A stretch of 32,000 bases of DNA. Source: Opitutales bacterium (GTDB taxonomy: Bacteria > Verrucomicrobiota > Verrucomicrobiia > Opitutales > PNEW01). The stretch is taken from assembly GCA_965219535.1 (NCBI GenBank), contig CBDCNV010000002.1, positions 750,001 to 782,000 of the forward strand. The letters are read 5' to 3'. Below are positions 1 through 32,000 of this stretch, piece by piece. A program made the position numbers and the translations under genes. A model generated the notes under the pieces. It had not been told where the DNA came from, made no database searches, and saw only the letters and a list, made by a program, of their open reading frames with translations. How positions within the stretch are numbered: position 1 is the first letter of the stretch; each line of letters opens with the position of its first letter.

Positions 1-141
1 CTCCATCGTCCGGTCCAGCTTCTGGCCGGGCTCGAAGCTCTCAAGGCGAATCGAACGCCACGCTCCAGTGAAATACTGTTTGGGATCGATCGATCTCTCC
101 TGACTCAGATGAATGAGGGTGCATTTCGCCTTGTCAGTCAT
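1..141 (-). CDS. hypothetical protein, N-terminal 47 codons only (runs off the left edge)
   Basis: There is a minus-strand ATG at 141 (cat at 139-141). The frame is open for all 47 codons to position 1 (MTDKAKCTLIHLSQERSIDPKQYFTGAWRSIRLESFEPGQKLDRTME). It starts 5 nt after the stop of the upstream cupin gene, which suggests the same operon. No family was recognised. Confidence 0.3.
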   Translation of the reverse strand, partial: MTDKAKCTLIHLSQERSIDPKQYFTGAWRSIRLESFEPGQKLDRTME

Positions 142-145
142 ATGA

Positions 146-556
146 TCAACCCTCGACTTCGGTGGGTTTTTGAGTAGGCAGAACCTCGGAAACGGACGGA
201 GGGAACACCTCGATGACCAACACTTCCAGAGGGCCGTCGCCGATGTTCTTCATGCCGTGCCGGCCGTATTGTGGGGTGATGAGCAGATCACCTGTCCTCA
301 TCTCTCGAACTTGATCGCCATCAACAGAAGCCTCACCCTGACCGAAGGCCACAAACCAGATCTCCTCGGTGCGTGACTGGATGTGGTCGGCCGACGCGGC
401 GCCGGGTTCGAATCGATTAAAATCCACTGATTGCCAGTTTCCAAAGAGGTGTTCACCGACCACCATCCGCTTCCATTGGATTAAGCCAACTCCTCCGTGC
501 ATACCGTAAACCTCGGTAAAGCCATCGGGTTGAGACACAATCACAGCATCCTTCAT
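146..556 (-). CDS. cupin domain protein
   Basis: The ORF is 136 aa. An AGGAGG Shine-Dalgarno sequence (rc of 563-568) lies 6 nt upstream of the ATG. A cupin motif-2-like string is present, GDLLITPQYGRHGMKN (G-x5-P-x2-G-x-H-x3-N). Confidence 0.8.
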   Translation of the reverse strand: MKDAVIVSQPDGFTEVYGMHGGVGLIQWKRMVVGEHLFGNWQSVDFNRFEPGAASADHIQSRTEEIWFVAFGQGEASVDGDQVREMRTGDLLITPQYGRHGMKNIGDGPLEVLVIEVFPPSVSEVLPTQKPTEVEG

Positions 557-724
557 TGATCTCCTCCTTTAATGAGCATGAATTCTTGCGCCTCAAATGA
601 TTTTAAATCATTTTCAGTAACACTAAACATAATAACGTTTTTTATTCTTCAAAGAAGAACGAGTCAATAAATTCATTGAATTGTGATAGAATAGAGAAGA
701 CTGTTTAAAGCTGATGACTGAAAA

Positions 725-1474
725 ATGAAAAATAAAGTAGCTCTCGTGACCGGTGGTGGATCCGGTATTGGCCGTGCTACGGCTCTCGCTTTTGCGCGTG
801 AAAGGGCCGAAGTTGTCATTGCAGATGTCGATGATGAGAATGGAAATAAAACCGCACGCTTAATTGAAGAAACGGGTGGTAAAGCGGTATTTATTAGTTG
901 TGATGTATCAAAAGCATCTGAAGTGGAAGCTCTGATCAAGCAAAGTGTGGAAAAATTCGGACACTTGGATTGGGCTTTTAACAATGCCGGTATTCTCGGT
1001 GAGATGGCTACAACCGCAGATTGTAAAGAAGACAACTTTGATCGTATCATAAATACCAACCTCAAAGGTGTATGGTTGTGCATGAAATATGAAATACCGC
1101 AAATGGTTAAGCAGGGTGGTGGGGTGATTGTTAACACCGCATCCAACGCCGCCGTTCGCGGGGTTCCGGAATTACCGGCTTATAGCGCATCGAAAGGTGG
1201 GGTCTTGCAGTTAACACGTACAGCTGCAGTAGAATCTGCATCTTCAGGTATTCGGGTAAACGCTATCAATCCCGGTCTCATATCCACCCCCATGGTAGAT
1301 CGCCAAGTGGAGAGCAATCCGGAGGCGGTAGAAGGATTTATTAAGGAGCATCCAGTGGGTAGAATAGGCGAACCGGAAGAAATTGCTGAAGCAGTGTTGT
1401 GGCTTTGTTCGGATGCAGCATCTTTCGTTACCGGTCATATCATGGCAGTCGACGGCGGCATTTCCGCCAAATAG
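725..1474 (+). CDS. short-chain dehydrogenase/reductase (SDR) family oxidoreductase
   Basis: The ORF is 249 aa. It has the classical SDR signatures: TGGGSGIG cofactor motif, NNAG, and the catalytic Ser plus YSASK (Y-x3-K). Confidence 0.95.
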   Translation: MKNKVALVTGGGSGIGRATALAFARERAEVVIADVDDENGNKTARLIEETGGKAVFISCDVSKASEVEALIKQSVEKFGHLDWAFNNAGILGEMATTADCKEDNFDRIINTNLKGVWLCMKYEIPQMVKQGGGVIVNTASNAAVRGVPELPAYSASKGGVLQLTRTAAVESASSGIRVNAINPGLISTPMVDRQVESNPEAVEGFIKEHPVGRIGEPEEIAEAVLWLCSDAASFVTGHIMAVDGGISAK

Positions 1475-1521
1475 GTCCTGATAATTACATTTAAAATTCG
1501 AAAGAATTAAAGAGTAAAACA

Positions 1522-2397
1522 ATGTCTAAGCATACGGCAATTACGCTAGGTAATGCATCCTATGGATTCAGAGAATATAACTTAAAAGATTTTTTTGAAG
1601 CATCTAAAAAAATAGGGATATCTTTAGTGGAAATTGACGCCGGGTGGCTGGTGGGAGAAGCGAAAAACGCGATTTCATTAAATGCAACCCCAGAAGAAAT
1701 AGGAAAAGTCAAGCATTTGGCTTCCGATGCGGGTGTTAAAGTGGCTGCACTGGGGGGTGGAGCGGTGGTGGCGCTCGAAGGAGATAAGGCTAATAATCAA
1801 TCCACTGAAATAATGAAAGCTATTGATATTGCTGATGCCCTGGATGCACGGGTGATCAGGGTATTTACCGAACATGATTTTACTGCTTCCCAGCATTATG
1901 TCCTGCCCGCGGAAAGAGTAACTGATGCACTCTATACAACACTCGGTGAAGCCTTTAATATAGTAGGAGAATATGCCCAGAGCAAAAATGTATCCCTTGC
2001 CATTGAAAATCATGGAGGAAGCTCTGCCACGGGAGCACGTTTGAAGAGACTACTCGATATGGTTCCCTATGAATCAGTGGGTGTAACTTTCGATCCTGCT
2101 AATTTTGCCTATGGAGGTGAAGATCCCTATGACGCACTGCTTCAGATTGAAGATAGAATTAAATATACCCACTGGAAAGATGTCACTCATACAGATAAAG
2201 GAGTCGAGTACCGAGCTTTCGGTGAGGGAGATATCGACTGGCCACCCATCATTTGTAAGCTTTTAAATTCTTTTAATGGGTTATGGTCTATTGAGTACGA
2301 ACGAAAAACAAACAGTACTTTGGAAACATTAATGGACGGCACACAGACAAGCTGTGAAAACCTTCAAAGAGTAATTCATGAGGTCGAGGAGAAATAA
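1522..2397 (+). CDS. sugar phosphate isomerase/epimerase (xylose isomerase-like TIM barrel)
   Basis: The ORF is 291 aa. It shows the family-typical pattern RVFT...IENHGG...FDPANF...HWKD...SIEYE. It lies 47 nt after the SDR gene and 3 nt before the next gene, so an operon is likely. Confidence 0.85.
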   Translation: MSKHTAITLGNASYGFREYNLKDFFEASKKIGISLVEIDAGWLVGEAKNAISLNATPEEIGKVKHLASDAGVKVAALGGGAVVALEGDKANNQSTEIMKAIDIADALDARVIRVFTEHDFTASQHYVLPAERVTDALYTTLGEAFNIVGEYAQSKNVSLAIENHGGSSATGARLKRLLDMVPYESVGVTFDPANFAYGGEDPYDALLQIEDRIKYTHWKDVTHTDKGVEYRAFGEGDIDWPPIICKLLNSFNGLWSIEYERKTNSTLETLMDGTQTSCENLQRVIHEVEEK

Positions 2398-2400
2398 TCC

Positions 2401-4092
2401 ATGATAGATATCAAACGCCTGGGTCACGTTGCCTTTACAGTACCCGACGTCGAAGAAACAGCTTCTTTTTACGAAAAGATATTAGGTATGGAGATTTCGG
2501 ACCGAGCTGGAGAAGCAGTTTTTCTGCGTTGCAACGACGATCACCATTGTCTCGCATTATATCCAGGCGAAAAGAGAGGTTTGCATCACCTGGGACTGGA
2601 AGTAAATGACAAGGAAACATTGCAGGCCGCGCGCGAAGAATTATCCAGCCATGGTCATGAACCGATAATAAGAGATTTCGAGGAACCGGGGCATGGCGAT
2701 GCGATCTGTTACCGGGATCCGGATGGATTTCTGCTCGAAGTGTACGAGGGCATGGAATCCATTAAAAAAACACTACCACCAAACGATGTGCGCCCTGTAA
2801 AATTTGGCCATATCACCTATATGTCGAAAGATCTGAAAACTTCCCTTGCCTTTTATACTGAGTTATTAGGCTTTCGCATCTCTGACACTTTAGAAGATAA
2901 TTCTCTCGCCTGGATTCGGTGCAATCAAGAACACCATGGCATCGCAATTATTAACGCAGGAGTGTCAAAAGTGAATCACTACTGTTTCGATTTGGCTGAT
3001 TGGAGCGTGTTTAAACAAATCTGTGATTTACTGCTCGATAATAATATACCGATCATCTATGGACCGAGCCGCCACGGACCGGGCGGAAATCTTTTTCTCT
3101 ATATCCCCGATGCCGCTGGTAATGTGATTGAATTAAGCACGGAGATGATACTGATTAAAGATGAAGAGAGTTATCAGCCCTTTGCATGGAAAAACGAACC
3201 CAAGACTGTAGATGTTTGGCGCGGAATCCCTGCACCTTCTCATTTCATGCGTGGTGAAGGACGTGAATTTAATGACTGGTCTTCGGGTTCTCCGGTTATC
3301 GGGTCGGGTTGGAACCTGTTTAATGTTGATGGAAAAGATTTACTTGACCCCACGGCGAAGATAACCGCTCCCACTCATGAACTTCCGGAGTTTAAAATTG
3401 AAATCCCTCGCTTCACCCTTGGACAGGACAATCCTCTCGATCATGTCAAAGCCATGGTCATTACCGATCGCCATTTCCCCACCTGTGATGGCCTGACCGT
3501 ATCGGTGGAACTCGCTGTCGATACACATGGAACTGAGAGCAATCCATTTGGCGCTGATCCTGAAGATCCTCGATTAGCCAATGGAGCTATCGCGTTAATC
3601 GATGATGCCTCGGGTACCGTCTTAAATTTTGAAATTTCTAACAGGCGCGTCCTTACTTTACGAGAAAGGTTTGCGGTGAATGCTCCCGGGGGCCCAGGGT
3701 TGGTTGTTCCTTTAGCAGACCCCATTCTCACAGATCTTGAAATTGAGCCTGGATCATGGCACTGCTATGAGATTATTTACACCCCGGGTGATGACGGTTG
3801 GTTCAATCCGGACCCTGATTGCGCCACCTGGCTGATCGATGGAAAGATTGTACATGAAGTCTCATGGATCACCACTAAAGATTCCCCCATTGCTCCCATT
3901 ATCAAACCTGCTAAATTTCGAGTGGCCATGGCTATATTCACCCTCCTCGATGATCTCCCGGACGGTAGAGGCGGAACCATTTCTGGATTGGATCCGAATT
4001 ATAAACAAAACCTATTTGGTCAGGGTGCGACTGCCCGGTGGCGTAATCTTAGAGTATTGAACTCAGTGCAAAGCCGGCATGTGCGTAAGTAA
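2401..4092 (+). CDS. two-module VOC / type I extradiol ring-cleavage dioxygenase fused to an unrecognised ~270-aa C-terminal domain
   Basis: The ORF is 563 aa. Residues 1-~290 form two glyoxalase/VOC modules (LGHVAFTVPD...HHLGLEV, then FGHITYMSKD...NHYCFDL...NVIELSTE). Their His/His/Glu metal-ligand pattern matches catechol-2,3-dioxygenase-like enzymes. Residues ~290-563 are beta-rich and were not recognised. Confidence 0.85.
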   Translation: MIDIKRLGHVAFTVPDVEETASFYEKILGMEISDRAGEAVFLRCNDDHHCLALYPGEKRGLHHLGLEVNDKETLQAAREELSSHGHEPIIRDFEEPGHGDAICYRDPDGFLLEVYEGMESIKKTLPPNDVRPVKFGHITYMSKDLKTSLAFYTELLGFRISDTLEDNSLAWIRCNQEHHGIAIINAGVSKVNHYCFDLADWSVFKQICDLLLDNNIPIIYGPSRHGPGGNLFLYIPDAAGNVIELSTEMILIKDEESYQPFAWKNEPKTVDVWRGIPAPSHFMRGEGREFNDWSSGSPVIGSGWNLFNVDGKDLLDPTAKITAPTHELPEFKIEIPRFTLGQDNPLDHVKAMVITDRHFPTCDGLTVSVELAVDTHGTESNPFGADPEDPRLANGAIALIDDASGTVLNFEISNRRVLTLRERFAVNAPGGPGLVVPLADPILTDLEIEPGSWHCYEIIYTPGDDGWFNPDPDCATWLIDGKIVHEVSWITTKDSPIAPIIKPAKFRVAMAIFTLLDDLPDGRGGTISGLDPNYKQNLFGQGATARWRNLRVLNSVQSRHVRK

Positions 4093-4113
4093 GAAACATG
4101 ATTATATGAAAGT

Positions 4114-4193
4114 AAACGAAAGCTATTTTTTCTTGAGTAAAGATTAAAGATGGAACGCGCTTCCTGTCCGTCATAGCCTTGGCGACGACTGAT
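4114..4193. repeat. family A interspersed repeat, left-arm-only copy
   Basis: The sequence aaacgaaagctattttttcttgagtaaagattaaagatggaacgcgcttcctgtccgtcatagccttggcgacgactgat aligns with 10774-10855 of the full element. It sits between two convergent genes. Confidence 0.7.
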
Positions 4194-4215
4194 AACTGAA
4201 CACTGAATGCTTTCT

Positions 4216-5463
4216 TTATTCCCGGAACCAATCCAATGGAATTACCCTCAAGCGCGTACCCAACCCCTTATAAATTCCTCTACCGATGTCGTAAGCAATG
4301 GCAGCTTCATCCCCGGCAAAGGCGATAGTCGGATAACATACCCTCAGCGCGCCAGGAACCCGGTGATATCTCTCAACGGGCTCAGGCTGAAGGTTGTCAT
4401 AGACCTCGTAGGGCTGACAGGCTATCGTATCCGAAGCGGGTGGAGGGGTGACTTGGGTCACATCATCCAGCGATTCCAGATTCTTGAAGTTTTCCCAGGT
4501 CTCACCTTCGTCCTTCGAGATGGCGCACGAGAGGCGGGTTCGGCACTTGTTAGTGACGATCTCCTGGCGGGAAGCCTGGCTCCATATCATAAGCAACTCG
4601 CCGGTGGATGGAATGCACCGAATAAAGGAGGGTGTGTTGGCGGCGGCTATAGGCACCGGTTCTGGACGGGTCCACGATAATCCACTGTCAGAAGAGTAGG
4701 ACTTGTAAATCCTCCCCATCGCCGCACGAAGATGCATAAGCAACCTGCCGTCTCCCAGTTCCACAACGATCGGTTCCTCGAGATCCCAGGCAGCGCGATT
4801 CACACTTACAAAAAGCTCGCTCAGGCTACGCTTCCAGGTTTTTCCCTCGTCATCGGAAATATACACGAAGCTATAGGAGAAGGTAGGGGAGGGCACACCA
4901 TCGCGCGGATTCCAGTCTTCCGCCTCGCCACCGCTTAATGGACTGATCCACCGGAAAGCAGGCGCCAGTATTCGCCCTGAGGACAGGACAACAGCATGAC
5001 CGGAGCAGCAACATGAGTGGGTCCTGTCGAGTAGCACCGGATCACCCCAGGTGTGTCCGCCGTCATCACTGGCTCGATAATAAACCATCTTGTAATTCTC
5101 TCGGCCGGGGTGGCCGTATTCTTCGTCGGTATCGGAATAAATCATACCCAGGCGTCCGGATTTCAGACGCAGCACGCTGACATGGAAACCGCGTATATCT
5201 TGACCGGCGGAATCTTGCGCCGTCCAGTCTTCCTGCCAGGTGCGGCCGGCATCGTCAGACACTTTAAAATGTATGGACTGATCCGTGTAGATTTCACTGA
5301 ATATAAACCAGAGCTGTCCGATGCGATCTCTCTCCAGGATGATTGCTTCCGCATGTCCAGGAATTGCCGGTTCAAGAATATCCAGTTTAAAGAACCTTTC
5401 CACATCGAGCGGCGTTCCCGGGACAATCCCATCCATTTTATCCTTCCACTCCGTGTCACGCAT
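4216..5463 (-). CDS. BNR/Asp-box repeat protein (sialidase-like six-bladed propeller fold)
   Basis: The ORF is 415 aa. It carries five S-x-D-x-G-x-T-W Asp-boxes: SDDAGRTW, SDDGGHTW, SDDEGKTW, SSDSGLSW, SKDEGETW. No N-terminal signal peptide is visible. Confidence 0.85.
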   Translation of the reverse strand: MRDTEWKDKMDGIVPGTPLDVERFFKLDILEPAIPGHAEAIILERDRIGQLWFIFSEIYTDQSIHFKVSDDAGRTWQEDWTAQDSAGQDIRGFHVSVLRLKSGRLGMIYSDTDEEYGHPGRENYKMVYYRASDDGGHTWGDPVLLDRTHSCCCSGHAVVLSSGRILAPAFRWISPLSGGEAEDWNPRDGVPSPTFSYSFVYISDDEGKTWKRSLSELFVSVNRAAWDLEEPIVVELGDGRLLMHLRAAMGRIYKSYSSDSGLSWTRPEPVPIAAANTPSFIRCIPSTGELLMIWSQASRQEIVTNKCRTRLSCAISKDEGETWENFKNLESLDDVTQVTPPPASDTIACQPYEVYDNLQPEPVERYHRVPGALRVCYPTIAFAGDEAAIAYDIGRGIYKGLGTRLRVIPLDWFRE

Positions 5464-5496
5464 TTATTAATTCTTCCTTAGGGGTGAGTTAAAAAA

Positions 5497-7488
5497 TTAA
5501 TTTTCCACTCTTGAGCGCAGATCGAGAGCCGGATTGCGTTCAAAAAAATCGAAGGGACGGATTTCAAACTCATGCCAGACAGTAGGAAGCACCGGCCAAT
5601 CTTCGGCTCGCACAACATGATGAAATCCAAGTGTGTACCAAAGTACGATATCAGTATTTTCGATGGGGCGATTGGCCTCTGTCCATGCGGGCAACCCATC
5701 GTAGTCCTTGCTTTGGTTCGGGTAAGTCCCACCCGCATATCGCTCATCCGTATGGTAGGGAGTCACCCAGAGATGATAGTCGGTGAATCCGGCTCGTTTC
5801 TGTGGAAAATCATTGTGAGTCAATAACGAAATGGCATTGGCTTTGAACTTGAGTTGGTAACTGACCGGATAGCCAAGCGGCCCACTGACATTGGTGTTGA
5901 CGACGCGCCAGAGGGCGGGCTTCTCAATATTGATCCGCAACTTAGTCTCTTGTTCGGTCGCGGCAATGTGCGGATCGATCACCCATATACTTTTCCTTGG
6001 ACTATCATCTTCCAAATTTACCGTTTTAAGTCGATCGAGGAGAAAACTGTTTTCAGTGCCATCGACATCGAAATCGAGGCGGAATGAAAAGAAATGGTCA
6101 TGGTTGATGGCTACCGTGTGTTCTGCTACCATGCGGCCGTAGGCCATATGGTGATCCTTGATTTTATCGGTGATGGTACGGTTATGCACCGCCGCGACCT
6201 GCTCGATGCCACTTGCGCCAAGAGCAACCTTAATGGACCCGGCTAATCCGAAAACGATATCGATAATATAGTCGTAGTTGCCGATCGCCGAAATGAAACG
6301 TAATACAAGTTCTGTTTTTTTACGGACCTCGCTTTGTCCATTGATACCCTCGTAGTGACGCCATTCCATATCACCTGCGTAACGCTCAAAAAGGCAGGCT
6401 ACATTTTGCTGGTTGTAGGGTTGCCCTCGGTCGTCCGCAAAAACGGTGTTAAAATATATCGCGTTCTCAGGTGCATCCAGACCTATTTCCAAAGGTGCAG
6501 CCAGCTTACCCACGCCATACTCGCCCGCATCCAGATAGGTTCGAAAATACCATCCAACATCGGGATCCATATACGGAACAAACAATTCTGATAAGGAGCC
6601 CTGATAGAGGATCGAGCGCGTTTTACCTTTGTCATCGTAACTCACAGTCGAAATCACAGGGCCAAGCCGTGGGTCGATGCGGAAATGAAATCCCCAGTTC
6701 TGCCAACTCACTTGATGACCATTGACAGTAAAGTTCACACCTTCTGATTGAGTGATCGAGATGGGGTTTGTTGCCTTGCGCAATGGACCAACAGAACTTT
6801 CATCGAGATCAATGGGCGTTTCCGGTAATGGGACGATACCGGTGTCGATCAACTTAATGACTTGCCTCTTTTCGATATCTACAACGGCCGTTATTCCTTC
6901 AATTGGTCTGCCCCAAAAATTTTTAGTCTTCCTCCCATCGAAACTAACAACTTTGAAAAGCCGCCGTCCCTCCTCTTCAACCAGGCCGTAATACCCGGCG
7001 GTAAGGGGTACGCATACGACTTTATCAAATTCGGTGATTCCCCTTTTCCGAATAACGACCTGCCATTCAGGATTTGATTGCACGATTTTCTGGGCAAGAG
7101 TCCATTCCTCGATGAGCACGCCGGGTTGTACACCGGGAATCTGTTTCCAGGAAACCACCTTATGCCGGTCAATATCAACAATAGCCTCGAAGGTGTCAGC
7201 GCCTTTTTTAACGATTGCAAACGCGGCTCTCGGCAGGTTGGAACCCGGTTTCCAGCTCAACACGGAGGCCTTATCGGGCTCATGCAATGTTATCAGAGAA
7301 TAGCGGCTGGAATCGTCGACTAATTCCTCTGTTTTTAAAATTGTTATAATCGCAACGTACTCATCGGATGTCAATGGATCCATCGGATGGGAAACCAATC
7401 CCATACCTAATAAAGAAGTGTTAAGTACCACGAACGATAAAAATATACCTATCGCCCGATTAGATTTTCTGAATTTACAAGGAGTCAT
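5497..7488 (-). CDS. copper-containing primary amine oxidase (TPQ cofactor)
   Basis: The TPQ precursor consensus N-Y-D-Y is present (IGNYDYIID), along with a His-rich copper site region (HTVAINHDHFFSFRLDFDVDG) and the HPMDPLTSDEY start of the mature N-domain. The start was moved to ATG 7488. That gives a signal-peptide-like N-terminus (MTPCKFRKSNRAIGIFLSFVVLNTSLLGMG) and removes most of the overlap with the upstream gene. The product is 663 aa. Confidence 0.9.
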   Translation of the reverse strand: MTPCKFRKSNRAIGIFLSFVVLNTSLLGMGLVSHPMDPLTSDEYVAIITILKTEELVDDSSRYSLITLHEPDKASVLSWKPGSNLPRAAFAIVKKGADTFEAIVDIDRHKVVSWKQIPGVQPGVLIEEWTLAQKIVQSNPEWQVVIRKRGITEFDKVVCVPLTAGYYGLVEEEGRRLFKVVSFDGRKTKNFWGRPIEGITAVVDIEKRQVIKLIDTGIVPLPETPIDLDESSVGPLRKATNPISITQSEGVNFTVNGHQVSWQNWGFHFRIDPRLGPVISTVSYDDKGKTRSILYQGSLSELFVPYMDPDVGWYFRTYLDAGEYGVGKLAAPLEIGLDAPENAIYFNTVFADDRGQPYNQQNVACLFERYAGDMEWRHYEGINGQSEVRKKTELVLRFISAIGNYDYIIDIVFGLAGSIKVALGASGIEQVAAVHNRTITDKIKDHHMAYGRMVAEHTVAINHDHFFSFRLDFDVDGTENSFLLDRLKTVNLEDDSPRKSIWVIDPHIAATEQETKLRINIEKPALWRVVNTNVSGPLGYPVSYQLKFKANAISLLTHNDFPQKRAGFTDYHLWVTPYHTDERYAGGTYPNQSKDYDGLPAWTEANRPIENTDIVLWYTLGFHHVVRAEDWPVLPTVWHEFEIRPFDFFERNPALDLRSRVEN

Positions 7489-8218
7489 TCTTAAAGTCGT
7501 GGACGATTTCGCCAAAACCATCGGTCTGATCTCTTTCAAGGTAGTAGGATTCATAATACTCAAGTGGTTTGAAATCGAAGAGATTGTATGTTGCCGACGG
7601 ATTGAACTGCACGACGCCATCCCCTGCCATGCAAATATGTACGGTAACATCGCTTGACACCTTGGTGTTATCGATAAGCTGCATAACATCGGCTCCATTT
7701 CCGTCGGCTCTCGGGATCACCTTCAGCATCCAAATCGGTTGCAGGACACGCATTTCACTCACGTTTGATTCCTTGTGCATAGTTGAGCGAATGCTCATCA
7801 CCACAGTACCGCTCAAACTGGCTTCGGCATGCATCACACGTTCCGCCATGCCAACATTTACATCAGCATAAACTTTTGGCGTTCCATAAATTTCACGTCC
7901 CGCCGGTATGCTGCATTTCGTATTGAGAAAGGACACAACACAGAAATAACCAACTTTACCTTGGAATATACATTCAACATACAGTTTGCAACCTTCAAAC
8001 TTTCCATAATGGGCCGACCACTCAACAGATATGCCGTGGGCGACGCACAAACCACTTCCTGAAAGCTCAAAACAGGAGGGCAACACCCGATCGATAGCTG
8101 ATTCATCCGCACGGAAAAAAACAAACTGCGATTTGTTGTTTCGATAGCGAGCAGGAGGCCTTGGATAATAAGGTGAAAAGACCGGAATCGTCCCGATCTT
8201 ATCCATAGGTATGGTCAT
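7475..8218 (-). CDS. acetoacetate decarboxylase (ADC) family protein, paralog 1
   Basis: The sequence is MTIPMDKIGTIPVFSPYYPRPPARYRN...GREIYGTPKVYADVNV...LKVIPRADGNGADV. It is collinear with the 246-aa paralog at 9779-10519. The start was chosen at ATG 8218 to match the paralog N-terminus (MTIPMD). Confidence 0.85.
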   Translation of the reverse strand: MTIPMDKIGTIPVFSPYYPRPPARYRNNKSQFVFFRADESAIDRVLPSCFELSGSGLCVAHGISVEWSAHYGKFEGCKLYVECIFQGKVGYFCVVSFLNTKCSIPAGREIYGTPKVYADVNVGMAERVMHAEASLSGTVVMSIRSTMHKESNVSEMRVLQPIWMLKVIPRADGNGADVMQLIDNTKVSSDVTVHICMAGDGVVQFNPSATYNLFDFKPLEYYESYYLERDQTDGFGEIVHDFKNDSL

Positions 8219-8240
8219 AAAATTAAGTTTCCGAATTGAG

Positions 8241-9569
8241 TTATAATTCGACAAATTTTTCATAACCACACCAGTTCATTGCAGCAAGGGCAAAGGTTTT
8301 GGTGGCGGTTATTAATTCTTTGATATAAACATATTCATCAACGGCATGAGCTTGCAGCAAATTGCCAGGTCCATAAATAACCGATGGGGTTCCCGAGATA
8401 TTGAGAAACGCGGCATCGCAAACAGCCGCAAACCCTTGAATTAAATCTCTATCATCAACTGACTTTGGACTTATGACCTCGTTGTGTGCATCGACACATG
8501 TACGGACTATTGGGTGGTTTGTTGGAATCTCAGCCGGTGGCCAATGGAGGTTGAAACTAATTTCAGGTGGGTTTTCACAAAGCCAGGGATCCACTTGACA
8601 GGCTTTGTCAATGTACTCTGTTATCTCTTTCTGGATGTCTTCCTCATTCTCTTGAGGCGGATACCAGACAGCGTATTCAATTGTGCAAAATTCTGATATC
8701 AGGAAGGGAATCAAGACACCGTTCGGGCCCCCGGTAATCACGCCCGGATGAAGAGTAAAGTGCCCTGGTCGGAAAAGCGGATGCTTTTTGCTTTGGCCCC
8801 ACTGCTCTTCAAGCCTGTACAGAGCATTCATAATGAAAATACCTTTCTCAATGGCGCTAACGGCAATCTCTGAACCTCTGCCCCCGGCACGAACCATTTC
8901 ATTTCTCATCGATGCATGACTGGCTTTCCCCCGGCACGTAATACTAAACCAAATCAGCCCTGAGGTAACGGGCATGACTGCCAAAGGCATTAGAGCCGCA
9001 GTAGGCTCGGAGACTATGGCGCCGTCGGCTTTGTATTTCTCACTAACAGCGGAAACGCCAACTTCATGACTCATAGTTTCTTCGCCTACGACACTTTCCA
9101 GAGTAACGTCACCCTTTAACTTGAAGCCGCAGCGTAACACCGCTTCGATTCCTTTGAGTTGGGAAACGAGTCCACCCTTCATATCACAAGAGCCCCGCCC
9201 GTAAAGTTTACCATCTTCAATTTTACCGCTGAATGGATCATTGTACTTCCAATCCGAATGATTGCCCACAGGAACAACGTCGATATGTCCGTTGTAGATG
9301 AGGGAACGCCCCTCTCCGGTCCCACTCAGCACCCCTACCAAGTTTGAGCGGCCTTTTTCTTTTTCAATAAATTCAGTCTCACAACCGATTCCTTTATAAG
9401 CTTCAGCCAATCTCTTGTTGCACTCTGTTTCGATGCCTACCTCCTTGTCGTAGTCCATCCCCGGGTATTTTGGATTAATACTTGGAATTCTCACCAGTTC
9501 CGCTGTCAGGGAAACGATTTCATCCTCCATCTTTTCAACAGTATCCAAGACATCTTTTTTCGTATTCAT
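8241..9569 (-). CDS. M20 family metallohydrolase (ArgE/DapE/ACY1/CPG2-type deacylase/peptidase)
   Basis: The ORF is 442 aa. It has the M20 motifs NGHIDVVP, GRGSCDMKGG and VVGEET. Confidence 0.9.
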   Translation of the reverse strand: MNTKKDVLDTVEKMEDEIVSLTAELVRIPSINPKYPGMDYDKEVGIETECNKRLAEAYKGIGCETEFIEKEKGRSNLVGVLSGTGEGRSLIYNGHIDVVPVGNHSDWKYNDPFSGKIEDGKLYGRGSCDMKGGLVSQLKGIEAVLRCGFKLKGDVTLESVVGEETMSHEVGVSAVSEKYKADGAIVSEPTAALMPLAVMPVTSGLIWFSITCRGKASHASMRNEMVRAGGRGSEIAVSAIEKGIFIMNALYRLEEQWGQSKKHPLFRPGHFTLHPGVITGGPNGVLIPFLISEFCTIEYAVWYPPQENEEDIQKEITEYIDKACQVDPWLCENPPEISFNLHWPPAEIPTNHPIVRTCVDAHNEVISPKSVDDRDLIQGFAAVCDAAFLNISGTPSVIYGPGNLLQAHAVDEYVYIKELITATKTFALAAMNWCGYEKFVEL

Positions 9570-9778
9570 AAACTAACCTTTCACTAAGTCATTCTAATGA
9601 GAAAAAAATATCCCAAGAAGGTTTAACTGTCATTCGACGGTTATCGTGGATAGAAATGGCATCATTTAATTTGCCTATTACAGTACCTTCTGGGGCGTTC
9701 GACGGACCATTGAGTATACTCTCGATAGGATCTTGTCAGAAAATTTTCATATGAGCATCCCGATCGACAGAAAATGCA

Positions 9779-10519
9779 TTAGTCTTGGCGCAAAAAGTCG
9801 TGGACTATATCGGCGTATCCTTCTGTATAGTCTATCTCCAGGTAATGAGCTCCGTAATACTCGAGAGGGGTAAAATCAGAGAGATCATATATTGGCATGG
9901 GGTTAAATTGCACTACCCCTTCTCCGGCATGACACACATGTAGTTTAACATCAGTTGTTGTATTGGAGAGTTCGAGGATCTGCATAACTTCAGCACCCTT
10001 TCCATCTGCTCGGGGTATCACCTTCAGTCGCCATGAAGGTAGTAAATTTGGCAAGTCTTCAGATGCAGCTTGCCTCTCCATGGTCGAGCGGACGCTCATT
10101 ATTGATGCACCCGCTAGAAAGGAATCCGTGTACATCACTCTTTCATCCATCTCTACCTTGACGTCGGCATATACTTTTGGCGTACCGTAAATTTCCCTAC
10201 CAGCCGGAATGCCGGAGCGCGCATTATGGAAAACAACAGGAGCAAAATAGCCCACCTGTCCATTATAAGTACATTTTACGATCAATATACTCTCCTCAAA
10301 CTTTCCATAGTTGGTAGACCAAGGCACGGTAAGGCCGATGGCTACGCAATAGCCATCTTCCGCTGCTTCAAAGCACTCAGGTAACACGCGGTCAACCGCT
10401 GAGACTTCGGCACGAAAATACACAAACTGAAAACAAACGTTTCGATAAGCAGACGGGGGCATAGGATAATACGGCGAGTAGGCCGGCATATTAGCGATTC
10501 TATCCATTGGAATAGTCAT
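9779..10519 (-). CDS. acetoacetate decarboxylase (ADC) family protein, paralog 2
   Basis: The ORF is 246 aa: MTIPMDRIANMPAYSPYYPMPPSAYRN...GREIYGTPKVYADVKV...LKVIPRADGKGAEV. It is clearly paralogous to 7475-8218. Confidence 0.9.
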   Translation of the reverse strand: MTIPMDRIANMPAYSPYYPMPPSAYRNVCFQFVYFRAEVSAVDRVLPECFEAAEDGYCVAIGLTVPWSTNYGKFEESILIVKCTYNGQVGYFAPVVFHNARSGIPAGREIYGTPKVYADVKVEMDERVMYTDSFLAGASIMSVRSTMERQAASEDLPNLLPSWRLKVIPRADGKGAEVMQILELSNTTTDVKLHVCHAGEGVVQFNPMPIYDLSDFTPLEYYGAHYLEIDYTEGYADIVHDFLRQD

Positions 10520-10689
10520 CAGTTTAACCTGTTTAAATTGTTATGGATATGCACTTATGAAGCATTTGATTGATGGGTTGGTTAGTAACCTAACCTAACT
10601 ATTATATAAATTAAGGCGGGTGCTATAGTTGTCAAATTTTCTGCTTTTTTTGGCAACTGCCCCTGGAACCCGCATAAATAAAGGGGAAA

Positions 10690-10735
10690 CTCTGCGTCCC
10701 GAACTCAGCGCTCTACCAGGCTGAGCTACACCCCG
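10690..10735 (-). pseudogene. tRNA-Pro(CGG) 5' fragment (acceptor 5' strand, D arm and anticodon arm only)
   Basis: The reverse complement reads CGGGGTG TA GCTC AGCCTGGTA GAGC G CTGAG TTCGGGA CGCAG AG. This gives a canonical D arm and a 7-nt anticodon loop UU-CGG-GA with G37. The anticodon stem pairs at 4 of 5 positions. No T arm or 3' acceptor strand follows; the downstream sequence is TTTCCCCTTTATTTATGCGGGTTCCAGGGGCAG. Confidence 0.55.
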
Positions 10736-10773
10736 TTATAAATGAGTAATTTTTATATTACTTTTTGGGGTGT

Positions 10774-10953
10774 TAACGAAAGCTAATTATTTTCGGGTCG
10801 AAGATTTAAGGTGGAACGCACTGCCCGTCCGTCATAGCCTTGGCGACGGCTGATCCCTAGCGCGTTAGAGATTGTTGTAAGTGAAGAAGCGTGCTAGGGA
10901 ACAGCCGTCGCTGTGCTATGTTAGGCTATGTCCGTCAGGCAGCCCGCTCCACC
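10774..10953. repeat. family A interspersed repeat, full long-form palindromic copy
   Basis: The left arm is ggtggaacgcactgcccgtccgtcatagccttggcgacggctgatccctagcgcgtt. The right arm is aagcgtgctagggaacagccgtcgctgtgctatgttaggctatgtccgtcaggcagcccgctccacc. The arms are imperfect reverse complements. There is also a ~35-nt left extension shared with the copy at 4114. Confidence 0.8.
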
Positions 10954-11032
10954 CGCATAAAATAACATAAAAATATTTGTAAATTTACAGAAGGAAACTG
11001 TCATGTAATCCCTTCTACCTCTTCAACGCCAG

Positions 11033-11638
11033 TTATCGCAGCCGAAGAACCAGCACCCAGGCAGTGAAGTCATTATCCGACGTTTCGCCAAATCGTTCAC
11101 GTTTCACGGAATAGATCTGGAAGCGAGGTTCGCATACTTCCACGAGTTCTTTTAGAGTGAGCCGAGGATATCCACGAGTGTCGGGGCCACCATCGGGGCG
11201 ACGATTGTCTTCGCAACCGTTCACATTGATCCACCATCCCCTCGACGTGAGTACAGACGCAACACGCTCGGCGAACGCGGCACGCTCCGATTTGGCTTCG
11301 TAGTTGGAGATCACGCCTCTTTCAAACACAAGATCGTATGGACCGTCTGGATCATCGCGGCAAAAGTCGCCGACCGTGAACTTTACATTCAAGCCGCGAC
11401 TTGCTGCCTCTGAGCGCGCTCTCTCAACAGCTGTTTCTGCAATATCGATCCCCTGAACCTTGAACCCTGCCGCTGCAAGGTGAAACGCCTGTGTACCGAC
11501 ACCGCATCCGACGTCAAGTATATGTCCACCATCTGGCAGAAGTTCACGGACCGTGCTCTCGAGTGGTGCCCACGGCTTCCCGTCCTCCCAAGGTGTTAGA
11601 CCCTGTCGATACCACTCGTTCCAGTCGATAGGGCTCAT
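11033..11638 (-). CDS. class I SAM-dependent methyltransferase (TPMT-like N-terminus)
   Basis: SAM-binding motif I is present (ILDVGCGVGTQAFHLAAAG), followed by an acidic residue in IDIAETAV. The N-terminus MSPIDWNEWYRQGLTPWE resembles the thiopurine/halide methyltransferase type. The start was chosen at ATG 11638; the longer ORF to 11716 overlaps the upstream gene. Confidence 0.85.
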   Translation of the reverse strand: MSPIDWNEWYRQGLTPWEDGKPWAPLESTVRELLPDGGHILDVGCGVGTQAFHLAAAGFKVQGIDIAETAVERARSEAASRGLNVKFTVGDFCRDDPDGPYDLVFERGVISNYEAKSERAAFAERVASVLTSRGWWINVNGCEDNRRPDGGPDTRGYPRLTLKELVEVCEPRFQIYSVKRERFGETSDNDFTAWVLVLRLR

Positions 11639-11687
11639 GTAGCAGCTATCACTTCCTCGTATGTCATGCCAAGTTGATCGAGTTCGT

Positions 11688-12038
11688 TCACAGCTGCGTG
11701 CGGAGTTCAAAGCCATTACCTTCGCAATCCTGGAAACAGCCGACCCTTACAGGGGCGCCCTCCGATTCCCGTAGTTCGATTAAACGCCCTCCAAGCTGCT
11801 CTATCTCAGCCTGAAACTCTTCGATGTGGTCAACTTCAAGATTCAGCCCCGCGTGAGGTAGTGGGCCATCCCCGTTGGCGGGAAGAATGTGCAGCGCCAG
11901 CTGGATGGCGCCGAAATCCAGCATCGTCCAACCTGGAGACTCAAATGACGGTTTTACATCAAAGACCTTTGTGTAAAATTCCTTTGCGCGATCCATGTCG
12001 TGTACGTAATGAATGACGATAGGATTTCTTGCTTTCAT
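11688..12038 (-). CDS. VOC family protein (glyoxalase/bleomycin-resistance fold)
   Basis: The ORF is 116 aa and consists of a single VOC module (VIHYVHDMDRAKEFYTKVFDV...GLNLEVDHIEEF...GNGFEL). Confidence 0.85.
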   Translation of the reverse strand: MKARNPIVIHYVHDMDRAKEFYTKVFDVKPSFESPGWTMLDFGAIQLALHILPANGDGPLPHAGLNLEVDHIEEFQAEIEQLGGRLIELRESEGAPVRVGCFQDCEGNGFELRTQL

Positions 12039-12140
12039 GTTTGTTTCTTTTCTCGACGGAATGATGATGGGATCTGGGCGATTCTTACAGACCGTAGCTA
12101 TTTGTGTATCGGTAGTCTATACCTATTTGCTCCTGTAATT

Positions 12141-12172
12141 GAAGAAGCGCGCTAGGGACAGCCCGCTCCACC
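12141..12172. repeat. family A repeat, solitary short right arm
   Basis: The sequence is gaagaagcgcgctagggacagcccgctccacc. Confidence 0.8.
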
Positions 12173-12313
12173 TTAGCTGCGTAATGATTTATTACTTAGC
12201 TAATCAGGCTTGAAGCCCTACATTTTCTTTGATTAAAATGACTGGTAGTAATGCCGTCCGGTGTTACGAGTTATTATCAACAGAAAGTTAATGCAAAAAA
12301 ATAAGGAGGAGTT

Positions 12314-12556
12314 ATGACACTTGAAGAAATTCGAGCTACCTTAGCCTGGTGCTCAGTAATAAATATAGGACTATTACTCTGGTGGTTTGTATTTATCGCC
12401 TTTGCGCACGACTGGGTTTATAAAATGCATTCACGATGGTTCAATATTCCGGTCGAAAAGTTCGATGCCATTCACTATGCCGGGATTGCGTTTTTCAAAA
12501 TTAGCATATTCCTCTTTAACCTGGTTCCCTATTTTGCTTTGCGTATTGTCGGTTGA
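12314..12556 (+). CDS. small hypothetical membrane protein (2 predicted TM segments)
   Basis: The ORF is 80 aa. A strong Shine-Dalgarno sequence (taaggaggagtt) lies directly upstream of the ATG. There are two hydrophobic stretches (WCSVINIGLLLWWFVFIAFA and IAFFKISIFLFNLVPYFAL). It resembles small DUF-type membrane proteins from memory, but this was not verified. Confidence 0.6.
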   Translation: MTLEEIRATLAWCSVINIGLLLWWFVFIAFAHDWVYKMHSRWFNIPVEKFDAIHYAGIAFFKISIFLFNLVPYFALRIVG

Positions 12557-12751
12557 GGATAGGCAACCAACTCAGAATACCGGTAGGCATTTACAGGTTG
12601 GCGTATCCCAACAGGTTCTGAATCCGCTGCTGAGTTAGTTGTCGTCCAGCAGCAGCGGGACTCGGTAGTCGATTTTGAAGATGTTGGGTTTCGCCCTCGG
12701 AACGATTGCATATTGATTAGAATACCTTTAACTACACTTTTATAAACCCTA

Positions 12752-12790
12752 TTGTCATTGCGAGGAGCGACGCGACGCGGCAATCCAGGG
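12752..12790. repeat. family B repeat, half copy
   Basis: The sequence is ttgtcattgcgaggagcgacgcgacgcggcaatccaggg. It matches the left arm of the element at 31021-31136. Confidence 0.7.
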
Positions 12791-12967
12791 AAATGACGGT
12801 TGCGTGATGTAGTTCCCTGAATGTTAATATTTACTCTCAACTGAACGATTGCCGATTATTGTTCAGTCTCTGTGCATGCAGTCGCGTAGGACTAATGTGA
12901 CATGTAAACACTTAGCTGTTTAATTAATAATACCTATTTAAAAATTTGATTTGAAGAAACGAATATT

Positions 12968-13093
12968 CCTTGGAATGATTTGAGTGGTGACTGGTATCCG
13001 TAGACGCAATGACTATTTGCCTGGAATGGAAGATGTCGCTACGCTCGGTAGCCACGTCACCCTCAGTTGCGGGATCCTCGCAATGACAAGAGG
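12968..13093. repeat. family B repeat, right-arm copies with an internal insertion
   Basis: The segments cctggaatggaagatgtcgctacgctc and cctcgcaatgacaagagg match 31094-31136. About 30 nt is inserted between the two matching parts. A degenerate extra copy lies upstream (ccttggaatgatttgagtggtgac). Confidence 0.65.
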
Positions 13094-13164
13094 AAAATAG
13101 GGCGAATGCTTGGGACACCTAACGACCCCCTTAATATATCCTTTGAATCCAGAGAACCACTTTT

Positions 13165-13347
13165 TTACTCTACGACTTGGTATTTGACCATTGCCTGGCA
13201 GCATATATTACTGCCATCCGCTTCTGAATAGACATATGGGCTGCCATAAGGTTGATAACCATCACCGAGTAATTCTTGCATCATTGTTTCCAACGCGAAG
13301 GGAATCCGTGCTTCTACTGTTCTGTATTCGGTTACTATTTTTTCCAT
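13165..13347 (-). CDS. small hypothetical protein (possibly DUF1737-like)
   Basis: The ORF is 60 aa (MEKIVTEYRTVEARIPFALETMMQELLGDGYQPYGSPYVY...CCQAMVKY). It has the ...L..GYQP.G... QAMV pattern I associate with DUF1737, with only a weak GGGGA Shine-Dalgarno sequence. It sits in repeat-rich DNA, so confidence is low. Confidence 0.4.
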   Translation of the reverse strand: MEKIVTEYRTVEARIPFALETMMQELLGDGYQPYGSPYVYSEADGSNICCQAMVKYQVVE

Positions 13348-13436
13348 TATTTATAATCCCCATTTATTTAATTAGTGTTATGCATTTCCGGAAATATATT
13401 TTATTCAATTCTTCAAGTCTTACACAAATATAAAAA

Positions 13437-13743
13437 AAGCGTGCTAGGGAATCTACCATCGGCCTGATTTTTTATCTTTAGAAAATATGTTGATTTATGC
13501 AACAATGGAGGGACGCGCAATGCCTGTCGGCAATAGCCGGCTGGCTATGACCGACAGGTAGCTGGTCCAATATTTATGATAGCATTGTATCTGTGGAACG
13601 TGGCAGGGACACCGCGTTAATTATAAGTAATAAAAAAAGAAGCGTGCTAGGGACAGCCCGCTCCACCTGATCAAATTAAATTCAAACAAATGAATATATA
13701 TATAAATTAATATAGAGGTGGAACGCGGTGTCCCTACCGCGTT
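13437..13743. repeat. cluster of at least four family A repeat units/hairpins
   Basis: The units are: 13437-13451, a partial arm; 13506-13569, a compact hairpin (tggagggacgcgcaatgcctgtcggcaatagcc / ggctatgaccgacaggtagctggtcca); 13593-13667, a short-form complete hairpin; and 13717-13743, a solitary left arm (ggtggaacgcggtgtccctaccgcgtt). Confidence 0.8.
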
Positions 13744-13791
13744 AGTGATTTATTGAAAAGTGTGACGTCATGAACCTCGCTCTAACACCCA

Positions 13792-16230
13792 TCAATTCCC
13801 ATTCGAGTCGAGGAGGGTCTCGATGGAATTATTAACGGCATGGACTTTGACTCCATTAATCTGAGAGGGGGGTATATTCAGATCAAGCGTTATAGAAATG
13901 GGTGATATAACGGTTAATACCGGGCCAACGGGAGATTCAGCGATAAACTCGTAATTGTAGATACCTTCAGCTGTGGGATTGCTGAAATTGAAATCGACAA
14001 GCCTGGGGTTTGTCCAACCGCTGGTCGTGACCATTCCGTCCGCGGTAATGCTTACCGACTCCGGTGCTGCTGAATCAATCGAGAGTGCTATCCCATTCAC
14101 TTCCAAAATTTTTGTAAATAACGGAAGGCTAATATTTTCACCGAAGGCATTCTCAAAGACAGCTTGTATGTTTGCAGCCTGAATATTTGTCGAATCCGAT
14201 TTGAAATTGTCCTGGGAAATGATGGAGCTGAAACCTGCGTTATCGCCTGTTGACGCCACGATCACATTCGACTCATTACTTTGAAGAAGGTCACCTCCAG
14301 CGATTATCAGTGCTCCATCATATTGAATTAACGAAGATCCCTCTCCCAGTATCAAGTGAGGGACGGCATCACCTGCTGCATCGATATCACCGATAATCGC
14401 TCGCACCAAAACCGGGACTCCAGATGCTTTTACTCCTATATCTCCCGTCGCATTATTGAAGCGTGTATTCGCGCAGAGTATACCGCCGAAACCGGTCGAA
14501 TTAATGATCTCTAATAATGCCACGTCGGCCACCGCATCATAAATTTCCCCTTCTGGGAACAAGTCCTGGTTAAATGCATTGATAGAGCCCACCGTGAAGA
14601 TGCTTAGAAAAGAATTTTCGTCCGCACCCTCCACGCGTATTGTTGGTTGGCCTTTTACATAATTTACCGTTGGCTGATTATACTTTGCCGGCGGCGCTGC
14701 TGCCTCAAATGTGTCCGGATCGAGAGTGACCGTTACGGTTGCGTTACCGGAGAATTCTACCTGAACGATGTCATCATTTAAATCAAGGAAAGAGACACGT
14801 GTAATCTCTGAACCATCTGTGCTCAAGGTAACACTTTGTCCGGTTAACAAGACCTGGTTATAAATGTTTCCGTTGGCGTGGGTGATGTTTTCTCCGACGA
14901 CATCACCGAATCCCTCTTGCACGAGATCAGCGGGGACAGTGCTGAGACTAAACACATAGACCGATCCAGAATCCGTGTCATTGTCATCATCTAATGGCGC
15001 TCCTACCAACACGGTATCTTCGCTGACCTCTGCCGTAAAACCGAACCAATCAAGTGCCACCCCATCGCTTGCCGTTAGTTTTGTAACCTCGCCCCAGTTA
15101 TCAGCTCCGCCAGTATTGCGTTTAAAAACGTAAGCGGAGCCGGAATCCTTACCACTGACATCGTCGAAGGTTGTACTGATAACGACGGTATCCCCGTCAA
15201 TATCGACCCATCCGCCTAACCAGTCATCGGGGTCCCCATCACTTGCGGTCAGTTTTGCGGCTTCACCCCAGTTATCGGGACCGCCCACGTTTCGTTCAAA
15301 GATATAAGCGGCACCGGAATCCACGCCTAGTGCATCGTTCAAGTTTGCACCGATCACAACGGTATCTCCACTGATCTCAACATGATTGCCAAATACATCA
15401 TCAGCTGCGCTGTCACTAGCGGTCAGTTTGTTAACTTCCCCCCAGTTGTCATCACCCCCTGCGTCGCGTTCAAAAATATAAGCCGAACCGGAATTGTGAC
15501 CATCGTCATCATCCCACACCGCACCGGCGACAACAGTGTCTCCGCTGATAGCAACTTGAAATGCAAATTTGTCACCTTCTGCCCCATCGGCTGATTTCAG
15601 TTTCGTCACCTCACCCCAGTTGTCAGGACCGCCGGCATTGCGTTCAAAAATATAGGCAGACCCGGAATCGATACCGTTGTCATCGTCGAAATGCGCACCA
15701 ATGGCAACGGTGTCTCCGCTGATCGCAACCGACCAGCCGAACCAATCACCTGCTGCGCCGTCGCTTGCTAGCAGCTTGGCAACCTGCGACCACGCATTGT
15801 TTCCATCGGTGTTACGTTCAAAGATATAAGCGGAACCGGAATCGATTCCGTTGTCGTCATCTAAATGCGCACCGACCACTAAAGTATCCGCATCGATCGC
15901 CGCAAATATTCCAAAATTATCTCCCAACGCGCCATCGTCAGCAATTAGTTTGGCCACCTCATTCCAATTGTGATTACTGCTCTGGGCGCGCTCATAGACA
16001 TAGACCGCGCCGGAATTATTACCGCTGTCATTTACTAGTGGTGCACCCACAATCAGGGTATCGCTGCTTATCCCTACCGCTCGTCCGAATAGTTCCTCCC
16101 TCGCACCATCACCAGCTAATACTTTGCTCAGCTCATTAGTGATGATTGTTTCAGCGACCAATCCTCCTGAGCCGATCGCCAATAGAGCAAATAAGAGAAG
16201 GTAAAGTAAACACTGCGTGCGCGCATTCAT
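13792..16230 (-). CDS. secreted protein: signal peptide + seven FG-GAP-type repeats (beta-propeller) + shared core domain + unique C-terminal extension
   Basis: The ORF is 812 aa with an N-terminal signal peptide (MNARTQCLLYLLLFALLAIGSGG). There are seven ~57-aa repeats of the form D-G-x-x-G-D-x-F-G...ISGDTVVIGA...DSGSAYIFER...NW.EV.KL. The shared core domain spans aa ~446-680 (GENITHANGNIYNQVLLTG...QDNFKSD), followed by a ~130-aa unique tail. Confidence 0.9.
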   Translation of the reverse strand: MNARTQCLLYLLLFALLAIGSGGLVAETIITNELSKVLAGDGAREELFGRAVGISSDTLIVGAPLVNDSGNNSGAVYVYERAQSSNHNWNEVAKLIADDGALGDNFGIFAAIDADTLVVGAHLDDDNGIDSGSAYIFERNTDGNNAWSQVAKLLASDGAAGDWFGWSVAISGDTVAIGAHFDDDNGIDSGSAYIFERNAGGPDNWGEVTKLKSADGAEGDKFAFQVAISGDTVVAGAVWDDDDGHNSGSAYIFERDAGGDDNWGEVNKLTASDSAADDVFGNHVEISGDTVVIGANLNDALGVDSGAAYIFERNVGGPDNWGEAAKLTASDGDPDDWLGGWVDIDGDTVVISTTFDDVSGKDSGSAYVFKRNTGGADNWGEVTKLTASDGVALDWFGFTAEVSEDTVLVGAPLDDDNDTDSGSVYVFSLSTVPADLVQEGFGDVVGENITHANGNIYNQVLLTGQSVTLSTDGSEITRVSFLDLNDDIVQVEFSGNATVTVTLDPDTFEAAAPPAKYNQPTVNYVKGQPTIRVEGADENSFLSIFTVGSINAFNQDLFPEGEIYDAVADVALLEIINSTGFGGILCANTRFNNATGDIGVKASGVPVLVRAIIGDIDAAGDAVPHLILGEGSSLIQYDGALIIAGGDLLQSNESNVIVASTGDNAGFSSIISQDNFKSDSTNIQAANIQAVFENAFGENISLPLFTKILEVNGIALSIDSAAPESVSITADGMVTTSGWTNPRLVDFNFSNPTAEGIYNYEFIAESPVGPVLTVISPISITLDLNIPPSQINGVKVHAVNNSIETLLDSNGN
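14947..16119 (-). repeat. seven tandem coding repeats (FG-GAP-like blades) inside 13792-16230
   Basis: Seven consecutive units were counted in the translation (aa ~38-428). The DNA-level similarity between units is visible (for example ggaatcgat(a/t)ccgttgtc(a/g)tc recurs). Confidence 0.8.
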
Positions 16231-16357
16231 GGTCTTTTATGCCTAGAGGAGCTCACACTGGGGACAGTTAATTCGTAATGCATGTTCCTATTACAAGAAG
16301 TATAACCTTTTGAACTGGACACTATCATAACCCAAAGACACGGTAAACTTAATTCCT

Positions 16358-18949
16358 ATGAAGTGCCGTAACGCCATTCTTTTATGTGTTGCCGCTATCC
16401 TGATTTTATCGGGATGCAATGAAAAAGAAGAGCTGACAACTGAAGAGGCGATTACCTGGGGAGAGCTTCAGCAACTGCCAAATTCCTCGGGACTAAGTGG
16501 CGCTTTTTCTGGTCCCAGCAAGGGTGCATTGATTGTCGCGGGAGGAGCAAACTTCATTCAGGAACCGGGGAGAGGAGAGGGAATAGTAAACTGGAATGAT
16601 ACGCTCAATGTGTTAGAGGGCGACCCAGACGCAGCGTGGATAAGTGATTTCGCACTCAAAAAACCGTTGGCTTATGGTGCATCTGTAAGCACAGGTAAAA
16701 GTTTAATCCTGATTGGAGGGAAAAATGCCGAGGGACATCAAAGTGATGTCATTCAACTCACATGGGATCGGGCATCGAAGATGGTCGCCAAGGAGGAGCT
16801 GCCGTCTTTACCGCAGGCAATCGCCTATTCCGGTGCGGCAATAAAAGGTTCGAAATTGTATGTCGTGGGGGGGCAGGGCGGCGATGAGGAGTCAGAGCTA
16901 TCAAACATATTCTTGTCACTCGACTTGAATAACCTGGAAGCTGGTTGGAAAGAGCTGACAACTTGGGATGGGCCCGCTCGGAGAAAAGCGATTACCGTAG
17001 AGCAAAGTATCGGTAATATCACCTATATTTATATCATAGGCGGTGAAGGCTTGTATAAAGATGCGGAAGGTAAAACTCACACTGTGCTGTATACTGACGG
17101 CTATCGTTATTCCCTCCAATATAAGGAATGGAAGCGCATAGCCGATTGCCCCCAACCGATAACGGCGACCCCGGCGATCAAGTACGGACAATCCCATATT
17201 CTCGTCTTTGGTGGAGATAGGGGACAGAAATTAAGCGACGGATCAGAAGACGAGGAGCCGGGATACACGCGCGATCTTCTTGTTTATCATACGATCACTG
17301 ATACCTGGCTAAAAAAGGGGGAGGTCCCGTTGCCGGTGAATGCGACCGAAGCGATTGCCTATAAGGGCGGCATAGTCCTTGTCAGTGGAGAGACCGGTGC
17401 GAGCAAAACGACACCGAAGGTTCAAATCATGTATCATGACAAAGACGCACAGGCATCATTTGGATTAATTAACTACACGTTTCTCATTCTCTATATGGTG
17501 GTCATGGTTTACATCGGTATCTATTTCTCCAGGCGGGAAAAAGGAACTGACGATTACTTTCTCGCAGGACGACGCATACCCTGGTGGGCTGCGGGAATCA
17601 GCGTACTGGGGACGGGTCTCAGCGCATTAACTTATATCTCGCATCCGGCAATGGCTTATTCCATGGACTGGTTTGCCTTCCCGGCAAAGATAGGAATTAT
17701 AATCGCCCCGATCATCACGATTTACTGTTTTTTGCCCTTCTATAGAAGGCTCAATGTTACGACGGCCTATGAGTACCTGGAAAAACGTTTTAACCTTCCG
17801 GTTCGTTTATATGGCAGTGCACAGTTTATCGTTTTTCAATTGGTGCGCATCAGCCTCATTCTCTATTTACCCGGGATTGTATTATCCACGATCACGGGAA
17901 TAAACATCTATGTCTGTGTATTGTCGATGGGGCTGCTCAGCACCTTTTACACCGTGATGGGGGGTATAGAAGCCGTAGTGTGGTCAGACGTTATTCAAGT
18001 TATAGTTTTCTTTGCCGGCATCATTCTCGCAATCATTGTTGTTACTTTTCATGTCGATGGCGGGGTGATGGGTGTCATTGAAATTGGTATGGCCGATGAT
18101 AAATATCGCATGCTGTATCTGGACTGGGATATCACGGCGCCCGTTCTATGGGTGGTCGTGGTGGGGAATTCTTTTAATACCTTAGTGCAATATACCGCGG
18201 ACCAGGGGATGATCCAGCGTTACCTTACAACGAAGGATGAAAAATCAGCGGCAAAAGGCTTGTGGTTAAACGTAGCCGTTACTATTCCCGTGGGGTTGCT
18301 TTTTTTCATCATGGGTGCCGCACTCTATGCCTATTATAAATCGCATCCGGCTGAACTCAGTTTAGGGATGCAAAATGATGCCATTTATCCTCTCTTCACG
18401 GCGCAAAGGATACCCATAGGTCTCGCCGGATTTGTCATAGCGGCCATCTTTTCTGCCGCGATGTCGAGTTTGGACAGCAGCATGAATTCGATAGCGACCG
18501 CTTTTGTCACCGACTTTTACCGAAGATTCAAACCCGATAAGTCTGAACACCAATATTTAAAATTAGCCCGGTGGGTTACATTGGTAATCGGTATTTTTGG
18601 AACCGCTTTTGCTCTCGTCCTTGTGACTTTCGACATTAAGTCGGTGACTTTGTTTAATGTCGCGATCATTGGATTATTAAGCAGTGGACTCGCCGCATTG
18701 TTTGCACTCGGTGTCTTTACCCGTCGCGCCAATGGGATCGGTGTTTTAATCGGAGCAATTACCAGTGCGATCGCCCTTTATTTTATTAAGTTCTACACAC
18801 CGATTAATTTTTATTTCTATGCCTGTCCCGGTTTCATCATCTGTTTTGCCGTGGGGTATCTAGTGAGTTTAGTTATACCGGTAAAAGATAAATCTCTTGA
18901 AGGGCTTACGCTTTATTCTGTCTTAGGAAGAGATGACGAGGGGAAGTGA
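16358..18949 (+). CDS. fusion protein: lipoprotein signal + NanM-like Kelch beta-propeller + sodium:solute symporter (SSS) family transporter, copy 1
   Basis: The ORF is 863 aa. It begins MKCRNAILLCVAAILILSGC, which contains a lipobox. Residues ~30-360 resemble N-acetylneuraminate epimerase NanM/YjhT (GLSGAFSGPSKGALIVAGGANF..., LVSGETGASKTTPKV). Residues ~365-863 form a polytopic SSS domain (DDYFLAGRRIPWW, TAYEYLEKRF, GGIEAVVWSDVIQ, QRYLTTKDEK, AAIFSAAMSSLDS). Confidence 0.9.
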   Translation: MKCRNAILLCVAAILILSGCNEKEELTTEEAITWGELQQLPNSSGLSGAFSGPSKGALIVAGGANFIQEPGRGEGIVNWNDTLNVLEGDPDAAWISDFALKKPLAYGASVSTGKSLILIGGKNAEGHQSDVIQLTWDRASKMVAKEELPSLPQAIAYSGAAIKGSKLYVVGGQGGDEESELSNIFLSLDLNNLEAGWKELTTWDGPARRKAITVEQSIGNITYIYIIGGEGLYKDAEGKTHTVLYTDGYRYSLQYKEWKRIADCPQPITATPAIKYGQSHILVFGGDRGQKLSDGSEDEEPGYTRDLLVYHTITDTWLKKGEVPLPVNATEAIAYKGGIVLVSGETGASKTTPKVQIMYHDKDAQASFGLINYTFLILYMVVMVYIGIYFSRREKGTDDYFLAGRRIPWWAAGISVLGTGLSALTYISHPAMAYSMDWFAFPAKIGIIIAPIITIYCFLPFYRRLNVTTAYEYLEKRFNLPVRLYGSAQFIVFQLVRISLILYLPGIVLSTITGINIYVCVLSMGLLSTFYTVMGGIEAVVWSDVIQVIVFFAGIILAIIVVTFHVDGGVMGVIEIGMADDKYRMLYLDWDITAPVLWVVVVGNSFNTLVQYTADQGMIQRYLTTKDEKSAAKGLWLNVAVTIPVGLLFFIMGAALYAYYKSHPAELSLGMQNDAIYPLFTAQRIPIGLAGFVIAAIFSAAMSSLDSSMNSIATAFVTDFYRRFKPDKSEHQYLKLARWVTLVIGIFGTAFALVLVTFDIKSVTLFNVAIIGLLSSGLAALFALGVFTRRANGIGVLIGAITSAIALYFIKFYTPINFYFYACPGFIICFAVGYLVSLVIPVKDKSLEGLTLYSVLGRDDEGK

Positions 18950-18986
18950 ACAGCCGCCGTCGCTTCGCTATGGCGTGCCATGGTGA
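18949..18986. repeat. family A repeat fragment (inner right-arm segment)
   Basis: The sequence aacagccgccgtcgcttcgctatggcgtgccatgg resembles aacagccgtcgctgtgctatgttaggctatg of the copy at 10890-10930. It abuts the stop codon of the SSS gene. Confidence 0.4.
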
Positions 18987-19079
18987 ACAGTGAACAGTGA
19001 TGCTTATTATCAAACGATTGTAACAGTGTCGAGATTCCTAAACTTTGAGGTTAGATTGTTATATCAATATTTTATAAAG

Positions 19080-19224
19080 CTTCGTCTTCGTCTCTCTCTT
19101 CGTCTTCGTCCATGGATATTAATTCATTATCAAGGAATAGAAGAAGCGTGCTAGGGACAGCCCGCTCCACCTACATATTTTAATAAATATGTGGACGGAG
19201 ACGAAGAGAGAGACGAAGACGAAG
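19080..19224. repeat. 33-nt inverted repeat (32/33 match) enclosing a family A unit; candidate bidirectional terminator hairpin
   Basis: The left arm at 19080-19112 is cttcgtcttcgtctctctcttcgtcttcgtcca. The right arm at 19192-19224 is tggacggagacgaagagagagacgaagacgaag. The 79-nt loop contains the repeat at 19140-19171. It lies between two convergent genes. Confidence 0.75.
19140..19171. repeat. family A repeat, solitary short right arm
   Basis: The sequence is gaagaagcgtgctagggacagcccgctccacc. Confidence 0.85.
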
Positions 19225-19265
19225 ATTACGATTATATCAGAAACGTAGCCTCTGACTTGCTATGT

Positions 19266-20454
19266 CTACTGCACAAATGCGCTAATGGCATTTACGATGG
19301 CGAGATAGCGGGGTTCCTCGGCGTCGTTGGCGAGCATACTGGGTTCATAGACGCTGAAATTGTTATGGTCTCCGCTCCGCTCGACGGTGATCTCATAATT
19401 GAATCCATCAGCGACCGTCGATAAAAGATCACCATTCGAGGGTATGGTGAATACATCATTCAATTCGAGTTCTTGCCAAAGCTGGTCTAAATCTTCCGCG
19501 GCGATCTCAAATTCTGATCGTTCGCCGGTAAACCCTTCCACGAATACATAAATTATTGATCCGTCAATTTCCCTAAGGGTTGTCAATTCTGAGATACCCG
19601 CAATGCCTCCGGTTTTATGCATAACAATACTTCCAATGATTATGTTCTTTTCGACCGCGACGGTTATTGTCTCTCCATTCCCATTTACGAAAGTGGTGTC
19701 AATCCCCTGCGAGGGTTGATCCGATCCATCTGACTTTACATTGTCTTGGGTTATGAGTGTCTCAAATCCGGGTGTCGTCGATCCATCCGGCGCTACGACT
19801 ATCGAAACTCCGTTTGACTGTTGAAGATCACCGCCTGTGATTCGCAATCCGGAATTGTTTGCGGGGACCGTGAAGGAACCATCTCCAAATAAAAGGTACG
19901 GAACGGCATCCCCACTGGCATCGATGTCGCCCAGGGTTAAGCGAACCGTGATCGGCACGCCGGTCGCATCGACCCCCACCTTACCCGTGTTCCCGCTAAA
20001 GACGGTATTCGATAATTGCATTCCACCCATTCCCGTGGAGTTGGTGACTTCCACCAGGCTCACATCCGCCTTGGCATCATAGACCTGCCCATCGGGAAAC
20101 AATGCCTGGTTCACGGCGTTTATTGATCCAACAGTGAAGATACTGAAAAAGGTGCTGGAGTCCGCTCCCTCGATTACCACGCTGGGCTTGCCCGTGACGT
20201 AGAGAACTTCCTGGTTATAGCGAGGTGGAAGGGCAGGGGGTGTGAAAGTGATTGGATCCAGAGTTACAGTAAAGGTACCGGATCCCGAGAACTCTACCTG
20301 GACAATATCTTCGTCTTCGTCCATGAACGATACGCGGGTGATCTGATTCTGTTTTGCCTGGAGCCTAATACTTTCACCGGTGAGCAAAACCTGGTCGAAT
20401 ATGTTTCCATTCGGATGAATTATATTCTCTCCGACAACATTACCTGAGCTGGAG
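19266..20454 (-). pseudogene. C-terminal fragment (core domain + unique tail) of a core-domain family gene split by the IS element
   Basis: The frame is open from the IS boundary (…SSSGNVVGENIIHPNGNIFDQVLLTGESIRLQAK…) to the stop at 19266. The 'M' start in the ORF track is a TTG inside the conserved LLTGE motif, so it is not a real start. The core spans ~19728-20432, followed by a ~150-aa unique tail. Confidence 0.8.
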
Positions 20455-20514
20455 TGACCCCCAAAAATCGTATCATTTACAGAGAGAGGTTATCGGGATA
20501 AACAGATAACCTCA

Positions 20515-20808
20515 ATGAAAAGAAAAAGATACACAACAGAACAGATTATAACAATATTGCGGCAAGCCGATACCGGTAAAACGGTACAGGAAATCTGCCG
20601 TGGAAACAACCTGAGCGAACAGACTTTCTATCGCTGGCGTAAAAAATATGGCAATTTAGAACTTGCCGATGCGAAGCGATTTAAAGAGCTGGAAAAAGAA
20701 TTCACGAGCGCAAGCGAGAAGGCCTGACATACCGAGCTGAAGAAGCTGCTCGCAGATCAAATGCTCAAGAATCAGGTAATGGAGGAAACGCTGTCAAAAA
20801 AATGGTGA
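20515..20808 (+). pseudogene. IS3-family transposase OrfA (HTH + leucine-zipper) with an in-frame TGA at 20725-20727
   Basis: The frame reads MKRKRYTTEQIITILRQADTGKTVQEICRGNNLSEQTFYRWRKKYGNLELADAKRFKELEKEFTSASEKA*HTELKKLLADQMLKNQVMEETLSKKW*. Both parts are in the same frame. Confidence 0.75.
20796..20802 (+). promoter_or_regulatory. A AAA AAA -1 programmed ribosomal frameshift heptamer (OrfA->OrfAB)
   Basis: The sequence tcA AAA AAA tgg tga is in the OrfA frame. A -1 slip enters the OrfB frame exactly at 20802 (atg gtg agc ...). This is the classic IS3-family arrangement. Confidence 0.75.
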
Positions 20809-21767
20809 GCCCAAAGCAGAAGAAACGAGTAGTAAAAGCTGCGGCTGAGAAAGGGTTGTGCTCGTTGCGGAGGGCTTGTGCTTATCTCAGCCTGAGTTGG
20901 TCAACGTTCAGTTACCGGCCCAAACAGGCCAGTGAGAAAGCTCAGCGGTTGGTCGAGCGGATTGTGAGCTTGTCCTGGAAACATCCCCGCTACGGTTACC
21001 GGCGCATCCGTGCCTTGCTGGTAAAGGAAGGCTGGACAACAAGCAGGAAGTTTGTCCAGGCGGTACGACGTTCAGAAGGGCTGCAGGTAAAGCCCCCGAA
21101 AAAGGGCAGACACCGTCAAGGAGTCTCTACGGGGTCACCTACTAAAGCAAAGGGTCGCAATCACGTTTGGTCCTGGGACTTTGTCCATGATCGTACAGAC
21201 AACGGCGGTCCATTAAAGATGATGACTCTAATCGATGTACCGAGGAGCTGAAAGCGACGACACTCAAGCGAAGCGAAGACATATACGCGTAAATGCCTGG
21301 ATATCCGGGTCGCTCGTCAACTCACCTCAACCGATGTCCTCTCTGTGCTTAGCGAGGCCATTGAAGAGGAGGGACCTCCCAGCTATATCCGTAGTGACAA
21401 CGGCAGTGAGTTCATTGCTCATCAAGTGCAGCAGTGGTTGTCCGGTAATAACATAAAGGCGATCTATATCGATCCGGGCAGTCCCTGGCAAAACGGTTTC
21501 ATCGAGTCGTTTCACAACCGCTTACGCGATGAGTGTTTGAACCGTGAAGTGTTGCTCAGCGTGGCTGAAGCGCAAGTGGTAATCGAACAATGGCGTCAGA
21601 CCTATAACCATGAACATCCCCACAGTCGTTTAGGCTTCAAAAGCCCACAAGAGTTTGTCAGATTCCTTTCCGATCTTGGCCGCGTTCGGGCTACGCCCTC
21701 ACTTCGCCAAGATCTCTCATATACATCAATCCTAAAACCATTAACACCCGGTAACTCTCTCACTTAA
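20802..21767 (+). pseudogene. IS3-family transposase OrfB (DDE integrase-like) with an in-frame TGA at 21249-21251
   Basis: ORFs 20802-21251 and 21345-21767 are in the same frame (both start coordinates are multiples of 3). Reading through gives ...LKMMTLIDVPRS*KRRHSSEAKTYTRKCLDIRVARQLTSTDVLSVLSEAIEEEGPPSYIRSDNGSEF.... Confidence 0.75.
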
Positions 21768-21788
21768 ATTGGTACGAAAAACGGGGTC

Positions 21789-23002
21789 CGATCAGAGCCT
21801 TCGATGATAAGATCCTGGCCCTCTCCGGTGAATTGGATCGAAAGCATAGGTCGTCTATCCGCGGTGACACTTTCTTTACTGTCGAATTGAGTCGACGATC
21901 CCGTAATCGAATCATCGACGATCAGAATCCAGCCAAAATTCTGGTCAGGGTTATCCAACCAGGCTTGTGTGTCGGCAATCATCGCAAGTGAACTCCAGGT
22001 AATAAAACCCGTCTCTGATAAAGTTTGGGTAGCGGATGGGGTGGTTACAAAATCACCTCCCGGTGTAGTCCAATTATCACTCTCGAAAAAGCTAAAATTC
22101 CAAGTGGCGTCTCCAATTGTCGGGGGACCACCCTGACCGGCACCCACAGAGTTTCCCTCGCCCCATTCCTGGTTAAGACTGTGTAAGAAAGTGTCTACTG
22201 AGATGTCATTCGTCGGCGCGCCACGTTTATTGGCAAACAAAGTAAGCGACACGGATTCAATGACTCCGTTGCTGGGAATGCTGCCGGCCAGGTCAAATTG
22301 AATTAACGCTCGGCGAATCCCCGAACCCATCTGGCCCTGCGTTCTACCGGAAAAAAGATCAATGCCATGGGCATTACTGTTATCATTTTCCGAATAAATG
22401 GAGTTATCTTTAATAGATTCAAGGATAACGGTATTAATGGGTGGTCCTATAAGATAGGAGAAACCGAGATCATCAAGGGCGAAGAGACCTACAACATTCA
22501 AAACTGTGATTTCCCTGATCCCGCTCGTATAATCTAAATCCGATGTATCGTTATTATCACCACTGAAGGCGACAAAACTTTGTAAAGGGGCAATGACGTC
22601 GGGGCCTATATTTACGGGCAGACCATCGACGACACCATTGGGATGCAATTCTATGCCGGTTTTGTCCCGCACCTCTATCCTTCCAGCGCCCGTTGTTTCC
22701 GCAGCCGTGAATTGGAGTAAGTTAACCCCGCGTTCAAAAATTATTCTACCTTCCTGCCCCGGCGCGAGAATCAGGGCCCGGGTTCCCGAACTATATATAT
22801 TAGGATTGCTCGTCGCAGTCGCGGTAAATCCAATGACCCGGATACTATTGGGTGATTCGCCGAGGATAAAATCTCCCGAGCCCTCATCATTCTCAAAATC
22901 GAAAAAGTTATCGAGGTTTTGGGGCTGGGCGAGAACCAGGACAGGTAAAGCTATTAAGAGTGTTGTGAACGATAAAAGTTTCTTACTGCTCATGGGCTGC
23001 AT
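21789..23002 (-). pseudogene. N-terminal fragment (signal peptide + N-module + DNRLRE-like domain) of the IS-split core-domain family gene
   Basis: The signal peptide is MQPMSSKKLLSFTTLLIALPVLVLAQP. The N-module is homologous to the N-termini of 26032-28239 and 28518-30728 (NFFDFENDEGSGDFILGESPNSIRVIGFT...GTRALILAPGQEGRIIFE). The following segment (RRALIQFDLAGSIP...LNQEWGEG...ATWN...NFGWILIV...RRPMLSIQF) looks like a DNRLRE-type domain. The last 8 codons of the track ORF (to 21764) are read from IS sequence. Confidence 0.8.
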
Positions 23003-23192
23003 TCATTAGAACGTATAATCGTTATTAAATGAATTTATTTATAATATGTTAGTGGTCAAGGCCTTCGATATGACTTAGAATCATATAGTTACGTAATACT
23101 GACTGATAATTCCTATTCCCGTTCCGTCCAAGTGAGAAAAGGTTTTAAACTGGACAGTGTTTAGTTCCAAAGGCACCGTCTATGCAAAACTT

Positions 23193-25775
23193 ATGAAACG
23201 TCTATTTATCCTTTCGTTAACATTATTCGGTGTCTTATTAATTACGGGTTGCAGTGAGACTGAAGCTCCGCAATCGGAAGCGATCACCTGGGAAGAGCTT
23301 CCCGAACTTCCCAATACGGTTGGCTTGGGTGGCGCGTTTTCCGGGGTGAGCAATGGAGCATTGATCGTCGCCGGTGGGGCGAATTTTCCCGATGAACCCG
23401 AGTGGGAGGGTGGGACAAAAGTCTGGTATGATGATATTTATATTTTAACGCCTGAAAATAAAGAAAAGGAGTGGTTGACCGGATTTAAACTTAATCAACC
23501 GCTTGCTTACGGGGCCTCGGTCAGCAGTGGGGACAGCCTGATCCTGATCGGCGGCAGCGATGCCGAACGCTATCATGACGGGGTCACAAAACTCACCTGG
23601 AATCCTGAAGGCGAGATAATTGAGCAAAGCTCTCTTCCATCCTTACCGCAACCGCTATGCTTTGGTGATGCAGCTGTGATTGAAGATACGCTATACGTAG
23701 CAGGCGGCCAGGTCGGTGAGGATAGCGAGAGTCTGATAAATATATTCTGGTCTCTCGACCTGAGCATTAAAGATGCAGAATGGATTGTATTAGAACCCTG
23801 GGATGGACCGGCCCGAAGGAAGGCGCTTGTAACAGCTCAGAATGAGGGAGACAGGACATATTTATATATTATCGGAGGCGAAGATCTGATTAACGATGGG
23901 GACGGGAAAGTAAAATTCAATCCATTGATTGATGGTTACCGTTACTCACTAAGGTATAAGCAATGGGAACGTATTGCTGATGCACCGCATCCAATAACGT
24001 CGGCATCGGGGATATCCTATGGTCAATCGCACATTCTGGTATTTGGTGGAGCAACGGGTGAATATCTCGGTCAGATTCTGCGGGATGATCACCCTGGATT
24101 TTCCACCGACCTGCTCGTCTATCATACAATTACCGACACCTGGCTAATCAAAGATAAAATACCTTTAAGTGTGGTCACCTCAAATGCCGTGTCCTGGGGA
24201 GTAGGGATCGCGCTTGTAAGTGGTGAGATTCGACCCAGTAGAAGAACACCCAAGGTCCAACTAATGATGCATGACACCGGCGCGCGCGCGACCTTTGGCA
24301 TAATAAATTACCTTTTTCTCATTTCATACATGATAGGGTTGGTAATCATGGGCCTCTATTTTTCCAAACGGGAGAAGGGAACAGATGATTACTTTCTCGC
24401 CGGACGCCGCATACCCTGGTGGGCTTCAGGGCTAAGCGTCATGGGGACCGGACTTAGCGCGCTCACATACATTTCCCTGCCGGCACTAGTTTATGGCACA
24501 GACTGGTTTTCTTATCCCGGAGTTGTCGGACTCTTGCTCGTCCCGATAATTACGGTCTACTTTTATCTGCCCTTCTTCAGAAGGCTCAACATCGTCACCG
24601 CTTTTGAATACCTTGAAAGACGATTTAATCTCCCGGTTCGCTTATACGGCAGTGCACAGTTTATCATCTTTCAATTGGTACGGATCAGTATCGTATTGTA
24701 TTTGCCCGCCATCGTTCTCTCCACGATCACTGGAATAAACATTTACGTATGCATACTATCGATGGGACTGCTGAGTACTTTTTATACGGTGCTCGGTGGG
24801 ATAGAAGCGGTGGTCTGGACGGATGTTTTTCAAGTCATTATTTTCTTTGGTGGAATCATCGTGGCCCTGATTGTTATTCCCTTTCATATCGAAGGCGGTG
24901 TTATGGAGATGATTAAAACGGGAATGGCCGACGATAAATTCCGCATTTTTTACCTGGAATGGGATATTACGGCGACGACCTTTTGGGTAGTCGTTCTTGG
25001 TGGTGGATTTGGTACCTTAATCCAGTACACCTCTGATCAAGCGATGATCCAAAGGTATCTTACAACAAAGGATGAAAAGGCGGCGGCTAAAGGGTTATGG
25101 CTAAATGTAGCGATGACTATTCCTACCGGATTATTATTTTACTGTATGGGGACCGCGCTTTATACCTTTTACCATTCCCACCCTTCAAGCGTTAACCTGG
25201 GAATGCAGAATGATGCGATTTTCCCTTTATTCATATCACAGAAAATTCCCGTGGGTCTTGCGGGGCTTTTGATTGCCGCTATTTTTTCCGCCGCGATGTC
25301 GAGTCTGGACAGCGGGATGAACTCGATGGCCACGGCCTTTGTCACCGATTTCTACCGACGATTAAAACCGAACGCTTCGGAGCATAGCTGTTTAAGGCTC
25401 GCTCGCTTGGCCACTTTGATTATAGGTGTATTTGCCACTGCGGTTGCTTTACTCATGGTAACCTTTGACATCAAGTCCGCATCTCTCTTTTTCACTTCAA
25501 TCCTTGGCCTATTCAGCAGTGGGTTAGCGGGACTATTTGCGCTTGGTATTTTCACAAAACGGTCAAAAGGGATCGGGGCTTTTATAGGAGCGATCACGAG
25601 CGCAATTGTCCTGTATTGTATAAAATACTATACTGATATTAACTTTTATCTCTATGCTTTTCTTGGCTTCGTGGTCTGTTTCATCGTGGGTTACTTCGCG
25701 AGTCTTATTATCCCGGAGAAAGAGAAATCGATGGAGGGGCTCACGCTCTATACTTCACTTCCCAGGCAAGACTGA
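23193..25775 (+). CDS. fusion protein: lipoprotein signal + NanM-like Kelch beta-propeller + sodium:solute symporter, copy 2
   Basis: It is collinear with 16358-18949 over its full length. The start was chosen at ATG 23193, which gives MKRLFILSLTLFGVLLITGC with a lipobox; the ORF track uses an upstream GTG at 23157. The same SSS motifs are present (DDYFLAGRRIPWW, TAFEYLERRF, QRYLTTKDEK, AAIFSAAMSSLDS). Confidence 0.9.
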   Translation: MKRLFILSLTLFGVLLITGCSETEAPQSEAITWEELPELPNTVGLGGAFSGVSNGALIVAGGANFPDEPEWEGGTKVWYDDIYILTPENKEKEWLTGFKLNQPLAYGASVSSGDSLILIGGSDAERYHDGVTKLTWNPEGEIIEQSSLPSLPQPLCFGDAAVIEDTLYVAGGQVGEDSESLINIFWSLDLSIKDAEWIVLEPWDGPARRKALVTAQNEGDRTYLYIIGGEDLINDGDGKVKFNPLIDGYRYSLRYKQWERIADAPHPITSASGISYGQSHILVFGGATGEYLGQILRDDHPGFSTDLLVYHTITDTWLIKDKIPLSVVTSNAVSWGVGIALVSGEIRPSRRTPKVQLMMHDTGARATFGIINYLFLISYMIGLVIMGLYFSKREKGTDDYFLAGRRIPWWASGLSVMGTGLSALTYISLPALVYGTDWFSYPGVVGLLLVPIITVYFYLPFFRRLNIVTAFEYLERRFNLPVRLYGSAQFIIFQLVRISIVLYLPAIVLSTITGINIYVCILSMGLLSTFYTVLGGIEAVVWTDVFQVIIFFGGIIVALIVIPFHIEGGVMEMIKTGMADDKFRIFYLEWDITATTFWVVVLGGGFGTLIQYTSDQAMIQRYLTTKDEKAAAKGLWLNVAMTIPTGLLFYCMGTALYTFYHSHPSSVNLGMQNDAIFPLFISQKIPVGLAGLLIAAIFSAAMSSLDSGMNSMATAFVTDFYRRLKPNASEHSCLRLARLATLIIGVFATAVALLMVTFDIKSASLFFTSILGLFSSGLAGLFALGIFTKRSKGIGAFIGAITSAIVLYCIKYYTDINFYLYAFLGFVVCFIVGYFASLIIPEKEKSMEGLTLYTSLPRQD

Positions 25776-25834
25776 AGAATTTCGGATTGCGGATTGCCCC
25801 CTTTCCCCATTTATGGATAAATTCCTTTTGTCTC

Positions 25835-25877
25835 TTGTCATTGCGAGGGAGGCTATCAGCCAACCTCGCAATGACAA
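25835..25877. repeat. family B repeat, minimal hairpin form (perfect 14-bp stem)
   Basis: The hairpin is TTGTCATTGCGAGG - 15 nt - CCTCGCAATGACAA. It directly abuts the family A element at 25881. Confidence 0.8.
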
Positions 25878-25880
25878 AAA

Positions 25881-25984
25881 GGTGGACCGCGCTGCCTGTC
25901 CGTCATAGCTTTGGCGACGACTGATCCCTAGCGCGTTTGAGAATGTCGTAAGAAAAGAAGCGTGCTGGGACAGCCCGCTCCACC
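25881..25984. repeat. family A repeat, long left arm + short right arm
   Basis: The sequence is ggtggaccgcgctgcctgtccgtcatagctttggcgacgactgatccctagcgcgtt ... gaagcgtgctgggacagcccgctccacc. It lies between two convergent genes. Confidence 0.85.
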
Positions 25985-26031
25985 TTAACACTTAAAACCT
26001 AAAACTTAACACCTAACACTTCTCAAAGAGA

Positions 26032-28239
26032 TCACTCGATAGTGATCTCTTCGAGAACAACCTCAATCGCGTCGCCATCTTCGTTAGCGAAGGTAGCGTC
26101 AATGCTCAGGGTCGGCTGAGGGGTGTTGTCGGACTTGAAGTTGTTTTGCGTGATCAGGGTGTCAAACCCGGTCGTTGTCGATCCGCTCTCCGCGACGACG
26201 ACTGCGGCGCCGTTAGTCTGCAAGAGGTCACCACCAGTGATCCGCAACCCGGGGTTACCGGCGGCAACAGTGAAGGAACCTTCACCGAAGAGAATGTGAG
26301 GTACTGCATCGCCACTGGCATCGATATCGCCAATCGTTAAGCGTACCCCGATCGGTACCCCCCGCGCGTCGATACCGGTTTTGCCGGTACTTCCACTGAA
26401 CGCGGTGTTCGACAGTTGTATGCCGCCCATGCCCGTGGAATTTACAATTTCAACTAACGTAACGTCTGCCTGTGCATCATAGACTTGACCTTCGGGGAAG
26501 AGGGCCTGGTTAAACGCGTTGATCCTACCCACGGTGAAGATGCTGAAGAAGGTATTGGCGTCCGCTCCATCGATCACGACGCTCGGTTTGCCCGTCACGT
26601 ACTCAACGGCCTGGTTGTAGCGTGGAGGGATGGCCGGGGGCAGGAAGGTGGCCGGATCGAGGGTTACGGTAAAGGTCCCATTACCTGAAAATTCTACCTG
26701 CACGATGTCCTCATTTTCATCCATGAAGGAGACGCGGGTGATCTGTCCCGGTTTGGCCTGGAGTTGGACGGACTCTCCGGTGAGTAAAATCTGGTCGAAG
26801 ACATTACCGTTGGCATGCTGAATATTTTCCCCCGCGATATCGCCCGAGCCGTCGAGGACGAGGGGAATAGCCGGTGCCGCTACCGTGATCACGGCGGTAT
26901 CGCTGTCAGCACTGCCTCCAGCGTTGGTAATTTGTGCCCAGTAGTTCGTGCTGGTTGTGAGGGCACCGGTAGTTAAAGTGTTGCTTGTGGCGCCCGCGAC
27001 GGGAGCTGCGGTATCACCGCTGTTGCCGGTATACCACTGATAGGTGAGGTCGTCACCGCTGGCAGCAACAGTGAGGACTACCGCGGTGCCGGATGGGACA
27101 TCCTGGCTCGCGGGTTGGGTGGTGATTGCTGGACCTGTTGCCGGAGGTGGTCCGCCGCCGCCATCGAAACCTGGAGTCCCAATCGGGGAAAATCCGAAAT
27201 TGTCGATCGCTGTCGAGCTAAACAAAGGATTAATAAGAACATCATCGAGTAAAAGAATTTTGCCAATACCACCAGGAGCTCCTAGTTCGTTGGCATCAAA
27301 AGTGAAGTGTGGAAGTCCTGACCCCGCTAAGATATTCGACCCCAGGTTATTTTCTGAGAAGAGTAAATTATCTTCAGTATCATATACCTCAATAGTACCA
27401 TCGCCTCCACCGCTGCTTGTGCGCACGACAGTTGCGGCAAAAAATTGCACTCGGGCTGCGGGGGTTTCAAAAGTGATCGTTCCAGTATCACCATTCACAA
27501 CCCTCCAGTGACTACGCAATGAGCGAAATTGAAATTGTAAGTCATCTTCAGCTTCCTGGGATATATCCCCACCTGAAAAAGTGGCGGTAAAAGGCGAAGT
27601 CCCCACGGTAACATCCTCACTGGTTGGTTGGAATTCTGAAAAAAAGGTGAATACCGTGTTATTGGATGGGCCATCAATGAGGGTATAGCCCACATCATCG
27701 ATCGCTAATTTTCCGGTAACATTGAAAAATTTAATTTCAGTCATGCCGTCAAAGTAGTTGAGATCCTCTAAATCCTGGAAAAACCCACTGAAGGCGACTA
27801 AACTTTGCAGGGGTGGATTGGACTCAGGATTGATGCTGTTAGGCAGGCCCGTAAAACTGCCCTGCTGAGATAAGGTGAATATTTCTTGTCCATTAGTGGA
27901 TGTCCCGCGTTCTCGAACCTCGTACTTACCCCCGCCCGTGCTTTCAGCAGCGTAGAATTCGATTTCAGCAATGCCTTTTCTCGTGAAGATTTTTCCCTCC
28001 TGGCCGGGCCCCAGGGTTATGGCTTTCGTTCCCGAGTGTAAGAGACTCGGGTCCTCTAACGTTTCTACGGTAAACCCGATAAATTGAATTTGATTGGGCG
28101 GATCACCGAGTAAAAAGTCTACCGTTCCTTCGGCATCTTCAAAATCTAAAAAATTTTCCTGGTCCTGCGGAAGCGCTCGAAGAAGAAGAGGAAATAAAAG
28201 TGAGATTAGCGATACAGATACGAGATTTTTTATGCGCAT
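26032..28239 (-). CDS. secreted modular protein: signal peptide + N-terminal beta-sandwich-like modules + Ig-like domain + shared core domain (tandem copy 1)
   Basis: The ORF is 735 aa with an AGGGGGG Shine-Dalgarno sequence 5 nt upstream. The signal peptide is MRIKNLVSVSLISLLFPLLLRALP. An Ig-like segment is present (PAITTQPASQDVPSGTAVVLTVAASGDDLTYQWY...AVITV). The core spans aa ~470-704, followed by the acidic tail ...LEEITIE. Confidence 0.9.
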   Translation of the reverse strand: MRIKNLVSVSLISLLFPLLLRALPQDQENFLDFEDAEGTVDFLLGDPPNQIQFIGFTVETLEDPSLLHSGTKAITLGPGQEGKIFTRKGIAEIEFYAAESTGGGKYEVRERGTSTNGQEIFTLSQQGSFTGLPNSINPESNPPLQSLVAFSGFFQDLEDLNYFDGMTEIKFFNVTGKLAIDDVGYTLIDGPSNNTVFTFFSEFQPTSEDVTVGTSPFTATFSGGDISQEAEDDLQFQFRSLRSHWRVVNGDTGTITFETPAARVQFFAATVVRTSSGGGDGTIEVYDTEDNLLFSENNLGSNILAGSGLPHFTFDANELGAPGGIGKILLLDDVLINPLFSSTAIDNFGFSPIGTPGFDGGGGPPPATGPAITTQPASQDVPSGTAVVLTVAASGDDLTYQWYTGNSGDTAAPVAGATSNTLTTGALTTSTNYWAQITNAGGSADSDTAVITVAAPAIPLVLDGSGDIAGENIQHANGNVFDQILLTGESVQLQAKPGQITRVSFMDENEDIVQVEFSGNGTFTVTLDPATFLPPAIPPRYNQAVEYVTGKPSVVIDGADANTFFSIFTVGRINAFNQALFPEGQVYDAQADVTLVEIVNSTGMGGIQLSNTAFSGSTGKTGIDARGVPIGVRLTIGDIDASGDAVPHILFGEGSFTVAAGNPGLRITGGDLLQTNGAAVVVAESGSTTTGFDTLITQNNFKSDNTPQPTLSIDATFANEDGDAIEVVLEEITIE

Positions 28240-28384
28240 TTTGACCCCCCTAATTTGAAATAAACCCAGAATTATTGTTAATATGTACGACTGCTGTTTT
28301 TAGACAAAGTAACGGTAAAAATACAGGTTTCAACAGATAATTAAGATTTCAGTGCTTTTATTGGAAATACTCATTTGGACCACA

Positions 28385-28484
28385 GTGACGGCGGTTCCCT
28401 AACGTTGGACAGTGTCATAAGAAAAGAAGCGTGCTGGGGACCAACCTTCGCCAAGGCTATGGCTGGCAGGCAGCCCGCTCCACC
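28385..28484. repeat. family A repeat, degenerate left arm + long right arm
   Basis: The sequence is ...gacggcggttccctaacgtt ... gaagcgtgctggggaccaaccttcgccaaggctatggctggcaggcagcccgctccacc. It is positionally equivalent to the copy at 25881 within the tandem duplication. Confidence 0.8.
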
Positions 28485-28517
28485 TTAAAACTTAAAACCT
28501 AACACTTCTCAAAGAGA

Positions 28518-30728
28518 TCACTCGATAGTGATCTCTTCGGTCGTAACCTCGATCGCATCGCCGTCTTCATTGGCGAAGGTGGCATCGATACTTAATGTCG
28601 GCTGAGGGGTGTTGTCGGACTTGAAATTGTTCTGTGTGATCAGGGTCTCAAACCCGGTCGTTGTCGATCCGCTCTCCGCAACCACGACTGCGGCACCGTT
28701 CGTCTGCAGGAGGTCGCCTCCGGTGATCCGCAGGCCGGGGTTACCGGCGGCAACAGTGAAGGAACCTTCACCGAAGAGAATGTGAGGTACTGCATCGCCA
28801 TCAGCATCGATATCACCGATCGTTAAGCGTACCGCGATCGGTACTCCGCGCGCATCGAAGCCGACATTGCCCGTGCTTCCACTGAACACGGCATTCGATA
28901 ACTGTACCCCTCCCAGTCCCGTGGAGTTGACTACTTCCACGAGGGCCACATCAGCCTGGGCGTCATAGACCTGTCCTTCGGGGAAGAGGGCCTGGTTAAA
29001 GGCGTTGATCGTGCCTACGGTGAAGATGCTGAAGAAGGTATTAGCGTCCGCTCCATCGATCACGACGCTCGGTTTGCCCGTCACGTACTCAACGGCCTGG
29101 TTGTAGCGTGGAGGGATGGCCGGGGGCAGGAAGGTGGCCGGATCGAGGGTTACGGTAAAGGTCCCATTACCTGAAAATTCAACCTGCACGATGTCCTCGG
29201 TTTCATCCATAAAGGAGACGCGAGTAATCTGTCCCGGTTTGGCCTGGAGTTGGACGGACTCTCCGGTGAGTAAAATCTGGTCGAAGACATTACCGTTGGC
29301 ATGCTGAATGTTTTCGCCCGCGATATCGCCCGAGCCGTCGAGGACGAGGGGAACGGCAGGAGCCGCTACGGTGATGACCGCGGTGTCGCTATCGGCGGTC
29401 CCGCCGGCGTTAGTAATCTGTACCCAGAAACTAGTGCTCGCGGTGAGCGCTCCCGTGTCTAAGGTCCCGGCAGTCGCACCGGCGACGGGGGCAGCGGTGT
29501 CACCGCTGTTGCCGATAAACCACTGGTAGGTAAGATCATCACCACTGGCTGCAACGGACAAGCTCGCCGATGCACCGGATGCTACTTCCTGGCTTGCGGG
29601 TTGAGTAGTGATAGAGGGACCTGTTGCTGGAGGTGGTCCGCCGCCGCCTTCAAAACCTGGGGTTCCAATTGGGGAAAATCCGAAATCGTCGATACTCGTT
29701 GAGCTGAATGATGGATTCACATGTTCTTTATCGCTTAAAGTAATTTTGCCAATACCTCCCACAGCTCCCAATTCACTCGCAAGAAATGTATAATGTGGAA
29801 CCAGTGATCCCTGCCGTATATTGGTCGCCAGGTCTTCTTCCGTGGCGAGTAAATTATCTTCAGTATCAAATACCTGAATAGTACCGTCGGATTCGCCTAA
29901 TGCTTGACCGACGATTGTTGAGGCAAAAAATTGTACCCGTGCTGCCGGTGTTTCGAAGGTGATCGTTCCAGTATCGCCATTCTGAACTCTCCAGTGACCA
30001 GGAAATGAGCGGAATTGAAAACCGAGCAAATCTTCCGCTTCTATGGATAAATCTGCGCCAGAAAAGGTGGCGGTAAATGGCGATGTTCCAATGGTAAAAT
30101 CATCACCCGAAGGTTGGAGTGTAGCAAAGTAAGTAAAGACCGTGTTGTTCCTTGGTCCATCGATGAGGGTATAACCCACATCGTCGATGGCTAATTTACC
30201 CGTTACATTCAAGATATTAATTTGATGTATACCGTCAAAGTAGTTGAGATCCTCTAAATCCAGAAAACTGCCACTGAAGGCAACGATACTTTGCAGCGGA
30301 GGATTGGATTCAGGGTTGATGCTGTTTGGAAAGCCTGAAAAATTACCCTGCTGAGTTATAAGAAAATCTTCTCCAGAACCAGAAGCAGTTCCCTCAATTC
30401 TTCGAGCCTCGATCCTAGCGGTACCCGTGGTATCAGCCAAGTAGAATTCGATTTCAGCAATCCCTTTTCTCGTGAAGATCCTTCCCTCCTGGCCAGGCGC
30501 CAGGGTTATAGCTTTCGTACCCGAGTGCAAGAGACTCGGGTCCTCTAACGTTTCTACGGTAAACCCAATAAATTGAATATCATTAGGCGGATCACCGAGT
30601 AAAATGTCTACCGAACCTTCGGCATCTTCAAAATCTAAAAAAACTTCCTGGTCCTGTGGAAGCGCTAGGAGAAGAAGTGGAAAAAAAAGTGAAAGTAGCG
30701 ATACGGATACGAGATTTTTTATGCGCAT
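28518..30728 (-). CDS. secreted modular protein, tandem copy 2 (same architecture as 26032-28239)
   Basis: The ORF is 736 aa and collinear with copy 1. The core domain differs at 14 of 235 residues by my count, and the tail is ...TEEITIE. Confidence 0.9.
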   Translation of the reverse strand: MRIKNLVSVSLLSLFFPLLLLALPQDQEVFLDFEDAEGSVDILLGDPPNDIQFIGFTVETLEDPSLLHSGTKAITLAPGQEGRIFTRKGIAEIEFYLADTTGTARIEARRIEGTASGSGEDFLITQQGNFSGFPNSINPESNPPLQSIVAFSGSFLDLEDLNYFDGIHQINILNVTGKLAIDDVGYTLIDGPRNNTVFTYFATLQPSGDDFTIGTSPFTATFSGADLSIEAEDLLGFQFRSFPGHWRVQNGDTGTITFETPAARVQFFASTIVGQALGESDGTIQVFDTEDNLLATEEDLATNIRQGSLVPHYTFLASELGAVGGIGKITLSDKEHVNPSFSSTSIDDFGFSPIGTPGFEGGGGPPPATGPSITTQPASQEVASGASASLSVAASGDDLTYQWFIGNSGDTAAPVAGATAGTLDTGALTASTSFWVQITNAGGTADSDTAVITVAAPAVPLVLDGSGDIAGENIQHANGNVFDQILLTGESVQLQAKPGQITRVSFMDETEDIVQVEFSGNGTFTVTLDPATFLPPAIPPRYNQAVEYVTGKPSVVIDGADANTFFSIFTVGTINAFNQALFPEGQVYDAQADVALVEVVNSTGLGGVQLSNAVFSGSTGNVGFDARGVPIAVRLTIGDIDADGDAVPHILFGEGSFTVAAGNPGLRITGGDLLQTNGAAVVVAESGSTTTGFETLITQNNFKSDNTPQPTLSIDATFANEDGDAIEVTTEEITIE

Positions 30729-31020
30729 TTTGACCCATTAATTTGAATTAAACCCTGAATTTCTGTTAATGCATACGACTGCTGTTTTTAGACAAGTAAC
30801 GGTAAAAAATGCAGGTTTCAACAGATAATTAAGATTTCTGTTATTTTTTTGGAATCGGCCTTCGATTTAGCATACGGAGGTGAAGAGATGAATTATTCGA
30901 ACCGGTACGAGGGCCATATTCGCTTGTCGTCCATTGCCTGCGGTCACATCAGCATCGATATACGATTTACGAGTTACGATGTGCGATGTAAGAAGGATGG
31001 ACAACGACAGTCCGATCCAT

Positions 31021-31136
31021 CCTCTTGTCATCGCGAAGGAGGCGAAGCAGACTGCGGCGATCCAGGGGAATGTCTATTGCGCAACGTTAGTCCCCTGGAA
31101 TGGAAGATGTCGCTACGCTTCTCGCAATGACAAGAG
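31021..31136. repeat. family B repeat, full long palindromic copy
   Basis: The left arm is cctcttgtcatcgcgaaggaggcgaagcagactgcggcgatccagggga. The right arm is tcccctggaatggaagatgtcgctacgcttctcgcaatgacaagag. The arms are imperfect reverse complements. Confidence 0.8.
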
Positions 31137-31215
31137 AACAATTACAAGATTGAGGGTGATTTAATATAACCGTTAGGCACAATCCGCAATCCGCATTCCC
31201 AAATCCGCAATTGAA

Positions 31216-32000
31216 TCACTCTATCGTCAACTCTTCGGTCGTCACAGTTATCGCATCCCCATCTTCATTGGCAAAAGACGCGACAATACTCTGAGTCGGC
31301 TGAGGGGTTTCATCGGACTTGAAGTTATTCTGAGAGATCAAGGTCTCAAACCCTGGGGTTGTCGATCCACTCTCCGCGACCACAACCGCGGCATCATTGG
31401 CCTGCGCCAGGTCTCCACCAGTGATTCGCAAACCGGGGTTTCCCGCCGGTACCGTAAAGGATCCTGTGCCAAACAGTATATGTGGTACTGCATCGCCACT
31501 GGCATCGATGTCACCTACCGTTAGCCGTACTGCGATAGGGGTACCTCGCGCATCCACGCCTATCTTGCCGGTGCTTCCACTGAAGACGGTGTTCGACAGC
31601 TGCATCCCACCCATTCCCGTGGAGTTGATCACTTCCACCAACGAGACGTCAGCCTGGGCGTCATAGACTTGGCCTTCGGGGAACAGTGCCTGGTTCACGG
31701 CGTTGATCTTTCCTACTGTGAAGATGCTGAAGAAGGTATTGGCGTCCGCTCCTTCGATGACCACACTCGGCTTTCCCGTCACGTACTCCACGGCCTGGTT
31801 GTAGCGAGGGGGCAGAGCCGGGGGCAGGAAGGTGGCCGGGTCGAGGGTGACGGTAAAAGTCCCAGCGCCTGAGAACTCTACCTGCACAATGTCCTCGTTT
31901 TCATCCATAAAGGAAACGCGGGTGATCTGATTCGGTTTCGCCTGGAGTTGGACGAACTCACCGGTTAATAAGATCTGGTCGAAGACGTTCCCGTTGGGAT
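31216..32000 (-). CDS. core-domain family protein, C-terminal part only (gene continues beyond the right edge)
   Basis: The frame stays open upstream of the track's Met to the window end (…NGNVFDQILLTGEFVQLQAKPNQITRVSFMDENEDIVQVEFSG…). It contains the core domain and the tail ...TEELTIE. Confidence 0.85.
   Translation of the reverse strand, partial: PNGNVFDQILLTGEFVQLQAKPNQITRVSFMDENEDIVQVEFSGAGTFTVTLDPATFLPPALPPRYNQAVEYVTGKPSVVIEGADANTFFSIFTVGKINAVNQALFPEGQVYDAQADVSLVEVINSTGMGGMQLSNTVFSGSTGKIGVDARGTPIAVRLTVGDIDASGDAVPHILFGTGSFTVPAGNPGLRITGGDLAQANDAAVVVAESGSTTPGFETLISQNNFKSDETPQPTQSIVASFANEDGDAITVTTEELTIE

Follow-up and report, generated by a model that had tools for sequence, protein, structure and literature searches.

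A predicted all-beta domain of about 270 aa, here called the core, is common to five genes in one stretch of Opitutales DNA (the window, meaning the whole 32,000 nucleotides that were analyzed) and to a much larger family of modular proteins, in which it stays nearly constant under strong purifying selection and is combined with diverging N-terminal modules. The core matches no named family in Pfam, NCBIfam, or PDB searches. We tentatively favor the view that it is a constant base through which proteins with variable ligand-binding modules are attached or docked.

RESULTS

An ORF check found five genes on the minus strand, all at the positions given in an earlier note on this DNA, and the conserved block that the note had described in them aligns unambiguously across all five copies, with 57-94% identity and more than 100 invariant columns. 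Measured against the core of gene C, the other four copies are 94, 87, 73, and 57% identical, a similarity that, judged from the alignment, is far above chance. The window contains the following features.

13792..16230, minus strand: gene A (ORF), 812 aa; signal peptide, 7-blade FG-GAP propeller, core, 107-aa extension
14116..14907, minus strand: core of gene A, aa 442-705 (core HMM)
16358..18949, plus strand: NanM-like Kelch propeller fused to a sodium:solute symporter (PF24996, PF00474), divergent from gene A
19266..20449, minus strand: gene B, C-terminal part; core at about 19638-20447, then a 123-aa extension (19269-19637)
20450..21794, plus strand: IS3-type insertion element, 1345 bp, interrupting gene B within the linker immediately ahead of the core
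21795..23002, minus strand: gene B, N-terminal part; signal peptide, one predicted jelly-roll N-module, DNRLRE domain
23157..25775, plus strand: second NanM-like Kelch-SSF symporter fusion, divergent from gene B and tail-to-tail with gene C
26032..28239, minus strand: gene C, 735 aa; signal peptide, two homologous predicted jelly-roll modules, Ig_7, core
26035..26844, minus strand: core of gene C, aa 466-735, to the final residue (the sequence used for modeling)
28518..30728, minus strand: gene D, 736 aa; architecture as in gene C, core at 28521-29330
31216..32000, minus strand: gene E, C-terminal 260 aa within the window; core minus its first ~10 residues

The architecture of gene C is the dominant one in the family, the core of gene A belongs to a subtype near stand-alone 302-aa proteins, and the remainder of gene E lies beyond the window end. 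Profile searches bore out the modules that had been proposed in front of the core, namely the 7-blade propeller of gene A (13792-16230; FG-GAP_2, PF14312, seven stretches, E = 5.4e-122), the DNRLRE-like domain of gene B (ORF 21764-23002; NF033679, 48.2 bits against a cutoff of 34, E = 1.2e-12), and the Ig-like domain of both ~735-aa genes, C and D, which is Ig_7 (PF19081). The second N-module of genes C and D is related to the first, as had been suspected (hhalign probability 97.9%, E = 5.8e-13); on this sequence comparison, the pair is a tandem duplication. The two extensions behind the core had been put at 130-150 aa and actually measure 107 aa (gene A) and 123 aa (gene B), each following a complete domain; when the gene B extension is scanned alone, it reaches Emfourin (PF20242) just at threshold, with 27.7 bits against a gathering score of 27. 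An Rfam scan of the window gave no match, and an ARAGORN tRNA call inside gene E was discarded as spurious.

The interruption of gene B by an insertion sequence is real, as the syntenic locus in a related genome (L020) carries an intact gene and an empty site at the counterpart of the element. The element has the hallmarks of the IS3 family: a helix-turn-helix plus DDE (rve) transposase with matches to HTH_21, rve, and rve_3, inverted-repeat ends (TGGAGTGACCCC and TGATCGGACCCC), and a short target duplication, the 4-bp GAGC at 20446-20449 and 21795-21798. Its transposase frame is broken within the rve domain, so this copy may be defective, or the assembly may contain an indel.

The extent of the core had been given as about 235 aa, with a short acidic tail (...EE(I/L)TIE) counted separately. 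That tail is kept in remote homologues and forms the last confidently modeled beta-strand, so the domain measures about 270 aa. The AlphaFold2 model of the gene C core is all-beta, with about 21 strands, most of them 3 to 7 residues long (pLDDT 93.4, pTM 0.91); this confidence depends on the alignment, and a low-diversity paralog alignment gave a pLDDT of only ~30 for the core region. About 22 polar residues (H, D, E, R, Y, N, Q) are conserved family-wide, many of them outside the modeled strands, a placement that would also suit a catalytic or external-ligand site. Among 87 representatives with a median identity of 45% to the core of the window, at least 85% retain each of H10, D42, D46, E51, R37, Y76, Y82, and D123 (core numbering). 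No Trp is conserved in the family, and the gene C core contains none at all.

The statement that the core cannot be assigned to a named family withstood every search that we made. Pfam returned no match at E ≤ 1, NCBIfam no match, and a PDB profile search no match at E ≤ 10, and Foldseek comparison of the core model, which covered the PDB and BFVD, gave best E values of 1.9 (TM ≤ 0.15) and 0.075 (TM < 0.2), respectively. A cupredoxin/nitrite-reductase match in a PDB phmmer search (best E = 0.088) disappeared in the profile search and is attributed to chance. Internal duplication of the core was rejected (hhalign of its two halves, probability 1.2%), as was descent of the core from the N-terminal jelly rolls as a divergent copy (probability <1%). 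Our literature searches found no paper containing the core motif strings and nothing relevant on Opitutales, symbionts, paralogs, or surface proteins.

The N-modules were modeled at a pLDDT of ~90, and their Foldseek matches (2v5y, 3a7q, 4xup, 3cqo, and others; E = 1.6e-7 to 2e-4) include MAM, reelin, tandem CBM22, F-lectin, and Eph ligand-binding domains. By these models, they are galactose-binding-domain-like jelly rolls, beta-sandwiches like those of CBM, MAM, or F-lectin domains, in tandem in genes C and D. Residues 25-355 of genes C and D match no Pfam or NCBIfam model and no named CBM or lectin sequence family.

Averaged over pairs of 74 full-length paralogs, identity falls from 0.90 in the core to 0.77 in the Ig domain and to 0.63 and 0.50 in the two N-modules, and almost every 15-residue segment of the core lies between 0.86 and 0.96. 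The genes are functional, since the core is under strong purifying selection (dN 0.06, dS ~1.0, pS 0.55, dN/dS ~0.06); dN in the N region is 0.49, and its synonymous sites are saturated. With a core dS of ~1.0, the paralogs must be old and the core conserved by selection; the same values rule out recent gene conversion as the main cause. Gene conversion may have made a minor contribution, as the core has a lower dS than the saturated N region.

The description of a five-member family amplified locally grossly underestimated its size. The core forms 788 clusters at 50% identity in metagenomes, and the ~737-aa architecture by itself forms 480 clusters at 90% identity. In two Opitutales MAGs, 68 loci hold 107 copies that are complete and 13 that are partial, with at least 62 complete copies in OY829953.1, a 4.5-Mb genome, and at least 45 in CBDANS01. 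Members occur in Opitutales, in Opitutaceae, including the cultured Opitutus terrae (P0465), and in Planctomycete-type surface proteins; a tblastn search of a plasmid collection gave no match. Within the Opitutales MAGs, the core ends exactly at the C terminus in 120/125 copies, and of 137 representatives, 100 carry it at the C terminus, 26 at the N terminus, and 11 internally. Two proteins carry it twice (P0156 and P0191), and stand-alone proteins consisting of a signal peptide and the core are conserved in at least seven MAGs (P0087, P0092, P0096, and P0163). Its catalytic partners, beside which it is the smaller domain, are Beta-lactamase (PF00144; beta-lactamase-type/serine hydrolase) and Glyco_hydro_cc/GH39, and others include TonB_C, Golvesin_C, CARDB with LRR, RCC1, NHL, and He_PIG; NCBI names of members follow these partners only (e.g., "immunoglobulin domain-containing protein" or "serine hydrolase"). 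P0185, P0189, P0190, P0211, and others start with an RRLxxExLExRxLLA motif directly followed by the core, and such Planctomycete-type proteins are long polypeptides of low complexity with the core at their N-terminal end. This motif is described as an export signal of cell-surface proteins (PMC8567305, citing Studholme 2004).

All N termini show a signal-peptide-like pattern, in agreement with the earlier note, and the five gene products are, as read from their sequences, acidic modular proteins exported by the Sec pathway. The 74 paralogs have a pI of ~4, a lipobox in 1/74, and no cysteine in 50/74; most members of the ~740-aa family that includes genes C and D are free of cysteine. Likewise, Pfam and NCBIfam searches upheld the claim that these proteins carry no PEP-CTERM, LPXTG, or T9SS signal. 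T9SS CTD models (Pfam and TIGR04183-type) did not match the core even at E ≤ 1, and the ~270-aa length of the core and its N-terminal, internal, duplicated, and stand-alone forms depart from the size and position of a CTD. The proteins end in the acidic beta-strand (...EEITIE) or in soluble extensions and not in a PEP-CTERM or LPXTG architecture. Pfam found neither an autotransporter beta-barrel, for which the C-terminal Glu and the short strands would also be atypical, nor SLH repeats in the core.

Sulfatases, transporters, and sugar-acid enzymes account for many of the neighbors of core genes, and at 14 of 68 related loci a core gene lies beside a NanM-SSF paralog. The share of transporters is 9.1% among immediate neighbors versus 5.1% among genes three or more positions away (odds ratio 1.9), an enrichment that is not significant (p = 0.087), so a functional link to the adjacent NanM-SSF and ABC transporters on a PUL-like model was set aside, and these genes are kept as context only. 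A common promoter or invertible element upstream of the paralogs was likewise rejected, as the upstream 250 nt show no family-wide conservation and scans for consensus promoters and terminators stayed at background level.

DISCUSSION

The earlier note saw in these genes a cassette with swapped modules, a functional unit such as a binding or enzymatic one with variable targeting modules. The cassette stands, in that a conserved core is found with changing partners. The core accompanies true catalytic domains and so looks like a noncatalytic accessory module, which speaks against an enzymatic unit, and the proposed polarity is probably the reverse, as it is the lectin- or CBM-like N-modules that diversify. 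Together with the propeller and the DNRLRE domain, these diversifying modules fit a role in ligand recognition. We tentatively favor, while holding it short of an even chance, the possibility that the core is a constant base for attachment or docking that carries variable ligand-binding modules. Its common docking partner would be either a constituent of the producing cell's envelope or further copies of the core, and the modules in front of the core (tandem jelly rolls with an Ig spacer, an FG-GAP propeller, or a DNRLRE domain) would recognize ligands, most likely glycans. The stand-alone proteins have no passenger, which is easier to reconcile with a structural subunit, a binder, or an enzyme than with a core that only anchors. 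We infer that the proteins are exported past the inner membrane, lie at the surface, are attached there through the core, and bind glycans; Sec-exported proteins would stay periplasmic if they did not cross the outer membrane, so surface exposure is assumed here.

The core might itself be an outward-facing ligand binder, a new CBM, lectin, or adhesin head that recognizes a single shared target outside the cell, for instance an abundant polysaccharide or a host surface, with the other modules adding specificities or serving as spacers. It behaves much like a CBM, occurring at either end, internally, duplicated, alone, and on a glycoside hydrolase and serine hydrolases, and its many conserved polar and Tyr residues outside the modeled strands, the sulfatases, transporters, and sugar-acid enzymes nearby, and the Planctomycete-type proteins, where it would form the distal tip if the polypeptide is a C-terminally anchored fiber, as we assume, are all consistent with such a role. 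We nevertheless consider it rather unlikely, given that a conserved Trp is missing, that Foldseek matched no CBM or lectin fold to the core although it readily did so for N-modules of the same protein, and that diversification of the lectin-like modules in at least 60 paralogs per genome is hard to square with a binder for one ligand kept ~90% identical in each of them. Near-uniform conservation over 270 aa despite a dS of ~1 would be expected if most surfaces of the core make contacts, as in a self-associating assembly domain through which the paralogs copolymerize into a surface layer or fiber and show different N-terminal modules. The conserved stand-alone proteins would then be the undecorated major subunit, and flagellins and pilins, which pair a conserved assembly part with a variable exposed part, offer an analogy. 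Such assembly seems quite unlikely all the same, as neither an internal repeat nor a fiber-like signature was found in the core and distant members carry it on single enzymes, where a polymer seems needless.

An enzymatic core of novel fold, aimed at different substrates by the lectin-like modules, is improbable. The highly conserved His, Asp, Glu, Arg, and Tyr residues, the stand-alone secreted versions, and the location of core genes among catabolic genes could be explained in this way, but the core is the smaller partner of established catalytic domains, neither the Pfam, NCBIfam, and PDB searches nor Foldseek revealed a likeness to any enzyme in sequence or fold, and dozens of paralogs with a near-identical catalytic unit would be unusual. 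The chance is slim that the core is a secretion or sorting domain read by an outer membrane translocon, analogous to the T9SS CTD. Its position at the exact C terminus in the Opitutales MAGs, its presence on many Sec-dependent cargo proteins with diverse passengers, and the lack of any other sorting signal in our searches would agree with sorting; against it stand the N-terminal, internal, duplicated, and stand-alone occurrences elsewhere, a size about three times that of the T9SS CTD, and the lack of sequence matches to T9SS, PEP-CTERM, LPXTG, and autotransporter models.

A bolder possibility is that the core has a new fold and provides the handle for attachment or assembly in an undescribed, PVC-specific surface-display system, which in one Opitutales lineage would present at least 60 interchangeable lectin-like proteins per genome (~3% of the genome) and would place the same handle on Opitutaceae enzymes and fibrous surface proteins of Planctomycetes; we regard this wider proposal as speculative and, taken whole, somewhat unlikely. 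To our knowledge, how Verrucomicrobia and Planctomycetes retain and organize proteins at their surface is poorly understood, and we know of no described equivalent of the T9SS CTD or SLH anchor in these phyla. The core, common to hundreds of exported proteins and ~90% identical among dozens of old paralogs, is a concrete candidate anchor and is present in the cultivable O. terrae. Even if the attachment idea is wrong, the family merits a database entry, and the core, which has a confident model and no PDB neighbor, is well worth a structure determination. With at least 62 copies in 4.5 Mb of genome, this family ranks among the larger bacterial paralog families known to us for that genome size, and its expansion points to a central role in meeting the environment or a host.

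Several known systems resemble these proteins in part. The jelly-roll fold of CBMs and lectins is matched by the paired N-modules of genes C and D and by the lone N-module of gene B; these modules lack a sequence-family match, their glycan binding is putative, and the core is unrelated to them. Bacteroides PUL surface glycan-binding proteins are likewise exported, built from several beta-sandwiches, and encoded near transporters, sulfatases, and sugar-catabolic genes, but here a lipoprotein anchor is missing and the transporter adjacency is not significant. Planctomycete surface proteins with the RRLxxExLExRxLLA motif share the core, whereas the proteins of the window have ordinary signal peptides and a C-terminal core. 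The T9SS cargo of Bacteroidota also comprises many Sec-exported modular proteins per genome that combine one beta-rich C-terminal domain with diverse passengers, such as Ig-like domains, propellers, and enzymes. The T9SS CTD is a beta-sandwich of roughly 80-100 aa that is obligatorily at the extreme C terminus; the core, in contrast, has ~270 aa, matches no CTD model, is not bound to the C terminus, occurs alone or duplicated, and belongs to PVC bacteria. SLH-type anchors differ from the core in sequence and in consisting of three short repeats instead of a single, predicted all-beta 270-aa unit, but they too are noncatalytic, lie at either terminus, and are found on structural surface proteins as well as secreted enzymes, which they hold at the cell, and by this analogy they serve as our working model of what the core may do.

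Results

Five genes for exported proteins, designated A to E, carry a common core domain near or at their C termini.

Genes with the core domain
13792-16230, minus strand, ORF of gene A
19266-20449 + 21795-23002, minus strand, split ORF of gene B
26032-28239, minus strand, ORF of gene C
28518-30728, minus strand, ORF of gene D
31216 to window end, minus strand, ORF of gene E

The block that an earlier note had proposed as common to all five is indeed shared, as the C-terminal regions are 94, 87, 73, and 57% identical to copy C, and the alignment of the five regions has more than 100 invariant columns. The partner modules named in the same note were also recovered: seven FG-GAP_2 repeats make up the 7-blade propeller of gene A, the DNRLRE-like domain of gene B exceeds the curated cut-off, the Ig-like domain of genes C and D is Ig_7, and the second module of these two genes is homologous to the first N-module, the variable module ahead of the core (hhalign 97.9%, E 5.8e-13). 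These are acidic proteins with a pI of about 4; most lack cysteine, and they are not lipoproteins.

The core is longer than the ~235 aa first given, extending over about 270 aa and reaching the last residue in genes C, D, and E. What had been described as a short acidic tail behind it pairs in alignments with the '...DVTTQ(I/V)V...' strand at the C terminus of remote homologues and is modelled as a strand by AlphaFold2 (pLDDT about 90). Genes A and B do bear extensions behind a complete domain, with lengths of 107 aa and 123 aa rather than the 130-150 aa suggested. The gene B extension (19269-19637, minus strand), when scanned alone, reaches the gathering score of Emfourin (27.7 versus 27 bits), a Pfam family whose members are protein inhibitors of M4 metalloproteases, and this match is sub-threshold when the whole protein is scanned.

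The split of gene B, attributed before to an IS element, is a true insertion; the gene is intact in a related locus (L020, in OY829953.1), where it is a 793-codon open frame (792 aa counted from the first Met). The IS3-type element (1345 bp, 20450-21794, GAGC target duplication) lies in a linker, one or two codons ahead of the gene B core. Its inverted repeats are imperfect (TG...), and its transposase reading frame is broken within the rve domain, which means that either the IS copy is defective or the assembly carries an indel there. About 13 of the related loci contain ORFs for related transposases.

Fold of the core and family size

That the core could not be assigned to a named family was borne out by Pfam, NCBIfam, PDB sequence and profile, and Foldseek checks. 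It had no match in Pfam-A even at E <= 1 and none in NCBIfam, a profile search of the PDB gave 0 matches at E <= 10, and a Pfam scan of 17 distant members returned partner domains only, with the core region blank. A nitrite reductase match (phmmer against PDB sequences, E 0.088 only) was gone with the profile search. Members are labeled by NCBI as 'immunoglobulin domain-containing protein', 'serine hydrolase', or 'hypothetical protein'.

The AlphaFold2 model of the core (pLDDT 93.4, pTM 0.91), built on 51 sequences spanning 56-87% identity, is all-beta with about 21 strands, most of them short. Foldseek searches with this model found no match at E <= 0.001 in the PDB (best E 1.9, TM <= 0.15) or in BFVD; as a positive control, the full-length gene C model gave 151 PDB matches to its N-terminal part. 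Because pLDDT was only about 30 when a low-diversity paralog alignment was used, the new fold that the model points to is likely, not established.

Scanning one genome per GTDB species gave 138 confirmed stretches, and 68 loci were kept, all from two Opitutales MAGs. Counted over these loci, complete cores number at least 62 in OY829953.1 (4.49 Mb) and at least 45 in the second MAG (CBDANS01), with 13 further copies partial or disrupted. The core is the exact C terminus in 120 of their 125 ORFs, and 74 ORFs share the architecture of genes C and D, at 725-765 aa. The window comes from a genome related to OY829953.1: nucleotide identity is 84-94%, and synteny is conserved. Among 1.84 billion representatives, a core profile search found 788 clusters at E <= 1e-3, 591 of these at E <= 1e-30; the N-terminal 465 aa of gene C as query gave 480 clusters at 90% identity, the matches listed being mostly ~735-760 aa and located on a large number of MAG contigs 1-5 Mb in size. 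A more distant sub-family occurs in Opitutaceae and Opitutus, including the cultured Opitutus terrae (strain PB90-1, member P0465). Another core group begins 'ALR(I/V)EALEQRQLLA', matching the RRLxxExLExRxLLA motif, which PMC8567305, citing Studholme 2004, describes as a signal for export of cell-surface proteins in Planctomycetes.

Conservation of the core and diversity of the N-modules

In the gene C model, the N-terminal 355 aa have a pLDDT of about 90. Because their fold matches are MAM, reelin-repeat, tandem CBM22, F-lectin, and Eph ligand-binding domains, the N-modules are galactose-binding-domain-like jelly rolls arranged in tandem, with an Ig spacer behind them.

Mean pairwise identity in an alignment of 61 full-length members, made up of 59 database homologues and genes C and D
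Core, 0.90
Ig domain, 0.77
N-module 1, 0.63
N-module 2, 0.50

Hypervariable patches in the N-modules lie at aa 106-135, 226-255, and 301-315. 'ALPQD(Q/L)E.F.DFE' is strongly conserved at the predicted mature N termini of the ~740-aa paralogs, right behind the signal peptide (28150-28170 and 30640-30660, minus strand, and in 74 related paralogs), and the remainder of N-module 1 is variable despite this start.

In Nei-Gojobori estimates over 400 pairs drawn at random from 74 paralogs, the core had a pS of 0.55, dS of about 1.0, dN of 0.06, and dN/dS of about 0.06, and the N region had saturated synonymous sites with a dN of 0.49. The paralogs are old, and strong purifying selection maintains the core; as a class, the genes are therefore not in decay. 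Disruption affects about 10% of copies, gene B among them. Among 87 representatives (median identity 45% to the window's core), residues at least 85% conserved are H10, N14, D17, Q18, R37, S39, D42, D46, Q49, E51, Y76, Q78, Y82, N112, Y122, D123, D127, N146, D173, Q209, N211, and S238 (numbered within the gene C core, aa 466-735), many of which fall outside modelled strands. Eight residues taken as family-invariant, H10, D42, D46, E51, Y76, Y82, N146, and Q209, correspond to gene C aa 475, 507, 511, 516, 541, 547, 611, and 674.

Genomic context

Recurrent neighbors of core-domain genes
PhyH dioxygenases, about 21
NanM-like Kelch + SSF symporter fusions, 16
SBP_bac_5 + permease fusions, 12
FG-GAP proteins, 10
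Sulfatases, 6

Transposases and sugar-acid enzymes likewise recur. Since transporter enrichment beside core genes is not significant (9.1% versus 5.1%, p = 0.087), the neighborhood reads as a nutrient-scavenging genome rather than a dedicated operon.

Two paralogs in the window (16358-18949 and 23157-25775, plus strand) have a NanM-like Kelch propeller N-terminal to a sodium:solute symporter, and each opens with a lipobox-like signal (…ILSGC, …LITGC). NanM is N-acetylneuraminate epimerase. The sixteen such fusions, within two genes of core-domain genes, are spread over 14 of the 68 related loci. Upstream lie a BNR_2 sialidase-like protein (4216-5463, minus strand) and a copper amine oxidase (5497-7698, minus strand). 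Beyond these come genes for an M20 peptidase, an acetoacetate decarboxylase-like protein, glyoxalase-fold proteins, and a xylose-isomerase-like TIM barrel. These genes and the NanM-SSF fusions hint at scavenging of sialic-acid-like sugars.

Short heptamer arrays (GTGTTAG/GTTTTAA or CGGATTG on the coding strand) lie directly 3' of core-gene stop codons, at 25981-26021, 28484-28507, 30956-30980, and 31180-31211. In the first 70 nt downstream of 74 paralogs, self-identity is 0.38 at period 7 versus 0.23-0.28 at other periods. The 'tRNA-???' called by ARAGORN at 31331-31417 (minus strand), with a two-base anticodon inside the gene E CDS, is almost certainly spurious. The stretch of about 1.75 kb (12039-13791) that separates gene A from a glyoxalase-fold gene has lower GC (about 41%) and holds no ORF >103 aa; part of it, about 12567-13730, is without counterpart in a syntenic locus (L015).

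Discussion

The domain family is real, large, and unannotated. Its core model is confident yet without a PDB neighbor, and its lineage-specific expansion is remarkable.

The notion of a conserved core with swapped flanking modules agrees with the varied positions and partners of the core among 137 representatives, where it is C-terminal in 100, directly behind the signal in 26, and internal in 11; two members (P0156 and P0191) each have two copies. Partners include propellers (RCC1, NHL, DUF5122), He_PIG and Ig arrays, TonB_C, Golvesin_C, and CARDB+LRR, as well as catalytic domains, namely Beta-lactamase-type serine hydrolases and a glycoside-hydrolase catalytic core. The core also exists as a stand-alone 'signal peptide + core' protein about 300 aa long, a form conserved across at least seven MAGs. 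In all this, the core acts like an accessory module, as binding, anchoring, or assembly domains do.

Our preferred reading, which we hold tentatively as a real possibility, is that the core would be a constant base through which the exported proteins dock to one shared partner, be it a cell-envelope component or further copies of the core, and that the jelly-roll, propeller, and DNRLRE modules, which diversify, would bind varied ligands, probably glycans. We think it unlikely that the core is itself an outward-facing binding module. The stand-alone proteins could be the major subunit if the core were a co-assembly domain, an explanation to which we give little weight. A new-fold enzyme is disfavored because catalytic domains already accompany the core as partners, and we regard it as improbable. 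The behavior of the core is unlike that of a terminal sorting tag, and a secretion-targeting domain seems to us very improbable.

In kind, the family recalls known families of surface proteins with a conserved terminal domain, such as T9SS cargo and SLH-anchored proteins. The features that define these are all absent from it.

Follow-up and report, generated by a model that had tools for sequence, protein, structure and literature searches.

The TRAP transporter SiaPQM is the established two-component uptake system for sialic acid and depends on a substrate-binding protein (SBP). SiaF is a fusion of a NanM mutarotase propeller, which is exported, with a Na+ symporter of the SiaT kind, and the Verrucomicrobiota are among the phyla named for it (Severi et al. 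2021, Microb Genom, PMC8461474). The window examined here, a stretch of 32,000 nucleotides from a marine Opitutales bacterium, contains two copies of SiaF among five genes that share a highly conserved core domain of ~270 amino acids. An earlier note on this DNA had described two head-to-head gene pairs, each of a secreted core-domain protein and a 'Kelch'-SSS fusion transporter, and had proposed them as a two-component uptake system without a described counterpart. Given that the fusion transporter is of the described SiaF type, the absence of a described system holds only for the pairing with core-domain genes, which do not appear in the published description. A search of the literature for SiaF partners returned only the original SiaF paper and its preprint.

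The transporters T1 and T2 resemble SiaF in having a leader peptide, a NanM-like propeller and a C-terminal SSS domain closest to SiaT, and their domain make-up and profile matches place them as two diverged members of the class. T1 consists of a lipoprotein-like signal (…LILSGC), a NanM-like propeller (aa ~30-360) and an SSS domain (aa ~365-850). Read by eye from the sequence, the N-termini of T1 and T2, MKCRNAILLCVAAILILSGC and MKRLFILSLTLFGVLLITGC, both show a hydrophobic signal followed by a lipobox-like xGC. The 'Kelch' propeller of the earlier note is indeed a propeller but is more exactly that of the NANM mutarotases, PF24996 (cut-off 45 bits) scoring 109.7 in T1 and 123.4 in T2 (T1 E = 1.9e-31); the model TIGR03548 mutarot_permut matched below its cut-off (130 and 152 versus 243). 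The symporter parts match PF00474 SSF (E = 2.8e-47 in T1 and 1.3e-46 in T2) and, above the cut-off, TIGR00813. As had been stated, T1 and T2 are full-length paralogues, with 63% identity over 861 aligned residues. T2 belongs to a subgroup of T2-like genes with several copies per genome and is ~80% identical in nucleotide sequence to loci L023, L027, L041 and L047.

The best relative of T1 in the PDB was SiaT of P. mirabilis (5nv9, E = 5.2e-104), which has no propeller fusion and which matched throughout the SSS domain. In the HMMER alignment, the carboxylate-binding residues Ser60, Thr63 and Arg135 of SiaT are retained in T1. However, residues contacting the glycerol tail and the N-acetyl group are changed, with Thr58 replaced by Gly, Gln82 by Ala, Phe243 by Asn and Asn247 by Thr (the roles of the SiaT residues are taken from PMC5931594). 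Since only the carboxylate-binding residues are kept, the substrate of T1 may be another nonulosonic or acidic sugar. The locus differs from published SiaF in two further respects. No member of the NanA, NanK or NanE families was found among the 20 window ORFs scanned, nan linkage being a trait of many but not all SiaF, and at least 10 SiaF paralogues are present in one genome, CBDANS01, a total that comes from fetched loci. The only nan-related gene in the window is a BNR_2 sialidase-like gene at 4216-5463.

ORF calling reproduced the gene coordinates and the divergent gaps of both pairs (Table 1). The start of T2 was placed at its ATG and not at an upstream GTG (23157); its orthologues begin at the MKRL... 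signal peptide. The two core-domain genes recognised earlier, A and B, were confirmed but the total is larger, C, D and E bringing it to five. B is convergent with T1 and divergent from T2, so that core genes flank both sides of each transporter. The frame of E is still open at the end of the window and its 5' part must therefore lie outside. The sole ARAGORN call in the window, a 'tRNA-???', falls inside E and was taken as a false positive.

Table 1. Features of the window that make up the core-domain and SiaF array.
Feature	Coordinates	Strand	Description
Gene A	13792-16230	-	812 aa; ORF
A/T1 divergent intergenic region	16231-16357		127 bp; motif TTTTGAACTGGACA at 16308-16321 (+)
T1, SiaF-type transporter	16358-18949	+	863 aa; NANM + SSF domains
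Split gene B, 3' part	19266-20449	-	Core domain and ~123-aa tail
IS3-family insertion sequence interrupting B	20450-21794	+	HTH_21 + rve_3/rve
Split gene B, 5' part	21795-23002	-	Signal peptide, CBM-like N-module, DNRLRE domain
B/T2 divergent intergenic region	23003-23192		190 bp; motif TTTTAAACTGGACA at 23143-23156 (+)
T2, SiaF-type transporter, T1 paralogue	23193-25775	+	860 aa
Gene C, typical expanded-family member	26032-28239	-	Convergent with T2
Gene D, tandem paralogue of C (82% identity)	28518-30728	-	
Gene E, fifth core-domain gene	31216-32000	-	Open frame reaching window end

Only the core is common to A and B (251 aa at 52% identity). Their N-modules, FG-GAP in A and DNRLRE in B, are not related to each other, in agreement with the earlier description. 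Gene A encodes a signal peptide, seven FG-GAP_2 repeats (PF14312, E = 5.4e-122, seven stretches) that probably form a seven-bladed propeller, the core at aa ~430-705 and a C-terminal tail of ~105 aa. Its core is 52-57% identical to the cores of B, C and D, and orthologues of A were found at loci L018, L076 and L069. Gene B begins with a module of ~195 aa that shares 44% identity with the N-terminal ends of C and D, and its DNRLRE domain matches NF033679 (E = 1.2e-12). Gene C comprises a signal peptide, two predicted CBM-like jelly rolls, an Ig_7 domain and a C-terminal core.

The splitting of B by the insertion sequence was borne out by the intact orthologous locus L023, which aligns directly across the junction, the 3' part of B aligning with L023 16299-17522 at 94%. 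Excision in silico of the element and a 3-nt duplication gave a B ORF of 796 aa with a junction that agrees with the intact orthologue P0040; it is this reconstruction that points to a 3-nt target duplication. The transposase reading frames of the element are interrupted, and further copies with 84-89% identity were found at L020, L031, L041, L048 and L068. T2 is intact although the neighbouring B is disrupted.

The common motif TTTT[GA]AACTGGACA is present in both intergenic regions, as had been reported, with its last base 37 nt upstream of the ATG of both T1 and T2. The window contains three matches with up to 2 mismatches versus 0.43 expected, and among the other fetched loci the exact 13-mer was found only at that of the T2 orthologue. 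A wider form, ACTGGACAG, precedes the ATG by ~35-40 nt in 13 of the 22 SiaF upstream regions compared (20 distinct genes). The motif was rejected as a signature of the pair, as ACTGGACAG is also found upstream of SiaF genes whose upstream neighbour is co-directional and which lack a divergent core gene. Thus the motif goes with the transporter and not with the pair. Checking the motif by eye for a hairpin or a sigma-54-like reading gave nothing consistent, and no family-wide promoter was found upstream of the C-type genes in a quick alignment (column conservation 0.33-0.64). In scans of the window, Rfam gave no match, sigma-70 sites were at chance level and terminators were slightly above chance (19 versus 12.4 +/- 3.5) with no usable site.

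The core domain had no match in Pfam, NCBIfam or the PDB. Searching with tblastn confirmed 133 core copies, and the best 80 matches (68 loci) were all from two Opitutales assemblies. Fetched loci from two related Opitutales genomes yielded at least 66 and at least 49 unique core ORFs, and 55 full-length genes of about 2.2 kb each account for roughly 2.7% of a 4.5-Mb chromosome. The architecture of C is found in 86 of 115 core ORFs whereas the A-type and the B-type are each present as a single copy. In pairwise comparisons the core is ~0.9 identical versus 0.37-0.67 (about 50%) for the N-terminal half. Among 68 diverse representatives the partner domains are Ig, He_PIG, CARDB, subtilase, NHL, RCC1 and FG-GAP, and the core may lie at either end of the protein. 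A role for the core as a C-terminal sorting signal was considered and rejected, given its N-terminal position in many representatives and the extra tails that follow it in A and B. The transporter family is represented by at least 4499 clusters versus 771 representatives for the core family.

The structure model of the core is all-beta (pLDDT 70.6) and that of the C-type N-half contains two jelly rolls (pLDDT 84.9). Foldseek found 135 PDB matches to the N-half at E <= 1e-3, led by a tandem CBM22 (4xup, E = 1.1e-8), CBM51, CBM32, an F-lectin and SGBP-B (7kwb, E = 1.4e-5), a resemblance to CBM proteins that is one of fold only, with low TM-scores of 0.2-0.3. On these models the N-half in the common form of the family would be a tandem of CBM-like jelly rolls, which fits glycan binding. 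Signal peptides are present in A, B, C and D, with no Cys at the predicted cleavage sites. Tandem arrays of core genes occur, and the genes next to core genes include PhyH dioxygenases (17), FG-GAP_3 proteins (10) and SiaF (9) as well as sulfatases, aldolases and SBP-permease fusions. The sulfatase, PhyH, aldolase and transporter neighbours suggest carbohydrate-utilisation contexts. Housekeeping genes surround one distant member, and a second lies in a mobile/defence island.

Within this Opitutales lineage, core genes adjoin 8 of 14 SiaF genes against a baseline of 19% (Fisher p = 0.0017), although these counts are not independent, since orthologous loci from two related genomes and paralogous duplicates are both among them. 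In the same neighbourhoods only 1 of 16 SSS genes without NanM adjoins a core gene, and the adjacency is clearly enriched for the NanM-fused form specifically. In CBDANS01 a core gene is the immediate neighbour of 4 of the 10 SiaF genes versus about 3% expected. The supposition that adjacency would be enriched in other genomes largely failed, with 78 of the 80 metagenome loci centred on SiaF giving no core-domain match by HMM. No NANM/SSF gene adjoins the more distant core genes P0096, P0081 and P0068, and there is no core gene in the vicinity of P0130, P0148 and P0162. The core-SiaF neighbourhood is confined to one narrow lineage.

Conservation of the head-to-head geometry was not upheld either. 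Paralogous loci are convergent or co-directional and at least three arrangements join the two gene types (A/T1 divergent, C-type convergent and C-type co-directional). Neither divergent pair is intact in CBDANS01, one of the four related genomes: five genes lie between A and T1, and within 8 kb of the T2 orthologue there is no core gene. B nevertheless adjoins a SiaF gene in all four, even after rearrangement, and this is exactly what selection for proximity would predict. The convergent unit of a C-type gene and SiaF recurs (L014, L023, L027, L035/36, L041), with ~67-87% nucleotide alignment across both genes at a minimum of five paralogous loci and a spacer that cannot be aligned.

The above results do not support an obligate two-component system of core protein and SiaF, since the partner is not co-conserved with the transporter, being absent from nearly all of the SiaF-centred loci and separated from it in CBDANS01. 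The locus resembles TRAP SiaPQM in that a gene for an extracytoplasmic protein adjoins one for a Na+-coupled transporter of sialic type. However, the core proteins are all-beta and multi-domain in their models and are not Venus-flytrap SBPs, their pairing with the transporter does not hold across its family, and SiaF has a periplasmic domain of its own. The interpretation of the earlier note as a whole is partly supported, with the enriched adjacency in the lineage and the CBM-like N-halves in its favour, and the lack of pairing elsewhere and the variable orientation against it.

It seems to us fairly probable that the SiaF paralogues lie among an expanded family of secreted proteins and that their adjacency to core genes reflects a shared duplication history, not a two-component uptake system with divergent promoters. 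The adjacency would have arisen by repeated duplication of a core+SiaF unit together with local rearrangement. By homology, the substrate would be a carboxylated sugar resembling sialic acid; its released anomer would be converted by the propeller in the periplasm, and the symporter would then take the sugar up. This Sec-exported, lineage-specific and massively expanded family joins the conserved core to putative ligand-binding modules that vary: the common form would carry CBM-like jelly rolls in tandem, whereas A has an FG-GAP propeller and B pairs one jelly roll with DNRLRE. We infer that the core most likely serves all members for docking, anchoring or assembly, with the variable half binding glycans. 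Family members are scattered beside many catabolic and transport loci and would not be dedicated transporter partners, with a loose, non-obligate accessory role alongside SiaF being possible. The enrichment specific to the NanM-fused form, the 4 of 10 in CBDANS01 and the keeping of several arrangements count against this shared history.

There is a limited but real chance that the adjacent core proteins are accessory factors of glycan capture or processing for the SiaF of the same locus, as surface glycan-binding proteins are for their transporters in the PULs of Bacteroidota. Capture of a sialylated or acidic glycan outside the cell would fall to the variable module, and the released monosaccharide would be mutarotated and imported by SiaF. 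Such a role would account for an enrichment peculiar to the NanM-fused form, for adjacency kept in several orientations with B constantly beside SiaF, and for the signal peptides on A to D. BNR_2 sialidase-like genes lie close to SiaF and A both in the window and at L069 and L073, and this also favours it. The likeness to the PUL proteins (SusE/F-like, SGBP-B) lies in secreted, multi-domain proteins with tandem beta-sandwich CBM-like parts, again in fold only, encoded as many paralogues per genome beside catabolic and transport loci, and the match to SGBP-B of B. thetaiotaomicron is part of this. However, the signal peptides of A to D are without a lipobox cysteine, no TonB-dependent receptor or SusD family that could be a SusC/D-type partner was found among the window ORFs, and the core proteins are defined by a domain without a known relative. 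The 78 partnerless SiaF loci and the three cases without a nearby core gene (P0130, P0148, P0162) argue against an accessory role, as does the fact that most of the 50-66 family members per genome adjoin unrelated genes. T2 has outlasted the disruption of B, and with SiaF in the inner membrane a direct hand-over from a secreted protein is neither needed nor evident.

A broader proposal is that the core marks out, as a new class, marine Opitutales proteins that dock to the envelope and bind glycans, in which dozens of paralogues would carry differing CBM-like or propeller modules on one docking domain and each would serve its adjacent locus, SiaF included. We regard this as rather unlikely. The Verrucomicrobiota are not known to have SusC/D, and such a class, if real, would be a PUL-like organising principle for the phylum.

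It is improbable that the core family consists of variable surface or contingency proteins, concerned with adhesion or with evasion of phage or grazers, that have no role in nutrient uptake and lie near SiaF purely by hitch-hiking on segmental duplications. Gene conversion in the 3' half would then keep the family homogeneous. The dozens of copies per genome with a core ~90% conserved and N-halves about 50% identical fit this description, as do the tandem arrays, the duplication of paralogous core+SiaF units as blocks, the adhesin-like partner domains elsewhere in the family (Ig, He_PIG, CARDB) and the distant members amid housekeeping genes and in the mobile/defence island. Against it stand the CBM-like fold of the N-half and the frequent sulfatase, PhyH, aldolase and transporter neighbours, and an enrichment for SiaF but not for plain SSS is unexpected under pure hitch-hiking. 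Lastly, a single recent segmental duplication within this genome as the source of both head-to-head pairs, suggested by the repeat of the same gene types and orientation within 12 kb, is refuted by the divergence of T1 from T2 and of the A and B cores, by the unrelated N-modules, by intergenic regions with only the 14-nt motif in common, and by separate orthologues in OY829953 (L018 and L023, at different chromosomal places) and on the metagenome contig L076.

Returning to the SiaF paralogues among their expanded family of secreted neighbours, T1 and T2 themselves add little, being two more members of the SiaF class, though the number of paralogues per genome (at least 10) and the altered substrate-contact residues hint at a range of acidic sugars wider than Neu5Ac. 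The core family is the more interesting result, a conserved domain with variable CBM-like heads in at least 50-66 secreted proteins per genome. If these proteins do not bind glycans, the family would still be a striking lineage-specific expansion without a recognised match in fold or function. If they are glycan-binding accessory factors, they would help to explain Sus-independent polysaccharide capture in marine Verrucomicrobiota.

The two head-to-head pairs of core gene and transporter gene from which the earlier note had proposed a two-component uptake system were both found in the window. In the ORF list a gap of 127 bp separates A from T1, and 190 bp lie between the 5' piece of the split gene B and the ATG of T2. 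The transporters are full-length paralogues (63% identity, T1 against T2, aligned end to end). A and B have the core alone in common (∼270 aa, 52% identity), the N-module being seven FG-GAP_2 repeats in A and, in B, a module of ∼195 aa followed by a DNRLRE domain. The window contains five core genes rather than two, giving the layout A< >T1 <B >T2 <C <D <E in which each transporter is flanked by a core gene on both sides. C and D have N-termini homologous to the N-module of B (44%).

Features of the window and of related loci discussed in the text
Feature	Sequence	Position	Strand
BNR_2 sialidase-like gene	window	4216-5463	
Copper amine oxidase, two acetoacetate-decarboxylase-family genes, M20 peptidase	window	5497-10519	
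A, core-domain gene	window	13792-16230	-
Motif copy, A/T1 spacer	window	16308-16321	
T1, NanM-SSS transporter	window	16358-18949	+
B, C-terminal tail	window	19266-19640	-
IS3-family element, splits B	window	20450-21794	
B, 5' piece	window	ends 23002	-
Motif copy, B/T2 spacer	window	23143-23156	
T2, NanM-SSS transporter	window	23193-25775	+
C, core-domain gene	window	26032-28239	-
D, core-domain gene	window	28518-30728	-
E, core-domain gene	window	31216 to window end	-
ARAGORN 'tRNA-???', inside E	window	31331-31417	
PhyH-type gene (example)	L003	7448-8317	
FG-GAP_3 gene (example)	L004	13979-16801	
SBP_bac_5/BPD_transp_1 fusion	L016	12006-15293	
MFS_1 - Amidohydro_2 - Rieske - SiaF run	L069/L070 (CBDANS01)	4596-10595	

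That an IS element (HTH_21 and rve domains, transposase frames broken) splits B was confirmed by L023, the uninterrupted orthologous locus of another genome. Deleting the IS plus 3 nt rebuilt a 796-aa ORF whose junction (…IIEGSGNVVGEN…) agrees with the intact orthologue P0040, and a 3-nt target duplication accompanies the element. Relatives of the IS (84–89% nt) are present in L020, L031, L041, L048 and L068. The tails of A and B are unrelated. The one on B, ∼123 aa long and following the core, weakly resembles the metalloprotease inhibitor Emfourin in Pfam, its 23.3 bits (E = 8.9e-5) falling short of the cut-off of 27. Only ∼1.3 kb separates BNR_2 from the A orthologue in L069, indicating that the genome of the window has undergone an insertion or rearrangement that placed the block between BNR_2 and A. 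The ARAGORN call in gene E, with its 2-base anticodon, is most likely a false positive.

T1 and T2 each carry Pfam NANM, the propeller of N-acetylneuraminate epimerase, at a score over the threshold, and then SSF; the NCBIfam 'cyclically permuted mutarotase' family is also hit, below its cut-off (130 and 152 against 243). Both open with lipoprotein-like signals (…LSGC and …ITGC), and among solved structures SiaT, the Na+/sialic acid symporter of Proteus mirabilis, is the nearest (E = 5.2e-104). The same NanM-SSS architecture has already been described for the SiaF clade of ST5 sialic acid transporters, reported from Bacteroidetes, Planctomycetes and Verrucomicrobia, in which the exported NanM domain is proposed to supply the fused symporter with the beta-anomer (PMC8461474). 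T1 and T2 are new members of this known type. The statement that no such system had been described must be given up for the transporter but stands for its neighbourhood with the core-domain family, of which no description was found in the literature examined. Alignment to SiaT showed that the carboxylate-binding Ser60, Thr63 and Arg135 are kept whereas Thr58, Gln82, Phe243 and Asn247, contacts to the glycerol tail, anomeric OH and N-acetyl group, are changed. We infer a carboxylated, sialic-acid-like substrate, not necessarily Neu5Ac. The window contains the BNR_2 gene, and none of nanA, nanK and nanE was found among its 20 scanned ORFs.

With one genome scanned per species, 133 core copies were confirmed, and the best 80 of these 133 matches make up 68 loci, every one from two Opitutales assemblies, OY829953.1 and CBDANS01, beside which the window represents a third related genome. 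The A-T1 orthologue is L018 (90.5% nt) and that of B-T2-C-D is L023 (84–94% nt). A core gene is the immediate neighbour of SiaF in 8 of 14 cases within these loci, against a baseline of 19% for all non-core genes (Fisher p = 0.0017), and of NanM-less SSS transporters in 1 of 16. For CBDANS01, of which a 3.1-Mb contig assembly also exists, ten SiaF genes were considered, six paralogues from protein search and four seen in loci only. A core gene immediately adjoins four of the ten, and six of the ten have one within 3 kb; chance adjacency would be ∼3% if the genome is taken to hold ∼3,700 genes, roughly 50–65 of them core genes. The pairing is thus conserved within the lineage as proximity but not as head-to-head geometry, three orientations being found: divergent (A/T1, B/T2), convergent (window T2/C, L014, L023, L027, L035/36, L041) and co-directional (L003, L028/L072). 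Both divergent pairs are broken in CBDANS01, where five genes (cNMP-binding, a small ORF without a Pfam match, MFS, amidohydrolase and Rieske) separate A from the T1 orthologue, B is convergent to T1, and the T2 orthologue, still preceded by its own upstream sequence of 140 nt, has no core gene within 8 kb. The complete A-T1-B-T2-C-D order, without the IS, is present on a metagenome contig (L076). In paralogous loci carrying the convergent unit of C-type gene and SiaF, both genes align at ∼67–87% nt and the spacer does not, the signature of repeated segmental duplication. A single recent duplication as the source of both pairs is excluded.

In CBDANS01 the co-directional genes inserted between A and T1 form a run that the T1 orthologue closes, 12 bp after the end of the Rieske gene. 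A Rieske oxygenase so close to an importer of sialic type might point to the sugar being modified.

NanM-SSS fusions form at least 4499 clusters. The adjacency was not found elsewhere: among 80 SiaF-centred metagenome loci (1.1 Mb, 36–86% identity to T1) the core HMM matched only the two closest relatives, and a NANM/SSF neighbour was absent at all three more distant core genes checked, one belonging to a sulfatase/PhyH cluster, one to a mobile/defence island and one to a housekeeping region. With the pairing gone outside the lineage and the divergent pairs unstable, the case for a two-component uptake system is weak.

The motif said to be shared by the two spacers, TTTT[GA]AACTGGACA, does occur once in each, its last base 37 nt upstream of the ATG of T1 and T2 alike. 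Comparison of 22 SiaF upstream regions (T1, T2 and 20 loci, 20 distinct genes) showed a wider box, ACTGGACAG, ∼35–40 nt before the ATG in 13 (T1, T2, L010, L014, L018, L023, L027, L041, L047, L065, L071, L073 and L074), with AAGGCAC(C/T)GTC a further ∼15 nt downstream in the T2-like group. The box also precedes SiaF genes with a co-directional gene only ∼55 bp upstream and others without a divergent core gene, which excludes a bidirectional control element of the pair. The box belongs to the promoter, operator or leader of the transporter itself, and could be any of the three.

The core has no relative in Pfam, NCBIfam or the PDB. AF2 models it as an all-beta fold (pLDDT 70.6, pTM 0.73; first ∼110 residues confident), for which Foldseek found no match in the PDB. 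The fetched loci contain at least 66 unique core ORFs from OY829953.1 (4.49 Mb) and at least 49 from CBDANS01, frequently in tandem arrays (window 26032-32000; L001–L068), and 55 full-length genes of ∼2.2 kb each occupy ∼2.7% of the 4.5-Mb chromosome. The architecture of C and D (signal peptide, N-module, second module, Ig_7, core) accounts for 86 of 115 core genes, among which the A and B types are single copies. Pairwise identity among 81 full-length paralogues is ∼90% in the core, 70–80% in Ig_7 and 37–67% in the N-terminal 360 aa; ∼90% in the core against ∼50% in the N-half suggests that the 3' half evolves in concert. For the N-terminal half of C the model predicts two beta-jelly rolls (pLDDT 84.9), with 135 PDB matches at E <= 1e-3 in Foldseek, the top ones being the tandem CBM22 of Xyn10C, CBM51, CBM32, F-type lectin and B. 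thetaiotaomicron SGBP-B. An exhaustive profile search gave 771 core representatives, with the core at either protein end and, in 68 diverse representatives, joined to Ig-like, He_PIG, CARDB, subtilase, NHL, RCC1 and FG-GAP domains. On this evidence the core would be a general-purpose module of secreted proteins; its most plausible role is that of a common domain for docking, anchoring or assembly to which variable binding heads are attached.

Other genes also accompany the core genes. Secreted FG-GAP_3 (VCBS-like) proteins of ∼940 aa immediately adjoin them in 9 of 14 cases (p = 2e-4) and, with the FG-GAP_2 propeller-core fusion of A, link FG-GAP and core both as fusion and as neighbourhood; 13 genes similar to the L004 example occur in L001–L068. 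PhyH-type Fe/2OG dioxygenase genes, very abundant at 54 copies, are the commonest non-core neighbour (17 of 54), and sulfatases and aldolases are also found. The fusion of SBP_bac_5 with an ABC permease (1095 aa) adjoins core genes in four cases.

We consider it probable that T1 and T2, as SiaF paralogues, sit inside an array formed by a lineage-specific, expanded family of secreted and probably glycan-binding proteins, and that core/SiaF adjacency would reflect duplication history with at most a loose functional relation. Domain identities, copy numbers, synteny, enrichment and predicted folds are direct results of the analysis; the class of substrate, the binding of glycans, docking by the core and any coupling to transport are inferences from them. 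That the core-domain proteins are accessory to the SiaF importer, perhaps coupled to transport, is rather unlikely; the enrichment specific to NanM-fused transporters, proximity retained through rearrangements and the CBM-like heads argue for it, and the loss of pairing outside the lineage argues against. Pure hitch-hiking of a variable surface-protein family is less likely still. The expanded family itself, with its highly conserved, uncharacterised domain, merits separate treatment.

Follow-up and report, generated by a model that had tools for sequence, protein, structure and literature searches.

The 32,000-nucleotide stretch of Opitutales DNA analyzed here, hereafter the window, carries on its forward strand two paralogous genes that lie 4 kb apart and encode proteins of the same three-part architecture. 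The first gene (positions 16358 to 18949, hereafter copy 1) specifies a SiaF-type fusion of 863 amino acids, which combines a signal peptide, a permuted NanM-like propeller and an SSS permease and is recognized by the Pfam families NANM and SSF. The second (23193 to 25775, copy 2) specifies a paralogous SiaF-type fusion of 860 amino acids; its ORF opens at a GTG at 23157, and the homologs begin with MKRLF, which corresponds to the ATG at 23193. Both ORFs are intact and free of internal stops. The two proteins are 63% identical overall, the permease (72%) being more alike between them than the propeller (53%). Both genes are flanked by convergent or divergent genes and therefore appear to be transcribed alone; a scan for promoters and terminators around them gave results at chance level only. 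The first-pass annotation of this DNA had described a lipobox signal, a Kelch-type propeller and a complete SSS permease in each polypeptide, and our analysis bears out all three parts in both ORFs, with a six-bladed propeller of the permuted NanM type and a permease of 13 helices. The sequence strings on which that description drew, GLSGAFSG...GALIVAGGANF and LVSGE...TPKVQ, are found in both translations.

A frameshift or a missing stop codon, named in the same annotation as possible sources of an apparent fusion, or an assembly that merged two adjacent genes, is vanishingly improbable as the origin of these proteins, since the window itself holds two independent fusion copies and all 120 of the 120 best homologs, taken from many independent assemblies, are equal in length and contain both domains. 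The linker at the propeller-permease junction is conserved, orthologs from four genomes are collinear, and purifying selection, as measured by dN/dS, acts on both halves of the protein and runs across the junction. AlphaFold2 returned a confident two-domain model for copy 1 (pLDDT 85, pTM 0.86). The fusion is thus genuine.

The N-terminal sequences MKCRNAILLCVAAILILSGC of copy 1 and MKRLFILSLTLFGVLLITGC of copy 2 both satisfy a PROSITE-like lipobox rule with the Cys at position 20. This pattern-based test looks for [LVI][ASTVI][GAS]C following a positively charged n-region and a hydrophobic h-region, and all three elements are present in both copies, each of which thus has a predicted leader peptide, as SiaF does. 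The predicted signal peptide spans 16358 to 16417 in copy 1 (lipobox ILSG/C), in which Cys20 is kept among orthologs, and 23193 to 23252 in copy 2 (lipobox LITG/C). In the AlphaFold2 model of copy 1, residues 2–20 form a helix that is followed by a disordered linker (residues 19–28). Roughly three quarters of the members of the Opitutales radiation described below carry Cys20, and few distant fusions do; the lipobox appears to be specific to the present Opitutales lineage, yet not universal inside it. A lipoprotein signal on such a protein had been considered unusual, but it is less odd than was supposed, because the stand-alone permuted mutarotase of Parabacteroides also carries one (VAGC).

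The propeller occupies residues ~30–360 in both copies (16445 to 17437 in copy 1, 23280 to 24272 in copy 2), and the copy 1 model is all-beta at residues 32–360. Its assignment to the NanM type, rather than to generic Kelch proteins, is confirmed by several profile comparisons. The Pfam family NANM (PF24996, cut-off 45) matches with 109.7 bits in copy 1 and 123.4 bits in copy 2, and the matches lie in permuted order, residues 27–137 corresponding to profile positions 223–344 and residues 149–287 to positions 2–125. Among the NCBIfam models, TIGR03548 (cyclically-permuted mutarotase) fits best, with 130.0 bits for copy 1 and 151.6 bits for copy 2, scores that remain under the curated cut-off of 243.2 and cover only profile positions 2–231/232 of 323. 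A profile built from 36 sequences matches E. coli YjhT/NanM (2UVK), the periplasmic Neu5Ac mutarotase, with an E value of 2e-26, versus 4.5e-13 for the best generic Kelch protein. For the N-domain, a Foldseek search with the full model retrieved no propellers other than generic Kelch ones, probably because the permutation prevents it from telling NanM from Kelch in this case. The window domains share the same permutation with the stand-alone TIGR03548 mutarotases in nan clusters of Parabacteroides and Hymenobacter and are 28–35% identical to them along more than 90% of the domain; the copy 2 propeller, in particular, shows 34.5% identity across 93% of its length with the permuted mutarotase of a Hymenobacter nan cluster. 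Unlike the window copies, these Bacteroidota mutarotases are separate proteins encoded beside sialidase, NanU/SusCD, esterase and NanA-like genes.

The likeness to E. coli NanM extends from the six-bladed Kelch fold to the GE....R motif, R75, D106, Y328 and structural Gly and Trp residues, except that the motif Arg is Thr in copy 1. In contrast to the E. coli enzyme, the order of the blades is circularly permuted, the propeller is covalently joined to a transporter and a ~35-residue insertion (around residues 150–185 of E. coli NanM) has no counterpart in either copy. NanM forms homodimers by way of a helical hairpin insertion, and we infer that the missing segment is this dimerisation hairpin, which SiaF proteins lack according to Severi et al. 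(2021; PMC8461474).

The two copies differ in the residues associated with mutarotase activity. Work by Severi and colleagues in 2008 reportedly identified Glu209 and Arg215 as the catalytic residues of NanM; our literature search found no paper mentioning E209/R215, and the putative catalytic role of this Glu and Arg is backed here by their conservation. The relevant segment of copy 1, G344-E345-T-G-A-S-K-T351 (17387 to 17410), was aligned with E. coli NGEAKPGLRT, which contains E228 and R234 in precursor numbering. In this alignment to E. coli NanM, Thr351 replaces R234 and Val77 replaces K302, and E345, R208 and D247 are present. Orthologs of copy 1 have likewise lost this Arg and Lys, with E, Q or K at position 345 and T at 351. 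Nearly all other fusions share with E. coli NanM the Arg and Lys that copy 1 lacks. The corresponding motif of copy 2, G344-E345-I-R-P-S-R-R351 (24222 to 24245), retains Glu and Arg, and the protein keeps E228, R234, K302, R75 and D106 (E. coli numbering). These are included in the 38 that copy 2 retains out of 42 columns common to E. coli NanM, two permuted mutarotases of Bacteroidota nan clusters and at least 85% of distant fusions. The loss of mutarotase residues, which the first-pass annotation had listed among findings that would contradict its reading, is therefore seen in part for copy 1, in which Arg and Lys are lost and Glu varies among orthologs, but not for copy 2, which keeps all three. 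The propeller of copy 1 is nonetheless under purifying selection (dN/dS of 0.15–0.23 among orthologs).

The permease comprises residues 367–848 in both proteins (17456 to 18901 in copy 1, 24291 to 25736 in copy 2). Pfam SSF matches residues 400–802 of copy 1 (E value 3e-47) and also copy 2 (1.3e-46), and homology with SiaT, the Na+/Neu5Ac symporter of Proteus mirabilis (5NV9/5NVA), extends from end to end (SiaT residues 5–489). The number of 13 helices rests on this alignment, Kyte-Doolittle helix counting being too crude, and the N-out topology that had been assumed for the fusion is consistent with a permease of the SiaT type. SiaT (5NV9) is by far the closest solved structure (E value 5e-104, against 4e-54 for the next SSS structure), with 38% identity over 482–489 columns; Foldseek superposes the copy 1 model on 5NVA with a TM-score of 0.94 and an rmsd of 2.2 Å. 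SiaT itself has no extracytoplasmic domain. A neighbor-joining tree, small and distance-based (100 bootstraps), places the fused proteins, including Pseudoalteromonas SiaF, in a monophyletic group (93%) and separates them together with SiaT (ST5) from two unfused Opitutales SSS proteins (100%), in agreement with a SiaT-type affiliation.

The residues that bind the carboxylate and sodium in SiaT are retained. In copy 1, S422, T425, R497, D544, S703 and S704 correspond to S60, T63, R135, D182, S342 and S343 of SiaT, thus preserving the S60/T63/R135 carboxylate clamp together with the Na2 (S342, S343) and Na3 (D182, S346) sites, and copy 2 likewise keeps the carboxylate-binding and Na+-site residues. 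S60, T63, R135, D182, S342 and S346 are invariant in the 122 of 122 fusions examined, and mutagenesis of SiaT has shown that these residues matter for its function (PMC5931594). Q250 is conserved alongside the clamp. Conversely, the non-carboxylate contacts of SiaT with Neu5Ac are not conserved, since T58, F78, G81, Q82, F243, N247 and W404 are replaced in both copies; moreover, S345 is Asp in the window proteins. The SiaT binding site has been described as conserved in SiaF (Severi et al. 2021; PMC8461474), but our alignment does not reproduce this conservation even for the nan-cluster SiaF of Pseudoalteromonas, in which T58, F78, G81, Q82, F243 and N247 are not conserved either. The mean pairwise identity of the pocket columns is 0.37, versus 0.73 for the rest of the permease, and a fraction of only 5e-5 of random column sets shows values as low.

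Genes 81–89% identical to the window copies are present in Opitutales MAGs, and both copies are part of a radiation specific to this lineage, of which one 3.1 Mb contig carries at least six paralogs. Across this radiation the residues with which SiaT binds the carboxylate and Na+ do not vary, and the other positions contacting Neu5Ac are unusually variable. Searches for nanA (DHDPS), nanK (ROK) and nanE covered the 32 kb window and eight related Opitutales loci, each of ~22 kb, and found none of these genes. The neighbors of paralogs and orthologs in related genomes are heterogeneous and include Amidohydro_2, Rieske, enolase-superfamily dehydratase, sulfatase and BNR_2 genes. Within the window, the protein encoded at 4216 to 5463, 11 kb away and on the opposite strand, had been called BNR/sialidase-like; we do not retain it as a sialidase, given that its resemblance to GH33 is confined to the Asp-box level (E value ~4e-6), with no N-terminal RIP motif and no NCBIfam match. 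Of note, a neighboring secreted protein of 735 amino acids has a shared C-terminal domain that AlphaFold2 models with pLDDT below 50, so that no fold can be assigned to it, and terminal inverted repeats were looked for at an IS remnant and not found.

The architecture of these proteins, the novelty of which had been implied, is already published. Severi et al. (2021; PMC8461474) named SiaF and reported it from Bacteroidetes, Planctomycetes and Verrucomicrobia, with Alistipes timonensis A0A1H4AP10 as exemplar and a further representative in Pseudoalteromonas; they described it as having a leader peptide, a NanM domain that is monomeric and lacks the dimerisation hairpin, and an ST5 domain with 13 TMH. 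The window proteins share these features (leader peptide, permuted NanM domain devoid of the hairpin, SiaT-related SSS domain with 13 TMH), occur in Verrucomicrobia and cluster with Pseudoalteromonas SiaF in our tree. They depart from SiaF in lying outside a nan cluster and within a multi-paralog radiation, in the loss of the conserved mutarotase Arg and Lys by copy 1 and in their lipoprotein-type signal peptide, a feature that Severi et al. do not mention. A parallel case is the NanZ(ST4 MFS)-NanM protein of Akkermansia, in which a sialic acid transporter has independently acquired a NanM-like domain at its N-terminus, also in Verrucomicrobia and outside the nan cluster (PMC8461474); unlike in the window copies, the transporter part belongs to the MFS, with one extra helix, and is not an SSS permease. 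Our literature search found neither experimental characterisation or transport activity of any SiaF, nor an assay of a permuted mutarotase, nor follow-up work on either. The two genes are hence new and somewhat diverged members of the SiaF family from a marine-type Verrucomicrobium, and not a new kind of protein.

The overall explanation that we favor, with a probability of about 0.7, is that both genes encode SiaF-family fusions of an ST5 symporter with a permuted NanM-like propeller, which in this Opitutales lineage work as Na+-coupled transporters of carboxylated sugars. The signal peptide would export the N-terminus, and the lipobox motif suggests that Cys20 is probably lipid-modified; the six-bladed propeller would then sit in the periplasm directly atop the transporter, the strand bearing the catalytic motif being placed ~20 residues ahead of TM1 as a consequence of the circular permutation. 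Judging from its invariant residues, the permease would import a carboxylated sugar together with Na+ by means of a SiaT-like Ser/Thr/Arg clamp and the Na2 and Na3 sites. Since the propeller of copy 2 keeps Glu, Arg and Lys, it is most likely an anomerase, which would supply the transported anomer. This arrangement of an anomerase tethered to its carrier, put forward in the first-pass annotation, is the same idea as the anomer channelling that Severi et al. (2021; PMC8461474) proposed for SiaF. Given its loss of Arg and Lys under continued purifying selection, the propeller of copy 1 has probably altered its chemistry or become a built-in domain for substrate capture. The substrate is most likely an acid of the sialic type (nonulosonic or 2-keto-3-deoxy), Neu5Ac itself being plausible, and the two copies probably differ in specificity.

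A stricter interpretation, close to the first-pass annotation and to the model of Severi et al. (2021; PMC8461474), in which both copies are Neu5Ac transporters with an active Neu5Ac mutarotase and the genes represent redundant isoforms, seems to us unlikely, if worth serious consideration. It draws on the identity of the best solved relative, the Neu5Ac symporter SiaT, on the conserved carboxylate clamp and on the proximity of the N-domain to permuted mutarotases from true nan clusters; furthermore, a distant fusion (P0077) has a GH33-like sialidase/GDSL esterase gene on one side and sulfatase/sialidase genes on the other, and relatives show synteny of a BNR_2 gene with copy 1. This interpretation, however, sits poorly with the degenerate motif of copy 1, with the presence of at least six paralogs per genome whose pocket columns vary far more than the remaining permease and with the lack of nan catabolic genes in the nine Opitutales loci. 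Alternatively, the family may have been re-purposed in this lineage for non-sialic sugars, for instance aldonic acids, uronic acids or compounds derived from the sulfated glycans of algae or animals, with the propeller serving as a general anomerase or binding module. The substrate pocket has diversified, and two of the paralogs (P0037 and P0028) flank a cluster of the sugar-acid catabolism type, with genes for an enolase-superfamily dehydratase, a 2-hydroxyacid dehydrogenase, an SDR, an Amidohydro_2 and a Gfo/Idh/MocA protein; a sulfatase gene comes after another (P0020), and in two Planctomycete relatives (P0064 and P0071) there is a 4-bp overlap with an amidase gene located upstream. We nevertheless consider such re-purposing doubtful, because gene neighborhood is circumstantial, both window copies appear to be transcribed alone and the members of the ST5 clade with known cargo carry sialic acids only. 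The invariant Arg clamp suits any carboxylate and therefore does not discriminate between these substrates.

In a more speculative and rather improbable reading, the SiaF scaffold may have radiated here into at least six Na+-coupled transporters of different acidic sugars, in which several propellers, that of copy 1 included, would act as lipid-anchored substrate-capture domains and not as mutarotases. If true, a secondary transporter would have turned an enzyme into a fused binding protein of its own. SiaF is already on record as a covalent union of a sialometabolic enzyme with its transporter, and the window offers a natural test pair, because its paralogs lie close together, one with an intact and the other with a degenerate motif, and have different pockets. 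Comparison of the pair would show whether transport needs catalysis by the propeller and whether ST5 proteins carry acids beyond Neu5Ac. With regard to annotation, the domain pair 'NanM plus SiaT-like' in genomic regions without nan genes should not be equated with Neu5Ac uptake.

Two intact plus-strand ORFs, hereafter copy 1 (16358–18949, 863 aa) and copy 2 (23157/23193–25775, 860 aa counted from the homolog-supported ATG), are best interpreted as Na+/acid-sugar symporters of the SiaF type, namely SSS permeases carrying a periplasmic, permuted NanM domain. Over the full length they share 63% identity; the permease domains are more similar (72%) than the N-terminal domains (53%). Residues ~30–360 of both proteins match Pfam NANM (PF24996) with scores far over the cut-off and in swapped order, the N-terminal part of the protein corresponding to the C-terminal part of the profile and conversely, which marks the domain as circularly permuted with respect to E. 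coli NanM. The top NCBIfam model is TIGR03548, "cyclically-permuted mutarotase", with a score under its curated cut-off, and a profile from 36 homologs retrieves E. coli YjhT/NanM (2UVK) with E 2e-26, versus 4.5e-13 for the top generic Kelch protein. Residues 367–848 align over the full length with the sialic acid symporter SiaT of Proteus mirabilis (E 5e-104; next SSS structure 4e-54), and the profile gives 3.5e-159 for SiaT versus 5.8e-85 for the next SSS structure. AlphaFold2 produced a confident two-domain model (pLDDT 85, pTM 0.86), with strands at 32–360 and helices at 370–839, the helical part of which superposes on SiaT (5NVA) with a TM-score of 0.94 and an rmsd of 2.2 Å. The domain assignment of the first-pass annotation was essentially right. 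That the fusion is an artefact is ruled out by the presence of both domains, at the same length, in 120 of the 120 best database relatives and by four collinear orthologous genes with low dN/dS (0.15–0.23 in the propeller, 0.05–0.07 in the permease).

The finding is real, but the protein is of an already known kind. The N-terminal NanM domain of SiaF has been described as a "CPM, cyclically permutated mutarotase" in proteins with a leader peptide, a lost NanM dimerisation hairpin and a 13-helix SSS domain, distributed among Bacteroidetes, Planctomycetes and Verrucomicrobia (Severi et al. 2021, PMC8461474). The same authors proposed that the tethered enzyme hands beta-Neu5Ac straight to the carrier; the channelling by a tethered anomerase envisaged in the first-pass annotation is the same idea, hence already published. 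Our literature search found no experimental work on SiaF after that study, nor any on permuted mutarotases.

As references we used Pseudoalteromonas SiaF (its gene adjoins a sialidase, nagA and a NanA-like gene), Plesiomonas SiaT from a nanA-nanE-nanK-nanQ cluster, stand-alone permuted mutarotases from nan clusters of Parabacteroides and Hymenobacter, and E. coli nanM. A neighbour-joining tree of the permease domain (100 bootstraps) separates the fused proteins and SiaT from two unfused Opitutales SSS proteins (100%), unites all fused proteins including Pseudoalteromonas SiaF (93%) and places the Opitutales sequences in a single radiation (100%). This lineage-specific paralog set, which contains both copies, has at least six members on one 3.1 Mb contig; Opitutales MAGs and "Verrucomicrobia bacterium Opi.OSU.00C" carry genes 81–89% identical to copy 1. 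Among 50%-identity cluster representatives, 283 proteins are related to the N-domain by itself at E<=1e-30, and about a quarter of the best 150 of these have the length of a transporter fusion. Longer variants of the fusion (P0051, P0088, P0094 and P0105, 1242–1292 aa) have ~400 additional residues before the permease and pocket residues like those of Pseudoalteromonas SiaF; four stretches of P0088 match the propeller query, a hint of two propellers in tandem. Five proteins of 700–1100 aa (P0253, P0257, P0330, P0378 and P0296) carry the permuted mutarotase domain C-terminally or centrally, in non-transporter fusion architectures.

In both proteins a short basic n-region precedes a hydrophobic stretch, after which comes a lipobox (ILSG-C20 in copy 1, LITG-C20 in copy 2) that satisfies a PROSITE-like rule. 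The lipoprotein signal noticed earlier is present as a motif, and the fusions may be lipidated. About three quarters of the Opitutales radiation have Gly-Cys20, the remaining paralogs having His, Arg or Ile in place of the Cys; of the distant fusions, i.e. fused relatives outside the radiation, only 4 of 71 show a lipobox-like match, and their N-termini resemble ordinary signal peptides. Only a "leader peptide" is mentioned for SiaF by Severi et al. (2021, PMC8461474). Since the stand-alone Parabacteroides mutarotase also has a lipobox, the motif may have been inherited from a lipoprotein ancestor of the propeller.

E. coli NanM contains the motif N-G-E228-A-K-P-G-L-R234-T (precursor numbering), in which E228 and R234 correspond to E209 and R215 once the 19-residue signal peptide is removed. 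In 2008 work by Severi and colleagues, mutating E209 and R215 reportedly impaired mutarotase activity. E. coli NanM, both Bacteroidota permuted mutarotases and 69 of ~75 distant fusions share this Glu and Arg; because the domain is permuted, the motif forms the final strand directly ahead of the membrane, ~20 residues upstream of TM1. We compared 42 columns in which E. coli NanM and both Bacteroidota mutarotases agree with each other and with at least 85% of distant fusions. Only four of them deviate in copy 2, all non-polar or Gly/Pro positions, and E228, R234, K302, R75 and D106 (E. coli numbering) are retained. In copy 1 and its orthologs Thr replaces R234, Val or Glu replaces K302, and the Glu position is occupied by E, Q or K; within the radiation the Arg is kept by the copy 2 clade only (11 of 39 sequences). 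The mutarotase residues expected of a NanM domain are therefore kept in copy 2 but partly replaced in copy 1. Copy 2 looks like a canonical SiaF; the propeller of copy 1 is conserved yet would be catalytically atypical.

SiaT mutagenesis showed that S60, T63 and R135 bind the Neu5Ac carboxylate and S342, S343, D182 and S346 bind Na+ (PMC5931594). Six of these residues do not vary among the 122 fusions examined, and S343 corresponds to Ser in both copies and the whole Opitutales radiation, and to Ser or Thr in distant fusions. Severi et al. (2021, PMC8461474) state that the whole SiaT site is conserved in SiaF; aligning the window copies and Pseudoalteromonas SiaF to SiaT did not reproduce this, because the contacts to the other parts of Neu5Ac (T58, F78, G81, Q82, F243, N247 and W404) are replaced in all three. 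Within the radiation, mean pairwise identity falls to 0.37 across the eight pocket columns, compared with 0.73 for the whole domain; only 5e-5 of random eight-column sets reach so low a value, a figure that is indicative and no formal test given the relatedness of the sequences and an indel in the TM2 alignment. The seven anchor columns have an identity of 1.00. This pattern is what one would expect if the paralogs shared a common carboxylate/Na+ mechanism while differing in substrate. A tentative and rather unlikely reading is that the propeller, once an enzyme, now serves as a fused binding domain inside this diversified transporter family.

For the SiaF-type symporters of the window, Neu5Ac is a presumed substrate to which the local gene context gives no support. 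Both copies have opposite-strand genes on either side and so appear to be transcribed alone; homologs of NanA, NanK and NanE are absent from the window, whose other gene products include large secreted repeat proteins, an SDR and a TIM-barrel isomerase-like protein. The product of 4216–5463, a gene syntenic with copy 1 in relatives, is a signal-less BNR_2 protein as first annotated, but its resemblance to GH33 sialidases is weak. A two-domain extradiol dioxygenase (HpaD/catechol 2,3-dioxygenase-like, aa 3–282) fused to a C-terminal DUF6081 (2401–4092, plus strand) adjoins the SDR, TIM-barrel and cupin genes. The minus-strand cluster at 5497–10519 (copper amine oxidase, two acetoacetate-decarboxylase-family (ADC) proteins, M20 peptidase) is inserted between the BNR_2 and FG-GAP genes relative to the related locus L001; the long ORF of the amine oxidase shares ~220 bp with the ADC gene upstream of it, so translation probably begins at an ATG further downstream. 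In L001 (7182–12595) genes for an MFS protein, an Amidohydro_2 protein and a 121-aa Rieske protein (12 bp gap) lie ahead of the copy 1 ortholog in the same orientation, a block absent from the window, where the FG-GAP gene abuts copy 1.

No nan genes occur in eight related Opitutales loci. Downstream of one paralog lies a BNR_2 gene, downstream of another a sulfatase gene, and two paralogs flank what looks like a sugar-acid catabolism cluster (enolase-superfamily dehydratase, 2-hydroxyacid dehydrogenase, SDR, Amidohydro_2, Gfo/Idh/MocA). One distant relative has a GH33-like sialidase/esterase gene on one side and sulfatase-sialidase genes on the other, a context that fits sialic acid use. In two Planctomycete-type relatives, P0064 and P0071, the fusion gene overlaps an upstream amidase-signature gene by 4 bp (L016, 8601–12562, and L018, 8601–12553); the operon, which has a divergent gene for an AMP-binding enzyme nearby, looks unlike one for sialic acid catabolism.

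The gene between the two copies (19266–23002) is split into fragments at 19272–20447 and 21794–22432 by an IS3-family transposase remnant (HTH_21 and rve), itself broken in two (20802–21251 and 21345–21767), around which no terminal inverted repeats were found. Its counterpart in the related locus L003 is a single gene for a 641-aa secreted protein, residues 37–249 and 249–640 of which map to opposite sides of the insertion. A C-terminal domain of ~250 aa, for which AlphaFold2 gave no fold (pLDDT <50), is common to five copies or fragments in the window: 26032–28239, 28518–30728, 31216–31908 (running past the window end), 19266–20387 and the C-terminal half of 13792–16230. These belong to a ~735-aa secreted 'Ig_7' family with 491 database matches, none named, which appears confined to these Opitutales. 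Single genomes hold at least eight distinct copies, and members also adjoin SiaF-like genes in the related loci L001, L014 and L019.
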